A program made the position numbers and the translations under genes. Source: a virus. From it: a DNA stretch of 64,000 bases. Positions 1-64,000 of the stretch are shown piece after piece. The DNA is taken from IMG/VR virus record IMGVR_UViG_3300017971_000020; one strand, given 5' to 3'. The notes under the pieces are model-generated. The model was not told where the DNA came from. It saw nothing but the letters and a program-made list of their open reading frames with translations, and ran no database searches. Numbering within the stretch: position 1 is the stretch's first letter; each line of letters opens with the position of its first letter.

Positions 1-240
1 AACCGCAAAGAACCTATGCCGTCGCCATGCCGTGCAATACACCGACCGGTTTACTATGCTAAGGAGTGGCACTGGAAGGGAACACCGCCACGGGTGTTGC
101 GGGGGAAGATGAATCAGGCACGAACATCCATTAAGAACCGCCGTAATGGATGGCCACAAGAAATTTATTTGGTGAATTCTTTCTGGAAGGGTTCTCCGTT
201 TAACGAAATTACACACGAACAAATCCCCGAAATCTTGTGA
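1..240 (+). CDS. hypothetical protein, probably the 3' end of a gene starting upstream of the window
   Basis: The frame is open from nt 1, with no stop before the ATG at 16. Stop TGA 238-240 overlaps the GTG start of the next gene (GTGA). No recognisable motif. Confidence 0.3.
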   Translation, partial: NRKEPMPSPCRAIHRPVYYAKEWHWKGTPPRVLRGKMNQARTSIKNRRNGWPQEIYLVNSFWKGSPFNEITHEQIPEIL

Positions 241-539
241 AAGAAAAAACAATAGAAAACAAAATTAAGGCATGGTTGAAGCAACAGCCCTGTCTTGATG
301 TCTTCTTTTTCAAGGTGCACGGTAGCCCCTACCAACTACGTGGGCTACCAGATATAGTGGGCAACGTTCGACGTTTTGCCTTTTATATGGAAATAAAGCA
401 ACCGGGAAAAAAGCTGACGCCATTACAGCTTGCGCGACGGATGGAAATCGAAAAAACTGGCGCCTATTACGCAGTAGTGCACTCCCTTGAAGAAGCAAAA
501 GACTTCATCAAAAAAATTCGAGAACATCCGAGATTTTAA
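237..539 (+). CDS. VRR-NUC domain nuclease (PD-(D/E)XK fold)
   Basis: 100 aa carrying 'RGLPDIVG...FYMEIKQPGKKLTPLQ...EKTGAYYAVVHSLEEA', i.e. the G-x-PD ... E-x-K ... Q pattern of VRR-NUC proteins. It sits directly upstream of an SNF2 helicase, a common phage pairing. Confidence 0.75.
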   Translation: MKEKTIENKIKAWLKQQPCLDVFFFKVHGSPYQLRGLPDIVGNVRRFAFYMEIKQPGKKLTPLQLARRMEIEKTGAYYAVVHSLEEAKDFIKKIREHPRF

Positions 540-607
540 TCTTGACTCTATCTTGACCCCTTGCTAAAATCCCGCCTATCTAACCGACTGATTGAGAGGC
601 GGAACTA

Positions 608-2362
608 ATGGTTTCAGTTACCTGGTATCGTGGGAGGCTTGCCGTTTCTTTTCCCTATAGCGAAGAAGCGGTTATCCAAGTCAAAACGATCAACGGATAC
701 GCATGGAACGCTAAGAAAAAGTTCTGGACCTTTCCCGCAACATACCGAAGTGCACGCAAGATCATAGAAGTCTTTACAAGTCTAAGATACCCTTCTTTAG
801 AATTACCCGATAAGCGAATAAGGTATCTCTTCGTCGGTGAACCATCGGTGAAGTTTCAAGTACAGGATATTCCTCTTTACAAATCCCCGCCGCCATGGGA
901 ACACCAGAAAAAGGCGTTCTGGTTTGCGGTTGAAAAATTCGGCGGGCTGGCAAGTGACCGGGTTGGCGGCGGGGCCCTTTTAGCGTTAGGAATGGGTGCG
1001 GGTAAAAGTCGTATAACTATAGACCTGATATCGAATTACCAATTTAAGCGCACTCTGATTATATGCCCGGCGAAGGTTGTCGCAGTGTGGCCCTACCAGA
1101 TAGAAAAGCATGCAGCTATACCGTTCCAAGTTGTACCACTATATCCCAAACGGGAGACAACAGCGAAACGCGCAAAGAAACTGCTGGGCGCCGCCAAAAG
1201 ACAACTGCCTAATACACCTTTAGTTGTTATCACCAACTACGAAGGCACGCGCAGGCATCACCTTAAGAATGCAATCAAAGCGATAGAGTGGGATGCTTTG
1301 ATTTTAGATGAGTGCCACCGGATAAAAGCCCCTCGTGGTACAGACTCCGAGTTCTTCTGGAAGCTGGGGCAAACCATTCCCCACCGGTTAGGCCTTACCG
1401 GTACCCCTATGCCAAACGACCCCTCCGACATATTCGCACAGGGAAGATTTCTCGACGCGTCTTTGTGGGGTTCTGCGTTCTCGCGTTTTCGCAACAGGTA
1501 CTGCATTATGGGAGGCTTTGTCGACAAGCAAATCGTTGGCTGGCGAAGCGAAAAAGATCTTTCGCGCGAAATGTCGGAGTTCGCTTTACAGATACGGACC
1601 GAGGATGTTTTAGACCTACCGGATGCACAGTACATTTATCACCCCGTCATACTAGACAGGGCGACACAGTCTCAATACGATTCAATGGAAAGAGATTTTG
1701 TTGTCTGGGTAAAAAATGACGAGGGGATTACTGCGGCCAACGGTATGGTCAAGGTCCACAAGCTGCAGGAGATCACCGGTGGGTTTATTAGGAACCCTGA
1801 CACAAAAGAAGTCACGCGCCTAGGTCACGAAAAGGAAGAAGCACTGCGTGAACGTTTGGCAGACTTGCCGGCTGACGAACCGGTTGTAGTGTTTACGGTT
1901 TTTGAGCCAGACATGACCGCCGCTAAAAGGGCGGCTATTTCGTGTTGGGGGAATACCGCAGCGAAAACCACAGGGCGCGAGGTGTTTGAATTAAGTGGGA
2001 AGAAAGACGAGCTGGCGAAGTGGCAAAACGCTAAAGGTGGCGAAGTGCTTGTCGCACAGATCGATTCGGGTAAAGAAGGTGTCGATATGACACGCGCAAA
2101 ATATGCAATCTACTACTCGCTAAACACCGTCCCCGGCACCTATGACCAAAGCCAAAGGCGGTTATTGCGCCCGGGACAAACACGCGACACGGTTGTGTAT
2201 ATACACCTTGTGGCACAAGGAACAATTGACAAGAAGATATATCGGGCGCTGGAACGAAAAGAAAACGTGATAGAAACCATTTTGAAAGAGGTCAGAGAGA
2301 ATGCCGAAAACGGTGAGAAGGAATTCCAAGACGGAGCATTGGCTGACAAACAATCCGATTAG
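608..2362 (+). CDS. SNF2/DEAD-like superfamily 2 helicase
   Basis: Helicase motifs in order: 'GMGAGKS' (Walker A), 'LILDECHRIK' (motif II), 'LGLTGTPMPN' (motif III), 'QIDSGKEGVDMT' (motif V), 'QSQRRLLRPGQ' (motif VI). Confidence 0.85.
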   Translation: MVSVTWYRGRLAVSFPYSEEAVIQVKTINGYAWNAKKKFWTFPATYRSARKIIEVFTSLRYPSLELPDKRIRYLFVGEPSVKFQVQDIPLYKSPPPWEHQKKAFWFAVEKFGGLASDRVGGGALLALGMGAGKSRITIDLISNYQFKRTLIICPAKVVAVWPYQIEKHAAIPFQVVPLYPKRETTAKRAKKLLGAAKRQLPNTPLVVITNYEGTRRHHLKNAIKAIEWDALILDECHRIKAPRGTDSEFFWKLGQTIPHRLGLTGTPMPNDPSDIFAQGRFLDASLWGSAFSRFRNRYCIMGGFVDKQIVGWRSEKDLSREMSEFALQIRTEDVLDLPDAQYIYHPVILDRATQSQYDSMERDFVVWVKNDEGITAANGMVKVHKLQEITGGFIRNPDTKEVTRLGHEKEEALRERLADLPADEPVVVFTVFEPDMTAAKRAAISCWGNTAAKTTGREVFELSGKKDELAKWQNAKGGEVLVAQIDSGKEGVDMTRAKYAIYYSLNTVPGTYDQSQRRLLRPGQTRDTVVYIHLVAQGTIDKKIYRALERKENVIETILKEVRENAENGEKEFQDGALADKQSD

Positions 2363-2582
2363 GTTGTATCGACTGAATCGGCTTGTCCTTACACAGATAG
2401 AATTATCTTGGAAATTAGGTGTAAGTGTTGCAAGTATCTACAATTGGGAACGTGGGTATAAGAAGCCTCTAATTAGAAACGTCCGCGAGCTTGCCAAGAT
2501 ATTCAAGATCAGGGTATCGGACTTAGAGCAAGAAATAGCGTCATGGTTCGCCGAAAAGCCCAAGGGGTGGGAACGTCCGTAA
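2301..2582 (+). CDS. XRE-type helix-turn-helix DNA-binding protein (start uncertain)
   Basis: 'LTQIELSWKLGVSVASIYNWERGYKKP' is a typical XRE/Cro HTH. The ATG at 2301 overlaps the helicase 3' end by 62 nt. TTG 2364 is an alternative start just after the helicase stop. Confidence 0.6.
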   Translation: MPKTVRRNSKTEHWLTNNPIRLYRLNRLVLTQIELSWKLGVSVASIYNWERGYKKPLIRNVRELAKIFKIRVSDLEQEIASWFAEKPKGWERP

Positions 2583-2598
2583 CAGAAAGGAATCGCCT

Positions 2599-3060
2599 AT
2601 GAGTTTACGTATGCATTTAGTCAACCGGCTGGTAGTGTTGGCGCAGGAAAAGAAAAAGTTAGAAGAAAAACTGAAGGAGGTAAAGAAGCAGATCGAGAAA
2701 CTACACGAACCCATTATTCAAGACATGCAAGACAATGGCCTGAAGAATATCGCACTTGCCAACGGAGCAACCCTGGTTCAACGCCGCGATGTCTTCTGCT
2801 CAAAGCGTGCAGGCGTGCCCATGCCGCTATTGTGTCAGGTGTTGAAGAATCACAAGTTTGAAGACTACGTCGCGGAGACATATTCAACAGCCGGGCTTAA
2901 GGAATGGATCCGCGAACAGGAAGCGGAGTTTGGAATCCCGGACAACGGGCCGGCAACTTTTCTGCCGGACGAGGTTCGCGAGTTGGTAAAGGTGTCCACA
3001 AGGACACAGGTTGTTGTAATGAATGCTGGTAGCGCAACGGTAACGAAAACAGGAGAATAA
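2599..3060 (+). CDS. hypothetical protein with N-terminal coiled coil (possibly Gp157-like; not verified)
   Basis: 153-aa ORF in the replication module with a K/E-rich heptad-like N-terminus ('EKKKLEEKLKEVKKQIEKL'). The Gp157 resemblance rests only on size and context. Confidence 0.5.
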   Translation: MSLRMHLVNRLVVLAQEKKKLEEKLKEVKKQIEKLHEPIIQDMQDNGLKNIALANGATLVQRRDVFCSKRAGVPMPLLCQVLKNHKFEDYVAETYSTAGLKEWIREQEAEFGIPDNGPATFLPDEVRELVKVSTRTQVVVMNAGSATVTKTGE

Positions 3061-3061
3061 C

Positions 3062-3880
3062 ATGGCAAAAGCAAATGAAGTCAAAACGGAAGAAATCACG
3101 AAGGTAGAATTAACCCCCCAGAAGAATGAAGGAAAGCCTGGGTTACCCATGAAGGTCGAGGATTCACCAATCATGTTGGTGCAGGCAGATCCTGAAGAAA
3201 TGCTGGATGTGCTTCGCTTAACCTATGGCGATACAAAACCCGGGATTCAGGAACTTGGACAAATCCGCGTCCCTACAGGTGGCAGTAAGTTCTGGGAAAT
3301 GGATGGCGAAGACCCTACCGAAGACCTTGTCGGCATTGTTATCGATCGTCGGCCTGTACGTGCGTGGTGGCCAACGGCTGACCCGACAGGCAAACCGCCG
3401 TCTTGTGCAAGCAACGACAGCGAGAAAGGGTACGGCGTACGCTGGGAAGACGACGAAGAAAAACCCCACGACTGTTTCACGTGCCCATACGCCCAATTCA
3501 AGTCTGCTGAGAAGGGTGAGGGGCAAGCATGTAAGCAAATGCTGGCGGTGTTCTTTTTGCCGTTAGAGTATTCCTTGCCAAAGGTTCTTCTTCTTCCGCC
3601 CACTAGCATAAAGGTCGCCAATGACCGACTGTCAGGGATTACTGCAAAGTTCAATACCAGCGTTAAGCCACCCAGGGCCCGCATGTTCTATGACGTGCTG
3701 GTTGCCTGGCGTGTCGTGCCGGATAAAAACGCAGCTGGGCAACCCTATGGTCGGGCTGTCCCTAATATCGTACGTGACCTTGCCCCCGTTGAGGCTGAAC
3801 GCGTAAGGCCCTACGCCAAAGCCTTCCGGGCAATGATTGAGAAGAAAGTAGAGAAGAACGGAGAAGAAGCCAGCGCGTAA
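3062..3880 (+). CDS. hypothetical replication/recombination-module protein with a Cys cluster
   Basis: 272-aa ORF starting 2 nt after the previous stop. It contains 'PPSC...HDCFTCPYAQF...GEGQACKQ', a possible metal-binding cluster. No confident family assignment. Confidence 0.55.
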   Translation: MAKANEVKTEEITKVELTPQKNEGKPGLPMKVEDSPIMLVQADPEEMLDVLRLTYGDTKPGIQELGQIRVPTGGSKFWEMDGEDPTEDLVGIVIDRRPVRAWWPTADPTGKPPSCASNDSEKGYGVRWEDDEEKPHDCFTCPYAQFKSAEKGEGQACKQMLAVFFLPLEYSLPKVLLLPPTSIKVANDRLSGITAKFNTSVKPPRARMFYDVLVAWRVVPDKNAAGQPYGRAVPNIVRDLAPVEAERVRPYAKAFRAMIEKKVEKNGEEASA

Positions 3881-3935
3881 CAGGTAAAGCCGGTGAGGAG
3901 GCCTGGGGGCTTCGGCCCCCAGGAAATCTAAGAAG

Positions 3936-6053
3936 GTGAATAGGAAAATGTTGAAAGAAGCGCTGGTCTATTTAAGCGGCGGCCTTTCCGTAATCCCAAT
4001 AGGACCGGAAAAACGCCCAGCGATCCCACAGTGGGGACAGTATCAGACACGGGTTCCCACAGCAGAGGAGGCGGGTCAGTGGTGGGGTCGCGATCACCCA
4101 ACGGCCGGTTTCGGGGCCATACTTGGCCCCGTCTCCGGCAACATTTACGCGTTAGACTTTGAAGATAGAAAGATCTTCGGGGAATTTCTCCAAATGGCAC
4201 AACATAACGAAGCCTTAGAACCACTACTTGACGCGCCCTGCGTCGATACGCCACGGGGAAATCACCTTTACTTCAAGTTCACCGAAGAAGTGCTACAACG
4301 AACGATTATCGCCAAGCAACCAAATCCCGACTATGACCCCAATAGCCCCCCGGACGAAAAAGGGGTGAAGGCGGCGCCGTTTAAGACAATGATCGAGTTC
4401 CGGGGCGACGGGGGATACAACCTACTTCCCGGGTCTCCGGGGCATTGCCACCCGTCAGGGAAACAATACTTTCATACCTCCGGCGGGGATATCTGGGAGG
4501 CGCCGGAAATCGACCGAAAGACGCTGGACGAATTGCTTGACGTTTGTAAATACTTCAACACGTACAGCGAACCGGAAAAGATCCAGGGTGTCCCCAAGAC
4601 AATATCCGAAGCCGATCAACGGCCGGGAACGGACTATTGTCGACGGGGGGACTGGTCCGAGTGGACAAGATTATTGAAATTGGCGGGTGCGGAACAAATC
4701 CACGCGTCACCCAAGAAAGAAATATGGCGGCGCCCCGGGAAAGACACCGGCGCCGGGTCCGCAACGCTGGGGTTTTGCGAAGGGGAGCTTGGCGCCTATC
4801 TATATGTGTTTACTACCAACTGGCATCCTTTCAAGTCCGATTGCTGCTATAGCCTGTTTGCCCTACGGGTTTTGGTGGAATTTAACGGGGACTGGAAAGC
4901 AGCGGCTATCAAATGCGGGGCTGAGGGCTTCGGAGAACCGCCGGACGACGAAATCAAGACTATAGTCGAGGCGGAGGTCAAGGAGATTACAGGCGACGTT
5001 AGGGCGGACCCTACGGCAAAGCTGATCGATCCCGAGTGGGTGAAGGACAAGTTGAATGGATACCCCGGGCTCAAACGGATATGGAAAATGCGCCGGGAAA
5101 GGGACTTCGCCGGCGATCACAACCTTTATTTAAACTCGCTTTTGATCTGGTGCGTAAAGAACCTGGTCGAGGCGGAAGAAGTCAATGACCCCGCTTTTCG
5201 CATAAAAATGGGGTGTCGTATGGCCTATGAGTTCCTGCGGGAAATGAATGGGCCGGTTGAAAAGGCCCTGGACGTTGAATATATGGCCAGGAAGGTAACT
5301 TCTGCATACCGTTTGCGGGACAAGGAGGAAAAAGTAGTGATTCAGAAGATCCAAGATACCGAATCCGGGGACACGAAGGAGAAAAAGAAAGCCTGGCTCC
5401 GGAAGATCCTAAAGCTAGACTTCCAGGACTTCATTGTCAGCCAAGAACTTGGGTTTCACTGGTTTGTCATGCCTGACGGGAAACGGGTGGCCATTGGGAA
5501 AACCGAGATATGCAAGGTCGCCAGCAAGTTCGAAATAGCGCTGGCTGGCCATAATCTACAAAAATACGGCTTCCCGGGAAGCCTGGACTCGTCGGTAAAG
5601 AAGGGGCCAAACTGGGACAATGTATGGTGTCAACTGTACGCAATCCGGATACCGGCACAGGACGATGACCCGGCCCGGGAAGTGGTGGATTGGATAGAGC
5701 GCTATATCGTCCGCTATCGGCTAGTCTCCGACGATGATGAGGGTGGGTGGCAGTCAGGTATAGGGTCACGTTGCGTTTTGCGTTACAACGGCGGTGTGTG
5801 GATCAGGTTGTCATTACTGAAAGAACACCTCCGGGTTAACCAGGGAATAGTTATATCGGACCGGGAGCTTGCGGCTAAGTTGCTTCAGCTGGATAGCGCT
5901 GTTTTTAAGAAGACATTGAGCGGCCGGGACAAGAAGGGCGGGCGATTTCAGCAGCGATACTGGTGTATCCCGGAGCATCACTTTGCGTTGACACGGAGTG
6001 GCGAAATCTCCGACGGGGAGTTTGAACGGATGGAGGCGGAGGCGAACCAGTGA
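3936..6053 (+). CDS. bifunctional DNA primase-polymerase (Prim-Pol N-terminal domain) with a large uncharacterised C-terminal region
   Basis: The N-terminus 'GGLSVIPIGPEKRPAIPQWGQYQ...PTAEEAGQWW...GFGAILGPVSGNIYALDFED' matches the Prim-Pol (AEP) pattern. I saw no Walker A in the C-terminal ~450 aa. GTG 3936 or ATG 3948 could be the start. Confidence 0.75.
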   Translation: MNRKMLKEALVYLSGGLSVIPIGPEKRPAIPQWGQYQTRVPTAEEAGQWWGRDHPTAGFGAILGPVSGNIYALDFEDRKIFGEFLQMAQHNEALEPLLDAPCVDTPRGNHLYFKFTEEVLQRTIIAKQPNPDYDPNSPPDEKGVKAAPFKTMIEFRGDGGYNLLPGSPGHCHPSGKQYFHTSGGDIWEAPEIDRKTLDELLDVCKYFNTYSEPEKIQGVPKTISEADQRPGTDYCRRGDWSEWTRLLKLAGAEQIHASPKKEIWRRPGKDTGAGSATLGFCEGELGAYLYVFTTNWHPFKSDCCYSLFALRVLVEFNGDWKAAAIKCGAEGFGEPPDDEIKTIVEAEVKEITGDVRADPTAKLIDPEWVKDKLNGYPGLKRIWKMRRERDFAGDHNLYLNSLLIWCVKNLVEAEEVNDPAFRIKMGCRMAYEFLREMNGPVEKALDVEYMARKVTSAYRLRDKEEKVVIQKIQDTESGDTKEKKKAWLRKILKLDFQDFIVSQELGFHWFVMPDGKRVAIGKTEICKVASKFEIALAGHNLQKYGFPGSLDSSVKKGPNWDNVWCQLYAIRIPAQDDDPAREVVDWIERYIVRYRLVSDDDEGGWQSGIGSRCVLRYNGGVWIRLSLLKEHLRVNQGIVISDRELAAKLLQLDSAVFKKTLSGRDKKGGRFQQRYWCIPEHHFALTRSGEISDGEFERMEAEANQ

Positions 6054-6116
6054 CATTTCATCCCTTATATATAGGGAATTTTCAAAACGTTTTTTTTAAA
6101 AAAGTTCAAAAGTTGA

Positions 6117-6217
6117 GGCGTCACGCTGTCACAGATTTCATAAGTCTATACAAACCACTACCTTTACGACAAAATTTAGGTGTCACTGTGGTGTCACACA
6201 GGTGTAACCGGTGTCAC
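6117..6217. repeat. iteron-like direct repeats G[GC][TC]GT[CA]AC (6 copies), candidate origin or regulator-binding array
   Basis: GGCGTCAC 6117-6124, GCTGTCAC 6125-6132, GGTGTCAC 6179-6186, GGTGTCAC 6190-6197, GGTGTAAC 6201-6208, GGTGTCAC 6210-6217. The last four are spaced 11, 11 and 9 bp apart. The array lies in the only sizeable non-coding gap of the replication module. Confidence 0.55.
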
Positions 6218-6286
6218 AGAATCCGCTGTTTATGAATAAACCGTTAACAAACGTGCTACAGATAGAGGCGTTTTTGGAGAAGTTCA

Positions 6287-7927
6287 GTGACAGAACGTTC
6301 AGATAATCCGCTAGAATATAGGTGCTTTGGTCCACCGGGGACAGGTAAAACAACTTGGCTGTCACGCCAAATTGCCAACGCCGCAAAGAAATATGGCTCC
6401 GATGCCATCATGGTCGCAAGCTTCACTCGTGCGGCTGCCCATGAACTTGTTGGCCGTAATCTTCCCATTGAACCCAGCCACGTTGGGACGCTACACGCTT
6501 TTGCCTACCGGGCCTTGGACCGACCCGAAATTGCGGAAAGCCCCAAGTGGCTTAAGGCCTGGAATGAACGACATGATGTTTACCAATTATCTGGGCAGGG
6601 GGTGACAATTGACGACCCTCACGGGCTGACGAAAGAAAGTGGGGCAACGCTGGGGGATCAGCTTTTAAGGGCCTATAACTGTGTAAGGTCTAAAATTCTC
6701 TCTCGTCGTGACTGGGGGCCGGAGGGCTTTGAGATAGCACATTTTGCAGAGTGTTGGGACAAGTTCAAAAAAGAACATGGTCTTATGGATTTCTGCGACA
6801 TGATAGGACATGCATATCTAGAGCGGGACTTGCCATTTGACGTAAGAATCGGCTTTTTTGACGAAGTACAGGACTTTGCCCCCCTTGAGCTGGCCCTTGT
6901 CCGCAAGTGGGGACGAAGTATGGAGCAGATTGTTCTTGCCGGGGATGATGATCAGGCTATTTACGGGTTTAAAGGGGCAAGCCCAGATGCTTTTTTAGAA
7001 CCCCCTATACCGGAGGATCGATGTATATTCCTTAAAAAAAGCTGGCGACTGCCCCTGGTTATCAAAGAGCGGGCGGAAGCTATCTTGCCCGGGTTGTCGA
7101 AGCGTCAAGAAAAAGTCTTCGAGAATCGTGAGGGGGAAGGCTTGTGTAAGGAATTGGATTTCCGGTTGAATGCCGCACAGGAACTACACCGGGAGATCAG
7201 GGCCGCACTCGATCGGAAGAAGACGGTGATGGTATTAGCGACATGCGCTTATATGCTCCGGCCGCTAATCCGGATACTGCGGATTGAGGGGGAGCTTTAC
7301 CATAATCCGTTTAGATCGTCGGCTGGGGAGTGGAACCCCTTAAAAACAGCCCCCAGGCGCATTTTGAACTTTCTACGCGGATCGAAGGAGGTCTACGGGG
7401 AGAATACATTGCCACAGACTTGGGGGTCTGCATGGGACTGGATCGAGTTGCTTGACGCCAAAAGGGCCGAGTTGAAGCGGGGAACAAAAAGCACGGTGAA
7501 GCATGCGGCAAAGGATCCTGATCTTGAGGAAAAGATCATTTCTAAGGAAGAATGGGAAAAGGTAATTGGGATCGACCCACCAATGGACATCAACTGGCTG
7601 GCCCAGAATATGCTCAAAAGCCGGCGGGAAAGCTTTTCGTATGTCTTCCAGGTATGCCGGAAATTTGGCGTAAAGCGCCTATTAGACAAACCGAGTTTGA
7701 TAGTTGGTACTATCCATAGTGTAAAAGGAGGGGAGGCGGATGTAGTTTTTTTGGCCCCGGACTTTAGCTACGCTGCTACGCGCGGGGCTTTGGATGAATT
7801 TGATGGCGAAAGTGCTGAAGACTCAAAAATACGGACGATGTACGTCGGCATGACCCGGGCACGAGAAGAGCTTTACCTGTTGGCGCCGGAGAAGCCGGAT
7901 TTAGCGTTTAAGTGGGAGGCTTATTAA
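6287..7927 (+). CDS. UvrD/Rep-like superfamily 1 DNA helicase
   Basis: 'GPPGTGKTT' (Walker A), 'FFDEVQDF' (Walker B), 'LAGDDDQAIYGFKGA' (motif III), 'TIHSVKGGEADVVF' (motif V), 'YVGMTRAREELYL' (motif VI). Confidence 0.8.
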   Translation: MTERSDNPLEYRCFGPPGTGKTTWLSRQIANAAKKYGSDAIMVASFTRAAAHELVGRNLPIEPSHVGTLHAFAYRALDRPEIAESPKWLKAWNERHDVYQLSGQGVTIDDPHGLTKESGATLGDQLLRAYNCVRSKILSRRDWGPEGFEIAHFAECWDKFKKEHGLMDFCDMIGHAYLERDLPFDVRIGFFDEVQDFAPLELALVRKWGRSMEQIVLAGDDDQAIYGFKGASPDAFLEPPIPEDRCIFLKKSWRLPLVIKERAEAILPGLSKRQEKVFENREGEGLCKELDFRLNAAQELHREIRAALDRKKTVMVLATCAYMLRPLIRILRIEGELYHNPFRSSAGEWNPLKTAPRRILNFLRGSKEVYGENTLPQTWGSAWDWIELLDAKRAELKRGTKSTVKHAAKDPDLEEKIISKEEWEKVIGIDPPMDINWLAQNMLKSRRESFSYVFQVCRKFGVKRLLDKPSLIVGTIHSVKGGEADVVFLAPDFSYAATRGALDEFDGESAEDSKIRTMYVGMTRAREELYLLAPEKPDLAFKWEAY

Positions 7928-8044
7928 TGAACGCGCTGCAGCAACGGCTGAATAAAGAACGGAAGAAGGACGGAAAATGTTGAAAAATGAAAATCGTGCG
8001 TTGGCCATCCGCAGTAACCCGAAGGGCGAAAAGAAAGGTGAGTA

Positions 8045-9070
8045 ATGACTGATAATGCAATAGTTCGTATTTCAGAATTGAAAAAAGAGCTGGTGAAGAC
8101 AAAGGACTTGAAGAGTGTATCAGTGTTAAAGGATAAAGCTGAAGCTGTCCGCAGGTTAGCTGCGCGGCAAGGCGCCTCATGGGAGATCCTGTTCGATATC
8201 TCCCAATTCAAGCTTGAAGCGGAGAGGTATGCTGGTGCGCTGCTGGCGGGTATGGAGTTGAATAAAGGGGGGAAATCAGAGCAAGGATCTTACCGGTCGC
8301 AACGTGCTACCGGTAAAAAAACCGCCCCTACGTTAGCAGAAATGGGAGTTAAGACGAAATCCGACTCCTCCCGTTGGCAACGAGAGGCAACGGTGCCGGA
8401 GGAGAGGTTTGTTGAGTGGCTGGAAGGAATACGGAAGAAAAAAGGCGAACCAACAAGCTCGGGCTTGATCCAGCTGGCGAAGCAGATTGCAGTTGAAAAA
8501 ATAAAAGAGGAGGCAGAACAGGAAGAAAGGACAACCAAGGCAGGGGTTGTCGACAATTTGGAGAAGGTTGTTGGAACGTTCAAGTGTATATATTGCGATC
8601 CGCCTTGGGCCTATGGTGACAAAACTGGTCGGGGTAGTGCTCATTTGAATTATCCGACAATGCCAATAGAAGATATTTGTAGTCTGCCAGTAGGTCAAAT
8701 CGCTTTCAAAAAGGGGGCGCATTTGTGGATGTGGACAACGTGGCCAAAGATCCGAGATTACGCACCGCAAGAAGTTTTAGATGCTTGGGGCTTTGAATGG
8801 AAGGGTGAAATTATTTGGAACAAGATGATTATAGGGCCAGGTCGCTGGTTAAGAAATCAGACCGAGGTTCTAATTTTTGCAACAAAGGGCAAGCTTGATC
8901 GCATGCGTAACGATCTTCCCGGATATTTTGAAAAGCAACGAGAGCAAAAGCATTCACGCAAGCCCGTCGAAATGTATGAGATCATAGAAAGCTTTAGTCC
9001 AGGGCCAAGGATTGAATTGTTTGCGAGAGAGGAACGGAAGGGCTGGAAACGTTGGGGGTTTGAGGCATGA
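8045..9070 (+). CDS. MT-A70 family DNA N6-adenine methyltransferase
   Basis: Catalytic 'IYCDPPW' motif, then 'GAHLWMWTTW', 'IWNK' and 'HSRKP', in the order typical of MT-A70-like phage methylases. Confidence 0.85.
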   Translation: MTDNAIVRISELKKELVKTKDLKSVSVLKDKAEAVRRLAARQGASWEILFDISQFKLEAERYAGALLAGMELNKGGKSEQGSYRSQRATGKKTAPTLAEMGVKTKSDSSRWQREATVPEERFVEWLEGIRKKKGEPTSSGLIQLAKQIAVEKIKEEAEQEERTTKAGVVDNLEKVVGTFKCIYCDPPWAYGDKTGRGSAHLNYPTMPIEDICSLPVGQIAFKKGAHLWMWTTWPKIRDYAPQEVLDAWGFEWKGEIIWNKMIIGPGRWLRNQTEVLIFATKGKLDRMRNDLPGYFEKQREQKHSRKPVEMYEIIESFSPGPRIELFAREERKGWKRWGFEA

Positions 9071-9678
9071 CAGAATGGGATTTTCGGGAGCGGTTGGATT
9101 GGTCTCAAAGGCCAAGTTTGACAAAAGCATTAGATCTTTTCTACCGGAAGGTTTTTGAAGCAAAGAGGGTATTGAGGTTGGAAGATTCGATATATCTTCC
9201 GTTTCAAAAAGAGGGTATCGATCTTTTTCTTTTCGGAACCCCTGAAGGTGAGATATCAGTCGAGGAGAAAATACGGGGGATATTTTATCCAGACATTTTG
9301 ATAGAAACACTAAGTTCAGATAAAACAATGTCTCCAGGGTGGGCGGTCAAGCCGTTTCAGGCAGACTGGTTGTTGTATTTCAGGCCCCCAGACCACCCGA
9401 ACCTATACGACGGGACTGCATTCCGAAGAGCGGTACAGGCAAATATAGGAAAGTGGGAAAAAATGTATGGGACAAGAAAGGCTAGGAACAAGGGGTACAA
9501 CACGATCAATGTTCCGGTTCCGGAGAAGGTTCTTTTAGAAGAAACAGGGAAGATTACAGGGGCATATGTATGTCCATTTTGTGGGACAAACGTTTCAGTT
9601 ATGGAGTTGCGGTTTAGTTTAATCAAAGGTGCGTATTGCTATCACTGTGAGAACGTACAGGAGAAACATGAGAAATAG
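9067..9678 (+). CDS. hypothetical protein; possible PD-(D/E)XK nuclease core plus C-terminal zinc ribbon
   Basis: Its ATG overlaps the methylase stop (ATGA at 9067-9070). 'GIDLFLFGTPEGEISVEEKIR' fits D...(D/E)xK, and the C-terminus has 'CPFCG...CYHC'. Motif-level evidence only. Confidence 0.55.
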   Translation: MTEWDFRERLDWSQRPSLTKALDLFYRKVFEAKRVLRLEDSIYLPFQKEGIDLFLFGTPEGEISVEEKIRGIFYPDILIETLSSDKTMSPGWAVKPFQADWLLYFRPPDHPNLYDGTAFRRAVQANIGKWEKMYGTRKARNKGYNTINVPVPEKVLLEETGKITGAYVCPFCGTNVSVMELRFSLIKGAYCYHCENVQEKHEK

Positions 9679-9928
9679 AATCTTTGACCACACGGGTGAA
9701 TTCGTAGGCGGTAATGACGACCGTCCAACACAGACACAGATCAAGTTACGGTATAACCCCGAAAATGGAATCCTTTCGATTGAATTATCGGAGGAAACCA
9801 AGTCAATAGGAATGTCTGTAGCAGGTGCATTGCAGTTTTCCCATGCCCTTATGGGGCTATGCATTCAAATCATTTCAGAACCACCGGATGACTGCGAGCC
9901 TGCAGGCCCGGGCATTTTGGGGGTATAA
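9668..9928 (+). CDS. hypothetical protein
   Basis: ATG 9668 is preceded by AGGAGA. The ORF-track alternative start at 9629 would overlap the previous gene by 50 nt. Confidence 0.4.
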   Translation: MRNRIFDHTGEFVGGNDDRPTQTQIKLRYNPENGILSIELSEETKSIGMSVAGALQFSHALMGLCIQIISEPPDDCEPAGPGILGV

Positions 9929-9930
9929 CC

Positions 9931-10023
9931 ATGTTGGTGTATTTCGTTGGTGTGTCGTGCTTCACCGTAGGCGTTTGCTTTGGTTTCTGGCTTGAAGGCC
10001 AATACAGGAAAAACTCTGGTTAA
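9931..10023 (+). CDS. possible 30-aa hydrophobic peptide (MLVYFVGVSCFTVGVCFGFWLEGQYRKNSG)
   Basis: Hand-translated ORF below the track cutoff. It has a single predicted TM segment and its stop lies immediately before the hairpin at 10025-10071. The RBS is weak. Confidence 0.25.
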   Translation: MLVYFVGVSCFTVGVCFGFWLEGQYRKNSG

Positions 10024-10024
10024 A

Positions 10025-10071
10025 CTGCCGGCGTGGATTACTTGCTTGCCCGAGATGATTCACGCCGGCAG
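10025..10071 (+). terminator. 11-bp perfect-stem hairpin (ctgccggcgtg/cacgccggcag) with a 25-nt loop
   Basis: Read directly from the sequence. No T-run follows, so intrinsic-terminator function is doubtful. Confidence 0.3.
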
Positions 10072-10117
10072 ATATGCAAGACATGAAAAATAAGATTTTT
10101 CTTCACTTCTTTTCAAA

Positions 10118-10142
10118 GGCCCTTCGAGTACACCGGAGGGCC
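10118..10142 (+). terminator. hairpin GGCCCTTCG-7nt-CGGAGGGCC followed by ATTTTATT
   Basis: 9-bp stem with one mismatch, followed by a T-rich tail. Confidence 0.35.
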
Positions 10143-10191
10143 ATTTTATTGCAAATTCGGTTGTTGTTGTTCTTGTTTTTCTTTACCTCAG

Positions 10192-10222
10192 CCCCCCAGG
10201 TGCGTTGCCTGGGGGGTTTTTC
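10192..10222 (+). terminator. rho-independent terminator
   Basis: CCCCCCAGG (10192-10200), a 7-nt loop, CCTGGGGGG (10208-10216), then TTTTT (10217-10221). Confidence 0.65.
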
Positions 10223-10243
10223 TAATTTTAATCTAAATAGGAT

Positions 10244-10282
10244 TTGACATATACCCGGCTATCTATATACTGCAGATAGCCG
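10244..10282 (+). promoter_or_regulatory. sigma70-like promoter overlapped by a 9-bp perfect inverted-repeat operator
   Basis: TTGACA 10244-10249, 16-nt spacer, TATACT 10266-10271. The inverted repeat CGGCTATCT (10256-10264) / AGATAGCCG (10274-10282) brackets the -10 element. Two RHH genes follow. Confidence 0.5.
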
Positions 10283-10369
10283 TTAAGAAAGACCAGGCCC
10301 TCGGGAGGTTTTTCGAATCACCCGAATCTTTCTCCTTACCTTCTGAGGGCCGCACTTTTGGAGACATAA

Positions 10370-10624
10370 ATGCGGAGTCATGAAACCGTTAAGACGTGTC
10401 AGTTTTGCGGAAAAGAAATCAAGGGCTGTGGACCCCACGCAAGCCACGAGCGTAAGTGTCAAGAAGAAGGAAACGAAGGAACCACAGCTTTATATCATAT
10501 TGTCCTACCCGCCGAGCTGCACCGCGACTTTCAAGTCCTATGTAAGCTCAAAGGAGAGACGCAGAAGCAGGCTGTGATTCGATTAATACAACAGGAGATA
10601 GCATGCGAAAATCACAAACAATAA
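10370..10624 (+). CDS. zinc-finger plus ribbon-helix-helix (Arc/CopG-like) DNA-binding protein
   Basis: N-terminal 'CQFCG...H..H..C'. The C-terminal 'YHIVLPAELHRDFQVLCKLKGETQKQAVIRLIQQEI' has the beta-strand/helix/helix pattern of RHH repressors. Confidence 0.6.
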   Translation: MRSHETVKTCQFCGKEIKGCGPHASHERKCQEEGNEGTTALYHIVLPAELHRDFQVLCKLKGETQKQAVIRLIQQEIACENHKQ

Positions 10625-10767
10625 AGCAGATAGAAAAAGTGCGTACGCAGTTCCGCCTACCGAAATTACTCCGGCAAGAATTCGGGTCTGTGTGTTACAA
10701 GAAGCAAATCAAAGAGTCTGAGGTTGTCGCGAATCTAATTCGTGCCTGGCTCGCATACCACGGATAG
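10603..10767 (+). CDS. small ribbon-helix-helix protein (54 aa, absent from the ORF track)
   Basis: Hand translation: MRKSQTIKQIEKVRTQFRLPKLLRQEFGSVCYKKQIKESEVVANLIRAWLAYHG. AGGAG lies 5 nt upstream of ATG 10603. The RHH pattern parallels the C-terminus of the preceding gene. Confidence 0.5.
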   Translation: MRKSQTIKQIEKVRTQFRLPKLLRQEFGSVCYKKQIKESEVVANLIRAWLAYHG

Positions 10768-10774
10768 AACCACA

Positions 10775-11221
10775 ATGGATAAAGACTATGACCCCGAGGT
10801 TTACGTAAAGCTCAAGCTCAGTTCATGGGTCAATGTGCTACACGTTTTGGGCGAAGTGGGCCTTGGGAAGATGTCCAAGGAAAGGGACGAAGTCTATAAA
10901 CAGCAATATGGACAGTTCTTTTCAATAGGGGGGTTCTGGTCACAGATCCAGCACATAGAAGCGCAGGTCGACTACGCAGCAATTGTCCACAAGGTTAGCC
11001 TAAAGGATAGTTATACGATCGAAGCGCATGACCCACTACTTGACGAAGTCTGCCCGGTATGCGGCGAGGCTTTTGACCTTGGAGAAAAAGTAAAGCTATA
11101 CGAAGAAACGCCACTATCAAGCGAAGATCTCGAAAATAAGAAAATAGGAAAAGCGTATAAGGCCTTCGAAATGGTAATCCACGAAGGCTGCAACCCTGGG
11201 ACGAAGTTCGTCAGAAAGTAG
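10775..11221 (+). CDS. hypothetical protein
   Basis: ATG 10775 lies just after the stop of the small RHH ORF. The track's GTG 10742 would overlap that ORF. Contains 'CPVCG...HEGC'. Confidence 0.55.
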   Translation: MDKDYDPEVYVKLKLSSWVNVLHVLGEVGLGKMSKERDEVYKQQYGQFFSIGGFWSQIQHIEAQVDYAAIVHKVSLKDSYTIEAHDPLLDEVCPVCGEAFDLGEKVKLYEETPLSSEDLENKKIGKAYKAFEMVIHEGCNPGTKFVRK

Positions 11222-11234
11222 AAAGGAAAGAACT

Positions 11235-11504
11235 ATGCCAAGAGTGAGAACGCGAACCGAACAGTTGACCATTTCGTTTGAAATGAACTACAACAACCTC
11301 GACAGGTTGACACAGCTTCTGTGGAAGGCTGCAGGCTATGTCAGGGATCTGGAGACAAATTTGTCAACGATTCCTGGGGTACGACAGGTTAGTGTCTTGC
11401 CAGGGCCCGCAACACATGGTCGGGCTGCGCAAGAAGAACTTGCAGACCGGATTTCTGAACGTCTCGAGTTGGCCGAAGCGGAGCTGGAGGCGGAAAATGA
11501 ATAG
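11235..11504 (+). CDS. hypothetical protein
   Basis: 89-aa ORF with an acidic helical C-terminus. No motif recognised. Confidence 0.5.
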   Translation: MPRVRTRTEQLTISFEMNYNNLDRLTQLLWKAAGYVRDLETNLSTIPGVRQVSVLPGPATHGRAAQEELADRISERLELAEAELEAENE

Positions 11505-11724
11505 CATGATTACCGAGCTAAAAAAGGCTGAAAGCGAAGAAGGCCGTAGATTCCTACTACAGGCTTGGCACAAATTCTTTCGCGAAAACCGCGACGTTTT
11601 GCCAGCGTCAAACACCGAGTGCGGTGACATTAACATCATGCGCAATGCGCTATTCTTCGCGTTTATCGCTGGGTATAAGGTCGGACGTGAACACGAAGCC
11701 GAGCTGTGGGAAGGAAGTGCATAA
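11497..11724 (+). CDS. hypothetical protein
   Basis: ATG 11497 overlaps the end of the previous gene. The portion upstream of this ATG in the 11338 ORF looks like out-of-frame read-through. Confidence 0.5.
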   Translation: MNSMITELKKAESEEGRRFLLQAWHKFFRENRDVLPASNTECGDINIMRNALFFAFIAGYKVGREHEAELWEGSA

Positions 11725-11858
11725 TGATCAAACTGAAACCGCATTGCAAATACTGTGGGAAGACAAGGATGGAACTAAGAAAAATAGGCGCCGATCTGAT
11801 CTGGCGTAAACTCGGGGCCTCGATATGTACCGACTGTTGGGCAAAGGAGCAAAAGTAA
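11724..11858 (+). CDS. 44-aa four-cysteine zinc-ribbon protein (absent from the ORF track)
   Basis: Hand translation: MIKLKPHCKYCGKTRMELRKIGADLIWRKLGASICTDCWAKEQK (CxxC...CxxC). TAATG start/stop overlaps occur at both ends (11722-11726 and 11856-11860). Confidence 0.45.
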   Translation: MIKLKPHCKYCGKTRMELRKIGADLIWRKLGASICTDCWAKEQK

Positions 11859-12457
11859 TGGAAATCCAGACCTACGAAATAGAAGAACAAGTCGGCGAGG
11901 TTGCCGGGACTACGCAGGAGATCGAAGCTGAAGCTGTGGCCATGATTGAAGAACTTGGCCTTACGGGGCAATCGCAGCTTATCACACAGGCCGAAGAAGA
12001 TATTGACGAAGACGGCGTAGGCGTGCGTATCCCCTACCCAAAAATGAGCCCGGCCGAAGTTGCTATCTATGAAACGCTGTTCCCCGTAAAAGACCCCGTG
12101 CACAAGTATAGTGCAACGATCATACCCATACGCGTCATGCAGGTAATCCAGCATGCTAAGGGGCTTTTTAAGGGCCTGTTCATATGGCATGACAAGGTGA
12201 TGAATCCCGATCCCGTACTGGTTGGGACAAGGGCCAAGCCTGAAGGGCAGTACGGTGATGACTATTACCTTCTTGCACGCTGGGGCGATGCGTTGGTGGG
12301 AATCACTGAACTAAAAAAGACCGCAGAAAAGGCTTTGACGGAAGACTGGAGGCGAAAGATAGAAAAGAAGAAGCTTGAAGTTGCCCAGTTCGAAGCGGCG
12401 TTGCCGGTTCATGTGGCGACGAAGTTGAATGGGGAGTGGGTACCTACCCCGTTCTAA
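11858..12457 (+). CDS. hypothetical protein
   Basis: 199 aa from ATG 11858 (TAATG coupling). No motif recognised. Confidence 0.6.
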   Translation: MEIQTYEIEEQVGEVAGTTQEIEAEAVAMIEELGLTGQSQLITQAEEDIDEDGVGVRIPYPKMSPAEVAIYETLFPVKDPVHKYSATIIPIRVMQVIQHAKGLFKGLFIWHDKVMNPDPVLVGTRAKPEGQYGDDYYLLARWGDALVGITELKKTAEKALTEDWRRKIEKKKLEVAQFEAALPVHVATKLNGEWVPTPF

Positions 12458-12474
12458 AGAAAGTGGAGAGAAGA

Positions 12475-13458
12475 ATGAAGAGATTGGTTTTGATCCTCGT
12501 TTTGTTTGTGTCGCATCTTGTCCATGGTGCGACGTGAGGGGGCAACACTTGTGTAGTGAGTCAGGCTGGCTCGCTTCAAACATTTTTTGCCCCAAGCTCC
12601 TTTTCTAAAAGTGGTGGGAGAGAGAGCCACGTGTCTATTATATATATGCGTGAAAAGCGTAATAAAGGCTGGTATGGTTCAGACACGTGGCACTCTCCTA
12701 ACCACGAAACGGTCGAAATAAGTCAAACCCTATTGTCGTTTGAGCACCAAATGCCAAACATATGGCCCTATGACGTACCCTGGAGTCTATCCTTCACGGC
12801 ACCTTATATGGAGATTGTCCACGAATATGCAGACCAACCAGACCGGGTTACAAGCGGCATAGGCGACGTTATCGTGTCGGGAAACTGGTTTATCATAGGC
12901 AAGCCACCGGAACACGCAGATATGGAAGCCTGGCTCCGGCTGCCGTCATACAGCCTGATATTAAGCGGGGGGCTGTCTTTGCCCACGGGAAGCATTGAAC
13001 GAATACCGGAATTCACCGAAAGCACAAACACAGAAACCTTTATTCCATTGGGCGCCGGCGTAGTTAGGCCAATGATCGGCATTCACGCAATGATCGACTG
13101 GGGTGGCTTGGTAGGGCACCTTCAATTTTCAAAGGTTGCTACAGTGAAGCCTAACCGATATGGCTATGAACCCGGTGACAATACGACTTACAGGGTGGGC
13201 TTAGGCGCACGGGTGCAAGAAGACGTGCAGGTCGGCTTAATGCTTGATATGTCGCACTTACAAACAGACAAGGTCAACGGAAGAAAGCTGGCAAGGGGTG
13301 GTGGCTGGCGCTGCGCTGTTCAGCCACAAATGCAATGGAGACCTTCGCCAGATTACACAATATACGGCGCGGTAAACGTACCGTTTTACCATTCGTATGA
13401 TTTTCCAACACTGGATAGTAGGTGCCGGCTGGAGATCGGCATTAGGTTTAATTTCTGA
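12475..13458 (+). pseudogene. outer-membrane beta-barrel protein gene (MetA/'transporter' PF13557-like) with an in-frame TGA right after the signal peptide
   Basis: GGAGAG RBS, then ATG 12475 encoding MKRLVLILVLFVSHLVHGAT, then TGA 12535-12537. The same frame then stays open to 13458. The body contains 'GIGDV' and 'LPTG' and ends '...RLEIGIRFNF' (C-terminal Phe, an OMP signature). The track ORF 12556-13458 lacks a signal peptide. Confidence 0.5.
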
Positions 13459-13538
13459 GTTTTTGCAGCAAGCGTAATTCCAAGAATCAATTCCGAGGCG
13501 TGTTGTAAAAGCGTTTTATGTAACAGAAGGAGGCGGAT

Positions 13539-14498
13539 ATGCCACCAGAATTGATCAAAGTTAAACATCAGCTGTTGACAAAGAATTTAGCCAAACGAAT
13601 GTTGCGGCTGAAGACCTTTGCGGGAGACCGGATTTATCGGAAGGCCAGAAAGGAATTCCTTCTGGAGGAAATGAACCAGGGGAATTTCACATCTACGCGG
13701 TTTGGGATACTGGTTTTCAGAGGGGACGACTGGCGTGGAAACGGAAGGCATACATCAGAAGCCTTTTTAGACGATAGATGTAATCCACCAAACGACATCA
13801 TCGTTACCGTTGAACGCTGGAAGGCCGAGACCATCAAAGACTTCTCTATTTTCTTTGAGAGCTTTGATCAACAGACTAGTGTTCGAGCGTTTGTGGATTG
13901 TGCAAAAGCCAGGGCGGCGACACATCCTCGATTAACGAACATCTCCCGAAATGGGCTAAGTAGGGGGATCGCTGGTCTGCATATGTTTTACACCAGGCAT
14001 CCAAACCTGAGCTTTTGCAGGCTATTTGGGAAAACAAAAACGCAGAAAAGTCACCCTACCAAATTCTCGCAGCTGTGCCGGCTAGAAATGATTGCGAAAG
14101 AAGTAGACGCGTTGTTGTTCTTTGATCGCATTCTCGCGTCATCCCCGAAGTTTATGAATAACCAAGCAATATACTGGGCGATGGTTACGTGTTACAAAGC
14201 CTTCCCCGAGGAGGCTGAGTTGTTCTGGCTGTCTGTACGAGATGGGGCTTGCTTAAAGCCAGATTCTCCAGAGCTAGTTCTCCGGAACTTCCTAATCGAT
14301 GATACCTACCGAAGTTATCGACGGGATCCACAGTCACGAAAAATTCACCATAATCGTATGGTTTGGTTGTGGTATGCCTTTCTTGAACGGAGAAAGGTTC
14401 GCAAGCTTCGCATGCCGAAGAAGTACGAAGAGTGTATTTTGTCAGGTGATCCTAGCGTAAAGGCAATTATTCCAAAGAGGGCAAAAAACAAAATGTAA
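13539..14498 (+). CDS. hypothetical protein
   Basis: 319-aa ORF with GGAGG upstream of its ATG. No family recognised. Confidence 0.6.
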   Translation: MPPELIKVKHQLLTKNLAKRMLRLKTFAGDRIYRKARKEFLLEEMNQGNFTSTRFGILVFRGDDWRGNGRHTSEAFLDDRCNPPNDIIVTVERWKAETIKDFSIFFESFDQQTSVRAFVDCAKARAATHPRLTNISRNGLSRGIAGLHMFYTRHPNLSFCRLFGKTKTQKSHPTKFSQLCRLEMIAKEVDALLFFDRILASSPKFMNNQAIYWAMVTCYKAFPEEAELFWLSVRDGACLKPDSPELVLRNFLIDDTYRSYRRDPQSRKIHHNRMVWLWYAFLERRKVRKLRMPKKYEECILSGDPSVKAIIPKRAKNKM

Positions 14499-14513
14499 GA
14501 AAGGAGATGCATC

Positions 14514-15662
14514 TTGCTACAGGAAGAACAGAAAAGCGTAATTTTGGCTCCTGTGAGGGAGTTAAACCGTAAATTCACAATGACGCCGACGGCCCTTATT
14601 TTCAATGAACCTCCAACCGTACAAGAGTGGCAAGACATTCTTGTGTTTGCAAGCAAAGCGTCTTCCTGCAGCCAGTGGGCTGTGGGGGACGCTCTTGTTT
14701 ATGGGTATAAGCGGTTTGAGCGTGGGCAGTATGAGGAGGCGATGGCGGTTACCGGATTGGAGAAACAGACGTTAAGGGTGCTCAAGAACACTTCAGCAAG
14801 TGTTGAACCGTTGATTCGAATCAACGACTTGAGCTTTTTACATCATCGCCTCGTAGCGCCCATGGGGGCCGTTGATCAAAAATACTGGCTGGGACGGGCG
14901 GCTGAGGGTGATTATGACGAGAAGGCGGGCTGTAACAAGATGTGGACGGTTGCTCGACTGCGGCGCGAGATCCGGCTTGCGAAGGAAAAAGAAGAAGCAG
15001 TTGATGTTCTGTACGAACCCCAAATATCGCAGATGTCATATGAGGTATGGTTGCCACAGCAGCCCGCATGCGACATTCTTCTTACCGATCCTCCATACTC
15101 TACGGAAATCAAGGACATCGATGCTTTTGCAAATACGTGGTTGCCCGTTGCCGCAGAACGGGTGAAAACAACAGGGCGCATTTATGTCTTCACGGGAGCG
15201 TATTCAAAAGAGCTGCGGGCTTATATAGAGGCCTTCGAAAAACATGTACTGCCGTTAGGCTTTTCTGTCCCGCAGGTATTGGTTTGGACGTGCGAGAACA
15301 CGCTGGGCCCCTCCCCAAAAATGAACTATAAGCTCAATTGGCAAGCTGTGTTTTATTCCCACGGACCCGATGCGGAACCATTAAACTGCGAAAGATTGCT
15401 AGAGCAGCTTTCCGTACAGAAGATCAACGCCCCAGACGGGAGGCAGGGTGATCGATTTCATGCCTGGCAGAAGCCTATAGATCTTGCCTGTCGTTTTGTA
15501 AAACATAGCGCAAAGGAGGGGGATGTCCTCCTGGACCCTTTCGCGGGAACCGGCACACACTTGCTGGCAGGGGCGCGAGGGGGACTAAGGGCGTTTGGTT
15601 GTGATGAAAGTCGCGCAATGATAGATATTTCTGTGCAGCGCGGTTGTAGCGAAATAGGGTAA
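14514..15662 (+). CDS. site-specific DNA methyltransferase (beta-class N6-adenine or N4-cytosine) with an N-terminal helical domain
   Basis: 'LLTDPPYS' (motif IV) precedes 'LLDPFAGTGTHLLAG' (motif I, FxGxG). AAGGAG lies 6 nt upstream of the TTG start. Confidence 0.8.
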   Translation: MLQEEQKSVILAPVRELNRKFTMTPTALIFNEPPTVQEWQDILVFASKASSCSQWAVGDALVYGYKRFERGQYEEAMAVTGLEKQTLRVLKNTSASVEPLIRINDLSFLHHRLVAPMGAVDQKYWLGRAAEGDYDEKAGCNKMWTVARLRREIRLAKEKEEAVDVLYEPQISQMSYEVWLPQQPACDILLTDPPYSTEIKDIDAFANTWLPVAAERVKTTGRIYVFTGAYSKELRAYIEAFEKHVLPLGFSVPQVLVWTCENTLGPSPKMNYKLNWQAVFYSHGPDAEPLNCERLLEQLSVQKINAPDGRQGDRFHAWQKPIDLACRFVKHSAKEGDVLLDPFAGTGTHLLAGARGGLRAFGCDESRAMIDISVQRGCSEIG

Positions 15663-15681
15663 CACAAAAAATGGAGGTGAT

Positions 15682-15918
15682 ATGTGTAAAGCCAATAACC
15701 TGGACAGACTGATCGCGGAGGGGATAAAGAGCCAGAATCACAGTTTTGAATACAATATCGCCAAGAGACGATTTGAAGACGCTCGGCGACTACTCGAAGA
15801 GGTATGGGCAGAGCATGAGGACGATATAGGGCTTTGTCGCGATATGGATGGGGCAGTTATCCCGCGCGTGTTAATAGACAGGATCGAGGAGTTCTTGGAC
15901 AGGACACCAAAACAATGA
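15682..15918 (+). CDS. hypothetical protein
   Basis: 78-aa ORF. Its stop overlaps the next start (ATGA at 15915-15918). Confidence 0.45.
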   Translation: MCKANNLDRLIAEGIKSQNHSFEYNIAKRRFEDARRLLEEVWAEHEDDIGLCRDMDGAVIPRVLIDRIEEFLDRTPKQ

Positions 15919-16241
15919 ATAAAGAACACGGCGAAGCTGTATCCGTTGCAATTGTGCGAATGGCAAGCCTAATCTCCGAAATTGTCGACGGTATGGAGGA
16001 TATGCTTGTCGCGGAGCCAAGTACTTTATCGCTTACCAATAACATGCACGAAACCATGCACTGGATAGAACACGCTTTACGGGCACGTGATTACCCCCGA
16101 GCGGTAAACTGCGTTCGTGCCCTGGTAAAGCAATCGCTGATTTTTATCTACAAAAATGAAAGGAAAGAAGATGACAGAAGAAAAGCTAGTGAAGGACAAA
16201 CTGAAGCACTCAACAATCGTAAAAACCATGAACCGGGTTGA
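15915..16241 (+). CDS. hypothetical protein
   Basis: 108 aa from ATG 15915. No motif recognised. Confidence 0.5.
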   Translation: MNKEHGEAVSVAIVRMASLISEIVDGMEDMLVAEPSTLSLTNNMHETMHWIEHALRARDYPRAVNCVRALVKQSLIFIYKNERKEDDRRKASEGQTEALNNRKNHEPG

Positions 16242-16431
16242 TTTCATTAAAGACGGAATTGCCATAGCAATCTGCTTCCTTGGCTTTGTCACCCTGTTCA
16301 TGTCAATCCTCTATGGCAATATATACGTACGTGTCCCGGCGATAGCGTTCGCTGGGGCAACGGCTGTGGGGATTTACGTAAGTCGTCGTCTTAACCGGTA
16401 CACAGATCGACTATGGCGGGAGAGGGAATAA
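16156..16431 (+). CDS. small membrane protein with two predicted TM helices (start uncertain: 16156, 16171 or 16228)
   Basis: 'GIAIAICFLGFVTLFMSILYG' and 'VPAIAFAGATAVGIYV' are hydrophobic spans. Confidence 0.5.
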   Translation: MKGKKMTEEKLVKDKLKHSTIVKTMNRVDFIKDGIAIAICFLGFVTLFMSILYGNIYVRVPAIAFAGATAVGIYVSRRLNRYTDRLWRERE

Positions 16432-16730
16432 TGTTTTTCGTACAAACCCTAAAATGTAGCATTGTTGACGTATCTAATGGAAGTATCGAAATCCGGAAAT
16501 CCCCTGACCCGGAGGGTAGCTATTACTGGCTAATCTATCAGCCTCATAACCACACACACACCTATATGCTGGTACTGGCATCCGGTACTAATGAAGAAAT
16601 GTCTATGCTGGCTATAGAACTATTTAACGCCATGAAAAAGCCACACGAGCAGGGATTTGTGATACCTGATTTTACTGACTATAGCGAAAGAAGAGCGAAG
16701 GAGGAATCATGCGAAGAATCGCAATCGTAA
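16431..16730 (+). CDS. hypothetical protein
   Basis: ATG 16431 overlaps the previous stop (TAATG). Confidence 0.5.
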   Translation: MFFVQTLKCSIVDVSNGSIEIRKSPDPEGSYYWLIYQPHNHTHTYMLVLASGTNEEMSMLAIELFNAMKKPHEQGFVIPDFTDYSERRAKEESCEESQS

Positions 16731-16927
16731 CACTATGTTTACTGTGTGGGTGCATAGGGTACCAGAACAAGACAAGGGCCTATGTCTACACACCTATGGG
16801 GGAGAAGTCCTACCGCAATGTTGAAGTCACACAGCTTCACGCAGGACGAATACAGTTCTGGGCAAATGGACGAATTGTGTTTATCCAGGGGGATGCGATC
16901 ATTGAGATTGAAAGGGAGGGGGATTAA
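16709..16927 (+). CDS. small putative lipoprotein
   Basis: 'MRRIAIVTLCLLCGCIGY' has a positive n-region, a hydrophobic core and an L-C-G-C lipobox-like site. Confidence 0.5.
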   Translation: MRRIAIVTLCLLCGCIGYQNKTRAYVYTPMGEKSYRNVEVTQLHAGRIQFWANGRIVFIQGDAIIEIEREGD

Positions 16928-17490
16928 TGCCAAACATATGTAAAATCTATCTACGTGGGTCAACGTTTCCACACAAAGACGCGATCAAGGCCTACGAATA
17001 CGGGGGTGAACGGCTATTCTCCTGGGATAAGAACGCCAGGGAGTGGCATGCAAAAGTCGTCGAACGTGACGTGCCACGCATACGCAAAGAAATAAACTCC
17101 ATCGCACAGGGGGTCAGCGTGCTAATTGATCCCAATAGTATTACGGGGGTAGAAGGGAAAGACGACAAGGCGCCTTCCCCATATATGCTTCCCAAGGAAA
17201 TCAGGCGAAATTCCCACGTCCGTGTCGTTGTCCTATTTCACGACCAAGACACCAGCAAAATTACAACCATACCGAAGCCAAACACCGAGGACGACTACTT
17301 GCGCTTCGCTAATGTCAAAGACAATACCTGGGAAGTATTTGTCCCATTTGAAGAAGCTGAATCAACGTTGGCAATTGTTGAACACACCCACATGAAGGCC
17401 GAATGCTTCGTTTGTTATGCCTTCGGCACTCACATGGCCCGTATCGATCAGGAACTTGAACCCATACCGGAAGAAGAAATTCCTTTTTGA
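16927..17490 (+). CDS. hypothetical protein
   Basis: 187-aa ORF whose start overlaps the previous stop (TAATG). Confidence 0.55.
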   Translation: MPNICKIYLRGSTFPHKDAIKAYEYGGERLFSWDKNAREWHAKVVERDVPRIRKEINSIAQGVSVLIDPNSITGVEGKDDKAPSPYMLPKEIRRNSHVRVVVLFHDQDTSKITTIPKPNTEDDYLRFANVKDNTWEVFVPFEEAESTLAIVEHTHMKAECFVCYAFGTHMARIDQELEPIPEEEIPF

Positions 17491-17623
17491 TAACGTAAGA
17501 AAGCGAGTATACTTCTATAGACGCTTTTCTTCGTCTTCCTCACGTGCTGGGGAGGCATAGATTTCCTTTCTGGGGCCCGGGTGTCATATCCAGCATCCGG
17601 GCCTTTTACCCAGGGAGATAAAA

Positions 17624-17833
17624 ATGCGTTACCTGTTTCCTTTTTTGCTTTTTTCCTTCATGGCCACCGTTTGTATCTTCTTCTTTGTTGTCACGGGGGG
17701 CTGGATCCTCGGCTATACGGTTTTGGGGTACGCCGTAGAGACGTGGTCAGCGGAGCACTTTGGCTTTATAGCCCTTTTTTGGATTGGCCTTATTGTTATC
17801 TCGACAGCATTCACTGATATGCACGGAGATTAA
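17624..17833 (+). CDS. small membrane protein with 2-3 TM helices
   Basis: 69 aa, almost entirely hydrophobic ('LFPFLLFSFMATVCIFFFVV', 'FGFIALFWIGLIVISTAF'). Confidence 0.5.
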   Translation: MRYLFPFLLFSFMATVCIFFFVVTGGWILGYTVLGYAVETWSAEHFGFIALFWIGLIVISTAFTDMHGD

Positions 17834-17834
17834 A

Positions 17835-18038
17835 ATGAATAGCCTACGACAAACACTACATTCGTCACAAATCGCCATGACCCTGGCTGCTGTGTTCTTC
17901 GTCTTAGTATTTGTCACCCTGCGTCAGAACTTCATGGCCTGCCTTGTTGCGGCAAGCATTGTAACCACTACAGCAATCGTCAGCGTGATATCCATTGCCA
18001 TAGCCGCCTTACATACTTATCGGAGGTCCAAAGACTAA
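17835..18038 (+). CDS. small membrane protein with 2 TM helices
   Basis: ATG 17835. 'IAMTLAAVFFVLVFVTL' and 'LVAASIVTTTAIVSVISIAIAAL'. Confidence 0.5.
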   Translation: MNSLRQTLHSSQIAMTLAAVFFVLVFVTLRQNFMACLVAASIVTTTAIVSVISIAIAALHTYRRSKD

Positions 18039-18057
18039 AACACGGAAGGAAAGAAGA

Positions 18058-18504
18058 ATGAAGAGAATTAAGAAACACTGGGAGAGGGCCATTTTGGTAT
18101 TAATGGCTATTTGTATTGCACTGCTAATCTTCGGTGCAGGGGAACCCCAAGGCAATGGTACTGAAGAATCTCCATTCTACGCACCGTCACGACAAGAACT
18201 TACCCTTGAATGGAACAACAACAACATCGGAAACCTCACCTATGGAATCCACGCCGAGATCTATAATGCCGATAACGCTTTGGTCCACAGCTTCTCAGTC
18301 ACCGGTGATGGCATATTTAACCCAGCGCTGGAACAACACCGAATCATTCTGTACGAACATATCAGGGATCTGCCCAATGGAGTTTATTGGCTACAAATCC
18401 GCGTCGAAGACCCACAAGGCAATCTCAGCGATTGGAGCGATCGCTGCTGGTTCGAAAAAATGTTCGCAACTGTAAACCGACCCACAGGATGTAAAATATT
18501 TTAG
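18058..18504 (+). CDS. signal-anchored or secreted hypothetical protein
   Basis: N-terminal 'AILVLMAICIALLIFGAG' followed by a beta-rich body. No lysozyme or amidase motif seen. Confidence 0.55.
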   Translation: MKRIKKHWERAILVLMAICIALLIFGAGEPQGNGTEESPFYAPSRQELTLEWNNNNIGNLTYGIHAEIYNADNALVHSFSVTGDGIFNPALEQHRIILYEHIRDLPNGVYWLQIRVEDPQGNLSDWSDRCWFEKMFATVNRPTGCKIF

Positions 18505-18621
18505 CATTTTAGTTGGATCCGTCTAAACGACGAAAAAATTTCCCATTTTAGATAGGCCCAACTAAACGGTGAAAATTTTTCTGGTTTTAGTCAGGCCAAA
18601 CTAAACGGTGATTTTTTATAG
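18505..18621. repeat. three tandem 39-bp direct repeats, each with a TTTAG-N10-CTAAA inverted repeat
   Basis: Units 18505-18543, 18544-18582 and 18583-18621. TTTTAG occurs at 18507, 18546 and 18585, and CTAAACG at 18523, 18562 and 18601, giving an exact 39-bp period. The array ends at the GGAGG RBS of the gene starting at 18631. Confidence 0.8.
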
Positions 18622-18630
18622 GAGGTAACA

Positions 18631-18909
18631 ATGGATCGTTTAACTTTAGGGGCCATGGAGGAACTAACCTGCCCATTTTGTGCTAACTCCCCAAAACATG
18701 GTGGACAAAAAAACATTGTAGGAATAGGGCCGTTTCGTGGGCTGGGAGAAAAAGAAGAGGACCCTGTATTGACCTTCATGCCAAGTGTAAGCTGTCAGAG
18801 ATGTTCGCATTACTGGAATTATGAAGAGGACCAGGTCGAAAAAGCTTTATATCATCAGTGGCGAAAAGAGCAAAACGAAATAAATAAACGAAAGGCTGAT
18901 TGTGATTAA
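18631..18909 (+). CDS. zinc-ribbon protein
   Basis: 'CPFCANSPKHGG ... CQRCSHYW' (CxxC...CxxC). GGAGG RBS. Confidence 0.55.
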   Translation: MDRLTLGAMEELTCPFCANSPKHGGQKNIVGIGPFRGLGEKEEDPVLTFMPSVSCQRCSHYWNYEEDQVEKALYHQWRKEQNEINKRKADCD

Positions 18910-19264
18910 GCAAAACATGGAGGTCTGGGTCACCGAAGACGGAAAAGTCTTTCCCATAGATGAAGAATCTAAAGCACACAGCCATGAAGTTGAATGCATT
19001 ATGGGCTCCAAACTTCAAGGATACCTGGCAGGCAAAGTCCAGTCTGGAGACTTGCCGCAAATAGTCTACGCCCTCACTACATACCACGAAGAAATCGGAA
19101 AAATCCTACATGAGTACAAGGTGCAGGCAGCTTCCCCAAACTTCGACTCCGGCATACGGCAACTGGTCACCCGTACTTTTGAAGACCCCGCTGTCAGGGT
19201 CCTCGTCGTAGACTTCATTCTCACGAAAATCGAAGACATCGTCGCAGAATGGAATCGACGATAA
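18902..19264 (+). CDS. hypothetical protein
   Basis: 120-aa ORF starting at GTG 18902 or ATG 18917. Confidence 0.55.
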   Translation: MIKQNMEVWVTEDGKVFPIDEESKAHSHEVECIMGSKLQGYLAGKVQSGDLPQIVYALTTYHEEIGKILHEYKVQAASPNFDSGIRQLVTRTFEDPAVRVLVVDFILTKIEDIVAEWNRR

Positions 19265-19461
19265 AATAGTAGACAATTCACCGACCGACTGGTAAGCTCC
19301 ACGCTATCAGCCGGTTAGAACACACACATACAGTTTGACAGGCCGGGGGGTCTCCTCCAATGCCCCCCGGTCACCCTCCCTCCTTCTTTTTTCTGGCCTA
19401 TATCCAGCTTCCGTGTTATTCTAAATTCAGAAAAGAAGTCCCTTTGCTGGAGAGAAATGCC

Positions 19462-19854
19462 ATGAAAAGACTGTTCCTATCCATCTGTATGGTGGCTGTT
19501 CTCGTTAGCTGCCGCCTTACAAAACCCACCTATTTAGACGTTCATCCCGAAACTTTGGACAAAATCGCCGCCATTCTGGGCAAAGACACAGAAGCGGCAC
19601 TCGCCGAAGACCGTGACAAACTACGCGCCGAATTGTCCAAAGAATTAGGTATGAAGGTTGAGAAAATATGGAACGAAAACAACAAAGTCACCGCGGAAAT
19701 CGAACCAGCCACCGACGCTGCCTTAGATACAACCTTCGAAACCGGTATGAAAGACCCAGGTCAACCAAAGGCCTGGCTGACCGGGTTGCTGGCTGGCTGC
19801 GCCGTTCTTTTCGGTGGGCTTATCGGTAAGCGTGGGAAAAAAGAAAGGAAGTAG
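19462..19854 (+). CDS. candidate unimolecular spanin (N-terminal lipoprotein signal plus C-terminal TM anchor)
   Basis: 'MKRLFLSICMVAVLVSC' has an L-V-S-C lipobox. The C-terminus 'AWLTGLLAGCAVLFGGLIGKRGKKERK' is a TM helix followed by a basic tail. At 130 aa, this is the architecture known for phage T1 gp11-type u-spanins. Confidence 0.5.
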   Translation: MKRLFLSICMVAVLVSCRLTKPTYLDVHPETLDKIAAILGKDTEAALAEDRDKLRAELSKELGMKVEKIWNENNKVTAEIEPATDAALDTTFETGMKDPGQPKAWLTGLLAGCAVLFGGLIGKRGKKERK

Positions 19855-19857
19855 CAA

Positions 19858-20088
19858 ATGTCAACAACCACCAAAAAAGATACCAATGACGCCAAAGGAC
19901 TCCTACAGTCAAAGACCGTATGGGGGGTCATCCTTATGGTATTCGCATTTTTCGCACCAAAGCTCGGGCTTGACCTAAACGCCGAAACACAGTCTGTGAT
20001 CTCCGATCAACTCGTTACAATCGTCGGAGCGGTCCTTGCCATCATTGGCCGTGTCAATGCGTCAAAGGACGTTAACGGCGTAATTTGA
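19858..20088 (+). CDS. holin-like small membrane protein with 2 TM helices
   Basis: 76 aa with a polar N-terminus, then 'VWGVILMVFAFFAPKLGL' and 'LVTIVGAVLAIIGRV'. It lies next to the spanin candidate. Confidence 0.45.
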   Translation: MSTTTKKDTNDAKGLLQSKTVWGVILMVFAFFAPKLGLDLNAETQSVISDQLVTIVGAVLAIIGRVNASKDVNGVI

Positions 20089-20096
20089 GGCACACC

Positions 20097-20576
20097 ATGC
20101 GCGTAAAAGGCAAGTTCACCGAACAAGAAACCGACGAATTCATCCGGATGGCCGTTACCCTTCTGGGCAGCAAAATGTACACCACAAGCGAAGCTGCCGA
20201 CATTCTGCAAATCGAGTTCGGCGGGAGCCGCAGAAACACAATGTTGCTCATTGATCGCGCGCGTAAAAAAGTACGGGAAGAATTGGACGTAGAAATCGAA
20301 GATCAACGATCAGCGTTGATCAAGTTCTACAAAGATCTAATCCGTAGTGATACCGTGTCCACAAGGGAGCGCATTCGTGCAGCTGAGGCTCTAACCAAAC
20401 TCATGGCTATAAGCAAGCCTCCTGTCGTCGCAGAAGAAGCCAAGCCGCAGCATATTGAATTAATCCTCCCCGATTGGCGATCGGCATTGAAAGATGCCAG
20501 AGACAAGGGCCTGCTTAAGAGTGCCGGAGGCAATGGGAAAAAGCCACCGGGTGACAACGGAAACGGATCGCGATAG
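20097..20576 (+). CDS. putative terminase small subunit
   Basis: HTH-like N-terminus ('MYTTSEAADILQIEFGGSRRNTMLLIDRARKK') and a helical middle region, located upstream of TerL. Called from position and architecture only. Confidence 0.45.
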   Translation: MRVKGKFTEQETDEFIRMAVTLLGSKMYTTSEAADILQIEFGGSRRNTMLLIDRARKKVREELDVEIEDQRSALIKFYKDLIRSDTVSTRERIRAAEALTKLMAISKPPVVAEEAKPQHIELILPDWRSALKDARDKGLLKSAGGNGKKPPGDNGNGSR

Positions 20577-20579
20577 CCC

Positions 20580-21467
20580 ATGGCCGTGAATGATCATCGT
20601 GTGTTTGTCGTGGTTTCTCGTATGGGCTACCACAACAGCTGGGCAGGTCAGGTCGGAAGAGCCATTCGTCAGTGTTTCGAGACATTCGGCTTTCCGGCCT
20701 GGCTTGTCTGTACCAACTCCCTCCCCAAAACCGCCGAAAATGATTTATTAGTCTATCTGGTTAACAAACTTCCACCCTCCCACGTTGGCACTCCCGGTCA
20801 CAAGGTCTACTGGAACTTTCACCCATGTGTCCCTGAAAGGGCGCACGGCTATTCCGGTTACTACCACAAGCACTGGGTAGAGACCGAAAAAAGCCTCCGT
20901 AGGGGGCACTTTTGCGCTGTGTTGGAATACGACAAGGTACAGTACCAATTCATGGAAAGGGCTAAATGGCCCGTATGGCACTGCCCTGTCGGATATCACA
21001 AAAGCTTCGAAGTGGCGCCGAGTGAACCCCTTCCCCGTGGAATCTACTTCCTGGGGAATCTGAGCACAAAGCGCAGGCACTGGATTGATATAGTAGGGGC
21101 GAAGACCGTCAACTACACAACTACCCCATGGGTCCAGAACCGGCTGCTATGCACGCCAGGAGTGCACATAAATGTAAAACTAAGGACCATGGGCTGTTTC
21201 CTTGGGCTACGGGTGATAATGCTTCTGGCGTCGAATGCGCGGTGTATCGTTACCGAGAATTCGGGCTGGTCACCATTAAAACGTGGGAAGCATTGCTTCG
21301 AAGCGACCAAGCCGGAGAAAATGAAAAGGATCTGCGCCGATCTAATGAGGCATCCGGAGGAATGCGAGAAGATTGGTAGACAAGGTTACGAATTCGTAAA
21401 AACACACCTACGGCTTGAGGCGTCACTGGTACCCGTCATCCGTGAAGTTTTAGGTGTCACACTGTAA
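20580..21467 (+). CDS. CgeB-like/GT-B C-terminal-domain glycosyltransferase
   Basis: The C-terminal 'CIVTENSGWSPLKRGKHCFEATKPEKMKRICADLMRHPEECEKIGRQGYEFVKTHL' follows the Glyco_trans_1_2/GT4 C-terminal pattern. Confidence 0.5.
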   Translation: MAVNDHRVFVVVSRMGYHNSWAGQVGRAIRQCFETFGFPAWLVCTNSLPKTAENDLLVYLVNKLPPSHVGTPGHKVYWNFHPCVPERAHGYSGYYHKHWVETEKSLRRGHFCAVLEYDKVQYQFMERAKWPVWHCPVGYHKSFEVAPSEPLPRGIYFLGNLSTKRRHWIDIVGAKTVNYTTTPWVQNRLLCTPGVHINVKLRTMGCFLGLRVIMLLASNARCIVTENSGWSPLKRGKHCFEATKPEKMKRICADLMRHPEECEKIGRQGYEFVKTHLRLEASLVPVIREVLGVTL

Positions 21468-21644
21468 TCAGTATTACAACCGCTTAATGGCCATTTGTCG
21501 TTTAATTAGAAAAGAACTACAAAAATGTGTACAAATCATTTCGTCGTATTCATTTACGAGTAGTCATGCTACAGATAGTCGGAATCCTGAGTTTGTTTCA
21601 GAAAAAAAACATGTAGAAACTCCTATATATAAAGGGACAAAAGT

Positions 21645-22178
21645 ATGCGACCAGGTTTGACTGAATACTGCCCCGGGATGTGGGACTTGGTACGAAAGAC
21701 GGTGGGAATCCCCAAAGTTGCGGTTGAATTGGGGACCCGTTATGGCGACTGGGCACATGGGCTACTAACCCATGTCGGCGCCGAACAGCTGTTTTGTATC
21801 GATCCATGGCGCAATGCCAGGGGGCGGTTTGTGTGTGCCGATGTATGGTTGGCGAATTTGGAGAAGTGGGCCTTTAAGAACGTTTTCCCATTGCGGGGCA
21901 GAAGCGTCGAGTGGGGAATAATGCTACGTCACTTAAAGGTTGATTTACTGTATGTCGACGGGGACCACCATCACAAGGCGGCGCTGGCAGACCTGGAGAC
22001 CTGGTGGCCCATGGTACGGTCGGGGGGCCTCATAATGTGCCATGACTACAATGAACGTGAAGTAAATGGCGCTGTCAAAGAGTTTGAGCAGAAGATTGGC
22101 GTCGAGTTCGGTGTGGGTGGCTGGGGGCCATTGATAAGCCGGCGGGGCCTCCTGACAGCCTGGCTGATAAAGCCATAA
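21645..22178 (+). CDS. class I SAM-dependent methyltransferase (Methyltransf_24 / CmcI-TylF-like)
   Basis: 'VELGTRYGDWA' (SAM motif I) and 'YVDGDHHHKAALADLETWWPMVRSGGLIMCHDY'. Paralogous to six genes in the 29-36 kb block. Confidence 0.7.
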   Translation: MRPGLTEYCPGMWDLVRKTVGIPKVAVELGTRYGDWAHGLLTHVGAEQLFCIDPWRNARGRFVCADVWLANLEKWAFKNVFPLRGRSVEWGIMLRHLKVDLLYVDGDHHHKAALADLETWWPMVRSGGLIMCHDYNEREVNGAVKEFEQKIGVEFGVGGWGPLISRRGLLTAWLIKP

Positions 22179-22183
22179 GGAAG

Positions 22184-23512
22184 ATGTTGATTAAATTCCC
22201 AATTGATCCATTTGACCGTCAAGTGACGGCGCTATTGTCCGAAACCGAGGTAACGGCGTTAGTCTCCGGGGCCCGTGGCGGAAAGACGCAAACCGGCGCT
22301 TGTGCGGCGACGATATGGGCATTGGAGCAACCGGGCTATTTAATAAAAGATATCTATGCCGATGAGCCATATGTGATAATGATCGGCGCCCCCACATTCC
22401 CCCTCCTCTATACCGTAATAGTGCCGACAATGCTGCGTATGTTGCCCGAGGAATTGGTGGTTGGGAGGTATAACGAGACGAAGAAACGGATTATCGTTCA
22501 GGGGCAATATGGGCTGTCCTATATCTATTTCCGGTCTGGGACAAAGGTATCGTCATGGTACGGCATGAAGCCATATAGGGTATGGCTTGACGAATTCCCT
22601 GTTGTGAAAGAGGAGCTATATGACGAAATCCAGACCCGGCTAAGTGACACCAAAGGACGAATGCTTTTGACGGGGACGCCACAGGGGCCCAATTGGGCGT
22701 ATCACCGGATATACGTTCCGTGGCTAAATGGCGATGAACGAATCAATTTCTACACATGGCGTACTGTCGACAATCCTTATATAGACCCCGAGTTCATTGA
22801 AAGTAAGCGAAAATCCATGCCGTCACGGTACTTCAAGCGAACGTTTGAAGCGACGTGGGACACGTTCGAGGGGCAGATTTATGAGGAGTATTTGCCGGAT
22901 GTCCACCTTCAACCTCGTAAGAATTTCAGTTTCTTCTTGCCTAAAACAGGGCAGCGTATGGGGAAGGGGGAGCAACACGTTCGGCTTCGGAGGGTTGTGG
23001 CTGGTGTGGATTGGGGCTATGGCCCCGGGCATGCTGGTGTAATCCTGGTTTTGGGCTTAGATACGACCGGTCGGTGGTTTGTTCTCGAGGAATCAGTATC
23101 TGAGCACTTATTGAAAACCGCCGAGCCCCTTGTCGATTCATGGACAAGCCGAGCGCGGGCTTTGGCGATTAAATGGGAAATAGAACGTTTTTATTGTGAT
23201 ACGGAAGATCCCGAAGCAATAGCACAATTCAGGCGGTCGGGTATCAAAGCGCAGGGGGCCGTGAAGGATGTATTAGCGGGAATACAAGCTGTTGCCCGCT
23301 ACCTTCACATTGACGAAGACACGCTCGAACCACGGTTAATTGTCTTGTCAGATTGCCGGGCGACGAGTGAGGAATTTACCTATTATCATTGGCAAGAGGG
23401 CAAAGAGAAGCCTGTGAAAATCAATGATAATTGTATGGACGCATTGCGTTACGGAATTTACACTGATGGCCTGAGAGGCAAGTTCAAGCATGAACCCGCC
23501 TATTCAGCATAG
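22184..23512 (+). CDS. terL: terminase large subunit
   Basis: 'VSGARGGKTQTGA' (Walker A-like), 'VWLDEF' (Walker B), and nuclease-domain acidic motifs 'VAGVDWGYG', 'FYCDTEDPEA', 'NDNCMDALRYGIY'. Confidence 0.9.
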   Translation: MLIKFPIDPFDRQVTALLSETEVTALVSGARGGKTQTGACAATIWALEQPGYLIKDIYADEPYVIMIGAPTFPLLYTVIVPTMLRMLPEELVVGRYNETKKRIIVQGQYGLSYIYFRSGTKVSSWYGMKPYRVWLDEFPVVKEELYDEIQTRLSDTKGRMLLTGTPQGPNWAYHRIYVPWLNGDERINFYTWRTVDNPYIDPEFIESKRKSMPSRYFKRTFEATWDTFEGQIYEEYLPDVHLQPRKNFSFFLPKTGQRMGKGEQHVRLRRVVAGVDWGYGPGHAGVILVLGLDTTGRWFVLEESVSEHLLKTAEPLVDSWTSRARALAIKWEIERFYCDTEDPEAIAQFRRSGIKAQGAVKDVLAGIQAVARYLHIDEDTLEPRLIVLSDCRATSEEFTYYHWQEGKEKPVKINDNCMDALRYGIYTDGLRGKFKHEPAYSA

Positions 23513-23523
23513 GGAGAAGAGAC

Positions 23524-25125
23524 ATGCCGGATCGAGATAAGAAACTACTGGAGCAGCTAAATGCGAAGCATCCAGATTATGTGGCGTGGGTAGAAGAATG
23601 GGAGCGTTACCGAGATGTGCTTGGGGACGAGCTTGTCGACAAGCAGAAATATCTGGCCAAGAACGTATTTGAGGCAGATAGTCAATATTCCTTCCGTTGT
23701 GAGCTTTCTGAGTTTATCCCCGAATCAGGGCGGGCGATTGAGAAGATAATAGGCGCCCTATATAAGGAAAAGCCGAAACGTGAATGGACGGGATCTGAAT
23801 CTTTAATTAAAGAATTTCAGGATAACGCCGATCGGCGTATGAATTCATGGAATGCCGTTTCGGAGGAAATAGCCTGGAATCTGTTGGGGTATGGCACAAC
23901 ACGAACGCTTGTGAATGTGCCGGCGGTGCAGTTGCCGGAATTGCCGGGGACGGGATTTGTGCCAGATACACTGACGCGGGCTGAGGAGAAAAGCCTGAAG
24001 ATTCGCCCCTATGTGATTAATTACACACCTTTGTCGGTGATCGACTGGAATGTGTCCCCCGAGGGGGAATTGCTAATGGTGCGGATTAAGGAAGAGGGAC
24101 ATGCCCCGGCAAAGCCAGGGGAGCCCCACCGGAAGTCCGAGCGATTCATTCAGTACGATACGGAGAATGTGACCTGGTGGATTTTCGTCGAGGACGAAAA
24201 GAAGGGTGAAATGATCTTGTCCGAGGGCCCAATAATGCGAAACCACAATTTGGGCATGGTCCCCATGGTGTGTGATTCGCTGCGTGAAATTAAGCCTATG
24301 ATCGGGCATTCCTTCATTCGGTACGCTTCCCGGGCGGACATTCAGAAGTATCGATCTGAGTCGGATCAGGCTTACGACCTTTATATGCATGCCCATCCAC
24401 ATTTGGCGATATGGACCGAGGAAACGCTGAAAGACGTGGGGATAGGGTCGAATTCCTATTTAAAACTTAATCCCGGTTCTTCGGGCGCTTCCCGTGAAGA
24501 TGCCAAGTACCTGGAAGCCCCAGCCTCGTCATTTAGCGCCCTGAAAGAGGTTATCGAAAATAAGCTGAATCAGATATACCGCCAGGCGAATACCGACCCC
24601 ATGGGGGTACTCCAGGCGGGAACCTCGACATTTCAGGCTTCTGGCGTGGCGCGGTCTTGGTCCTTTGGAACGTCCGAGGCCCGTGTCTTGTCAAAGGTAG
24701 CCGACCGCATGACACAGATCGAAATGAAGACCATAGAGCTTGTCGTGCGGTATCAGACCCCCGGGGAATTGCCCCCACCGGAGGAGTTTGTATTTAAGGG
24801 TTCGGTGCAGTTTCCCGAGGAGTTTGATATGTCAGCCACACAAACCCTCCTTGACGAAACGGCGCAAATTGCTGGAATGATCAATTCCGAACGTTTGCTG
24901 CGAACGCTACACAAGAGAATCGCAAGCTCCAAGGTGGGTGACACGTCGGCGCAGGTTTTGAAGGAAATCCACGAGGAGATCGAAAACAACGATCTGATAG
25001 GTACACAAGTAGGAAAATCGTTAGATCCTTTTGAAATGCCATTATTCGGCCAGAATGAGTCGGAAGACAAGAAGGAAGAAGATGGCGACGAGGATGAAGA
25101 GGATCAAAAGAAGAAAGAAGATTAA
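23524..25125 (+). CDS. portal protein
   Basis: 533 aa, immediately after TerL, with an acidic C-terminal tail. The N-terminal region resembles DUF4055-type portals (from memory, not verified). Confidence 0.75.
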   Translation: MPDRDKKLLEQLNAKHPDYVAWVEEWERYRDVLGDELVDKQKYLAKNVFEADSQYSFRCELSEFIPESGRAIEKIIGALYKEKPKREWTGSESLIKEFQDNADRRMNSWNAVSEEIAWNLLGYGTTRTLVNVPAVQLPELPGTGFVPDTLTRAEEKSLKIRPYVINYTPLSVIDWNVSPEGELLMVRIKEEGHAPAKPGEPHRKSERFIQYDTENVTWWIFVEDEKKGEMILSEGPIMRNHNLGMVPMVCDSLREIKPMIGHSFIRYASRADIQKYRSESDQAYDLYMHAHPHLAIWTEETLKDVGIGSNSYLKLNPGSSGASREDAKYLEAPASSFSALKEVIENKLNQIYRQANTDPMGVLQAGTSTFQASGVARSWSFGTSEARVLSKVADRMTQIEMKTIELVVRYQTPGELPPPEEFVFKGSVQFPEEFDMSATQTLLDETAQIAGMINSERLLRTLHKRIASSKVGDTSAQVLKEIHEEIENNDLIGTQVGKSLDPFEMPLFGQNESEDKKEEDGDEDEEDQKKKED

Positions 25126-25209
25126 TACTTTACTAGGTGGCGGCTTCGCGATATATTAAGCGAAGACAGTTGCTTAAGATTTCTTAAGGTACTGTGATAG
25201 GAGAGATTA

Positions 25210-26133
25210 ATGTTTGTAGTTAACAAATTACTCCGTGACAAATTTGGTTCGTCGATGTGTTTTGCTGGCGAAGGTGATGGCGTTGGTGCCGGAACACCGG
25301 GTTCTTCAGTAGGGGCGCCGGCGGGTGGAACGGGGGCCCCCGGAGGGGGTGGGGGTGATGGTACTCCTCCAGTAGGTGATGGCGATAAAGGACAACCGGA
25401 CGACAAGGGGGGTGATGCTCCCGTGAAGTCAAAGGATCCTGATTTTGTCACACCTACGAGACTGACACAGGTTCTAGATGCACGTGGTCGGAAGGCCGAT
25501 GCGGCGTATAAGAAGCTTGAAGCACAAAATAACGAGCTTCGATCGTCTATGGCAAAGATGCAAGAAATGATTGCCAAGATAGGCGAAGGGTCACCCAAAC
25601 CCGACAAAAAGGGTGAAGATGGGAAAGACAAAGAAGACCCAGAAAAGGTGGAGCTACGCCGTGCTGTGGATGAGCTTAAGAGGAAGTTTGAGACTGCAGA
25701 ATCTCGCGCCGAGGAGCAGACCAAACTTCGACGAAATGAGACATTCAAGCGAAAGGTCATCGACGCGTTGGTTGAGGCTGGCTGCACCAAGCCTGAAGCA
25801 GCGTTCCGTGTGATACAACCAGATCTCAAATCAGACGAAGAGGTCACCCGTGTTTTCGCTACGGTGAAAAGTGATTATGGCGAGGAGGACTTGGACGTGA
25901 GCGACTATATTCGTCGTGTCGTGGCCGAGGATGAATTGCCGGAACTTTTCAAGGGCAAGATGCGAGCAGGGTCACCGGCGGGAGGTGATGCTGGTAGTGG
26001 TGGCGGAGCTTACGTCTTTACGAAAGAAGAGATCTTAGAACATCCCGAGCTTTATGCAAAAGACCCTGAGAAGGCCCGAGCGGCAATTGAACAGGGTAGG
26101 GTCAAAGGGGTAAAACCTCGCGGCCAGAATTAA
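25210..26133 (+). CDS. scaffolding protein
   Basis: Lies between the portal and coat genes. It has a Gly/Pro-rich N-terminus and a long charged coiled-coil region. Confidence 0.6.
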   Translation: MFVVNKLLRDKFGSSMCFAGEGDGVGAGTPGSSVGAPAGGTGAPGGGGGDGTPPVGDGDKGQPDDKGGDAPVKSKDPDFVTPTRLTQVLDARGRKADAAYKKLEAQNNELRSSMAKMQEMIAKIGEGSPKPDKKGEDGKDKEDPEKVELRRAVDELKRKFETAESRAEEQTKLRRNETFKRKVIDALVEAGCTKPEAAFRVIQPDLKSDEEVTRVFATVKSDYGEEDLDVSDYIRRVVAEDELPELFKGKMRAGSPAGGDAGSGGGAYVFTKEEILEHPELYAKDPEKARAAIEQGRVKGVKPRGQN

Positions 26134-26175
26134 ACCGACAATCGCAAATATTGAAGTGAAGAGAGATATTACGAA

Positions 26176-27114
26176 ATGGCTCTAGTATCTACAATTTACC
26201 CGCCAGAGGTATGGGCGATTGAGTCGCTCATGGTTCTCCGGGATAATCTCGTTATGGCAGGGCTCGTGCACCGAGATTTCGAGAATGAGGTTGCCAAGGC
26301 TGGTGACACAGTCAGAACACGTAAGCCCCAGAAGCTTACTGTTAATGATTTCAGTCAGCAGTCAGGGACAAGCGCAGATCTCGAATTGCTCGCTCCCGAG
26401 AACTTGAATGCTAACGAAGTCACCGTTGTGCTGGACAAGCACAAATACACCAGCTTCATTGTGGAAGACCGCGATGCAGCTACGTCGATCAAAGATCTTG
26501 TCGCGGAATTCATCTTCCCCGCAATCGTTCCCATCGCACAGCAAGTTGACGATGATATCATGACGGAATACACAACCGGTACGGATGTGCTTTCCTCGAG
26601 TATCACCGCAGTTGCTGCGGATACTGTTGGGGCAGGTGCGGCGCTGGACGAAAACGACATTATCGAAGGTCGTAGAACGCTCAATGCGAACCAATGTCCA
26701 CAGGGTGGTCGAAACTTGGTACTGGGAACGAACCATGAGGCAGATATCCTCGGTCGTCCTTTGTTCCACCAGGCGAGTACTTCTGGAAGCACTGGCGCAT
26801 TGAGAGAGGCCTTTATTGGCCGGGCGTTTGGTTTCAACACTTACATGAGTCAGAATGTTCCTGCAGCAAGCGACACAGACGGCACCGCGCAGTCTATTGC
26901 TTTCCACCGGAATGTAATGGCGCTTGTTACAAGACCATTGCTGCCAGTTCCACCAGGTTATGGCGCTGTGTCTTCAACCCAAACCATGGACGATGTCGGG
27001 ATTCGGATTACCAATAGCTATGAGCATCGTGCTAAGGGTATTGTGATCAGTCTTGACATCCTCTACGGGGTCAATCTGCTCGACGTGAACTTGGGAACTA
27101 TCCTCAATCCTTAG
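26176..27114 (+). CDS. major capsid protein (P22 coat-like, HK97 fold)
   Basis: '...VMAGLVHRDFENEVAKAGDTVRTRKPQKLTVNDF...' is the characteristic N-terminal pattern of P22-type coat proteins. Followed by a strong terminator. Confidence 0.8.
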   Translation: MALVSTIYPPEVWAIESLMVLRDNLVMAGLVHRDFENEVAKAGDTVRTRKPQKLTVNDFSQQSGTSADLELLAPENLNANEVTVVLDKHKYTSFIVEDRDAATSIKDLVAEFIFPAIVPIAQQVDDDIMTEYTTGTDVLSSSITAVAADTVGAGAALDENDIIEGRRTLNANQCPQGGRNLVLGTNHEADILGRPLFHQASTSGSTGALREAFIGRAFGFNTYMSQNVPAASDTDGTAQSIAFHRNVMALVTRPLLPVPPGYGAVSSTQTMDDVGIRITNSYEHRAKGIVISLDILYGVNLLDVNLGTILNP

Positions 27115-27138
27115 AAAAGAAGTGAAGAGAGGAAGTGG

Positions 27139-27173
27139 ACCGGCGTACTGGGATTCTGGTACGCCGGTTTTTT
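27139..27173 (+). terminator. rho-independent terminator after the capsid gene
   Basis: ACCGGCGTAC (27139-27148), a 10-nt loop, GTACGCCGGT (27159-27168), then a T-run to 27173. Confidence 0.8.
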
Positions 27174-27188
27174 GATTTGGAGATAAAA

Positions 27189-27767
27189 ATGAAGAAACAA
27201 ATCATAATGGTGACAGGTCTTCCGCGAACGGGGTTGAATCTGGTGACGCGGATTGTCGAGCTTCTGGGTGTCCCAGGGCCGGAGGTCAGGGGGCGTCTAA
27301 AAAAGATAACGCCATCAGGCTATTTTACCGATATTCCTTTCCGCTCCGGGAAGGTGGATCGGGAAGCACCGTGGGTTTTCAAGAATTCAGGGTTTGCCTC
27401 GGAAGAAGAGGCGCAGAAATTCCTTGATATGAGTAACCTTGTTGTGATTGAATGTCGACGTGATCAGCTTGCCATTCAGCGGAGTTTGCACAGAGCCTGG
27501 TGCATACAGAATGAGATGGACCCAAAAGAATGGACGTTTGATAAGGCGAGTAAGAGTGTCCGGCACTATGTGCGTAAGTGGTCACATAGGGGGCATTACT
27601 TCTTGTCTAGGTGGAATGGCCCGAGGTTTATAGTGAGCTTTGAAGGCCTTATCGCAAAGCCGAGGCGGTACGTGAGGCGGATTTCGAGCTTTCTTGGCGT
27701 GGAACCATTGGATAAGGCGATAAAGCTTGTGAACCCGAAATGGGCGCATTTTAAGCCGAAGGTTTAG
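27189..27767 (+). CDS. sulfotransferase-like P-loop protein
   Basis: The N-terminal 'IIMVTGLPRTGLNLV' resembles the 5'-PSB loop (G-x-PR-[ST]-G). 'ECRRDQLAIQRSLH' resembles the 3'-PB motif. The true start is taken as ATG 27189, downstream of the terminator. Confidence 0.5.
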   Translation: MKKQIIMVTGLPRTGLNLVTRIVELLGVPGPEVRGRLKKITPSGYFTDIPFRSGKVDREAPWVFKNSGFASEEEAQKFLDMSNLVVIECRRDQLAIQRSLHRAWCIQNEMDPKEWTFDKASKSVRHYVRKWSHRGHYFLSRWNGPRFIVSFEGLIAKPRRYVRRISSFLGVEPLDKAIKLVNPKWAHFKPKV

Positions 27768-27782
27768 TATGTAGAGGATGAC

Positions 27783-28568
27783 ATGCATGCAACGATTTTG
27801 GCGGCGGGGTTTCAAACTAGATTAAACAAGTCACGACCAACACCCATGCTAGCGGCTGAGAAGCCGAAAGCATTGTTGCCATTAGGAGGCGGCGTTGCCT
27901 TAATTGATTTCCTAGTGAATTGGTTGGCATTGGATGCAGTGGGCTGTATTCACGTGGTTCATAATGCGATTCACGCACACCAGTTCATGCAATGGCACAA
28001 ATCGCTTCAGTGGCGCCCCACAAGGCGGCGTCGCGACCCTCCTTACATTCGGCTAAGGAATACTCGTGTAGAGCGCTTGATTGATCGTAGGGGGTCTGTA
28101 GGGGATCTGGCGTGGAATTTGGGGGAAGTCGGCTACACGAAGAAATACGGCCATATTATCGTTTTTGGTGATAATGTCTTTGTCGACCCTACTGTGGAGG
28201 AGTTGGTGGGAGATGGGGATGTTACGACAATCACCGCACGGCATAAGGGAACGCTTGCAAGACATAGTGGGTCATGTTTGGGCTGTATCGATGTTGTAAA
28301 GAACGAATTGGGGGAAACGGGTACGGGGGATTACCGGGTTGCCGGCCCTATTTATCTGGCGCCGCAAGACACTCTGAAGGTGCGGGAATATGCAAGGCTG
28401 TGTCAGTTGGCGGAGGTGCCCTGTGACGACTTTGTTCCCTTCCTTGGCTGGTTGAAGAAGGAGTCACCGATACGGGTAAAGGTGGCGCCGGGGGCGTTTT
28501 TCGATATTGGAACGGAAACCGATTTGCGCTTGGCGTTGAAGATGTTTGCAAGGGGGCCTGTTAATTAA
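27783..28568 (+). CDS. sugar-phosphate nucleotidyltransferase
   Basis: 'ATILAAGFQTRL...KPKALLPLGG' matches the (G)xGTRL...PK signature of NTP_transferase enzymes, with the second Gly replaced by Gln. Confidence 0.65.
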   Translation: MHATILAAGFQTRLNKSRPTPMLAAEKPKALLPLGGGVALIDFLVNWLALDAVGCIHVVHNAIHAHQFMQWHKSLQWRPTRRRRDPPYIRLRNTRVERLIDRRGSVGDLAWNLGEVGYTKKYGHIIVFGDNVFVDPTVEELVGDGDVTTITARHKGTLARHSGSCLGCIDVVKNELGETGTGDYRVAGPIYLAPQDTLKVREYARLCQLAEVPCDDFVPFLGWLKKESPIRVKVAPGAFFDIGTETDLRLALKMFARGPVN

Positions 28569-29224
28569 TGCGGTACCTTCAGGGAACGGTCACCCTTAGC
28601 CATCCAAGAAGTGGGCTGACATGGTTACGGTACACCTTTAGGAAATTGGGATACAAGCTTGAGGTCAATCATGCTGGGGTTGGGTTGGTAAGGACAAATG
28701 CAAGAACGCTGAGGATTGGAATTAAGCGTTGGGCCGGTCGGCGTGTTTTGTTTCTTGCTCGTGACCCCAGGGATATGCTTTTGTCTAATTGGCACGCTAT
28801 TGGGGATGCAGTTGACTGTGAAACGTTGGAAGATTTCTTGTTTAGCGAGCGATGGGGCGTAAAGCCCTTTCTTAAGTGGGTGAACTTCTGGTGGAAAAAT
28901 CGGGCATGGTTGGACGACCTACGGATTTTCCATTACGAGGATATGAAAGACGATTATAATAAGGTATTCCATGAGATTTTGGATTACGTGGAGGTATCGG
29001 TTGACGACCGAAAGATTGCGGCGGCAATTGAGGCGGCGTCATTTGATAGAATGAAACAAGCAGAAAGGCTTGGCCCATTGTTTCAAGATCTGGGCGGTGG
29101 TGTTGTAGCGGTTAGGCGTGGGGAGGTCGGCGCCTATCGGGACGAAATGAAGAAGGGGACGATAGATAGGCTTAATGCGGCGCTGAAAGATCTGCCGCCT
29201 ATGTTAGAAAGGTATCAATCATAG
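28568..29224 (+). CDS. sulfotransferase
   Basis: 'LSHPRSGLTWLRY' (5'-PSB, cf. PKSGTTW) and 'FLARDPRDMLLSNWH' (3'-PB, cf. RDPRDvavS). Confidence 0.75.
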   Translation: MRYLQGTVTLSHPRSGLTWLRYTFRKLGYKLEVNHAGVGLVRTNARTLRIGIKRWAGRRVLFLARDPRDMLLSNWHAIGDAVDCETLEDFLFSERWGVKPFLKWVNFWWKNRAWLDDLRIFHYEDMKDDYNKVFHEILDYVEVSVDDRKIAAAIEAASFDRMKQAERLGPLFQDLGGGVVAVRRGEVGAYRDEMKKGTIDRLNAALKDLPPMLERYQS

Positions 29225-29875
29225 ATGTGTGCAAAACAAAAGCCATATGGCGCAGTGACCCATGACGACTGGCGGCTGTTACATATGTCGTTAGACGAGG
29301 CAATAAAGGCGCATAGTATAAATGGCGGGTCATTTGTTGAAATCGGGACACTGAGTGCGAAGACAACAAAAGCGGTGGCGGAGGTACTCCATGACAACCG
29401 GGTTTTGAGTACATTGATAACAATCGACAAATCCCCGGCTGCACGGTCGGCTTTTGACGGACAGTTTAAAGATTGGTGGGGAACGGTTTCCGTTCAGTTT
29501 GTGCAAGGGCTGTCGAAAGACGTTTTAGGCGATTGGGACGACTTGAAGGTTGTTTGGGCATTTGTTGACGGTTGCCATTGTGAGGAGTGCGTTGCGGCGG
29601 ATATTGCTAATTTGATTCCGAAGATGGTGCCTGGTGGAGTGATTGTTTTTCATGACGCCGGCATTCAGGCAGCGTTGGGAATGACGGTGCACAAGAAGTA
29701 CCACGGCGACGGAAAGAAGAGACTGTATGGTGTAACAACGGCCATTGGGAAGAGTGAAGGATTGAAAGACTTCGAGCTATTGTATTCGTGCCAGGCAAAG
29801 CTAAGGCCGCCGAATGAGCCCACCCCCATATTCGGCGGGGTCCAGGTATGGCGAAAACCGTGGGCGGTAAATTAA
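29225..29875 (+). CDS. class I SAM methyltransferase (Methyltransf_24-like, DGCHCxxC subtype)
   Basis: 'FVEIGTLSAKTT' and 'FVDGCHCEECVAADIANLIPKMVPGGVIVFHD'. Confidence 0.7.
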   Translation: MCAKQKPYGAVTHDDWRLLHMSLDEAIKAHSINGGSFVEIGTLSAKTTKAVAEVLHDNRVLSTLITIDKSPAARSAFDGQFKDWWGTVSVQFVQGLSKDVLGDWDDLKVVWAFVDGCHCEECVAADIANLIPKMVPGGVIVFHDAGIQAALGMTVHKKYHGDGKKRLYGVTTAIGKSEGLKDFELLYSCQAKLRPPNEPTPIFGGVQVWRKPWAVN

Positions 29876-30441
29876 TGATAATAGAAGATAGGCAACAGGC
29901 CCCTTTATGGAAGCGTGCAAAAGTGCCGGAAAGAGACTACGCCGCAATTAACAACTATCGTCCGGAAATGTGGAAGCTAATAAAGGGACACCGCACTTCG
30001 TTCGAACAGATAGTTGTTGAAGTGGGGTCACGGCGGGGGGCATTTGCTTCTGGCTATTTGAAGCACTTCGACGACGATTTCCTTTTTTGTGTTGACACAT
30101 GGGCTGGGCGCCGGGGGCAAGGCGATTATCTGGCATGGTTACGCCGTGTCGAGCCATGGCTATATGACAGGTGTTACCCATTGCATGGGGAATCACTATT
30201 TCACGCTAAGGTATTTCCCTGTATGGCAAATGTCATTTTCATAGATGCCCTCCATGATTACGATAATGTTAAGAAAGATATATTGGCGTGGTATCCCTTA
30301 CTGGTTAAGGGTGGGCTATTTCTAATGCATGATTATCAGCAGCAGGGCGTGAAGGCGGCTGTAGATGAGATATTCCCCACCGTAACAACGGCATATTTGG
30401 GGATGCAGAAGGCTATTACCGCATGGGTTATCAAAGAATGA
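29875..30441 (+). CDS. class I SAM methyltransferase (Methyltransf_24-like)
   Basis: 'VVEVGSRRGAFASG' and 'FIDALHDYDNVKKDILAWYPLLVKGGLFLMHDY'. ATG 29875 overlaps the previous stop (TAATG). ATG 29848 is an alternative start. Confidence 0.7.
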   Translation: MIIEDRQQAPLWKRAKVPERDYAAINNYRPEMWKLIKGHRTSFEQIVVEVGSRRGAFASGYLKHFDDDFLFCVDTWAGRRGQGDYLAWLRRVEPWLYDRCYPLHGESLFHAKVFPCMANVIFIDALHDYDNVKKDILAWYPLLVKGGLFLMHDYQQQGVKAAVDEIFPTVTTAYLGMQKAITAWVIKE

Positions 30442-30448
30442 GGGATCG

Positions 30449-30832
30449 ATGGCGAAAGTAATCTGTTTCGATATAGACGGCGTATTGACGGTAGAAGCAA
30501 ATGCAAAGCACGACGATCTTGCGGGGTCATACATTTACCGCAGGCCTAACGACAGGGCACTGGAGGTAATAATGAAGGCCTATGACGCGGGCTGGTATGT
30601 GTTGCTGTTCACGGGGCGCCGGGAGGCACAGCGTCGGATTACGGAAGACTGGCTCCATGCACACAAGTTTCATTACCATGCATTAGTGATGGGCAAACCC
30701 TATTTCACATATGTGATTGACGATCGGATATTAGGTGCCACAGTAGATGACCAATTAGACGCGTTCGAGAAGATTATTGATACGAGCGCCAATGCATTGA
30801 AGGAGTTGTTTAATGGCGAACATCCACAATAG
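30449..30832 (+). CDS. HAD-superfamily phosphatase
   Basis: 'KVICFDIDGVLT' (motif I, DxDxV/T), 'LLFTGRRE' (motif II) and 'YVIDDR' (motif IV-like). Confidence 0.6.
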   Translation: MAKVICFDIDGVLTVEANAKHDDLAGSYIYRRPNDRALEVIMKAYDAGWYVLLFTGRREAQRRITEDWLHAHKFHYHALVMGKPYFTYVIDDRILGATVDDQLDAFEKIIDTSANALKELFNGEHPQ

Positions 30833-31589
30833 AAACTGCATAAAGGAGCATTGGGGGACACACAAGGGCGAAGATGCCTTTGTTATAGGAACAGGTACTT
30901 CTTTGACCGGTTTTAATTTCGCACGTCTTCGGGGCCGGCTAACCATAGGCCTGAATGACGCATTGAAGGTACCCGGGTTGGATTTGGCGTTTTCCATATT
31001 CTGTGATGTGGGAGTGTGGAAGCGATACAAAGATATGACGCTTCACCCAAGAACGCAATTGGTTTGCCAGAAGCGTGCCCGTGATCAATACCTTAGACAC
31101 GAAGGTTGTAAATTCATTGAGCAGCTATGGCACTTCAACCACGTATCACAGGCCCGGCAAATGCAAGAAGACAACGCTGACCTTTACGTTTCTCGTACCG
31201 TTGCGACGGCGGGAATTAGTATGGCGTGGAAGCTTGGCGCCCGGCGGATATTCTTGTTAGGGGTTGACGGGCACAAGCTGTCACGGCGAAGTAAGAAAAC
31301 CGGCAAAATGGAAGACGTGTATTATCATGATGGATCTTCGAAGGGGAAGGAGCGCCGGAAGTTCAAAGAGGTGAAGCTCGATAGCGATACCGTGAAGGTA
31401 ATCCAAGACCGTCATGAATGGTGGGTAAAAAACATGAAGGAGCTTCGGGACTACTTCGACAAGCGGAAACTGTATCCCGGGCCATGGCCGGGGCCTGGCA
31501 TATATACGCTAAACAAGATTTCTACGATAGAGCCTTGGCAAAAGCTAAAGGTGAAGACTGTGTTAGGAAAAGGGTGCTTCAAAGAATGA
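30813..31589 (+). CDS. DUF115/MptE-like (Maf-type) putative glycosyltransferase, paralog 1
   Basis: 'AFVIGTGTSL', 'IGLNDA' and 'VATAGISMAWKLGARRIFLLGVDG', shared with four paralogs. Confidence 0.6.
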   Translation: MANIHNRNCIKEHWGTHKGEDAFVIGTGTSLTGFNFARLRGRLTIGLNDALKVPGLDLAFSIFCDVGVWKRYKDMTLHPRTQLVCQKRARDQYLRHEGCKFIEQLWHFNHVSQARQMQEDNADLYVSRTVATAGISMAWKLGARRIFLLGVDGHKLSRRSKKTGKMEDVYYHDGSSKGKERRKFKEVKLDSDTVKVIQDRHEWWVKNMKELRDYFDKRKLYPGPWPGPGIYTLNKISTIEPWQKLKVKTVLGKGCFKE

Positions 31590-32236
31590 GATACAAAGTA
31601 GAGAAGACATTGCCGAAGGAAATCACAGAAGGCCTCAAGAAGCCAATGATGCACGTCAGCGAATTCCCGTGGTTCGTGAAGTCCATAGAATTGGCCGCAC
31701 AGGAGGGCCCTAAAGGGATCTTCGTTGAAATCGGCGTTCGTAAGGGTAAGTCCTTCGCTTGTCTTTTGCAGGCCTTAAACCGTACAGGAGCCCCCCAGAG
31801 ACAGATACACTCGATAGAGCCTGTTGCGGGATCCAGGAACTATTGGGACTTGTATCGAAAGAAGTTCGGAGAAGATATCCCATGTGAGTACTACCGTGGG
31901 TTTAGCCAAGACCCAGATATTGTCAACAAGATTACCGCACCTATTGCGTGGTTATACATTGACGGCTGCCATTGTTTTGAGTGTGTCTGGGAAGACATTG
32001 ACACTTGGGGGCCAAAGGTAACCCCCGGTGGGATTATGGTGTTTCACGATACGCGGATATCGAAGAACTACAATAAGACCGATTACTGTATCCGGCTGGG
32101 GGCCAGGCGGCGCTGGGGCGTGAAGCCGGCGATTATGTCGGCGCGTGGAATGAAGAACTTCGAAGTTTTATTCAGGGCTGAAAGCGGCGGAAGCGCGCCG
32201 GGGCTTGTCGCATATGTGAAGAAAGGTAGGAGATAA
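31586..32236 (+). CDS. class I SAM methyltransferase (Methyltransf_24-like, DGCHCxxC subtype)
   Basis: 'FVEIGVRKGKSF' and 'YIDGCHCFECVWEDIDTWGPKVTPGGIMVFHD'. ATGA overlap with the previous stop. Confidence 0.7.
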   Translation: MRYKVEKTLPKEITEGLKKPMMHVSEFPWFVKSIELAAQEGPKGIFVEIGVRKGKSFACLLQALNRTGAPQRQIHSIEPVAGSRNYWDLYRKKFGEDIPCEYYRGFSQDPDIVNKITAPIAWLYIDGCHCFECVWEDIDTWGPKVTPGGIMVFHDTRISKNYNKTDYCIRLGARRRWGVKPAIMSARGMKNFEVLFRAESGGSAPGLVAYVKKGRR

Positions 32237-33258
32237 TGGCTGATTTGCGATACGCTGGGACCAAGCTAACAGGGCTATCGGGGCTAAAAAAGAAGCTAAA
32301 AGGTATGCCTGTTAAGACGGCGATCATTACATGTTCGGGAACAAGCTTCAAAGGCTATGACGATAGCTGGGCGCCGAAGTCTTGGCCACGATTTGCGGTC
32401 AATGAAACAATCAAAGAAATGCAGGGTGCCGATTACTGGGTTCTGGCAGATAGCGAAATAGCGCACCAATATTCAAAGCACTGCCCAGAAGAAACGACAG
32501 TTTTGGCAATGCGGCAGGCAACTACATTGGTTGGGCACAGGAAGAGGTATCTGCAGAATCATGTGGTCTACAGTGTCGATTCCATGAATAATGTGAAACA
32601 GCGCTGGGATAACGGGTATCAGTTCTTTAGTCGTGGAACGGTGATGATCGGGGCCATTGAAATGGCACGGTGGCTGGGGTTTACGCGGTTCTTTGTTTTT
32701 GGCCTGGATTGCTTTAGGACGAAGGCCGGTTATTACTATGACGGTCGTAAGCCACAGCATGCATCGGAATGGAAGACTATAGAGATTGAGCGTGTTAGGG
32801 GACAGCATAAGAACGGCGACATATGGGTTACTTCGCGACTAAAGCGAATGATCCAGAAGTTAGACGAGGTCAAAGGGGCCGGTTTGTGGAACGACATAGA
32901 GGTGTATTGTGTGAATTCCCCCGATTCACAACAAACGGTTGTTCCCAAGATGACGGTGGAAGAATTCAAAGCGAAGGTAGAAGTGTTTAGAAAAGAAGAG
33001 GAGAGGGCACGTGAAAGCAGCAACAGAGGAAGATCTGCAAACGTTGACGATAGAGGACAGCGAGGGCTTGACGATAGCGGGGGGCGAGAAGTGCACCTAC
33101 CTAAGAAGCCTCGAAGAGGCCGCCCTCCTGGTTCAGGTAAGAAACGCAACCGACCTATGCAAAGTAACGCCACCCCAGATCCCGATGCGGCCAGTGTTCG
33201 TGGAGATCGGGACGCACCAGGGAAGGGGGGCGGCGGCGATAATCAAGTGCCTGAATAA
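32236..33258 (+). CDS. DUF115/MptE-like putative glycosyltransferase, paralog 2, with a basic Gly/Arg-rich C-terminal tail
   Basis: 'AIITCSGTSF', 'FAVNET' and 'GTVMIGAIEMARWLGFTRFFVFGLDC'. The last ~80 codons overlap the next gene in another frame. Confidence 0.55.
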   Translation: MADLRYAGTKLTGLSGLKKKLKGMPVKTAIITCSGTSFKGYDDSWAPKSWPRFAVNETIKEMQGADYWVLADSEIAHQYSKHCPEETTVLAMRQATTLVGHRKRYLQNHVVYSVDSMNNVKQRWDNGYQFFSRGTVMIGAIEMARWLGFTRFFVFGLDCFRTKAGYYYDGRKPQHASEWKTIEIERVRGQHKNGDIWVTSRLKRMIQKLDEVKGAGLWNDIEVYCVNSPDSQQTVVPKMTVEEFKAKVEVFRKEEERARESSNRGRSANVDDRGQRGLDDSGGREVHLPKKPRRGRPPGSGKKRNRPMQSNATPDPDAASVRGDRDAPGKGGGGDNQVPE

Positions 33259-33757
33259 GCTTGGGTGCCATTCTCGTTTTTTGACATTCGATATTGATTA
33301 TGAGAACTTTCCCTTGATTCAGAGAAGGCGGTTTTACCCAAGGACAATGTGGGCGGAAAACGGGGAGCCCGTTGCGAACATTGGTCCTTGCAAAGGCGAA
33401 TTCCACGAAATGCGTGGTGATGAGGGCACGACAGTATTAAACCCTGAGCGCGATTTTGTTGCGTGGGTTTGGGTAGATGGCTGCCATTGTTTCGACTGTG
33501 TGAAAAAGGAAATTGACGCATGGGCACCATTGATAGTCCCCGGCGGTTTTTTGCTCTTCCACGACTGTAGCCCTGTGTATGATCCAACAAAGCCGGATCA
33601 AGAATATCACGGGAAAGAGGCCGTGCCATTTGGAGTGATTGAGGCGATAGAGAAATCGCCAATTGTTGCAGAAGAATTTGAATTATGGGTGAAGACATCA
33701 CCGGAAGACCGGCGCAAGGGCTGGTTCGGGGGAACATATGGCTATAGGAAGAAGTAA
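33011..33757 (+). CDS. class I SAM methyltransferase (Methyltransf_24-like, DGCHCxxC subtype)
   Basis: 'FVEIGTHQGRGA' and 'WVDGCHCFDCVKKEIDAWAPLIVPGGFLLFHD'. By comparison with its paralogs, its N-terminal helix must start well upstream of 33185, hence GTG 33011 (GGAGAGGG upstream). Confidence 0.65.
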   Translation: MKAATEEDLQTLTIEDSEGLTIAGGEKCTYLRSLEEAALLVQVRNATDLCKVTPPQIPMRPVFVEIGTHQGRGAAAIIKCLNKLGCHSRFLTFDIDYENFPLIQRRRFYPRTMWAENGEPVANIGPCKGEFHEMRGDEGTTVLNPERDFVAWVWVDGCHCFDCVKKEIDAWAPLIVPGGFLLFHDCSPVYDPTKPDQEYHGKEAVPFGVIEAIEKSPIVAEEFELWVKTSPEDRRKGWFGGTYGYRKK

Positions 33758-34727
33758 GAGAATAGCGCACACAAAGGCACCATTGCGAATATCGTTCGTC
33801 GGTGGTGGATCTGATTTGTGCAAGATAGAAGTGGGGCATACCGTATCTGCGGCGATAGATAAATACGTACATGTATTCATGAACCGCCGTCAGGATAATC
33901 AAGTGATTGTCAACTGGCGTCATCGGGAGGAGGTAAGCCATACGCGGGATTTGCAACATGAGCTAATCCGTGAGTGCCTTCTCAAGGAGGGAATTTGCAG
34001 CGGGATAGAAATCACGACATTTGCCGATGTCCCGGGGGTAGGTTCTGGGCTTGCAAGTTCTTCTGCTACAACCGCCGCGACGCTTGGGGCGATCTATGCC
34101 CTAAAGGGCTATGACTTAACTGAATGGGAAACCCGGGAATTTTTAGCACAACAGGTTTGTGACGTGGAGCTGAATCGGTTGGGCCGGAGTGGTGGCCAGC
34201 AGGATCAATATACAGTTGCCCTTGGGGGGTTTCTGTATCTAATGCACAAAGACAAACGCGTTATGCAAAAGACGGCGCTTCAGGTGGATGATTATGCCAT
34301 GAAGCGGATGTCTGAGCACTTCATGCTATTCAAGGCAAATAAGGGGAAGGGGCGTGATTCGGAGTCTATACTTCGCGACTTCTGCGAGCCTCCGGGCTTT
34401 GGGCGGTCTTGTGAAACCTTGTGTAATGAATTCCTTAGTTTAGTGGATAAGCGGGACTATCACCTTTTAGGTAACCTTGTATCCAGGCACCGAACGCTGA
34501 AAGAAAAGGCTTTTTCTAAGTATATGGAAGAGTCTGAGGTGGAGGCAATAAAAGACAAGGCAGGCTGGAATTGGAAGTTGTGTGGTGCCGGTAGTACGGG
34601 TCATGTGTTAGTGGCCACAACGCCGGAGACCTGTGAGCAAGATCGAATCAAGTTCGTGGAGGCATGGGGGCCTGAAGTGCCTTTCGATTTCATAAGGACA
34701 GGGACGGAGATAATAAGCTGTGAATAG
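33738..34727 (+). CDS. GHMP-family sugar kinase (HddA/heptose-7-phosphate-kinase-like)
   Basis: 'KAPLRISFVGGGSDL' (N-terminal GHMP motif typical of HddA-like kinases) and 'PGVGSGLASSSATTAA' (ATP-binding motif II). Confidence 0.75.
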   Translation: MAIGRSKRIAHTKAPLRISFVGGGSDLCKIEVGHTVSAAIDKYVHVFMNRRQDNQVIVNWRHREEVSHTRDLQHELIRECLLKEGICSGIEITTFADVPGVGSGLASSSATTAATLGAIYALKGYDLTEWETREFLAQQVCDVELNRLGRSGGQQDQYTVALGGFLYLMHKDKRVMQKTALQVDDYAMKRMSEHFMLFKANKGKGRDSESILRDFCEPPGFGRSCETLCNEFLSLVDKRDYHLLGNLVSRHRTLKEKAFSKYMEESEVEAIKDKAGWNWKLCGAGSTGHVLVATTPETCEQDRIKFVEAWGPEVPFDFIRTGTEIISCE

Positions 34728-35370
34728 ATTGATACGGGCAATGCCGATTCAGCGGGCAAGTTATAAATCACGGAGAACTATCCCAAAGCGAATGCGTGAT
34801 ATGCGTGACCCTATGTTTGATATGCTTGAGTGTGACCCGAAACAAGAAACCTTTACGGTGGTAGAAGTCGGAACGCAATGGGGTTGGTGGGCATATCGGG
34901 CAGCGAAGCAACTGCCAGAAAATGTCGTAATCCATTCAGTGGACCCATGGAGTGAAGACGAAGAAAGCTCGAACCATTGGGGGAATGGCCGCACAAATCT
35001 ACAGGACTGGGCTAAGAACGTGGAGCCTTGGCTGGGAAAACGGGTCTTTGGGTGGCGTGGAACGTCTAAGGAAATCGCCCCGGAGTTCAAGAACGAATCA
35101 ATTGATTTTATATTCATAGATGGCGACCACCGGGCGGAGGCGCTTTTGTTGGACCTACAGTTGTGGTTCCCAAAGGTAAAACCTGGATCTTTAATTATTG
35201 GGCATGACTGGCGGGGCAAGTGGGCGCGGGAAGTAAGAACGGCCGTTCGGCTATTCTTCCCGAAAGAAGCGCAGGAAAAGCTAACAGTAGATGGCCTCCA
35301 TGCTGCCCCCATATATCTAAGTGAGCGAGGGCGTGGGGTGTCTGTGTGTTGGTGGGTAAGGAAGCGATGA
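34720..35370 (+). CDS. class I SAM methyltransferase (Methyltransf_24-like)
   Basis: 'VVEVGTQWGWWA' and 'FIDGDHRAEALLLDLQLWFPKVKPGSLIIGHDW'. Confidence 0.7.
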   Translation: MNRLIRAMPIQRASYKSRRTIPKRMRDMRDPMFDMLECDPKQETFTVVEVGTQWGWWAYRAAKQLPENVVIHSVDPWSEDEESSNHWGNGRTNLQDWAKNVEPWLGKRVFGWRGTSKEIAPEFKNESIDFIFIDGDHRAEALLLDLQLWFPKVKPGSLIIGHDWRGKWAREVRTAVRLFFPKEAQEKLTVDGLHAAPIYLSERGRGVSVCWWVRKR

Positions 35371-36011
35371 CGAAAATAGAACGTAAAGCAATCAAGGCCC
35401 CATGGCGGGTATGTGTGAAAGAGAAGTGTGGGCTACAGGTAGGTATTCCCCCGAAGTTGCGAGGGTATCGGGATAAGATATTCGATTTTGTCCCCAAGAG
35501 CAAAGAGATGCAAACGGTTGTGGAGATCGGCACTTTGCAGGGGTGGTTCGCTTGGCGAATCATGAAGTGGATGCCTAATGCTTGTGTGTTTTCCATTGAT
35601 CCGTTTGAGGATGATGGCCCTATAGATGGCGAATACAATTATAAGTGTTGGAAGAAGAACCTCCGGGAGTGGTGGGGGAAACGGGCTTTCGTCAAACGTG
35701 GACAGCCGGGGCAGGTGGCCGAGGCCTGGCCAAAACAACAGAACGTTGATTGGTTATGGGTCGACGGCTTGCATGGGGAGTTTGCGGGAATTGCCTTATT
35801 GGCTATCTTGAATATGTGGACACCGTTCATGAAGCATGGGGGCCTGATATCCGGCCACGACATTGACGGCGAGTATAGCCGTGAGATTGAGGGGGCTTTG
35901 AAGCAGTTTTGCGAAGCACGAAAGATCCCACAGGTTAACATTAATGAGGCGTTTTCCCTTACCGGTAGGAAAACAACGGCGTGCTGGTGGTTTTACTGGA
36001 CAGGTGAATAA
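35367..36011 (+). CDS. class I SAM methyltransferase (Methyltransf_24-like)
   Basis: 'VVEIGTLQGWFA' and 'WVDGLHGEFAG...MKHGGLISGHD'. ATGA overlap at 35367-35370. Confidence 0.65.
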   Translation: MTKIERKAIKAPWRVCVKEKCGLQVGIPPKLRGYRDKIFDFVPKSKEMQTVVEIGTLQGWFAWRIMKWMPNACVFSIDPFEDDGPIDGEYNYKCWKKNLREWWGKRAFVKRGQPGQVAEAWPKQQNVDWLWVDGLHGEFAGIALLAILNMWTPFMKHGGLISGHDIDGEYSREIEGALKQFCEARKIPQVNINEAFSLTGRKTTACWWFYWTGE

Positions 36012-36979
36012 TGAAGATACTTTACGCGTCAACCAGCCCTTTGGCGGGTGTCTGCGAGCTTATGGCCCGATCGATTCTCGAGTACTTCCCGGAGCACGAA
36101 GCCGCAGTTTTGAATAAAGGCCCCGGTAAACATGGGTGGTATTGCAGGGAAGGTATTTCATTTAAGCGTTGGTCTGTCAAAAACAAAGATCATATCGCCG
36201 AGGCGCTGGAATGGGCGGATGTGATTCACTGTATGGCGAATTTTGGAGTACGGCGCCCGGAAATGGGCCCTTTTGACAAAGAGGGGCTGATAAAATCGAA
36301 GAAATGGGTTTATCAATGGCATGGGGCGCAAATATGGCCCTTCCGAAATGTGTGGGCGGAGAAAGACTATCAGTACGTCACATTTATCCATATCGGTCAG
36401 GGATGGGTAGAGACGCAGATGGATTTCTTCGCCCCCTTCTTTGAGAAGTGGGGGGCAAAGGTTGTGCCCAATATTATATCGGCGGATGACATCCTTCACC
36501 GCCCAATCCCGTGGGAGAATAGAAAAGACCGAATAGGCTTTGCCCCTTCAAACCGTGGACACGGGGTAAACCGCAAGGGGATCCTGGAGGTGCGGACGTC
36601 CGTCCAGGGCTTCCAGCGTGATTTCATTGTGGGCGTCCCATTCGAACTTTGTCTGCAACGAAAGCAGAAGTGCCGGTTAGGCATTGATGAGGTGGTCACC
36701 CCTATGTACCACAGGAGTGGATTGGAGTTCCTAAGTCAGGGAACGCCGTGCATTTGCTCCTATACCCCGGATACCGAGCGGGTGTTGAAAGACGCGACGG
36801 GGACGGACACTATGCCATTTATTAATGCAAAACCGGATACGCTAAAGGAGACCTTTAAGGAATACTTCAATAAGACTGAGGAGGAAAGAATAGAAATGAG
36901 CGTAGAGGCGCGCCGGTGGGTTGATGTGTACTATCACCCAAGTGTGCTTCTCGAGAAATATTTGGACCTATATAAGTAA
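36011..36979 (+). CDS. GT-B fold (GT1/GT4-like) glycosyltransferase
   Basis: 'MKILYASTSPLAGV...' N-terminal Rossmann start, and 'RLGIDEVVTPMYHRSGLEFLSQGTPCI' (E-x7-E-like C-terminal motif region). Paralog of 38690-39724. Confidence 0.55.
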   Translation: MKILYASTSPLAGVCELMARSILEYFPEHEAAVLNKGPGKHGWYCREGISFKRWSVKNKDHIAEALEWADVIHCMANFGVRRPEMGPFDKEGLIKSKKWVYQWHGAQIWPFRNVWAEKDYQYVTFIHIGQGWVETQMDFFAPFFEKWGAKVVPNIISADDILHRPIPWENRKDRIGFAPSNRGHGVNRKGILEVRTSVQGFQRDFIVGVPFELCLQRKQKCRLGIDEVVTPMYHRSGLEFLSQGTPCICSYTPDTERVLKDATGTDTMPFINAKPDTLKETFKEYFNKTEEERIEMSVEARRWVDVYYHPSVLLEKYLDLYK

Positions 36980-37136
36980 CGTGTAAGCCAGGGTCTGGGG
37001 TTGTTAATTCAGGCTTTCTGCATTTTTCTGTGTCCACTTCAGACCGGCGCAGGATGGAAACTTCCCTGCGCTACAGAACGTTTGGTCAGAGGGCCAAACA
37101 GGCCCTGGCTTTTGAAAAGAAGAGAAGAGAAGAAAA

Positions 37137-37460
37137 ATGAACCCGAGGACGAACACGGTAGTTCTGTCTGACGGCATTCGGTATGCGGAGATCATTTCGA
37201 AGCGATTTCTGTGTCCCAAGTGCCGAATTTTCTGTGTGGAGCTAACGCCAGTGTATAGTCGTGGAATGTTGCGGCGGCTAAAGTTACAGGGGCAACCTAT
37301 GCCCACGGTGAAAGTGATGTGCAAGAATGGCTGTCATTTTCACGAAGGTTGGGGATGGGAAGTCTTTAGCTGGGACTCCATAACGCAGCGGAATCGTGTC
37401 AAAGAATGGCCCGAAGACTGGAAAACAGGGCGTGACACTGAAAGGAAGGTGCGACGGTGA
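37137..37460 (+). CDS. small Cys-rich (zinc-finger-like) protein
   Basis: 'CPKCRIFC ... CKNGCHFH'. It follows the only non-coding gap (36980-37136) in the first half of the block. Confidence 0.45.
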   Translation: MNPRTNTVVLSDGIRYAEIISKRFLCPKCRIFCVELTPVYSRGMLRRLKLQGQPMPTVKVMCKNGCHFHEGWGWEVFSWDSITQRNRVKEWPEDWKTGRDTERKVRR

Positions 37461-38164
37461 CGGTACAAATGCGCAGGAAGCTTGGCCCATTGCAAGATTC
37501 ATGCAAGGGGAAATGCGTATGGATTCTCGGAAGCGGCCCGACATTAGACGATTGCGATATATCGAGAATGTCAGGGGATTACATATTCGCCCTGAATTCG
37601 TCGTATACGTTTGTATGGGACCACAAGATGTTCAACGATGCCTGGTGGCTATTGTTTGATCTGCGTGCCTACTCCGAGCTAAAGGAACGGGTGAAGAAGA
37701 TCCCATTAGTCAAAGCCCTTGTTTGCAAGAAGTCCCTGGAGCAAATGCGGGAATTGCGGAACGGTGGGCAGTATGTCGAATTCGTAAAGTTGCGATTTGA
37801 GCCCGAGCGGTCAATAGTTGAGACAGCATTGTTGATCGCGGATTTCCTTGGATTTGACGAGGCCTATATGGTGGGCGTGGATGGGTTTGTTCCTAGGGAC
37901 GGCGTGCCATATTGCAAAGCGATCGATGAATGGAAGAAGTGTCATTTCATGGATAAGACGCTTCCTGATTCATGGAAAGGAAGTAGCCGGGATATAGTAA
38001 AAGCCCTGAAGGCGGTAAAGGAAAGGTTGTCACGATTAGAGGTATTCCAAACCTCAACAGCCTTCCCGGAGCCTATATTTCAGCAGATATCATTCGAAGA
38101 GGCATTAAAGAGATCGGAGGCGTTCGATGCGGCAGTCACTCGGGGAAAGGGTAAGAGTCTGTGA
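37457..38164 (+). CDS. DUF115/MptE-like putative glycosyltransferase, paralog 3
   Basis: 'VWILGSGPTL', 'FALNSS' and 'IVETALLIADFLGFDEAYMVGVDG'. GTGA overlap with the previous stop. Confidence 0.6.
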   Translation: MTVQMRRKLGPLQDSCKGKCVWILGSGPTLDDCDISRMSGDYIFALNSSYTFVWDHKMFNDAWWLLFDLRAYSELKERVKKIPLVKALVCKKSLEQMRELRNGGQYVEFVKLRFEPERSIVETALLIADFLGFDEAYMVGVDGFVPRDGVPYCKAIDEWKKCHFMDKTLPDSWKGSSRDIVKALKAVKERLSRLEVFQTSTAFPEPIFQQISFEEALKRSEAFDAAVTRGKGKSL

Positions 38165-38693
38165 GAATTGGTATAAGCAGGGAGGGGGAAAGGCCGCAAC
38201 GCACAGTCACCGATCTATTTGTCAAATAGCCACAACGTTCAAAAAGCGCGGGATCCGGAAGATACTGGATATAGGCTGTGGGCGTGGAAAGCTATTCGAG
38301 GCCTTGGGGTGGCAGAACTTTCGGATGGCAGGGACAGAGATTGTCCCCCATTTGATAACAACAGACTTGAGGCTTATGCCTGTATATCCCTACTCTATCG
38401 AAAACCTGAAACAGATAGAAGATAACGAATATGATCTATGTATCTTCTGTGATGTGTTGGATTGCTTGCGGGACATAGAAGAAGTAAATAAGGCGCTTTC
38501 AGAAGCTAGTCGAATAGCCACCCAGGGGGTATTGATAACACTTGGCCGAGCAACGGATCTTCGGGTTCTGCATTGGGAGCGGGAGACCTGGGAGCGGGTC
38601 ATTAAAGAAAAAGTTCCAGGCATTCGGGATGTGACTGAAGACGATAATAGTGTCCTTCGTATTGCGGTCTGGAAGAATGGGGCTGTTTTATGA
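38127..38693 (+). CDS. class I SAM methyltransferase (Methyltransf_11/23-like)
   Basis: 'KILDIGCGRGKLFEAL' (motif I) and 'DLCIFCDVLDCL' (motif II/III region). Confidence 0.7.
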   Translation: MRQSLGERVRVCENWYKQGGGKAATHSHRSICQIATTFKKRGIRKILDIGCGRGKLFEALGWQNFRMAGTEIVPHLITTDLRLMPVYPYSIENLKQIEDNEYDLCIFCDVLDCLRDIEEVNKALSEASRIATQGVLITLGRATDLRVLHWERETWERVIKEKVPGIRDVTEDDNSVLRIAVWKNGAVL

Positions 38694-39724
38694 AAGTGTT
38701 GCACTGTGTAAAACATTCGCTTGTTCGTTATACCCCGGGACGCATAGCGGCCTACTGGGGGCGCTATACCGAACACCAGGGACAAGCGGTGGCCTTGCGA
38801 AGGGGTAGCCCCAATAATATTGGGAATCACTTCACAGACACGCTGAACCCCTATGGGTACTATTGTGTATCTGGGGCAAGCAAGGCTGTATTACGTCGAA
38901 TGGTGAACGAGGCGGATGTCATTCATTGCCATGATGATGCTTACCCTTATTTGATTGAGCGCCGATTTGGTATGTCAATCGATGGGAAGGTTCTTGTGTA
39001 TCATGCCCATATTGGCGATTTGCCTATGAGGCTATTCCACAAGAATCGAAAATACACGTGGGACGATCGGGTAAAACATGTAACGATAACAAATGGGTAT
39101 GGGCATTTGTTCGACGAGGACGAGGTACGGAGCAAAGGCAAGCACAAGTGGGGGCGCTTACCGGATATCCTGGACCTTCATCACCCGGCATACCGTCCAG
39201 AACCGGAATTGCGCAAACCGATCAACAAGGGACGGGTTCAAGTTGTCTACACGTATTCAAACAACCGTGAGGGGAATAAGTTAAATGCAAAGCGTCCCGT
39301 AGGGCATAGAAAATTAATGACAAGCCCTACCCATATTCCCGGGGTGAAATTTACCATGGTGACAAACAGGCCCTTTGAGGAGGCCATGGCGATAAAGAAG
39401 AAGGCGCATATTGTCCTTGAGGAGGTATTTACGCCATATCTTCATTTATCGGCATTAGAAGGGGCCGCGGTGGGCGCCATGGTGTTAACGCGGTCGGGGG
39501 CCTATGTTAGGAAAGAACTAAGTAAATATCTGGGGGCCCCGGAGAAAGAGTGGCCTTTTTACCAATGCACAGAAAGAAATCTTCGGGAGGTTTTGACTAT
39601 GTTGGCGAAAAATCGTGACATGGTCGTCGAGTGGGGACAGAAGGCACGTAACTGGATGTTAAAGTACTATCAACCCGCAGCCCTGTTGAAGCTATACGAG
39701 GAATTCTATGGAAGGAATGAGTGA
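38690..39724 (+). CDS. GT-B fold (GT1/GT4-like) glycosyltransferase
   Basis: 'HIVLEEVFTPYLHLSALEGAAVGAMVLT' parallels the C-terminal motif of 36011-36979. ATGA overlap with the previous stop. Confidence 0.55.
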   Translation: MKVLHCVKHSLVRYTPGRIAAYWGRYTEHQGQAVALRRGSPNNIGNHFTDTLNPYGYYCVSGASKAVLRRMVNEADVIHCHDDAYPYLIERRFGMSIDGKVLVYHAHIGDLPMRLFHKNRKYTWDDRVKHVTITNGYGHLFDEDEVRSKGKHKWGRLPDILDLHHPAYRPEPELRKPINKGRVQVVYTYSNNREGNKLNAKRPVGHRKLMTSPTHIPGVKFTMVTNRPFEEAMAIKKKAHIVLEEVFTPYLHLSALEGAAVGAMVLTRSGAYVRKELSKYLGAPEKEWPFYQCTERNLREVLTMLAKNRDMVVEWGQKARNWMLKYYQPAALLKLYEEFYGRNE

Positions 39725-39962
39725 TCTCATAAATCAATTACCCCCTACGGTCCAGGCGGAAATCGCTAAAGCGATGGTCGCCCGTCCCGAAGGTGGCGAT
39801 ATGACGCGTTTACTCCCTGTACTGAAACATTTACGGGGGCAGCTTGACCTGTTGATAGAAAAGACAGAGGAACGGTTGAATGCAAATAAAAAGGATAGCA
39901 CAAGTACCGATACTGATTCCGGCACGCGGAGGATCAAAAGGGATCGCCCAAAAAAACCTTAA
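39708..39962 (+). CDS. hypothetical small protein
   Basis: 84-aa ORF. Its 3' 83 nt overlap the next gene, and no motif was recognised. Confidence 0.35.
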   Translation: MEGMSDLINQLPPTVQAEIAKAMVARPEGGDMTRLLPVLKHLRGQLDLLIEKTEERLNANKKDSTSTDTDSGTRRIKRDRPKKP

Positions 39963-40665
39963 GCGGGTTATGGGGGAAAGCCTTGTCGCCCGGGCCGTTA
40001 AGACGGCGTTACGGAGTAAGTTTGATCCAATCTATGTATATAGCGATTGCCCCGTTATTTTGAAGGAGGCGAGCGCTGCGGGCGCTTGTGCGGTGGAACG
40101 CCCCGAGGAGGTGTCGGCTGACGACACGACAACGGAGGAGACCCTCTTGCGATTCCTGGAGGATCAAGATCCAAAACGGACCATCGAAGCAATTGCAATA
40201 ATGCAATGTACAACACCGTTTATTTGCACTGCAGACCTAAATAGGGCATATGATGTCTTCGACGGCGGGCACAGAACCGATTCCGTGGTTACGGCGGTAG
40301 ATATGTCAGCGAGGTATTTCGGTTATCCGAAATATGACGGGACATCGGAGTTTATTCCTATGCGGCCATACAGGGCGCTACGACAGCAGAAATCCATGAA
40401 GTTCTGGATGGAGAATGGGGGAATCTATCTGGCAAAGCGCACTGTGTGGGAGCGGGGCTTTCGTATTGGCGATAAATGCAAGGTTGCACCTATGGGGTTA
40501 TGGCAAAGTGTAGAAATAGACGAGCCCGAAGATTTAGTGATGGTAGAGGCGCTTGCTAAGGCAATGCGTAAGGAGACAGAAGAGCTGACGGCCAAGATCC
40601 TTGCGGCGGGTGACACCGTAACATTTGTAAGGGAGACCAAGCATGCCACTACAAACAAGGTATAA
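39880..40665 (+). CDS. CMP-nonulosonic acid synthetase (acylneuraminate cytidylyltransferase family)
   Basis: 'VPILIPARGGSKGIAQKNL' is the hallmark N-terminal motif of NeuA/CMP-Kdo-type cytidylyltransferases. Confidence 0.75.
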   Translation: MQIKRIAQVPILIPARGGSKGIAQKNLKRVMGESLVARAVKTALRSKFDPIYVYSDCPVILKEASAAGACAVERPEEVSADDTTTEETLLRFLEDQDPKRTIEAIAIMQCTTPFICTADLNRAYDVFDGGHRTDSVVTAVDMSARYFGYPKYDGTSEFIPMRPYRALRQQKSMKFWMENGGIYLAKRTVWERGFRIGDKCKVAPMGLWQSVEIDEPEDLVMVEALAKAMRKETEELTAKILAAGDTVTFVRETKHATTNKV

Positions 40666-41185
40666 ATACTTAGAGATTGGCGCCGAGCGGAATAGGAATA
40701 CGCTTTTTCGCCGTAGGTTTAGTGATAAGTGGGCTACGCTTGGTATATCTAAAAAGACGCCGCCGACAATTGTGTGCAATGTCGATGATCCGTGGACTTT
40801 GCCCGATGCTCGGTTTGAGCTTGTTTATGGTGGGCACGTTTTTGAGCACGCAACTAAGCCTGGGCATTTTTTGAGGGAAGCAAAAAGGGTATTACTCCCC
40901 GGTGGCTGGTTAAGGCTTGCCGTTCCTGATCCTTCGTGGTTAATGAAGCAGTACTTAACGGGTAAGCACACAATAGATGACTGTTTGCATAACCTTAGAT
41001 CGCGGAAACCGTTTATGCATTACGATGCATACGACAACGATAAGCTGGTTGCGTTGTTTTTGCGCGCGGGGTTTTCCCATGTCTGGACGCCACCGCCTAA
41101 ATGTTCAAAGGTAGCAATGATGTCGCATGGGTATTTCTCGACAAGGGATGACCGGTCGATTTACATAGAGGGGCAGAAGGTATGA
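40643..41185 (+). CDS. class I SAM methyltransferase (Methyltransf_11-like)
   Basis: 'ELVYGGHVFEHATKPGHFLREAKRVLLPGGWLRLAVPD' covers the post-motif-II region typical of type 11 methyltransferases. Confidence 0.6.
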   Translation: MPLQTRYKYLEIGAERNRNTLFRRRFSDKWATLGISKKTPPTIVCNVDDPWTLPDARFELVYGGHVFEHATKPGHFLREAKRVLLPGGWLRLAVPDPSWLMKQYLTGKHTIDDCLHNLRSRKPFMHYDAYDNDKLVALFLRAGFSHVWTPPPKCSKVAMMSHGYFSTRDDRSIYIEGQKV

Positions 41186-42039
41186 CAGTTAAAGTGATTG
41201 CTGAGATTGGGATTAACCATAATGGGAATATTCAAACTGCTATGACAATGGCTGAAATTGCGAAGGCCTGTGGGGCGGATTTCGTTAAGCTACAAAAGCG
41301 CGAGATTGATTGGTGTTATTCTGAAGAGCAATTAAATCAACCTTGCGATAGTCAGTGGGGAAATACGGTGCGCGACAAGGTAGTCGGGCGGGAGTTGTCG
41401 TGGAACGATATAGACAAGTTTCAAGACTATTGTAAGAAGATTGGTATTGGGTGGACTGCCAGCTGTTTTGATCTTTATAGCTTAAGGTTGTTAAACGAGA
41501 ACTATTACCATATTGCATTCAATAAAGTGCCAAGTTGCATGCATAAGCGACCCCAGTTCCTAAAGGCGGTGGCACAGTATCAGGAGTTAACCCTAATATC
41601 GACGGGCTTGTGCCAAGATACTACGGAGATTATTGACATAGCGACAATCTTCGAAAAGGCCTGTTGTCCATATGTTATTAACCATTGTGTAGCATTGTAT
41701 CCGGCGCCATTGGAGCGGTTACATTTGAATTACATTGATAGGCTAATTCAATTATTTGCAAGTGGTCGATATAGGTATTGGCGCGGCATTGGGTATTCAG
41801 GGCACGAGGTTAGTTTGACCCCGAGTGTTATTGCGGCACATTGCGGGGCGACGTGGATAGAGCGCCATTTTACATTAGATCGAAGTGCGCGAGGGAGTGA
41901 CCATGCCGCAAGTGTCGAACCACAAGGGTTAAAGCGGATGATACGTGATATCCGAATGTTACCTATAATTGAAGGCGACGTGCCCCGGCACTTATACGGT
42001 GACGAGAAAGATCCTGTTACCTTTTGGCGGGAAGAATAG
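41182..42039 (+). CDS. NeuB-family nonulosonic acid synthase (sialic/legionaminic/pseudaminic acid synthase-like), apparently without a C-terminal SAF domain
   Basis: 'VIAEIGINHNGNIQTAMTMAEIAKACGADFVKLQKR' is the NeuB signature. At 285 aa it is shorter than the ~335-350 aa typical of NeuB enzymes with a SAF domain. Confidence 0.75.
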   Translation: MTVKVIAEIGINHNGNIQTAMTMAEIAKACGADFVKLQKREIDWCYSEEQLNQPCDSQWGNTVRDKVVGRELSWNDIDKFQDYCKKIGIGWTASCFDLYSLRLLNENYYHIAFNKVPSCMHKRPQFLKAVAQYQELTLISTGLCQDTTEIIDIATIFEKACCPYVINHCVALYPAPLERLHLNYIDRLIQLFASGRYRYWRGIGYSGHEVSLTPSVIAAHCGATWIERHFTLDRSARGSDHAASVEPQGLKRMIRDIRMLPIIEGDVPRHLYGDEKDPVTFWREE

Positions 42040-42725
42040 TGGAACACTTATATAAGGAAGTGGAACAGTTCTGGCGCAACACTGATTCTGTACGCTCCAA
42101 GCAGGCGGCGCACTGGTCCGGGTCTGGGAAATATCGAAGTCTAAATAAGTGGATGCGAATAGTCCGTCAGGTCTCCGCCACATGGACACTGCTTAAGGAA
42201 CGGAACTTTCCGGAAGACACCATAAAAAGCATTGTTGAGTATGGGTGCGGCGGCGGCGCCGTATTGACGGCGATGTCGGCTTTTTGCAAGAACCTGAGCG
42301 CTATAGATATATCTATGGGTAGTCTAACGATCGCTGACCAGCAATTACGCACGATTGGTATAAATGATCTGAAGACATTGTGTATAGATATTCGGGCGCC
42401 GGAGGCTGCGATTGCTGCAGGCAAGCATAGCCTTTTTGTTTCTGTAGCCGTCTTTCAGCATTTACCCGACCGGGGTTACGCGAGGCGGGTACTAAGAATT
42501 GCCCGTAGGTTGGTCTTCGATAAGGGTCTTGCGTTTATCCAGTTTCGCGAAGGGCCGAAAGGGGACATGAAGAGACAGTATAGTAAATGCCTTTCGGCGT
42601 GGAATTGTCTGTCGGCGGAGGAGTTTGACGAAGACGCAACGGCGGCGGGTTGGGACGTTGCGGAGATATATCCAAATAGAAAAACAAAGACCGGCTATAA
42701 ATGGGCCATTATGAAAGGTGTGTGA
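42039..42725 (+). CDS. class I SAM methyltransferase
   Basis: 'IVEYGCGGGAVLTAM' (motif I) and 'SLFVSVAVFQHLPD'. GTG 42039 overlaps the NeuB stop. TTG 42024 is an alternative start. Confidence 0.65.
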   Translation: MEHLYKEVEQFWRNTDSVRSKQAAHWSGSGKYRSLNKWMRIVRQVSATWTLLKERNFPEDTIKSIVEYGCGGGAVLTAMSAFCKNLSAIDISMGSLTIADQQLRTIGINDLKTLCIDIRAPEAAIAAGKHSLFVSVAVFQHLPDRGYARRVLRIARRLVFDKGLAFIQFREGPKGDMKRQYSKCLSAWNCLSAEEFDEDATAAGWDVAEIYPNRKTKTGYKWAIMKGV

Positions 42726-42726
42726 A

Positions 42727-43620
42727 ATGAGTATGTCTGGCATTGAAGATTTTGGGAATATGAAGTTACACCGAATGCCATTTGAATATTGGGAAGATGA
42801 ACACTGGAAGATCCTAAAGAAGGACACTAAGAAGGGAGAAGAATTCCTCGATCCTGATTATTACGTTGAAGCACACTGGAAGTGGGACGTTAACGGCCAT
42901 GGCCCCTATTTCTTGAATCGTCGTTGTCGGCGGTTGCTTGATAGGGATGGGCCATTTGTGGGGCGATACAAGAATGGGAATCTTTTAGTAGACCTATGCG
43001 CCCCGGAAGCGGAGGCTTTCATTTTTGCCCCCGGCCCCAGCTTTGCCGAAATCGACACAAAGCCTTTTGAAGGCCTTGTAACGCTGGCTGTTAATTCGGC
43101 TGGGTTTGGAATGAAACCCATGTTTTGGGTTATGGCCGAAAGTTCCTATGCCGACTGGCTAAAAAAACAATGGGTACGCTTAAAGCAATCTGGAAAGTGG
43201 GATCCATATAGGGCGGCGGTTGTGACGGCACGTGTAGCAATCGTTTTGCGGGAATTTGAAAAACGACAACGGAGTACTATATTTAAGGAGTTATTTGTAA
43301 TCCGGTGGGAAGAGGGGAAAGTAGTTCCCCCACGAACACCGGCTGTCTCGTTAACAAATGCGCTTGTGACGGCTTGGCAATTAGGCTGTAAGAAAGCCTA
43401 TATGATAGGCGTAGACCTGTCAAAAGAAGGTGGGGCATATTCTAAAGGGTTACCGCATACCAATGAGGGGGCGGCAAATCCCTTTGACGATCAGATCAAG
43501 GCAATGAAGCAGTTCCAGTTGCCGGACTTCGAGGTAATCAACTGTTCTCCATTGTCTAAGGATATATTGCCTTTCCCTTATATGTCATATGCAGACCTAT
43601 TACAGAAGGTGACAAGATGA
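42727..43620 (+). CDS. DUF115/MptE-like putative glycosyltransferase, paralog 4
   Basis: 'AFIFAPGPSF', 'LAVNSA' and 'SLTNALVTAWQLGCKKAYMIGVDL'. Confidence 0.6.
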   Translation: MSMSGIEDFGNMKLHRMPFEYWEDEHWKILKKDTKKGEEFLDPDYYVEAHWKWDVNGHGPYFLNRRCRRLLDRDGPFVGRYKNGNLLVDLCAPEAEAFIFAPGPSFAEIDTKPFEGLVTLAVNSAGFGMKPMFWVMAESSYADWLKKQWVRLKQSGKWDPYRAAVVTARVAIVLREFEKRQRSTIFKELFVIRWEEGKVVPPRTPAVSLTNALVTAWQLGCKKAYMIGVDLSKEGGAYSKGLPHTNEGAANPFDDQIKAMKQFQLPDFEVINCSPLSKDILPFPYMSYADLLQKVTR

Positions 43621-44240
43621 CACCAGAAGAGATTTACACGAAGCTGTATCTGGCAACGGAGGACCAAAGGCGGCATCCCACAAAGGGGGTTTTAGATCCT
43701 TACGGATCTGACGATAAAAGGGATGTCCATTTTCTGAAATACCTGGCGGATAATTTTGGACTTGAAGGTCAGCGAATCCTCGATGCGTCTTGTGGGCGCG
43801 GGCATTTGTTGCGTTCGTTGTTGGCGTTTGGATATCAAGCCGAGGGGACGGAATTTGTAGATTGCTTATTCAAGACCGAGTTGGCCGATTTGCCTGTGAA
43901 GAAACTGGCATATCAGGATCTTTCAACTATTGAAGAAAGTGGGATCTATGACGCTGTGATATCAAATGACGTTTTGGAGCATTTGCCGGGGCCGAAGGAA
44001 GCCATAGAGGCTATGGAACAGTTGGCGCGACTTTCGAACAACCTATTGTTGATCTCGATAGGTGTAGGCCGGGCGCCGAAGTTTGGGCATGCATTTAACA
44101 CAGGGTGGGATTTACACACGGTTAAAGAATCAGAAAGATGGTGGGCGAAGCGTGCTTCCAAGGTTATGGACATCGACTATCAGGAACGATTCGGCGGAAG
44201 TGTCTACTTGTTTGGAAAAGTGAAAGGACGGCCATCATGA
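43617..44240 (+). CDS. class I SAM methyltransferase
   Basis: 'RILDASCGRGHLLRSL' (motif I) and 'YDAVISNDVLEHLP'. ATGA overlap with the previous stop. Confidence 0.7.
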   Translation: MTPEEIYTKLYLATEDQRRHPTKGVLDPYGSDDKRDVHFLKYLADNFGLEGQRILDASCGRGHLLRSLLAFGYQAEGTEFVDCLFKTELADLPVKKLAYQDLSTIEESGIYDAVISNDVLEHLPGPKEAIEAMEQLARLSNNLLLISIGVGRAPKFGHAFNTGWDLHTVKESERWWAKRASKVMDIDYQERFGGSVYLFGKVKGRPS

Positions 44241-45223
44241 AAGTAATGATCTTTGGTGGAGCTGGTTTCGTAGGTCGAAATCTTGGGCGCCGGTGCATAG
44301 AGGAGGGGCATGGGGTAACGACTGTCGATAATCTATGTGTTGCGCCAGCGGAGCCGGCGCCCAGTGGTGTGTACATTTACAAAGAAGACGTATGCGATAG
44401 GGCTGCCATGATGGACATCCTGAAGCGAGAAGTGCCGGATGTGATTTTTTGGCTGGCCGCAAAGCAGGGCTATCATAGGGACTGGTCTACTTATTCCCAT
44501 ACAAACAACACTGCATTGTATAACCTATTTAACGGGATAAGTGCCGTTCGTGGCATTTACAAGCCGAAGGTTGTGATTGCAAGCTCCCAGGCGGTATATC
44601 ACCCGACAATCAGCGCTTCTGAAACCGATCTTACAGACCCCCCCTCGATTTATGGCTGGACAAAGCTACAGGCCGAGATGAGCGCATTGTGGCTGGCCCG
44701 GCATATTGGGCTGCGGGATATGGTCGTTCTTCGGTATTCAATAATCCTGGGGGCGGGGCAAAGCCTTCAGTCTTCTGAATCGGGGTTATTGCGAAATTGG
44801 TACAGGGCCTATCAGGAGGGGCGCCCTATTCAGGTCTATGGTACAGGGAAGCATATTCGGGACTTTGTATCGATCGATGACGTAACTGAAGCCAATATGA
44901 AGGCGATGGAACATGATTGCACAGCCCCAGGCCCGCAGGCCTTTAATATCCATGGATTTGAGGCCAGCATTTTGAAAATGGTTGATTTGTTTAAGGCTGC
45001 GGTATTTGCCAGGTGTACGGATAACGCCCAAATATCGACAAATGTTATGAATGAAGAAGTACGGCCTGGGGGGGAGTATAGCCTAACGTCATGTGGCGAT
45101 AAGGCACTCGCACATTTCGGGTGGAAGCCGGAGAAGGAGATTTACGATCAAATAGTAGATTTTCTTGACAAGCTTCCTTTGAGGAACGACAATCCCGTGC
45201 ATGAAACGTCATCTCCGGGTTAA
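44237..45223 (+). CDS. NAD-dependent sugar epimerase/dehydratase (extended SDR)
   Basis: 'KVMIFGGAGFVGRNL' (GxxGxxG) and 'SIYGWTKLQAE' (catalytic YxxxK). ATGA overlap at 44237-44240. Confidence 0.8.
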   Translation: MKVMIFGGAGFVGRNLGRRCIEEGHGVTTVDNLCVAPAEPAPSGVYIYKEDVCDRAAMMDILKREVPDVIFWLAAKQGYHRDWSTYSHTNNTALYNLFNGISAVRGIYKPKVVIASSQAVYHPTISASETDLTDPPSIYGWTKLQAEMSALWLARHIGLRDMVVLRYSIILGAGQSLQSSESGLLRNWYRAYQEGRPIQVYGTGKHIRDFVSIDDVTEANMKAMEHDCTAPGPQAFNIHGFEASILKMVDLFKAAVFARCTDNAQISTNVMNEEVRPGGEYSLTSCGDKALAHFGWKPEKEIYDQIVDFLDKLPLRNDNPVHETSSPG

Positions 45224-45236
45224 TATAGATCTGCAA

Positions 45237-45303
45237 GCGCTCGTGCTGACACTCGCCAATTTCTCTGACCCGGAAGATGTCGTTGTCGGCACGGCGCTTT
45301 TTT
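45237..45303 (+). terminator. candidate intrinsic terminator (long imperfect hairpin plus T6)
   Basis: GCGC(T)CGTGC 45237-46 pairs with GCACGGCGC 45289-97, followed by TTTTTT 45298-45303. The loop is long (~42 nt). Confidence 0.4.
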
Positions 45304-45317
45304 CTTAGGAGTCGTTT

Positions 45318-45560
45318 ATGATTCTCGACGAAATCATGGGCGAAAGAGGCAAGTGGATCGAAACAAATATAGGGAGAATGCCTCAGAAGCTATTTATTTC
45401 ATTAGAGGCGGATATGGAGCTAAGTGCGTACTTTTCAGATTATGGGAATACGCCCTTTAGAAAGAATACCGTATCAATAGAAACGACTGACGGGAAACGC
45501 TTATTTGGCATGACGATATCTGTAGACCCACATCAAAAACGGAGATTCCTAATCAAATGA
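45318..45560 (+). CDS. hypothetical protein
   Basis: 80-aa ORF with AGGAG upstream. Its stop overlaps the next start (ATGA). Confidence 0.5.
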   Translation: MILDEIMGERGKWIETNIGRMPQKLFISLEADMELSAYFSDYGNTPFRKNTVSIETTDGKRLFGMTISVDPHQKRRFLIK

Positions 45561-47440
45561 GTAAAGTGAAGAGAATCGCTACTGGGAAACCACGGGTTGC
45601 TATTGTAACCAGTTTGGTAGACTATAGCCCGGCCTATAGTTTGGTTGGAATCATACTCGACCAGGCCCGAGCACTAAAACGCCACGGGTATGATTATGAT
45701 CTGTTTTGCCTAAAGAACTTCAACGAGCAAGACATGAAGGCCCTGAAGGCGGAAGGCCTTAATGTTAGGTATGAGTTGTCGCAATGCTACCTGGTTGACT
45801 ATAAACCTAATCAGCCGGCGGTGAATGACGGCGAACGACTTAACGGCCAAATCCACAAAGAGGGGTTTGAAACACAGGCCAATATCTACTTCGAGGGACG
45901 TCCGGAAAAAGGCCAGAAGGGCTATAAGGATGTTCTGGGGGAATATGACGTAATCATTACCCACGACCTGATGTTTTTGAGTTGGCACTTGCCCCAGAAT
46001 GCCGCATTGCGTAAATGTATCGACCTTTGGCCCGAAAAGAATTGGTTGCATTGGGTTCACTCAGGCCCGTCTTCGCCGCCGCCGGATGTGTGTTACCCCT
46101 CAACATTACGGTTTTCGGCGGCACCGAATTCCCATTATGTCTACCTGAACGAGCGCCAGCGTTTGGATTATGCCCTAATGATCCATGCTCAGAAAAGCTT
46201 GGTTCATACCGTATATAACCCGAAGGACTTGCGCGACGTTTGGCGTTTTTCGAAAGACACGTGCGAATTCATCGATAGATATGATCTGTTCGACCACCAG
46301 ATATTACAGGTATATCCCTTCTCTACTCCCCGCTGGAAGGACAAGGGAGTCAATCGGCTATTGAAGATCTTTGCCTTCTGGAAGAAACAAAAGATCCGTG
46401 CCCGGCTGGTCTTGATTAATGCGCATGCAAACAACAAGGTCGACATCCCCCGTATCGAGGCCATGGAGGCTTACTGTAAGGTCGCTGACCTTACTTTAGG
46501 TGATGACGTGATACTAACGTCACGTTACGCCGACGAGGTCGGGAAGAAGGCCTGGAAGTACACTGTGCCATTCCAGGTTGTGCGTGAACTAATGCTTATG
46601 TCGAATGTGTTCATATTCCCGTCATTGTCTGAATGCTGTTCGTTGATCCAGGCCGAAGCTTCAATATCCGGTGGGAAGCTTATGGTCTTAAATAGGGATT
46701 TTCCCCCTATGTTGGAGTTCTGCTCCGAGAATGTGCTGCATTATGAATTTAAGGTGAATGACCCTGAGCGGAACCCGGGGTATTACGAGTGCGTCGCCCG
46801 GGAGGTCTGGGCGAACCTCATGGCGGAAAGCAGCATTGTCAACACGACAAAGGCACGTACGCAGACCTATAATCGTGACTGGATTTTTAGGAATCAACTG
46901 GAGCCTTTACTTTATTTAGGCTTTTCCGATCGCCATATTAGGGAAGGAGAAAAACAAGGCGAGGTGTTAAGGCCAGAATTCAAGGCCCCCGAAGTTGTCC
47001 GTAATCCACAGGTAGGGGTACGGCCTCCTATGATTGAATATACCGGGGATGACGGGCAAAGCCAGCAGGTTGAAATGTCGGAAGTTGTTGTCAAAAGAAC
47101 CCCAGGGGGTGCTCGGGTATTTCAGCCGATCCCCGGGAAGAATGCCGTTGTAGATGCAGCATATGATACGGTTGAAACAAAAACAGAAGAGGGTAGTCTG
47201 GAGGACACAAAAGTAATTGAGGCGCCTAATTGCGCAGACACGGTGGATCCTAATACCGGTACATTGGAGCCGGTGGAGGAAGATCGGCCGGCGCCGGAAG
47301 TGTTTGCGCAACCGCCGGACTATAACGAACCGTGGGATGGGATGGAATGTCCGATTTTCAAAGAATGTTCAAAAGAACAAAAACAAGAGTGTTACGCGAG
47401 TGCGGGGCACTGTTTGGTTTTGGACGAATTGACAGTTTAA
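45557..47440 (+). CDS. GT-B fold glycosyltransferase with a ~190-aa acidic/Cys-containing C-terminal extension
   Basis: 'VAIVTSLVDYSPAYSLVGIILDQARALKRHGYD' (N-terminal Rossmann) and 'FIFPSLSECCSLIQAEASISGGKLMVLN' (GT4-like E...E region). The tail ends 'CPIFKECSKEQKQECYASAGHC'. Confidence 0.6.
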   Translation: MSKVKRIATGKPRVAIVTSLVDYSPAYSLVGIILDQARALKRHGYDYDLFCLKNFNEQDMKALKAEGLNVRYELSQCYLVDYKPNQPAVNDGERLNGQIHKEGFETQANIYFEGRPEKGQKGYKDVLGEYDVIITHDLMFLSWHLPQNAALRKCIDLWPEKNWLHWVHSGPSSPPPDVCYPSTLRFSAAPNSHYVYLNERQRLDYALMIHAQKSLVHTVYNPKDLRDVWRFSKDTCEFIDRYDLFDHQILQVYPFSTPRWKDKGVNRLLKIFAFWKKQKIRARLVLINAHANNKVDIPRIEAMEAYCKVADLTLGDDVILTSRYADEVGKKAWKYTVPFQVVRELMLMSNVFIFPSLSECCSLIQAEASISGGKLMVLNRDFPPMLEFCSENVLHYEFKVNDPERNPGYYECVAREVWANLMAESSIVNTTKARTQTYNRDWIFRNQLEPLLYLGFSDRHIREGEKQGEVLRPEFKAPEVVRNPQVGVRPPMIEYTGDDGQSQQVEMSEVVVKRTPGGARVFQPIPGKNAVVDAAYDTVETKTEEGSLEDTKVIEAPNCADTVDPNTGTLEPVEEDRPAPEVFAQPPDYNEPWDGMECPIFKECSKEQKQECYASAGHCLVLDELTV

Positions 47441-47460
47441 GAGAAAGACAGGGGGCGGAT

Positions 47461-48087
47461 ATGTCTTTTAAAGAAGTGTGGCACCACCGGCTAAAGTATA
47501 TGCTTACGCCGCAGCTGGATCTGTATAAACATATTAATCAATACATTGACCAAAGGTATCATACGGTAACACCAGAAGAGCCAGGGTTTGCACGTCAGCA
47601 TGTCTATGTCCTTGATTATGGCTGTGGGACGGGGTTTGGTTCCATACAAATGCGCGTACCGGGGACACAAACGGTTGACGGGCTGGATTCTGACATAACA
47701 GCTATTAGGTTCGCGATTGAAGTCTTTGGGCAACTGGTCGACTTTAACTTGTACGACTTTGAGAATGCGAATCCTACAAAGCGCATGAGGGGGCGTTACG
47801 ATGTTGTTACATGCATTGAGGTTCTGGAACATGTCGAACGGCCGGATGTTGTTCTGTCCAGGATTCATGATGTAATGACGGAAGATGGTATAGCTATCTG
47901 TTCAACGTTGAACCACAATTCCCAGTACCGAAAGAATGACGATCATAAGTCGCCGTTTACGGTGGAAAGCTTTCGGAAGCTGTTGGAGGCCGAATTCAAC
48001 GACGTTCACATGACTGACTACATGTTAAATGGGTGCCTGGACACCAATAGTACGATTACACCTATTGTGGGGATTGTGAAAAAATGA
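47461..48087 (+). CDS. class I SAM methyltransferase
   Basis: 'YVLDYGCGTGFGSIQM' (motif I) and 'YDVVTCIEVLEHVERPD'. Confidence 0.75.
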   Translation: MSFKEVWHHRLKYMLTPQLDLYKHINQYIDQRYHTVTPEEPGFARQHVYVLDYGCGTGFGSIQMRVPGTQTVDGLDSDITAIRFAIEVFGQLVDFNLYDFENANPTKRMRGRYDVVTCIEVLEHVERPDVVLSRIHDVMTEDGIAICSTLNHNSQYRKNDDHKSPFTVESFRKLLEAEFNDVHMTDYMLNGCLDTNSTITPIVGIVKK

Positions 48088-48947
48088 GGGTCTCCGTAAT
48101 TATTACTTCTGGGTCTACTGCGCTAAATGCGCATGTCAGGATTAATTGTTTATGGAAGTGCGTTAACGCAATGCATAAGAACCCCGGCCATTCATTTGAG
48201 TTGATCCTTGTTGATAATTCTTCGACGGAATCACATAGAAGGGCCATACAGGAAATTGCGGAGACGTATAAGACTGTAACGCACGTGGTCCAGAATCGGC
48301 TGAACGAGTTTGCTGGTGGCGGGTATCGTCAAGGGGTAAAGTTGGCCGACGGCGACATAATCGTCACAGCTGCAGATGACGTATTGCCGGCGGAATACTG
48401 GTTAAGCGTATTAATTGCCCCTATTGTGGAGTTTCCTATGCGGAAGTACATAGGCGCTTTGCAAAAGGGGTCAAGCGTTAAGGCTCGGAGGCGAGGAACG
48501 ATTAACGTTGCACAAACGGGGGGCACGGATTTACCTATTGAGTACTATGAAATGAGTAGAGCCGGCGCCTATCTTTGGGCGGCGCCTCGGCAAGCCTATG
48601 ATAAAACACACCATTGGGGACGTGCGCATTTCGCAGACACGCGGTTGTGTCAGGCGTGGATGTCGGATGGCTGGTTATTCACTATCCCCGCAACGGGGGA
48701 TTGGCTAAGGCATACAAACCTAAATTATCTCAGGCCTTGGGATTACACTAAAGAAAAGAGACAGAACGCCTATTTAAATAAGTGGGAATATCTGGATGAG
48801 GTCTGGGGTAGTGGTACAGTGTCGACAAGGGAGGCATGGGTACCTAAAGTGGATTACCCGCTAAAGAATCCGGTGCGTATAGGGCCTGGTTCGTATTCTG
48901 AGGAGTTTTTAGCGAAGGCCGAAGAATTAAAAAGGTTGGATGTATGA
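48084..48947 (+). CDS. family 2 (GT-A) glycosyltransferase
   Basis: 'RVSVIITSGS...FELILVDNSST' and 'VTAADDVLP' (DxD region). Confidence 0.65.
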   Translation: MRVSVIITSGSTALNAHVRINCLWKCVNAMHKNPGHSFELILVDNSSTESHRRAIQEIAETYKTVTHVVQNRLNEFAGGGYRQGVKLADGDIIVTAADDVLPAEYWLSVLIAPIVEFPMRKYIGALQKGSSVKARRRGTINVAQTGGTDLPIEYYEMSRAGAYLWAAPRQAYDKTHHWGRAHFADTRLCQAWMSDGWLFTIPATGDWLRHTNLNYLRPWDYTKEKRQNAYLNKWEYLDEVWGSGTVSTREAWVPKVDYPLKNPVRIGPGSYSEEFLAKAEELKRLDV

Positions 48948-49189
48948 GTGCTGACTTAACTGAACGGATAGCAGGGATTTTTGGGAAGCCGGTACATAAG
49001 ATAATCCCGGAGAGTGAGCAGGTGCAAGCATTACATAATGAAGAGTGGGAACAGATAAAGCCATATCTGAAGTTCTATCCTGGGTTCTTTAAGAGCTGGG
49101 AACAGTTGGAAGAAGAGGCCATAGAACGTGAACGTGCGAAGAACCGGAAGCCAAAAAAGGCCCAATCTGAAGACATGTTCAATATATGA
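48944..49189 (+). CDS. hypothetical protein
   Basis: 81-aa ORF with ATGA overlaps at both ends. Confidence 0.45.
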   Translation: MSADLTERIAGIFGKPVHKIIPESEQVQALHNEEWEQIKPYLKFYPGFFKSWEQLEEEAIERERAKNRKPKKAQSEDMFNI

Positions 49190-49887
49190 AACCAAAGAGC
49201 GCATACTCCCTGCACAACAAGCACAAAGGGAAAACAGTCTACATAGTGGCACCGGGGCCAAGCATGCAGGAGTTTCCTTTAGATCGATTGGCGGGGAAGG
49301 TTAGCGTCGCAATCAATTCTACGATAGAGGTTTGGGACGGGTATACTTACTGGTTTTACGCTGATAAGCGGATTACGAAGATCTATAGGCGTGAGCTTGC
49401 TACAAAGGAAGACTGGACTGTCGTCATGCCGCAGCACCAAGCGGTAAGAATAGCGCCCACATTCAAAGGGAAAGAACTATACGAGTTTCATTATCAGATT
49501 CAGCTAAAGCCATATTTGCTGAAGAACCGTAAGCGAAAGAAACCTATTACGCCCTATTGGTTTGATCCGGAACGTATCTTTATTCCCGGTCGTGCGTCAG
49601 TTGCGTCAAATGCGACGAGCTTCGCCTATTTAATGGGCGCGAGGAAAGTGATATTGATTGGTGTGGATTTCTGCTGGAAGGATGTTTACTACACTCCGGG
49701 CGTGGTTCGCAATAAGGGGGCTGCGTTATCGTCTAAAACAAAAGTGTTGGCTTCGGGATTAAACTGGTATCGGAGCGCTTTAAAAAGGCTGTGGCCTGAC
49801 CTAAAGGTGTTTACGGTGTCAAAGATCTTGTCGGAGCATGCACCGAAGATCAAATGTCTATCAGTAGAAGAGGCGTTAAATGGGTAG
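49186..49887 (+). CDS. DUF115/MptE-like putative glycosyltransferase, paralog 5
   Basis: 'VYIVAPGPSM', 'VAINST' and 'VASNATSFAYLMGARKVILIGVDF'. Confidence 0.6.
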   Translation: MKPKSAYSLHNKHKGKTVYIVAPGPSMQEFPLDRLAGKVSVAINSTIEVWDGYTYWFYADKRITKIYRRELATKEDWTVVMPQHQAVRIAPTFKGKELYEFHYQIQLKPYLLKNRKRKKPITPYWFDPERIFIPGRASVASNATSFAYLMGARKVILIGVDFCWKDVYYTPGVVRNKGAALSSKTKVLASGLNWYRSALKRLWPDLKVFTVSKILSEHAPKIKCLSVEEALNG

Positions 49888-50557
49888 GGGGCCTATACCG
49901 GAGTTCAAAGCGTGGATGGCAAGTTATGCTGATGATGACGGCGTTGGCCCCCCGGAATGGATTGTTGAAGAGCGTGAAAGAATACGGAAGGCCTTATATA
50001 CCCGTAAACGCGAATACACGAAATGGATTCGTGAGGGGATTCTCGAGAAGTCTGTAGTGAAGGTCTATCCGATAGGGCCGATAAATTTCCCGATTGAATG
50101 GTTTGTAAGTTCGCGGTGGTGCGAACGCAGAAACTATGTTCCCTTAGCCCGTGACGAAGAAAGCTGGAGATTTTCGTGGGAATACTGGAAGGGCGCCGGT
50201 AGCTATAGGGACATAAAGGGGAATATCGAGAAGCATGGAATGCGCAGGGCAATCTATGCATTCTATTATGTCAACTACGATGTAGAGGCGAATAAACTAC
50301 AGCATCCTTGTTTTGCATATCATTTAGAGAACCTTGAGTGGCCCATGTTTATTGCAAGCACGGGTAATGAACGTATACCTATGGCTTGGTTTGAGTGGGG
50401 GTGGAAGACGGTACCAACCATGGTAATGGTTAGGGACTGTGGCCATTCCCCTGAATTCTCGGCACTCCTAAAGGGGTTTATCGACGGTTTTATCCACAAG
50501 CACTGGAAGCCTAATTTAGAAGTTTTGCGCACAATTGATGAGAGAGGCGAAGTATGA
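49880..50557 (+). CDS. hypothetical protein
   Basis: 225-aa Trp-rich ORF. No motif recognised. Confidence 0.5.
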   Translation: MGRGPIPEFKAWMASYADDDGVGPPEWIVEERERIRKALYTRKREYTKWIREGILEKSVVKVYPIGPINFPIEWFVSSRWCERRNYVPLARDEESWRFSWEYWKGAGSYRDIKGNIEKHGMRRAIYAFYYVNYDVEANKLQHPCFAYHLENLEWPMFIASTGNERIPMAWFEWGWKTVPTMVMVRDCGHSPEFSALLKGFIDGFIHKHWKPNLEVLRTIDERGEV

Positions 50558-51870
50558 AAAATAAGCAAACCGACTTTAGCGGCGTAATGCGGTCAATCAA
50601 GGATACTGGGGAACGGCCGAAAATCGCGGTTGTCTTTGGTGTGTGTAACGAATACCCAACAATATTGGGAACGCTTTTCTCGTTTATCGAAGAACTTGAG
50701 TTCTGGGGCTACCCCTATGAATTGATCGTTGTGGATAACATGTCTACGGATAATACCGCTTGGATCCTCAAGGACAAATTGCGGCGTTGGGTTAGAAATG
50801 ACATATTGAAAGTGATTGAGTGGAACGAGAAACCAGCTAATGTGACCGTACGGAATGTGGGCATGAGGGAGACAGATGCCGAGTTCGTCTTCATGTCCGA
50901 CGGTCACATTAGTGTTAAAATAGGGACGTGTCACGGGATCATTCAGAAATGGATTGCTGAGGGGAAAAGGGGCCTATTTCATTCAGCAATCAATATCTGG
51001 GGTGACACGACAGATATTCGCTGTTACGGCTATGATCTTAAATTAAAGGAACGGTTCTGGGGGAATTTGTGCCGGGGGATCCCCGACGAGGCATGGAATG
51101 GTGATATTCCCATGCCGTATAACGTGCCCATGGCGTCGCATTGTTGCCTTGGCGCCGGGCGTGAGGAGTTTCTTGATTTCGGTGGGTATGCGGAAAGCTT
51201 TCGTTGTTATGGGGGTGGGGAGCCCTATTTAGACCTTCTATGGTGGCTTTACGGGTCTAAGGTCTGGATTACGCCGGAGGGTCTATTTAGACATGCCTTT
51301 GGCGTTAATGCTGAATGGCGCAAGGTTACCGGTGGCCGTATGAGCGTAAAGGACAAGAACAACGTCAGGGCCTATATAGAGCTTGAAGGGGACGCGGGGA
51401 AAGAACGATCAGCCCTCCGGCTTCTACCGAGGAGTACCCACAAATTGGCCAAAGAAATCAAAAAAGGCACCTTTTCGGCAGAAGAGGCCATAAAGCAATT
51501 GGCGGAGATATGGCCTCGAATTGTGCGAAGCCGGGTCCAATGCAAGGATGGAACGCAGCGTTCTGAGCTTCTACGGGGGGATGAGTACTTGCATTACTCC
51601 CGGGGGTATTCGTGGAACAATGAGCAGTTCCAGTTCAACTTCATGATGTCGGCATATTTGATCGGGGGCTATAAGTGGCTTCAGAGTCGCTATGCCGCGT
51701 ATTTCGAGGGGCGCAAGGGAAACCCCCGGTATGTGGAAGAATTACAGGATCTGCGCCGACAGGTGCTTTCTGAGGGAAGCGAGCAGCGAAAGGTTATTGA
51801 AAGTCGGCAGATTATGTCCCTTGATGACCTTTTGGAAAGAAAACCATGGAACAATTTCAAAACCTCATGA
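50554..51870 (+). CDS. family 2 (GT-A) glycosyltransferase with a C-terminal extension
   Basis: 'IAVVFGVCNEYP...YELIVVDNMSTDNT' and 'FVFMSDGHI' (DxH/DxD region). Confidence 0.65.
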   Translation: MKNKQTDFSGVMRSIKDTGERPKIAVVFGVCNEYPTILGTLFSFIEELEFWGYPYELIVVDNMSTDNTAWILKDKLRRWVRNDILKVIEWNEKPANVTVRNVGMRETDAEFVFMSDGHISVKIGTCHGIIQKWIAEGKRGLFHSAINIWGDTTDIRCYGYDLKLKERFWGNLCRGIPDEAWNGDIPMPYNVPMASHCCLGAGREEFLDFGGYAESFRCYGGGEPYLDLLWWLYGSKVWITPEGLFRHAFGVNAEWRKVTGGRMSVKDKNNVRAYIELEGDAGKERSALRLLPRSTHKLAKEIKKGTFSAEEAIKQLAEIWPRIVRSRVQCKDGTQRSELLRGDEYLHYSRGYSWNNEQFQFNFMMSAYLIGGYKWLQSRYAAYFEGRKGNPRYVEELQDLRRQVLSEGSEQRKVIESRQIMSLDDLLERKPWNNFKTS

Positions 51871-52014
51871 TATACTCAGGTTATGCCATGGCAGTGTAGA
51901 GGCGGCATAGCTTAGGCAGATAGACTCCGGCAAGGCGGGATAGACCGGACCCGAAAAGAAGTGAAGAGCTATACGGATCCTCCTTTCCGCCTCTAATTAA
52001 AGGAGGGCCGATTA

Positions 52015-52032
52015 TGTGTCTATATAGACACA
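52015..52032. promoter_or_regulatory. perfect 18-bp palindrome TGTGTCTATATAGACACA upstream of the giant-gene operon
   Basis: Read directly from the sequence. It lies in the 204-nt non-coding gap 51871-52074, next to an anti-SD/SD hairpin (CCTCCTT 51979-85 / AAGGAGG 52000-06). Confidence 0.5.
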
Positions 52033-52074
52033 AATCCTACCTTTTTTATCATTCCAAGAAGTTGTGGGGGGGCT

Positions 52075-52461
52075 ATGTGTAGACTTTTGGTTTTCGGGTA
52101 TGACAAGACAAGTTCGGATCCTGACAAAGACAAAAAGTGTCCAAAAAAAGGGATGGTATTAGTCGCAAAAAGAGACGATTGGGTATTTAGCGAAACTGAG
52201 CAAAGCCCGCCGTACAAAATTATTGATTTGCCAAATGTACCGGTAGACGACCCGGCAATACAGGCATTACTTCGCCCAGCTGGGACGAACCTGTCAGATC
52301 CTGACCTTGCAGTTTTTACACAAAAACGAGCGATTAGACTTAATTTAGACCTGTGGACGACGGCCGATGATGAGTTCGTATCAACAGCGAACAAAAAAAG
52401 ATCGTTAGGTAGGCTTGCCGATCGCACAGTTGATTTCATTACTGTGGCGACACCATCATAG
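52075..52461 (+). CDS. hypothetical protein
   Basis: 128-aa ORF directly upstream of the giant gene. No motif recognised. Confidence 0.5.
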   Translation: MCRLLVFGYDKTSSDPDKDKKCPKKGMVLVAKRDDWVFSETEQSPPYKIIDLPNVPVDDPAIQALLRPAGTNLSDPDLAVFTQKRAIRLNLDLWTTADDEFVSTANKKRSLGRLADRTVDFITVATPS

Positions 52462-52472
52462 GGAGAGAGCCT

Positions 52473-55400
52473 ATGGCTACGATATTTACTTGCGAAGTAG
52501 GCCCAGGGCAGACTGATTACACGTCATTCTCTGCGTGGGAATCAGCAGTAGACGGTAACTACACTTCATCGGGTACCATTATGGTATTCGGTGGTTCGCG
52601 TGTAGGATCTGTACCGGATGGGCAGAGTGTAACGGGGTCTAATTCAGGAGCGACAGGGACATGTTTGCACTGTACTGCTACACAAATTTGTGTGGTAGTG
52701 AACAGTGGGACGTTTGAGTCTGGGGAAGAAATACGGCGTAATGCATCGCATTACTTTTTGACATCTGATGCTGGTGATTCAGCAATTCCAAAAGCGGCAC
52801 TTGGCACAGATGGTGATGCGGAAGATGATCAATACTTTGGTGGTTGGACATTAGACTCGACCAACTATTGTATTCTTGCAGCTGCCTCGGGGCATGAGGC
52901 GCCAATAGATGGTTACGACTCAAATCTGTACCGATTTGAAACCGACACAACTAGTGGGTGGAAGGCGGCGCTTTATTTAGATGAAAACGATGTTCATGTA
53001 GAGAACTTACAGTTTAATAACTCCACTGGCTCTAACATGTGTATCGGGATACACGCTGCCTACGCTGGAGTTGTAGTTTCTGGCTGCCGTATCCATAAAA
53101 GTAATGGAACCTCTACATCTGCATATTACGGTATACGCTACTACGACGATATAGAGGTATATAACTCTGTCTTTGAAATGAAGACGTCGAGTAATACTAG
53201 AGGTCTATGGGCAGCTAGTGGGAATACCACCACAACAAAGATTTACAACAATGTCTTTAGAGGCGACGGTACAGGTACTGGATTTTATGGTCAGAGTGCA
53301 AATGCTGCGGTTCTTCGTAATAACTTCTTTTATGGGTTCAGCGACGACATGTTGCTGGAAAGCGGGGACACCAGCGACTACAACGCTTCAGACGACGGCG
53401 ATGGAACAAATGCATACACGGCTACAGACTTAGATGACAATTTTGTAGACGCTGCGAATGGTGATTTTACGCTGGTGTCTGGAGCTGGCGTTATTGGACA
53501 AGGCATAGGGCCTGGGGCAACTGACGGAACAGATGTCCCAACTACAGATATAGAAGGGACAACACGGTCTGGTACCACTTGTGATATCGGCGCTTATGAA
53601 TACCCATCAGTGGCAACGACAAGTGTATCTACAACAGCGTCGAGTTCTCTTTCAACAACAGCCAGCTCTTCTTACTCCAGCACCGCTTCAAGCTCGTATT
53701 CAAGCACAGCCAGCTCATCTTTTTCCTCTACGGCATCGACATCGGCTTCTGTTTCGCAAACCGACCCGCCATTATTTGACACAGAAACGTATTTGGAGAT
53801 CGATTCCGGAGATTTAACTGGTGGGACCGGTACAGTAATGGACGAGGTCTCCGGTATATGCCATGCGATTGACCGGGACTATATAGCCGTAGTTGACGAC
53901 AACGGCGCAATGAGGGAATACTCCCGACAATTTGAAGCGGTACAGGCTGGTGAAGTAAGTCTCCCCGGAGGCACTGGCGATGGGCAGTTTGACGATGTTG
54001 AGGGAATAGTCTATGTAGGTGACTGGTTTACCGATTGGGATTATTGCATATTAGACGAAGGTGATGGCACTAGCCCTACGCGCTTGCATTTCTTCCCATT
54101 TTCTCCAGGACAAACATCACTAAGCTCTGGGGATGTAACCACTTATGAATTACCTAAAATCCCCTTTTACTCAGGGACGTATGGTGGGGAGGGTGCCGAA
54201 GGTGTTGCGTTTGATCCAAATACCGGAAAGTTCTATGTGTCCAACCAGTCTGATACACAGGCGGATGCTGGTATTTGGGAAGTAGATATTACCGTTGCGG
54301 ACACTGACGGTAATCCTGAACATAACCTTTTGTATAGTTATGTCGGCGCCGGTATTGTTAACTCAACTGATGGCGTTGCCTCCCCCGTCGCGATAGCAGA
54401 TCTTTTCCATGGATCAATGATCGGTGGTGGGCTGTCTTATGATCGATCCCTGTTTATCCTATTTAGAGACACTACGGCCGATAGGCGGGTAGTTGTTCAG
54501 GTAGACACTAGTACCGGTACGGTTTTAGGCAGTCACCACCAGCACGGTTTAGCCGGGCAAGTGGAGGGGATGTGTTTTGATTCACTGGCATCCCGTGGAG
54601 ACCTGTTTGTTTGTGGCGAAGAAGCGTCTATGGGCGCGACGAATATCGTTCGCTATAGCTTTCAGGGAGGCGGCCCGTCGACTTCGCTGTCAACTTCTAT
54701 AACAACTACTGCTTCAACGTCAGCATCAGTTACTCCCCCTCCTGTTCCTGATACGGTTGTCGAGGTTGCTTTCGGGGCAAGTTGGCGCCATGACGACCAA
54801 AATATTGATCGTACGGATGATCAAACAGATGGCGCTTTTTATGACCTTGTGTACGATACATCAGACTGGACCTATCCTGAACAATCTGAAACAGATCATA
54901 ATGCCGCTTATTATTATGGTGCTATTAGTTCATTAGAGACGGATATCTCTCTGGGGACAAATATCCCTAGTCAGTCAGGCAATGCGGACACTCGGCCATT
55001 ATACTTCGTTCATGATTTTGAGCTGTCTAATGTTTCCGCAATCACAGAAGCATACATAGACCATCTGGGTGAAGACGGGATATATGTTTGGTTAAACGGG
55101 ACCCTATTAACTAGCGACAATGTTACAGGTGCATTTTCGCATGGTATGAATGCTGATAGTGCTAGAAGTCCCGAGGGGCAGTCAATAAAATACAACCTAG
55201 ACACAGATGAGCTTGACTTATTTATAGAAGGGACTAATAGGCTCGCTGCTGCAGTCATTGCTGTAAATAATACGAGTTCTGATGCTATTTTTGATATGCG
55301 GCTGGTTGTTACGAGGCTTGCTTCCGAGACAACATCAGTATCAACTACCGCTTCAAGCTCCTATAGCTCTACGGCTTCAAGCTCCTACAGTTCTACTGCC

Positions 55401-58400
55401 TCAAGCTCCTATAGTTCTACCGCTTCAAGCTCCTATAGCTCTACGGCTTCAAGCTCCTACAGTTCTACTGCCTCAAGCTCCTATAGTTCTACCGCTTCAA
55501 GCTCACTCAGCACCACAGCTTCAAGCTCTTACAGTTCTACAGCTTCAAGCTCCTACAGTTCTACTGCTTCAAGTTCCTACAGTTCTACCGCTTCAAGTTC
55601 CTACAGTTCTACCGCTTCAAGTTCTTATAGCTCTACGGCCTCAAGTTCACTTAGTACCACAGCCTCTTCCAGTGTTTCAACAGCTTCTACGCCGCCGTTA
55701 TTCTGTGCCGTTGCAGCGTTGTCTTCTACGGAGGAATATCTCGGGGTTCACTTTGAGACAGAAGAAGCTTCTGACGCTTATATAGAATATGGAGTAAGTG
55801 CTGGGACTTACATATATCAGACCACTACCCAAACAAACGAAACAAACTTTAGTTTCGAGATTGGTGGTACTGACTTTAGTCCCGGTGACATGGTTTATTA
55901 CCGGGCACGTATCCGGCTAACTGGTAGCGGTGTATATGCATTGGGAGTACCGCACAGGGCAAGGCTTGCTCGTGCATATTCTGATACGTCAGATTGGACG
56001 TGGGTTTTCGGCGCAGACTCACGAGCAGAAGCAGGCGTAGCAACATCGCCAGAATTTAAAAATGATTTCTGGCCGGCGGTTGGATATCCAGAATATCCCG
56101 ATGACGAATTTCTTGTGTTTGGCGGTGATTGGTTACAAACCGGCACTGGTACTGATTATTGGCGAGCAGCGAGAAATGATACACAAGGGATAGGCCTTGA
56201 AAACGAGAAAGGCGGCGACCTTCCTGTATTTCAAGTGGTTGGGAATCATGAGCGCGACGAGCTTACAGGGAACCGTGATGCCCGCGTAGACCTTTACCCA
56301 TTAGGCGTATTCCTTAACCTCCCATACCAGCAAAATGATACAGATGACCCGTCAGCCCCAGGTTGGTATCAGCGTTATTACTATCACACATGGGGCAATG
56401 CGTTATTCGTATATATGCCCGACGATCTTGATATATATGAAGACACGGATGGGTATATTCAGTGGCCCGCAATGCGGACCTGGTTTGAGGGTATTTGTGA
56501 ACAGTTCAAATATTACAAATGGAAGTTTGTAATTACCCATACCAGTTCAGATGAGTCTGATCCCAACCACACAAATACGATTGCTGATTATCCATCAAAC
56601 CAGGCATGGTTTAGAAACCTAATAGACGACTATGGGTTTACGGTTCATTGCCATGGCCACTACCATGGTTGGAGATGGCATGAGGCAACAGACGGTTGTA
56701 GAGTTGTATGTGGAAACTTCGGAGCCCCTGTAACACACACAACGGTTGATGAATGGGTATCCGGTGACCCTGAAGGAAGACGCTTCTGGCGCATTAGGAT
56801 GAACCAGGAGTGGATGGGAACCGATGGGTATGTCCATAATGCCGATGCCTGTACATGGGAATGTGTCGACCCATTATCAACAGATACTGAGGTAGAAGAG
56901 TATTACGTAGTATATGCCTCGGATAACCCAGCAGAATCAGGGACAACCAGCTTAACCTCCTCTATATCTACAACAGCTAGCTCATCGTTAAGTACAACAG
57001 CCAGTTCGTCTTACTCAACAACAGCGTCAAGCTCTTACTCCTCAACGGCGAGTTCTTCATATTCAAGTACCGCGTCAAGTTCCTTTAGTTCGACAGCCAG
57101 TTCTTCTTACTCAAGTACAAAGTCGAGTTCTTTTAGTACAACGGCCAGTTCGTCCTACTCAACAACGGCGTCAAGCTCTTACTCCTCAACGGCGAGTTCT
57201 TCCTACTCAAGTACGGCCAGTTCGTCCTACTCAACAACGGCGTCAAGTTCTTACTCCTCAACTGCGAGTTCGTCATATTCGAGTACCGCATCAAGCTCTT
57301 ATTCCACAACAGCCAGTTCTTCTTATTCAAGTACGGCCAGTTCGTCCTACTCAAGCACAGCGTCAAGTTCTTATTCGTCAACCGCCAGTTCTTCCTATTC
57401 AAGTACAGCGTCAAGCTCCCTTAGCACAACAGCCAGTTCTTCCTACTCCACTACCGCGTCGAGTTCTTATTCTTCAACGGCAAGTTCTTCATATTCAAGT
57501 ACTAAGAGTTCGTCATACTCAAGTACCGCATCAAGCTCCTTTTCAAGTAGTTACTCCAGCACAGCTTCCTCATCGTTAACGCTAAGTTCTACGTCCGCAA
57601 GTAGTTCTTTATCAACGACCGCCTCAAGCTCCCTATCCACAACTGCAAGTTCGTCATATTCAAGTACTAAGAGTTCGTCGTTCTCTAGCACTAAGTCAAG
57701 TTCATTTAGTTCGTCTGTAAGCACGTCATTTTCCAGCACGGCCAGTTCGTCATTTTCAAGCACTAAGTCAAGTTCTTTCAGTTCGACGAAGAGTTCGTCA
57801 TTCTCAAGTACCGCCTCAAGCTCGTATTCGTCAACAGCAAGTTCGTCGTACTCAAGCACAGCGTCAAGCTCGTATAGTTCGACTGTCTCGAGTTCATTGT
57901 CGACGACTATGTCGAGTTCCGTATCAACAACAAAGTCGAGTTCGGTGTCTACGACTGTTCCGTGGTATTACGCTTCGGAAATGGACATCACTGAAGATGA
58001 CGGTGTTACAGGGGTAATCGAGTATATAAGAGGTGTTGACGCTGACGAAGTTGTCGTCGACGAGGCTTCTTCCGAGCAGTTTAAGATAGAATTAAGATTT
58101 GGCCTTGCTGGACAAACGGTGTCATCCCCGAGTAGTGACCTGGACGTTTTAATCACGGGTTGGTATGACGGGGATGCATCGCATAACGTCAAACTTGAGC
58201 AATACAACTGGGCGACAACGGACTGGGACAGTGTTACCGCCAGCGCGACAGACTTCCCAAGCGTTGGGTCGGAGCAAAGCTACCAGTTCAAGCTGTTAAG
58301 TTCAGACACCGACAATACATACGAGGACACAGGGCGCATTTATCTACGGATTCACCATACCAGTAGTGGTGAATCTGATTACTATTTCCACCTTGACGAT

Positions 58401-58889
58401 GTCCATTTGGCAGGAACCGTTCCGACAACGTCAGCGTCAACGTCGGTTTCTTCCACCGTGTCAACGTCAGCATCGAGTTCGCTATCGAGTTCGGTTTCCA
58501 CAACGGCAAGTTCGTCTTATTCCAGTTCATTATCGTCAACGGTGTCAACGTCGGCGTCGAGTTCACTATCAAGCTCGGTTTCAACAACTGCGAGTTCGTC
58601 ATATTCCAGTACGGTATCAACGACTGCTTCTACCACCGCTTCGACGACAGCAAGCACTTCTGCAAGCACCACGGCAAGTTCCTCGGTATCGACAACAGCG
58701 TCAACGTCCGCTTCAAGTTCCGTATCAACGACAATGTCAAGCTCCTTCTCTTCTACCGGGTCGACTTCAATGTCAACGCCGATTCCACCGGAAGGAGCCT
58801 TTGACCTTTCATTAAGGGACGAGTCAATAAAACTTGCACTGCGTGACGAATCAATAAAATTAAGCTTACGGAGGCTTTCAGCGTTTTAG
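52473..58889 (+). CDS. giant (2138 aa) modular serine/threonine-repeat protein: beta-helix, propeller-like, beta-sandwich and purple-acid-phosphatase-like metallophosphoesterase domains separated by mucin-like repeats
   Basis: The N-terminal ~375 aa end in 'FVDAANGDFTLVSGAGVIGQG...DIEGTTR...CDIGAYEY', a typical right-handed beta-helix C-cap. 'GGDWLQTG', 'VVGNHERD', 'VITHTSS' and 'HCHGHYHGW' are metallophosphoesterase motifs II-V, preceded by an FN3-like 'YIEYGVSAG...YYRARI'. Four S/T-rich segments use the unit [ST]TASSS[YFL]S. There is no N-terminal signal peptide. Confidence 0.85.
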   Translation: MATIFTCEVGPGQTDYTSFSAWESAVDGNYTSSGTIMVFGGSRVGSVPDGQSVTGSNSGATGTCLHCTATQICVVVNSGTFESGEEIRRNASHYFLTSDAGDSAIPKAALGTDGDAEDDQYFGGWTLDSTNYCILAAASGHEAPIDGYDSNLYRFETDTTSGWKAALYLDENDVHVENLQFNNSTGSNMCIGIHAAYAGVVVSGCRIHKSNGTSTSAYYGIRYYDDIEVYNSVFEMKTSSNTRGLWAASGNTTTTKIYNNVFRGDGTGTGFYGQSANAAVLRNNFFYGFSDDMLLESGDTSDYNASDDGDGTNAYTATDLDDNFVDAANGDFTLVSGAGVIGQGIGPGATDGTDVPTTDIEGTTRSGTTCDIGAYEYPSVATTSVSTTASSSLSTTASSSYSSTASSSYSSTASSSFSSTASTSASVSQTDPPLFDTETYLEIDSGDLTGGTGTVMDEVSGICHAIDRDYIAVVDDNGAMREYSRQFEAVQAGEVSLPGGTGDGQFDDVEGIVYVGDWFTDWDYCILDEGDGTSPTRLHFFPFSPGQTSLSSGDVTTYELPKIPFYSGTYGGEGAEGVAFDPNTGKFYVSNQSDTQADAGIWEVDITVADTDGNPEHNLLYSYVGAGIVNSTDGVASPVAIADLFHGSMIGGGLSYDRSLFILFRDTTADRRVVVQVDTSTGTVLGSHHQHGLAGQVEGMCFDSLASRGDLFVCGEEASMGATNIVRYSFQGGGPSTSLSTSITTTASTSASVTPPPVPDTVVEVAFGASWRHDDQNIDRTDDQTDGAFYDLVYDTSDWTYPEQSETDHNAAYYYGAISSLETDISLGTNIPSQSGNADTRPLYFVHDFELSNVSAITEAYIDHLGEDGIYVWLNGTLLTSDNVTGAFSHGMNADSARSPEGQSIKYNLDTDELDLFIEGTNRLAAAVIAVNNTSSDAIFDMRLVVTRLASETTSVSTTASSSYSSTASSSYSSTASSSYSSTASSSYSSTASSSYSSTASSSYSSTASSSLSTTASSSYSSTASSSYSSTASSSYSSTASSSYSSTASSSYSSTASSSLSTTASSSVSTASTPPLFCAVAALSSTEEYLGVHFETEEASDAYIEYGVSAGTYIYQTTTQTNETNFSFEIGGTDFSPGDMVYYRARIRLTGSGVYALGVPHRARLARAYSDTSDWTWVFGADSRAEAGVATSPEFKNDFWPAVGYPEYPDDEFLVFGGDWLQTGTGTDYWRAARNDTQGIGLENEKGGDLPVFQVVGNHERDELTGNRDARVDLYPLGVFLNLPYQQNDTDDPSAPGWYQRYYYHTWGNALFVYMPDDLDIYEDTDGYIQWPAMRTWFEGICEQFKYYKWKFVITHTSSDESDPNHTNTIADYPSNQAWFRNLIDDYGFTVHCHGHYHGWRWHEATDGCRVVCGNFGAPVTHTTVDEWVSGDPEGRRFWRIRMNQEWMGTDGYVHNADACTWECVDPLSTDTEVEEYYVVYASDNPAESGTTSLTSSISTTASSSLSTTASSSYSTTASSSYSSTASSSYSSTASSSFSSTASSSYSSTKSSSFSTTASSSYSTTASSSYSSTASSSYSSTASSSYSTTASSSYSSTASSSYSSTASSSYSTTASSSYSSTASSSYSSTASSSYSSTASSSYSSTASSSLSTTASSSYSTTASSSYSSTASSSYSSTKSSSYSSTASSSFSSSYSSTASSSLTLSSTSASSSLSTTASSSLSTTASSSYSSTKSSSFSSTKSSSFSSSVSTSFSSTASSSFSSTKSSSFSSTKSSSFSSTASSSYSSTASSSYSSTASSSYSSTVSSSLSTTMSSSVSTTKSSSVSTTVPWYYASEMDITEDDGVTGVIEYIRGVDADEVVVDEASSEQFKIELRFGLAGQTVSSPSSDLDVLITGWYDGDASHNVKLEQYNWATTDWDSVTASATDFPSVGSEQSYQFKLLSSDTDNTYEDTGRIYLRIHHTSSGESDYYFHLDDVHLAGTVPTTSASTSVSSTVSTSASSSLSSSVSTTASSSYSSSLSSTVSTSASSSLSSSVSTTASSSYSSTVSTTASTTASTTASTSASTTASSSVSTTASTSASSSVSTTMSSSFSSTGSTSMSTPIPPEGAFDLSLRDESIKLALRDESIKLSLRRLSAF
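53616..53756 (+). repeat. S/T-rich linker 1 (~47 aa) within the giant gene
   Basis: Translates to TTSVSTTASSSLSTTASSSYSSTASSSYSSTASSSFSSTASTSASVS. Confidence 0.9.
55329..55691 (+). repeat. S/T octapeptide repeat array A (121 aa; 24-nt unit, 72-nt higher-order unit)
   Basis: Exact 72-nt duplication, 55347-55418 = 55419-55490. The peptide is (STASSSYS)n with TTASSSLS variants. Confidence 0.95.
56943..57956 (+). repeat. S/T octapeptide repeat array B (338 aa)
   Basis: About 40 consecutive 8-aa units ([ST]T[AK]SSS[YFL]S), encoded with a different serine codon mix (AGT/TCG/TCT-rich) from array A. Confidence 0.95.
58425..58778 (+). repeat. S/T-rich repeat array C (118 aa, less regular)
   Basis: TTSASTSVSSTVSTSASSSLSSSVSTTASSSYS... 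with an internal ~31-aa duplication (STVSTSASSSLSSSVSTTASSSYSS). Confidence 0.9.
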
Positions 58890-58898
58890 GAGAATATC

Positions 58899-59264
58899 AT
58901 GGCAGAAATGTTAGACCTTGAGCGAATAGGCGTAGATCAAATAAATATGCTTAAGTGGGAAATCTATGATCTTAATGGGTCTACGGCTTTTACACTTGCA
59001 GATTCAGCTACGTGGGAAATCCGGGCACTGTCTTCGGGTTCGGTTATCCTGAGTGGTAGTGGGACAATCAATAATTCTGATACCGATAAGGCGGGAAATA
59101 CCATCCGTACGGTATCCATGACGATTGACACGCACCACACAGATCTTGATATAGGGTATTACTACTTGATTCTTTTCATAGAATTAAGTACACAACAAAC
59201 ACAGTATTTTCGGGTGAACCTCGAAGTTGTGGATGTTCGTGAAATCCGATCGGAGGTGGCGTAA
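58899..59264 (+). CDS. hypothetical (beta-rich) structural-module protein
   Basis: 121-aa ORF immediately after the giant gene. No motif recognised. Confidence 0.5.
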   Translation: MAEMLDLERIGVDQINMLKWEIYDLNGSTAFTLADSATWEIRALSSGSVILSGSGTINNSDTDKAGNTIRTVSMTIDTHHTDLDIGYYYLILFIELSTQQTQYFRVNLEVVDVREIRSEVA

Positions 59265-59650
59265 TGGGTGAATTCCTAAAACCTGAAGAAATGAAGGCCA
59301 AGGCAACAATTGACGTTTTGGCTGAGATGACGGCGGCAGACCTTGACGACCTGTATGTAATTCCTGCAGAACGGACCATTGAAGAAGAGTTTAATCTGGA
59401 CCTGAACACTGACGCGGAACCGTCTTATTGGGCAGGCAGGTTTGTAAGCTATCCCAATATGAGAACCAGCTTCCGTGCAGACTTTCGAAGGGCGGCCATG
59501 ATATTGGTTAATAGAATGGCTGTGAACCGTGATGGGTATGGTAGCCAAAGTGTGGCCGGCGCATCGGTAACCTATGGCAAAAGAATCCCCGAGGAAGTGA
59601 AATCGCTGATGTGGCGCTGGAGACAACCGCCACGGCTATATAGATCATAG
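59264..59650 (+). CDS. hypothetical protein, possible head-tail connector/adaptor
   Basis: 128 aa. Called only from its position next to the head-morphogenesis genes and its size. TAATG overlap with the previous stop. Confidence 0.35.
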   Translation: MGEFLKPEEMKAKATIDVLAEMTAADLDDLYVIPAERTIEEEFNLDLNTDAEPSYWAGRFVSYPNMRTSFRADFRRAAMILVNRMAVNRDGYGSQSVAGASVTYGKRIPEEVKSLMWRWRQPPRLYRS

Positions 59651-59658
59651 AGAACTAA

Positions 59659-61065
59659 ATGCCAATATCCGCTAGTGAGAGAGAAATCCAGCGTTTAGTC
59701 AGATATTATAGGAAAGCCATTCGTGACCTGGCTAAAGGCTTTGCATCTGCAGCGGACTTCGAAAAAGGCCGATTCCTATCCCAGATCCAGGGTACACTTG
59801 GGATCCTGGAAGACCTGGATGCAAAAACCGCAAGATGGGCACAGCGGAATATAGGCCGGTTATACAAGGCAAGCTCCCAGGAAGCTAACGCTACCCTCCT
59901 GCGGAAGCTGGGCGTGTCTAAGAGGGACATAGAGCGCGCCAGGGGCTTTAGCCTAATCAATAACCAGGCAATACAGGCTTTAATGGTAGACCCTGAAGTT
60001 GGTTTTTTGACGGGGACGCGGCAGGCGATACAGCAGATCAAAGACAGAATGCGCCTTATCCGCAATCAAGCAAAGCTGCTAAGGACAAAACAAAAGCTCT
60101 TCGACGAGACCATTGCTCGGGTGGGCTTCTTGGAAGGGAAAAGCCTTCCGGCAGTACGCGACCGAATTGTCGACGAGATGGTTAAGATGAAAAATACGTC
60201 CAATATGGTTTGGACAAAAGCGGCGGCGCAATTGCCTAGTTCTGAGATTGTGTCCAATGTCGCAAACTTGCCATTTGTCAAAGTCCCTATGAAGACCGCC
60301 AAGGATGGATTCCGTCGATTACGCATTGACCGGTATGCGGAATTGTTGGCAAGGACGAAATCGAATCAAGCTGCGAACCTGGCGCGCCGGAACACGTCAC
60401 TGGAGCATAACATACCATTGGTTCAGATATCGAAGAACAAGCCACTACAGGATGATGCTTGTTTCCTTTACATAGGTAAGGTTTTTGCCTTAACCGCTTC
60501 TGGGAAAAGGGAGTTCGGCGTTCCCATGGTTAATGAGTTACCTAATGGTGGGGCGCCGTTTCACCCGAATTGTACGCATACAGAAAATGTATTTGTGCCG
60601 GAATATCACACAGTTGAGGAGTTACGTTTAGCACTTCAACCGCCGCCGGAGTGGGCATTGAATAAAACCTGGGGGCAAGTTCAGAAGGAATATAGTCGAC
60701 GAGTTAAGAAGGGAGGTATCCAGGAAGCCTATAAGGCTAATCCGGCGGCGGAACGTTTTGGAAGGACTACAGGTGGTAGGGAACGGCGTCGCGCAGAAGC
60801 TGGGCTGGAGCCGGATCTTCCGACTATGCCTGAAGTTATTACTCCTCCCGCACAAAAGACCCCTACGGTTTTCGACACGAAACCATCGCCTCAGTCTATA
60901 TTGGTCTCCGGGCCGCCCCCGGTTAGCTTCCAGGTTCCTTCAAACCTGAGTAGTTTGCAGGCCAATGACGCATGGAATGTCGCCATGAAAACGAGTAGCG
61001 TGGCAAAAGATGCGCAAAGTATTCTGGAGGATCTTATCGGGCAATTGTCTAGGATATATGGATAA
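59659..61065 (+). CDS. phage head morphogenesis protein (Mu F / SPP1 gp7 family)
   Basis: 'ELPNGGAPFHPNCTHTENVFVP' corresponds to the conserved 'HPNC(R/T)C/H' motif at the end of the Mu-F domain. Confidence 0.65.
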   Translation: MPISASEREIQRLVRYYRKAIRDLAKGFASAADFEKGRFLSQIQGTLGILEDLDAKTARWAQRNIGRLYKASSQEANATLLRKLGVSKRDIERARGFSLINNQAIQALMVDPEVGFLTGTRQAIQQIKDRMRLIRNQAKLLRTKQKLFDETIARVGFLEGKSLPAVRDRIVDEMVKMKNTSNMVWTKAAAQLPSSEIVSNVANLPFVKVPMKTAKDGFRRLRIDRYAELLARTKSNQAANLARRNTSLEHNIPLVQISKNKPLQDDACFLYIGKVFALTASGKREFGVPMVNELPNGGAPFHPNCTHTENVFVPEYHTVEELRLALQPPPEWALNKTWGQVQKEYSRRVKKGGIQEAYKANPAAERFGRTTGGRERRRAEAGLEPDLPTMPEVITPPAQKTPTVFDTKPSPQSILVSGPPPVSFQVPSNLSSLQANDAWNVAMKTSSVAKDAQSILEDLIGQLSRIYG

Positions 61066-62688
61066 ATGGCTGTCGTAGCAAAAGTAAACATGAAAAACCC
61101 CGGTGGCTGGAGTCGCCATGTGGGGGAGAACCTATTATTAACTGTTTCGGGATCATCGCTTGCCGCTAAGGAAATAGCTAATGTGGTGGCCTATACCTTC
61201 GGGCAGGAAGCGATATTCGGGTTCCGTCCCGTAAAGTCCAGCCAGGAGCAAAGCAATCACGTTTTGTTTGTCCGTTTGGGGCATATCCTAAGCAACCGTG
61301 AGATGCAGAAGATAGCGAATCAGCCCGGGGTCACCGACTTCTTGACTACGGGGAAGAAGGAGTATGCCTTTATCAAATCTGATTCAAATCAGACAATAGA
61401 CCGGTTTAAGCTGGATATAGCGCGGGCTTTACAGAAGTCAATCACCGGGGGAATCAAGGAGATAAAGCGGATAGCCCTGGTACCAACGGAGGACTATTAC
61501 ACAGAAAAGCCATTACAGTCTGTTCGTAGGAATAAGCGATCGCATGCTGGGATTAGGCTGGCCCGGCGGCGCCTACACCAGCGGATCGCCCAGGCTGTCC
61601 GTGAAGGGGCTGTGTCCGGCCCTGTGGAGTTTCAGAAGGGATATAGGCTATCTGATATCATTCAACCTATCGTGGCCGTACGGGATCTAATAGAAGGCGG
61701 TATAGACACCGAAGCGGACGTTTTAAAGGTAGGGGCTATCTTTAGAAAAGAAGTCCTTCGTCCCCAGCGTAGGATATCCCGGCAATTGTACGAGGTAGAA
61801 AAGAAGCGAAGGGCACTGTTACGGCAAAAAGAATCGCTAACAAAAGAAGCTGGGCGCCTTGAGAAGGCAATAGGGATCGGTCCCTATTTAAACACCGAAG
61901 ATCCCATAGAGGCTCTACGGTCCCAGGAGAAGCGAATTTCTTCTGTGTCGCCGGCGGATTGGAAAGAATACCAAGAACATGTCGAATTAATTGCGCAGGT
62001 CGACAAGTCTATTAACCGGACATGGCGGGTTGAGTCTTCCCTGCGGAAGCAGCAAGCCGAGCAGTTAAGCCGGGATGTAGTTCAGATATCGAAAGAAATT
62101 CGGGACTTCTCGGGGGACGTTGCGGAAACAATAGATATCACTTCCAGCCCTAAGTTGGTCCAGATATTCAAAAGGGTGCGGCGTTATTTCCCGAAGGCAT
62201 GGATTGACGCCGCCGGAGCCTCCAGACTGAAATTAGGCTGGACAAGCGGCGCCGACACCGGGGGGTATTTGGAAAAACTAAGTGCGCGGTTTACAGATGT
62301 TGCGATTCCCATGGGTGAGGAGAAGCCGGAAGCTATGATTCTCCATGCCTATATGCACCACTTGTCCCGCTTCAATCCGCGAATCTTTAAATTAGAAAAG
62401 GCCTTCTATCGACGCAGGACAGGGAAAGAATCACTGAAACGGCTTGGGTACCGGAAGGGCGTTCCCATGGGGACCATGGTTCGCAATGACGATTTCGGGG
62501 ACGGCCCTTCTCCCGGAAGTAGTTCAGCGGATTCCCGCTATTTAGGCCGGGACTACGGGGCCGATATTAGTGAGATTATGGCGCAGGCTATCCCCGGACT
62601 CTATGGCTACAATAGGGTTATGACGGCTAAATTACTGCAAGACAAAGACTTACTTGCATTTGTTTTAGGCTTATTGGTGGCAGTGTAA
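61066..62688 (+). CDS. hypothetical virion-module protein
   Basis: 540-aa ORF starting 1 nt after the previous stop, with a coiled-coil central region. No motif recognised. Confidence 0.55.
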   Translation: MAVVAKVNMKNPGGWSRHVGENLLLTVSGSSLAAKEIANVVAYTFGQEAIFGFRPVKSSQEQSNHVLFVRLGHILSNREMQKIANQPGVTDFLTTGKKEYAFIKSDSNQTIDRFKLDIARALQKSITGGIKEIKRIALVPTEDYYTEKPLQSVRRNKRSHAGIRLARRRLHQRIAQAVREGAVSGPVEFQKGYRLSDIIQPIVAVRDLIEGGIDTEADVLKVGAIFRKEVLRPQRRISRQLYEVEKKRRALLRQKESLTKEAGRLEKAIGIGPYLNTEDPIEALRSQEKRISSVSPADWKEYQEHVELIAQVDKSINRTWRVESSLRKQQAEQLSRDVVQISKEIRDFSGDVAETIDITSSPKLVQIFKRVRRYFPKAWIDAAGASRLKLGWTSGADTGGYLEKLSARFTDVAIPMGEEKPEAMILHAYMHHLSRFNPRIFKLEKAFYRRRTGKESLKRLGYRKGVPMGTMVRNDDFGDGPSPGSSSADSRYLGRDYGADISEIMAQAIPGLYGYNRVMTAKLLQDKDLLAFVLGLLVAV

Positions 62689-62981
62689 TGACGTTTGTTT
62701 TTTACGAATCTCGAACGCTTCAACCGTTAATAGCGTGGGTTGATGGGCGGCTAATTGGTAGACAAGACCGCGTGCGAGCGATCCTTGGCAGGTCAAAAGT
62801 TCTGCAGGGGAAGCACTTCGGAATTAAACCTCTTGGCCCTGGATCGCCGACGGAGCATATTAAAGACCCCTTTGCGGCATATGATTTTATACAGAAATAC
62901 TTTGCAAGTGAGGGGCATACGGTTACAATACGGGGAGATATACCGGTACCTGGAAAGTTGCCGGAAAAGTCTTTTCAGTGA
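62688..62981 (+). CDS. hypothetical protein
   Basis: 97-aa ORF with a TAATG overlap. Confidence 0.5.
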   Translation: MTFVFYESRTLQPLIAWVDGRLIGRQDRVRAILGRSKVLQGKHFGIKPLGPGSPTEHIKDPFAAYDFIQKYFASEGHTVTIRGDIPVPGKLPEKSFQ

Positions 62982-62994
62982 GAGAATAGTATCT

Positions 62995-63180
62995 ATGGCA
63001 AGGCGGCGTAGTAAGAACAGGACCGCGAGTGCTGATCAGGTTACGGCCTTGATCGCGCGCATGTCCGATTCGGATTACGCCCGACACCTTGCAGAAAGAG
63101 ATCAATTCTATTTTACCTTTCGAGGATCAAAGGGCCTAGCGGAGGCGCGCCGCAGGCAGGTCCAGAATGGTGAAATATAA
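62995..63180 (+). CDS. hypothetical small basic protein
   Basis: ATG 62995 (MARRRSKNRT...). The upstream part of track ORF 62755 overlaps the preceding gene and looks out of frame. Confidence 0.4.
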   Translation: MARRRSKNRTASADQVTALIARMSDSDYARHLAERDQFYFTFRGSKGLAEARRRQVQNGEI

Positions 63181-63209
63181 CGATCTTGCTGAGTTAGAAG
63201 TGAAGAGAA

Positions 63210-63539
63210 ATGCTCAAAAGCGCCTTTTTCAAGGCGAATACTACGATAACGAAGATAGAACGCGCTGGCGCCCTAGATCGATATGGGCAGTCTCAGCTAG
63301 AAACTATTTATCGCAATGTGCGTGGGCGGTTAAGCCAAACAACTAGGTTTTCCCGCACAACACAGGGTGATTCCTTCCTCCTCGATGGGTCTTTATCGCT
63401 TGACCGTCGTTTTGTGCTCCAACCAAAGGACAAGATTACGGTAGGTGATAAGACTTGGATCATATTCACTACAAACGAAGTGCAGGATGTGCACGGGAAA
63501 GTTCTATTTAGAACGTACGGGTTGACCAAACAAAAGTGA
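63210..63539 (+). CDS. hypothetical protein (possible head-tail joining protein)
   Basis: 109-aa ORF. Called from position only. Confidence 0.45.
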   Translation: MLKSAFFKANTTITKIERAGALDRYGQSQLETIYRNVRGRLSQTTRFSRTTQGDSFLLDGSLSLDRRFVLQPKDKITVGDKTWIIFTTNEVQDVHGKVLFRTYGLTKQK

Positions 63540-63540
63540 T

Positions 63541-64000
63541 ATGGCGATTTCAATTGAACTTGACATGAAAGAATGGAACGAAGGCATCAAGAAGCTTTCG
63601 AAACAGTTTACCGGTGAGGCTATTACCTTCGAAATGGAGGTAGTTGCCAACCAGGTGCTAAAGAAGGCTATTGATTCCCCCATTCCTTCGGGCTTACGAA
63701 TGCTCGAGTTGTCGGCTACGACAGTTCGTAATAATTCTAAGCTCGAAGTAGCTTTCGGGTTCTCGAAGTCTTATGCCGCCTTCCAAGATCAGCCAGGGAA
63801 GAGTGGATCGATTCAAATTAAGCCACGGGTGAAAAAGGCATTGTATATACCTTTGACACGGGCTGGCGAAAGCCATCGATATGGGCTGAATCCGGTTACG
63901 GCCGAAGGGTTAAAACCCGGCGTTGATTTCATTATTCGGCGCAAGGCCTTAATTAGGATTAAGCCATATGGCTCGGCATTAGGGCCGAATCACTATTTTT
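63541..64000 (+). CDS. hypothetical protein, 5' partial (possibly HK97 gp10-like); runs off the window
   Basis: Hand translation from ATG 63541 (MAISIELDMKEWNEGIKKLSKQFTGE...) is open for 153 codons to the window end. It is absent from the ORF track because no stop is present. Confidence 0.5.
   Translation, partial: MAISIELDMKEWNEGIKKLSKQFTGEAITFEMEVVANQVLKKAIDSPIPSGLRMLELSATTVRNNSKLEVAFGFSKSYAAFQDQPGKSGSIQIKPRVKKALYIPLTRAGESHRYGLNPVTAEGLKPGVDFIIRRKALIRIKPYGSALGPNHYF

What the first reader, a model, noticed from the sequence alone, without database searches (positions are those of the whole stretch)
27189..58889. Phage-encoded protein glycosylation/sulfation/methylation system (~25 kb, ~35 genes) coupled to a giant mucin-like Ser/Thr-repeat protein, inside the head-morphogenesis module
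A co-directional, tightly packed block lies between the coat gene (ends 27114, followed by a strong terminator) and the remaining head genes (from 58899). Many of its starts and stops overlap (ATGA/TAATG/GTGA). By motif, it encodes: 2 sulfotransferases; a sugar-1-P nucleotidyltransferase; a HAD phosphatase; a GHMP sugar kinase; a NeuB-type nonulosonic-acid synthase; a CMP-NulO synthetase; an SDR epimerase/dehydratase; 5 DUF115/MptE (Maf-type) proteins; 3 GT-B and 2 GT2 glycosyltransferases; and 11 class I SAM methyltransferases. Directly after the block comes a 2138-aa ORF in which about 30% of residues form [ST]TASSS[YFL]S repeats. By eye, no ORF in the block has a multi-TM profile (no Wzx/Wzy/WaaL/ABC or polyprenyl-P transferase look-alike). 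The giant protein also has no signal peptide. The most economical reading is therefore cytoplasmic O-glycosylation of this protein, not capsule or O-antigen conversion. Partial precedents are known: Maf plus NulO flagellin glycosylation islands, GtfA/B glycosylation of Gram-positive serine-rich-repeat adhesins, mycobacteriophage virion glycosylation, and giant-virus fibril glycosylation. I know of no described tailed phage that carries a sialic-like, sulfated and methylated glycan toolkit together with its own mucin-like substrate.
Basis: partly seen in the sequence, partly recalled or inferred. Interest (0 to 1): 0.95.

Follow-up and report, generated by a model that had tools for sequence, protein, structure and literature searches.

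The report
Phage-encoded glycosylation factory with mucin-like fibres
An uncultured ~90 kb tailed phage appears to spend close to half of its genome on a soluble sugar-making, sugar-transferring, methylating and sulfating enzyme set plus two giant Ser/Thr-repeat proteins. This pairing is conserved in related phages and most likely builds heavily glycosylated, mucin-like virion fibres, which has not been described for any bacteriophage.

Summary
Between the coat gene (26176-27114, followed by a 15-bp-stem terminator hairpin) and the head-completion genes (from 58899) lie about 35 co-directional, overlapping ORFs with no predicted membrane helices. HMM, profile or structure searches support:
- 2 sulfotransferases, a sugar-1-P nucleotidyltransferase, a HAD phosphatase and an HddA-like GHMP kinase;
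- a NeuB-family synthase, a CMP-sugar synthetase and an SDR epimerase/dehydratase;
- 5 DUF115/MptE-like proteins, whose profile matches the GT42 sialyltransferase CstII;
- one GT4-like GT-B glycosyltransferase (AlphaFold2/Foldseek), 2 GT2 glycosyltransferases and 11 SAM methyltransferases.

Two of the three claimed GT-B enzymes are unconfirmed.

The 2138-aa ORF is 32% Ser/Thr tracts, which separate globular domains.

New findings:
- The whole cassette plus a Ser/Thr-repeat giant protein recurs in six phage lineages, each with its own repeat motif (STASSSYS, STTRSSSV, STSQSTTR, STSR).
- It is absent from 21 cassette-less relatives of the coat protein.
- Identical STASSSYS units are only 62% identical in DNA, so selection acts on the peptide.
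- The same genome has a second giant protein (3640 aa, just outside the window) with the same motif.
- One relative lies inside a Latescibacterota chromosome.

The glycosylation target remains inferred. No isolate phage or paper describing this was found.

The parts
16..240 (+). C-terminal fragment of a sixth DUF115/MptE-like gene (255 aa in the full genome), cut by the window start
   Evidence: Window position 1 corresponds to L015 position 9394, inside gene 8866-9633, which carries a faint PF01973 hit. It matches the MptE-like gene of L013.
20580..21467 (+). GT-B-like (Glyco_trans_1_2) gene displaced upstream of the terminase; its homologues sit inside the cassette in relatives
   Evidence: Pfam 22.9 bits, below the cutoff. 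tblastn matches lie within the cassette at L002 12693-14550 and L001 15199-15816.
21645..22178 (+).
   Evidence: Pfam 61.7 bits.
26176..27114 (+). Major capsid protein (P22-like coat, 312 aa, no insertion domain); upstream boundary of the cassette
   Evidence: Pfam P22_CoatProtein 78.8 bits and PHROG major head protein E 2.7e-52.
27137..27170 (+). Terminator-like hairpin (15-bp stem, 8 GC pairs, T-rich tail) directly after the coat gene
27189..27767 (+). PAPS-type sulfotransferase 1 (weak support)
   Evidence: Sulfotransfer_1 22.7 bits (cutoff 22) and Sulfotransfer_3 23.6 bits. A PRTG motif is visible.
27783..28568 (+). Sugar-1-phosphate nucleotidyltransferase
   Evidence: The consensus ILAAGxGTRL...PKPLLP is present. 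Profile A9 hits glucose-1-P thymidylyltransferase at E 6e-6. No Pfam hit.
28568..29224 (+). PAPS-type sulfotransferase 2
   Evidence: Sulfotransfer_1 55.8 bits. PRSG and RDPRD motifs are visible.
29225..29875 (+). Methyltransf_24 (TylF/CmcI-like O-methyltransferase type)
   Evidence: 58.1 bits.
29848..30441 (+). Methyltransf_24 methyltransferase
   Evidence: 44.8 bits.
30449..30832 (+). Small HAD-superfamily phosphatase; the most conserved small gene of the cassette (72-74% identity in relatives)
   Evidence: LNS2-type HAD 31.3 bits. A weak HAD-IIIA hit. tblastn.
30813..31589 (+). DUF115/MptE-like, sialyltransferase-like glycosyltransferase
   Evidence: PF01973 25.5 bits, below the cutoff. Family profile A5 hits CstII at E 2.9e-4. 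The AF2 model has pLDDT 96.5. BFVD matches phage MptE-like proteins at E 1e-9 and viral GT29 at E 5e-3. Foldseek against the PDB found nothing significant.
31418..32236 (+). Methyltransf_24 methyltransferase (true start probably near 31600)
   Evidence: 64.6 bits. Homology to relatives starts at about residue 68.
32236..33258 (+). DUF115/MptE-like protein
   Evidence: PF01973 19.1 bits, weak. Orthologues in L001, L002, L003 and L019.
33011..33757 (+). Methyltransf_24 methyltransferase (start uncertain; overlaps the previous ORF)
   Evidence: 50.4 bits.
33738..34727 (+). GHMP sugar kinase, closest to heptose-7-phosphate kinase HddA
   Evidence: GHMP_kinases_N 41.1 bits. NCBIfam HddA E 2e-19 over the full length, far below the equivalog cutoff.
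34720..35370 (+). Methyltransf_24 methyltransferase
   Evidence: 69.4 bits.
35346..36011 (+). Methyltransf_24 methyltransferase
   Evidence: 33.6 bits.
36011..36979 (+). Conserved unknown protein, paralogue of 38690; possible GT-B, unconfirmed
   Evidence: No Pfam, PHROG or NCBIfam hit. Profile A7 gives a weak PglA hit at E 0.03. hhalign against the GT-B family is not significant.
37137..37460 (+). Small Cys-rich (zinc-ribbon-like) protein conserved in all cassette lineages, including the minimal ones
   Evidence: Sequence. Homologues in L003, L017 and L019.
37457..38164 (+). DUF115/MptE-like protein
   Evidence: PF01973 17.8 bits, weak. It aligns with the 30813 family.
38127..38693 (+). Methyltransf_11-type SAM methyltransferase
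   Evidence: 34.8 bits.
38690..39724 (+). Conserved unknown protein (50-52% identity in relatives); possible GT-B, unconfirmed
39880..40665 (+). CMP-ulosonic/nonulosonic acid synthetase-like cytidylyltransferase
   Evidence: CTP_transf_3 51.8 bits. NCBIfam PseF 79 bits, below the cutoff.
40643..41185 (+). Methyltransf_11/23 methyltransferase
   Evidence: 33.8 bits.
41182..42039 (+). NeuB-family (nonulosonic acid synthase-type) PEP-condensing enzyme without the C-terminal SAF domain
   Evidence: PF03102 175.3 bits. NeuB_NnaB 168.8 bits and PseI 125.5 bits, both far below the equivalog cutoffs, with the match ending at model position 268 of 329.
42024..42725 (+). Methyltransf_11/25 methyltransferase
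   Evidence: 32.6 bits.
42718..43620 (+). DUF115/sialyltransferase-like protein
   Evidence: PHROG alpha-2,3-sialyltransferase 28.6 bits. hhalign to the 30813 family gives probability 94.6%, E 7e-8.
43617..44240 (+). Methyltransf_23 methyltransferase
   Evidence: 41.6 bits.
44138..45223 (+). NAD-dependent SDR sugar-nucleotide epimerase/dehydratase
   Evidence: Epimerase 123.2 bits and GDP_Man_Dehyd 82.1 bits.
45318..45560 (+). Small unknown ORF at the start of the second sub-operon (after the 94-nt gap)
   Evidence: No hits.
45557..47440 (+). GT4-like GT-B glycosyltransferase with a C-terminal extension of about 170 aa; the most conserved cassette enzyme (55-58% identity) and present in the minimal cassettes
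   Evidence: The AF2 model has pLDDT 85. Foldseek against the PDB hits GlgM, MshA, WaaG and BshA at E 5e-12 to 1e-8. Distant homologues carry PF00534 or PF13692.
47332..48087 (+). Methyltransf_23/31 methyltransferase
   Evidence: 59.2 bits.
48084..48947 (+). GT2 glycosyltransferase
   Evidence: Glycos_transf_2 51.7 bits.
48944..49189 (+). Small unknown ORF
   Evidence: No hits.
49186..49887 (+). DUF115/MptE-like protein; the only one above the Pfam gathering score
   Evidence: PF01973 39.9 bits against a cutoff of 34.6. hhalign to the 30813 family gives probability 98.9%, E 1.9e-17.
49880..50557 (+). Conserved unknown protein (43-51% identity in relatives)
50554..51870 (+). GT2 glycosyltransferase (438 aa), last enzyme of the cassette (57-65% identity in relatives)
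   Evidence: Glycos_transf_2 41.5 bits. tblastn.
52075..52461 (+). Unknown 128-aa ORF directly upstream of the giant gene
   Evidence: No hits.
52473..58889 (+). Giant protein 1 (2138 aa). Its globular domains are a beta-helix-like N-terminal domain, an SdiA-regulated-type propeller, an unknown domain, a calcineurin-like metallophosphoesterase and another unknown domain. They are separated by Ser/Thr octamer tracts. The protein ends in a short conserved tail.
   Evidence: Sequence. Metallophos 28.9 bits when the domain is scanned alone. Only 2 homologues were found in 5.8 billion proteins. The orthologue in L017 is 61% identical over the phosphoesterase domain.
53601..53765 (+). Ser/Thr tract 1 (aa 377-431)
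54669..54740 (+). Ser/Thr tract 2 (aa 733-756)
55311..55700 (+). Ser/Thr tract 3 (aa 947-1076), a regular STASSSYS array
   Evidence: TRF reports a 24-nt period with 86% matches.
56928..57965 (+). Ser/Thr tract 4 (aa 1486-1831), the longest array
   Evidence: TRF reports a 24-nt period with only 58-66% matches.
58410..58787 (+). Ser/Thr tract 5 (aa 1980-2105)
58899..61065 (+). Downstream boundary: a 121-aa Ig-like(?) protein, a 128-aa head-tail adaptor-like protein and a 468-aa minor head protein
   Evidence: Homologues of the first two follow the giant gene in L017.

Best explanation
The cassette is a phage-encoded protein glycosylation system that works in the host cytoplasm and is expressed with the late (virion) genes.

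Sugar donors. Soluble enzymes make activated sugars through two branches. One is a CMP-activated nonulosonic or ulosonic acid (NeuB-family synthase plus cytidylyltransferase). The other is an NDP-sugar, possibly heptose-like (HddA-like kinase, HAD phosphatase, nucleotidyltransferase, SDR).

Transfer and tailoring. A set of soluble glycosyltransferases then builds O-glycans directly on the Ser/Thr octamer tracts of the phage's own giant multidomain proteins. The set comprises a conserved GT4-like GT-B enzyme, two GT2 enzymes and five or six DUF115/GT42-like sialyltransferase-type enzymes. Eleven SAM methyltransferases and two PAPS sulfotransferases tailor the glycans.

Substrates. Giant 1 is in the window and giant 2 (3640 aa) lies just outside it. 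The glycosylated tracts would act as stiff, extended, protease-resistant, mucin-like spacers. They would hold out globular binding and enzymatic domains (beta-helix, propeller, metallophosphoesterase) on head- and tail-associated fibres.

Shown here: the enzyme families, the lack of membrane or export parts, the conserved coupling to Ser/Thr-repeat giant proteins, and selection on the repeat peptide.

Inferred: the acceptor, the glycan composition, the presence of the giant proteins in virions, and the biological benefit.
For: 1. Enzyme families are verified by Pfam, NCBIfam, PHROG, profile searches and AF2/Foldseek.
2. No transmembrane segment occurs in any cassette ORF. No Wzx, Wzy, ABC transporter, oligosaccharyltransferase or polyprenyl-P transferase family is hit.
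3. The cassette lies inside the late operon, between the coat gene and the head-completion genes. This holds in the window, in two IMG/VR contigs and in a Latescibacterota chromosome.
4. A Ser/Thr-repeat giant ORF follows or lies near the cassette in 6 of 6 lineages where that region is visible: window, L011, L012, L013, L017 and L018. No such ORF and no cassette homologue occurs within 10 kb of the coat gene in 21 more distant coat relatives.
5. The repeat motif is lineage-specific: STASSSYS, STTRSSSV, STSQSTTR and STSR. Within the window genome, both giant proteins share the same motif.
6. The 23 identical STASSSYS units average 62% nucleotide identity (minimum 38%) and use all six Ser codons. 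The peptide, not the DNA repeat, is therefore what is maintained.
7. No other protein of the phage has such tracts, including the tape measure and other tail proteins.
8. Established knowledge offers precedents. DUF115 is the catalytic domain of the Maf flagellin nonulosonic-acid transferases. GT4 GT-B enzymes (GtfA) start O-glycosylation of serine-rich-repeat adhesins in the cytoplasm. Mycobacteriophage capsid and tail-tube proteins carry glycans made by phage glycosyltransferases (as summarised in PMC12619734).
Against: - There is no direct evidence that any protein is glycosylated.
- The DUF115 proteins are short catalytic cores without Maf-type substrate-binding domains. By profile they are nearest to CstII, which extends glycans rather than modifying proteins.
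- Foldseek against the PDB found no significant match for the high-confidence DUF115 model.
- The nonulosonic-acid pathway is incomplete and the NeuB homologue lacks the SAF domain.
- In every lineage, including the minimal cassettes of L003 and L019, the cassette directly follows the coat gene. In those two, no giant repeat protein is visible within the DNA held. The coat protein could therefore be the target.
- Ser/Thr tracts can be plain flexible linkers.
- The giant proteins have not been shown to be in the virion.
Confidence: 0.6

Rival explanations
1. The cassette glycosylates other virion proteins, such as the major capsid protein encoded directly upstream or the tail proteins, as in mycobacteriophages. 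The Ser/Thr tracts of the giant proteins are then merely unmodified flexible linkers that happen to be encoded nearby.
For: The cassette begins directly after the coat gene in every lineage, including the minimal versions L003 and L019 (coat, then DUF115, small Cys-rich protein, DUF115, GT-B). In mycobacteriophages, phage glycosyltransferases modify capsid and tail-tube subunits (PMC12619734). The coat of the cassette-bearing clade lacks the insertion of about 150 aa found in cassette-less relatives. Its surface is therefore different.
Against: The coat has no Ser/Thr-rich segment (the richest 30-aa window is 30% Ser/Thr). This rival does not explain the 6-of-6 co-occurrence with giant repeat proteins. 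It does not explain the lineage-specific motif shared by two giant proteins in one genome. It does not explain the purifying selection on the octamer peptide. The two targets are also not mutually exclusive.
Confidence: 0.17
2. The cassette makes or modifies a host cell-surface glycoconjugate (capsule, LPS, S-layer or flagellin glycan). This would serve lysogenic conversion or superinfection exclusion and would use host export machinery.
For: One relative lies inside a 4.3-Mb Latescibacterota chromosome record, so a temperate lifestyle is possible. Distant homologues of the GT-B enzyme (36-37% identity) sit in ordinary bacterial polysaccharide loci. NeuB, CMP-synthetase and DUF115 islands normally serve bacterial surface structures (established knowledge).
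Against: No initiating polyprenyl-phosphate transferase, flippase, polymerase, ABC transporter or any membrane protein is found in about 35 genes. The cassette is embedded in the late structural operon between the coat and head-completion genes, not placed as a moron with its own regulation. It co-varies with phage-encoded repeat proteins.
Confidence: 0.1
3. The cassette hypermodifies phage DNA with sugars and methyl groups to evade restriction.
For: Phages are known to glycosylate hydroxymethylated bases with diverse glycans (bioRxiv 10.1101/2023.12.21.572611, seen). The phage also encodes two DNA methyltransferases (MT-A70 at 8045-9070 and N6_N4_Mtase at 14514-15662).
Against: Among the window ORFs scanned, no hydroxymethylase, TET/JBP-type dioxygenase, thymidylate-synthase-like enzyme or other base-activating enzyme was found. 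The cassette sits in the late structural operon, not the replication module. Nonulosonic-acid and sulfotransferase enzymes have no known role in DNA modification (my knowledge).
Confidence: 0.03

Closest known systems
Flagellin O-glycosylation islands (Maf/DUF115 transferases plus pseudaminic or legionaminic acid biosynthesis) of Campylobacter, Helicobacter, Aeromonas and Magnetospirillum
   Same: DUF115 (PF01973) catalytic domains are encoded next to a NeuB-family synthase and a CMP-sugar synthetase. All parts are soluble, and the predicted mode is cytoplasmic O-glycosylation of Ser/Thr on a surface-exposed filament protein before assembly.
   Different: Here the DUF115 proteins are 230-340 aa cores without the N- and C-terminal domains of Maf. 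There are five or six paralogues. The acceptor is not flagellin but low-complexity octamer tracts in phage proteins. The aminotransferase and acetyltransferase steps of the pathway were not detected. The system is viral.
Serine-rich-repeat adhesin (SRRP) glycosylation in Gram-positive bacteria (GtfA/GtfB plus accessory glycosyltransferases; Fap1, GspB, PsrP, SraP)
   Same: Both have giant fibrillar proteins with hundreds of Ser-rich short repeats flanking globular binding domains. A cytoplasmic GT4-type GT-B enzyme works with GT2-type extension enzymes encoded next to the substrate gene.
   Different: There is no signal peptide, no LPXTG anchor and no accessory SecA2/SecY2/Asp export system. 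The enzyme set is far larger and adds nonulosonic-type sugars, methylation and sulfation. Orthology of the GT-B enzyme to GtfA was not shown.
Mycobacteriophage virion glycosylation (phage glycosyltransferases modifying capsid and tail-tube C-termini; Freeman et al. 2023, as cited in PMC12619734)
   Same: A tailed phage encodes glycosyltransferases that modify its own structural proteins in the host cytoplasm.
   Different: Those phages carry a few glycosyltransferases and rely on host sugar nucleotides, and the targets are short C-terminal segments of major structural proteins. Here there are about 35 genes, including donor biosynthesis and tailoring enzymes, plus dedicated giant mucin-like substrates.
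Giant-virus fibril glycosylation (Mimivirus and relatives) and chlorovirus capsid glycosylation
   Same: The virus encodes its own sugar-nucleotide pathways, glycosyltransferases and methyltransferases to decorate its own surface fibrils, independently of host membrane glycosylation routes.
   Different: Those are eukaryote-infecting nucleocytoviruses with genomes above 300 kb. Here the same strategy would be packed into a tailed phage of about 90 kb and would occupy nearly half of the genome.
GT42 lipooligosaccharide sialyltransferases (Campylobacter CstI/CstII)
   Same: This is the best solved-structure sequence match for the DUF115 family (E 2.9e-4 over about 185 residues). The N-terminal GxGxSL motif, the central GxDxY segment and a nearly invariant His are shared.
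   Different: The similarity is marginal and was not recovered by Foldseek. CstII acts on lipid-linked oligosaccharide at the membrane, whereas no lipid-linked pathway is present here.

Membership tests
Maf (motility-associated factor) flagellin nonulosonic-acid transferases | Central DUF115/MptE-like domain (PF01973) | tested here: met
   49186 scores 39.9 bits against a cutoff of 34.6. 30813, 32236 and 37457 score 17.8-25.5 bits, below the cutoff. hhalign links 49186 and 42718 to the 30813 family at 98.9% and 94.6%.
Maf (motility-associated factor) flagellin nonulosonic-acid transferases | Multidomain protein of about 600-700 aa with N- and C-terminal domains flanking the catalytic core (from knowledge of PDB 5mu5, 666 aa) | tested here: not met
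   The ORFs are 233-340 aa. The AF2 model of 30813 is a single compact domain.
Maf (motility-associated factor) flagellin nonulosonic-acid transferases | Detectable sequence or structure similarity to a solved Maf (5mu5) | tested here: inconclusive
   Profile A1 hits 5mu5 at E 0.03 over 27 residues only. Foldseek against the PDB gives no significant hit.
Maf (motility-associated factor) flagellin nonulosonic-acid transferases | Genomic linkage to CMP-nonulosonic acid biosynthesis genes | tested here: met
   NeuB (175 bits) and CTP_transf_3 (52 bits) lie in the same operon.
Maf (motility-associated factor) flagellin nonulosonic-acid transferases | Flagellin as acceptor | tested here: not met
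   No flagellin gene occurs in the window or in related loci (Pfam). The candidate acceptors are phage Ser/Thr-repeat proteins.
GT42 sialyltransferases (CstII-like) | Sequence similarity across the catalytic domain, with the N-terminal nucleotide-binding Gly motif and a catalytic His | tested here: met
   Profile A5 hits CstII at E 2.9e-4, positions 22-206 against 5-208. G26, G28, S30, L31, D152 and H201 are invariant or nearly invariant in 45 homologues. H201 aligns within about 2 residues of the CstII His of 'IGHSKN'. The similarity is marginal in strength.
GT42 sialyltransferases (CstII-like) | Fold-level match to solved GT42 structures | tested here: not met
   Foldseek against the PDB gives a best E of 0.2, to unrelated Rossmann-type proteins. 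In BFVD there are only weak matches to viral GT29 sialyltransferases, E 5e-3.
NeuB/PseI/LegI nonulosonic acid synthases | NeuB TIM-barrel domain (PF03102) | tested here: met
   175.3 bits over 237 of 241 model positions. The EIGINHNG motif is visible.
NeuB/PseI/LegI nonulosonic acid synthases | C-terminal SAF/antifreeze-like domain and equivalog-level score | tested here: not met
   The protein is 285 aa and the match ends at model position 268 of 329. It scores 168.8 bits against a cutoff of 399.65 (NeuB) and 125.5 against 340.25 (PseI).
Complete pseudaminic or legionaminic acid pathway | 4,6-dehydratase, aminotransferase, N-acetyltransferase, hydrolase/2-epimerase, synthase and CMP-synthetase all present | tested here: not met
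   Only an SDR, the synthase and the cytidylyltransferase were found. No DegT-type aminotransferase and no acetyltransferase occurs in the window cassette. A more distant lineage, L019, does carry DegT and an acetyltransferase.
SRRP glycosylation system (GtfA/GtfB plus aSec) | Giant protein with long Ser-rich short-period repeats next to glycosyltransferase genes, including a GT4 GT-B enzyme | tested here: met
SRRP glycosylation system (GtfA/GtfB plus aSec) | Accessory Sec export (SecA2/SecY2/Asp), an N-terminal signal peptide and a cell-wall anchor on the substrate | tested here: not met
   No such Pfam families and no transmembrane segments were found. The N-terminus MATIFTCEVGPGQTDY has no hydrophobic core.
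Wzx/Wzy-, ABC- or synthase-dependent polysaccharide loci | Membrane initiating transferase, flippase/polymerase or transporter | tested here: not met
   The Kyte-Doolittle scan finds no transmembrane helices in any ORF from 27135 to 62688. No such Pfam family is hit.
GDP-D-glycero-alpha-D-manno-heptose pathway (GmhA, HddA, GmhB, HddC) | HddA-type GHMP kinase, HAD-IIIA phosphatase, nucleotidyltransferase and SIS isomerase | tested here: inconclusive
   The best NCBIfam hit of the kinase is HddA, at E 2e-19 and 70 bits against a cutoff of 600. The HAD-IIIA hit is weak, at 17 bits. The nucleotidyltransferase profile hits RmlA better than HddC. No GmhA is present.
Phage virion glycosylation (mycobacteriophage type) | Glycans demonstrably attached to virion proteins | not testable with these tools
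   This requires virion glycoproteomics.

The most novel reading that the evidence does not exclude
A clade of uncultured tailed phages of about 90-110 kb carries a self-sufficient 'viral mucin' programme. At least one member is integrated in a Latescibacterota chromosome. Nearly half of each genome encodes donor-sugar synthesis, about ten glycosyltransferases, about a dozen methyltransferases and, in this lineage, sulfotransferases. Together with lineage-specific Ser/Thr sequon arrays in giant head- and tail-associated proteins, these would give the virion a phage-made glycocalyx containing acidic nonulosonic sugars, methylated and sulfated. This would be the bacteriophage counterpart of Mimivirus fibrils. 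The short DUF115 enzymes would then be a new class of protein- or glycan-directed nonulosonic-acid transferases whose recognition motif co-evolves with the repeat.
Probability: 0.45. Interest if true: 0.92.

Novelty: new variant of a known kind. Interest (0 to 1): 0.85.

Why it matters
If true, the known scope of bacteriophage virion glycosylation grows considerably. What is known today is a few glycosyltransferases acting on capsid and tail termini in mycobacteriophages. This would be an autonomous system of about 35 genes with its own donor pathways, tailoring chemistry and dedicated mucin-like substrates.

It would provide:
- a compact, soluble, membrane-independent toolkit for O-glycosylating designed Ser/Thr sequons with unusual sugars, of interest for glycoengineering;
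- a natural experiment in the co-evolution of enzyme and sequon, with four repeat dialects in related phages;
- a new idea of how environmental phages might shield themselves or move through polysaccharide-rich matrices;
- a first handle on phage-host biology in the uncultured phylum Latescibacterota.

Tried and rejected
- Nucleotide (megablast) search of 22184-47000 against 50,697 GenBank phage records found no match. The large terminase is at most 28% identical to any isolate phage.
- The GT-B enzyme has no homologue in that collection, and NeuB occurs in only three uncultured or unclear records.
- Single-sequence PDB searches of 45557, 42718, 38690 and the phosphoesterase domain gave only noise.
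- The profile of 45557 against PDB sequences found nothing. Only AF2 plus Foldseek revealed the GT-B fold.
- Foldseek of the DUF115 model against the PDB gave no significant match, although the model is of high confidence.
- hhalign of the 36011/38690 family against the GT-B family was not significant. The 49880 family found nothing in the PDB.
- The search for related loci in viral contigs found nothing with the NeuB protein or the minor head protein as query.
- Exact-product look-ups failed for 61066-62688 and 63210-63539.
- Eight literature searches found no description of such a phage system. The terms covered phage with nonulosonic acid, Maf, pseudaminic acid, NeuB, virion glycosylation, serine-rich, DUF115 and O-glycosylated. 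The Freeman et al. 2023 paper is not held in the library.
- DNA hypermodification was considered and rejected for lack of base-activating enzymes.
- An artefactual ORF from antisense or frameshifted repeats was rejected. Conserved globular domains lie in the same frame on both sides of every tract, and orthologues exist.
- No tRNA genes occur in the window.

Full report
WHAT THE WINDOW IS. All substantial ORFs lie on the + strand. The early part encodes:
- an SNF2 helicase (608-2362);
- a primase-polymerase (3936-6053);
- a UvrD helicase (6287-7927);
- two DNA methyltransferases, MT-A70 (8045-9070) and N6_N4 (14514-15662).

The late part starts with:
- the large terminase (22184-23512);
- the portal (23524-25125; PHROG E 6e-53);
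- a probable scaffold protein (25210-26133);
- a P22-like coat protein (26176-27114).

This is a tailed phage. No GenBank phage is close: megablast finds nothing, and the terminase is at most 28% identical to that of any isolate.

The exact genome is present in public metagenome assemblies as contigs of 89,962 and 90,243 bp. Window position 1 maps to position 9394 of locus L015. Downstream of the window come tail genes, including a 1581-aa tape measure protein. The genome is therefore about 90 kb, and the window covers 64 kb of it. I infer that it is circularly permuted or circular, because the coordinates only fit that way.

CHECK OF THE OBSERVATION. The block from 27189 to 51870 is tightly packed and co-directional. 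Gaps are mostly -1, -4 or -8 nt. There are only two real intergenic gaps, 94 nt at 45224 and 204 nt at 51871. Immediately after the coat stop codon there is a hairpin with a 15-bp stem, 8 GC pairs and a T-rich tail (27137-27170). It is by far the strongest terminator-like site in 40 kb.

The enzyme calls fared as follows.
- Sulfotransferases: 28568 scores 55.8 bits. 27189 scores 22.7 bits, at the cutoff. Both show PAPS-binding-type motifs.
- Nucleotidyltransferase 27783: missed by Pfam, but its consensus with two orthologues reads ILAAGxGTRL...PKPLLP. The profile hits RmlA-type enzymes at E 6e-6.
- HAD phosphatase 30449.
- GHMP kinase 33738: its best named relative is the heptose-7-phosphate kinase HddA (E 2e-19, far below the equivalog cutoff).
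- Cytidylyltransferase 39880: CTP_transf_3, PseF-like.
- NeuB-family synthase 41182: 175 bits, but 285 aa without the SAF domain.
- SDR epimerase/dehydratase 44138: 123 bits.
- GT2 enzymes 48084 and 50554.
- Eleven SAM methyltransferases: six Methyltransf_24 and five Methyltransf_11/23.

No ORF has a predicted membrane helix.

THE DUF115 PROTEINS. One of them (49186) passes the Pfam gathering score for PF01973. Three (30813, 32236, 37457) score below it.

I collected 66 homologues of 30813, nearly all from metagenomic contigs. The resulting profile hits the Campylobacter GT42 sialyltransferase CstII at E 2.9e-4 across about 185 residues. The N-terminal GxGxSL motif, a central GVDGY/GIDFY segment and a nearly invariant His line up. 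A smaller profile also touched the solved Maf 5mu5, at E 0.03. Profile-profile comparison ties 49186 (98.9%) and 42718 (94.6%) to the same family. PHROGs independently calls 42718 an alpha-2,3-sialyltransferase-like protein.

An AlphaFold2 model of 30813 is very confident (pLDDT 96.5). Even so, Foldseek against the PDB found nothing significant. Against viral predicted structures it matched many 'uncultured Caudovirales' MptE-like proteins (E about 1e-9) and, weakly, viral GT29 sialyltransferases (E 5e-3).

I conclude that these are sialyltransferase-like DUF115 enzymes. They are short catalytic cores (233-340 aa), not full-length Maf proteins. Whether they act on protein or on a growing glycan is open.

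THE GT-B ENZYME. ORF 45557-47440 had no HMM hit. It has 96 homologues, and the distant ones carry Glycos_transf_1 domains. Its AlphaFold2 model (pLDDT 85) matches the GT4 retaining GT-B enzymes GlgM, MshA, WaaG and BshA at E 5e-12 to 1e-8. It is the best conserved enzyme of the cassette (55-58% identity). It is also retained in the minimal cassettes of more distant phages. The other two 'GT-B' candidates (36011, 38690) remain unconfirmed.

THE GIANT PROTEIN. The 2138-aa ORF has five Ser/Thr tracts (681 aa, 32%), made mostly of [ST]TASSS[YFLV]S octamers (59 strict copies). The tracts separate five globular regions:
- an N-terminal region that looks beta-helix-like (repetitive N-x-x-F/Y-x-G segments, ending in CDIGAYEY, with a weak DUF5123 hit);
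- a propeller of the SdiA-regulated type;
- an unknown domain;
- a calcineurin-like metallophosphoesterase (28.9 bits when scanned alone);
- another unknown domain.

A short C-terminal tail follows. With the repeats removed, the protein has only two homologues among 5.8 billion proteins.

COMPARATIVE EVIDENCE (THE DECISIVE PART). Three kinds of related loci carry the cassette.
- Two IMG/VR contigs (coat 71% identical) carry the entire cassette in the same order directly after the coat gene, at 25-74% protein identity. In both, the last GT2 gene is followed by a giant ORF whose globular domains are separated by Ser/Thr octamers of a different sequence, STTRSSSV/STTKSTTK.
- A relative inside the 4.3-Mb record CP070677.1 (Candidatus Latescibacterota) has the same order. 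It runs through a 1503-aa giant protein with the same propeller, unknown and phosphoesterase domains (61% identity over the last). Its C-terminal tail is similar and its motif is a third one, STSQSTTR. Homologues of window ORFs 58899 and 59264 follow.
- A 104.5-kb contig (L013) that also carries the cassette enzymes (P0005, P0105) has a 1707-aa STTRSSSV protein at the end of the late operon. A more distant lineage (L018, GT-B 44% identical) has an ORF with more than 100 STSR repeats 2.3 kb past its GT2 genes.

By contrast, 21 loci with more distant coat homologues (33-40% identity) show neither cassette homologues nor Ser/Thr giant proteins within 10 kb of the coat gene. These include prophages in Planctomycetota, Nitrospinales and Glycomyces.

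In the window genome itself, a second giant ORF of 3640 aa ends 3.7 kb upstream of window position 1. It uses the same TASSSYSS/ASSSLSTT octamers between five copies of a domain of about 170 aa. A sixth DUF115 gene follows it, and its last 74 codons are window ORF 16-240. No other protein of the phage has Ser/Thr tracts.

Finally, the 23 units encoding exactly STASSSYS are on average only 62% identical at the DNA level (minimum 38%) and use all six serine codons. TRF sees only 58-88% matches. The peptide is therefore under selection and is not a by-product of recent slippage.

INTERPRETATION. Four features point to direct cytoplasmic O-glycosylation of the Ser/Thr tracts of the phage's own giant proteins:
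- a soluble enzyme set with no lipid-carrier or export component;
- placement in the late operon;
- conserved coupling to phage proteins with long Ser/Thr arrays;
- lineage-specific but peptide-conserved repeats.

The glycans would be tailored by methylation and, in this lineage, sulfation. The sugar donors would be a CMP-activated (non)ulosonic acid and an NDP-sugar, possibly heptose-like. Both assignments are at family level only.

The giant proteins look like modular fibres carrying binding or enzymatic domains. Giant 1 sits among the head genes. Giant 2 sits where tail fibres are usually encoded. Their presence in the virion is inferred from gene position only.

Adding up the parts gives about 44 kb of about 90 kb:
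- the cassette, 24.7 kb;
- the displaced GT-like and methyltransferase genes (20580-22178);
- the sixth DUF115 gene;
- the two giant genes, 6.4 and 10.9 kb.

RIVALS. The coat protein or other virion proteins may be the acceptor, or an additional acceptor. Adjacency to the coat gene is universal, and in the two minimal cassettes (L003, L019) no giant protein is visible in the DNA held. This rival does not explain the repeat evidence. Host-surface modification is disfavoured by the absence of any membrane machinery and by the late-operon position. DNA hypermodification is disfavoured by the absence of base-activating enzymes.

COMPARISON WITH WHAT IS KNOWN. Functionally the system combines features of four known systems:
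- flagellin glycosylation islands (DUF115 plus NeuB plus CMP-synthetase);
- serine-rich-repeat adhesin glycosylation (GT4 GT-B plus GT2 enzymes acting on giant Ser-rich proteins);
- mycobacteriophage virion glycosylation;
- giant-virus fibril glycosylation.

It is not a member of the Maf family in the strict sense, because the architecture test failed. It is not an SRRP/aSec system, because there is no export apparatus. It is not a complete Pse or Leg pathway. Eight literature searches of 8 million open-access papers and preprints found no description of a comparable phage system. The GT-B enzyme is absent from 50,697 GenBank phage records.

VERDICT. I rate it a new and much more elaborate variant of virus-encoded virion glycosylation, of high interest.

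Noticed in passing
Outside the window: L015 1-5703 (ENA ERZ27256798 k141_2638555), ending 3.7 kb upstream of window position 1: A second giant ORF (3640 aa according to the record's gene call; the C-terminal 1900 aa were read here). It has the same STASSSYS/TTASSSLS tracts, five copies of a domain of about 170 aa, and a C-terminal domain shared with P0001. ORFs of 550, 187 and 313 aa follow, then a sixth DUF115 gene.
   Followed up: partly
L017 (GenBank CP070677.1, Candidatus Latescibacterota bacterium, 1,965,103-1,986,842): A syntenic relative of the cassette, the giant protein and the head-completion genes lies mid-way in a 4.3-Mb chromosome record. This suggests a prophage and hence a Latescibacterota host for this phage clade. 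Integration borders could not be examined.
   Followed up: partly
window 27189-27767 and 28568-29224, compared with L001 11090-11788: The two sulfotransferases have no homologue in the visible parts of the two closest relatives, where the first gene after the coat gene is a methyltransferase. The window lineage has uncharged, Tyr-containing repeats (40 Tyr in the tracts). The relatives have Arg/Lys-rich repeats. This may link sulfation (of sugar or of tyrosine) to the charge of the repeats. It rests on one lineage only.
   Followed up: partly
window 26176-27114, compared with L004-L010 and L021-L031: The coat protein of the cassette-bearing clade is 312-319 aa. More distant relatives (33-40% identity) carry an insertion of about 150 aa between residues about 230 and 240, in the position of the P22 I-domain. 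Loss or absence of this surface domain coincides with presence of the cassette.
   Followed up: no
window 20580-21467 and 21645-22178: A GT-B-like gene and a Methyltransf_24 gene sit just upstream of the terminase. Homologues of the GT-like gene lie inside the cassette in the relatives.
   Followed up: partly
window 37137-37460: A small Cys-rich (CxxC...C..GCHFH) protein of 107 aa is conserved in every cassette lineage, including the minimal ones (L003, L019) and L017. It always lies next to DUF115 genes. Its function is unknown; it could be an adaptor or zinc-ribbon partner.
   Followed up: no
window 32236-33258 / 33011-33757: The longest ORFs overlap by 190-248 nt. Homology of the upstream DUF115 protein to its orthologues stops at about residue 257 of 340, while homology of the downstream methyltransferase starts inside the overlap. 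This could be a real long overlap, a non-conserved C-terminal tail or a sequencing frameshift.
   Followed up: no
L016 603-5054 and L018 18125-21352: In the public gene calls, several short minus-strand 'genes' are called across the Ser/Thr-repeat regions in place of the long plus-strand ORF. Such giant repeat proteins are therefore likely under-reported in protein databases.
   Followed up: no
window 58788-58886, compared with L017 about 21040-21184: The C-terminal tails of about 35-45 aa of the two orthologous giant proteins resemble each other: PIPPEGAFDLSLRDESIKLALRDESIKLSL versus PPPIGALNFELRDLSTILDIRSSD. They contain an internal short repeat and might be the attachment element to the particle.
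   Followed up: no
L019 (Logan SRR6242095_11420, 3637-24995): A more distant cassette (coat 48.5% identical) carries different tailoring genes: 2OG-Fe(II) oxygenases, a DUF115-GT2 fusion, Sulfotransfer_2, a DegT aminotransferase, an acetyltransferase and GT9. The cassette is therefore a variable, modular toolkit across the clade.
   Followed up: no
P0002 (Logan contig, 7990 bp): A 1250-aa protein shares the N-terminal beta-helix-like domain (42% identity). It has SSSSSSESxSVS repeats like those of Gram-positive SRRPs, plus a LamG/DUF2341-like region. Its genomic context was not examined.
   Followed up: no
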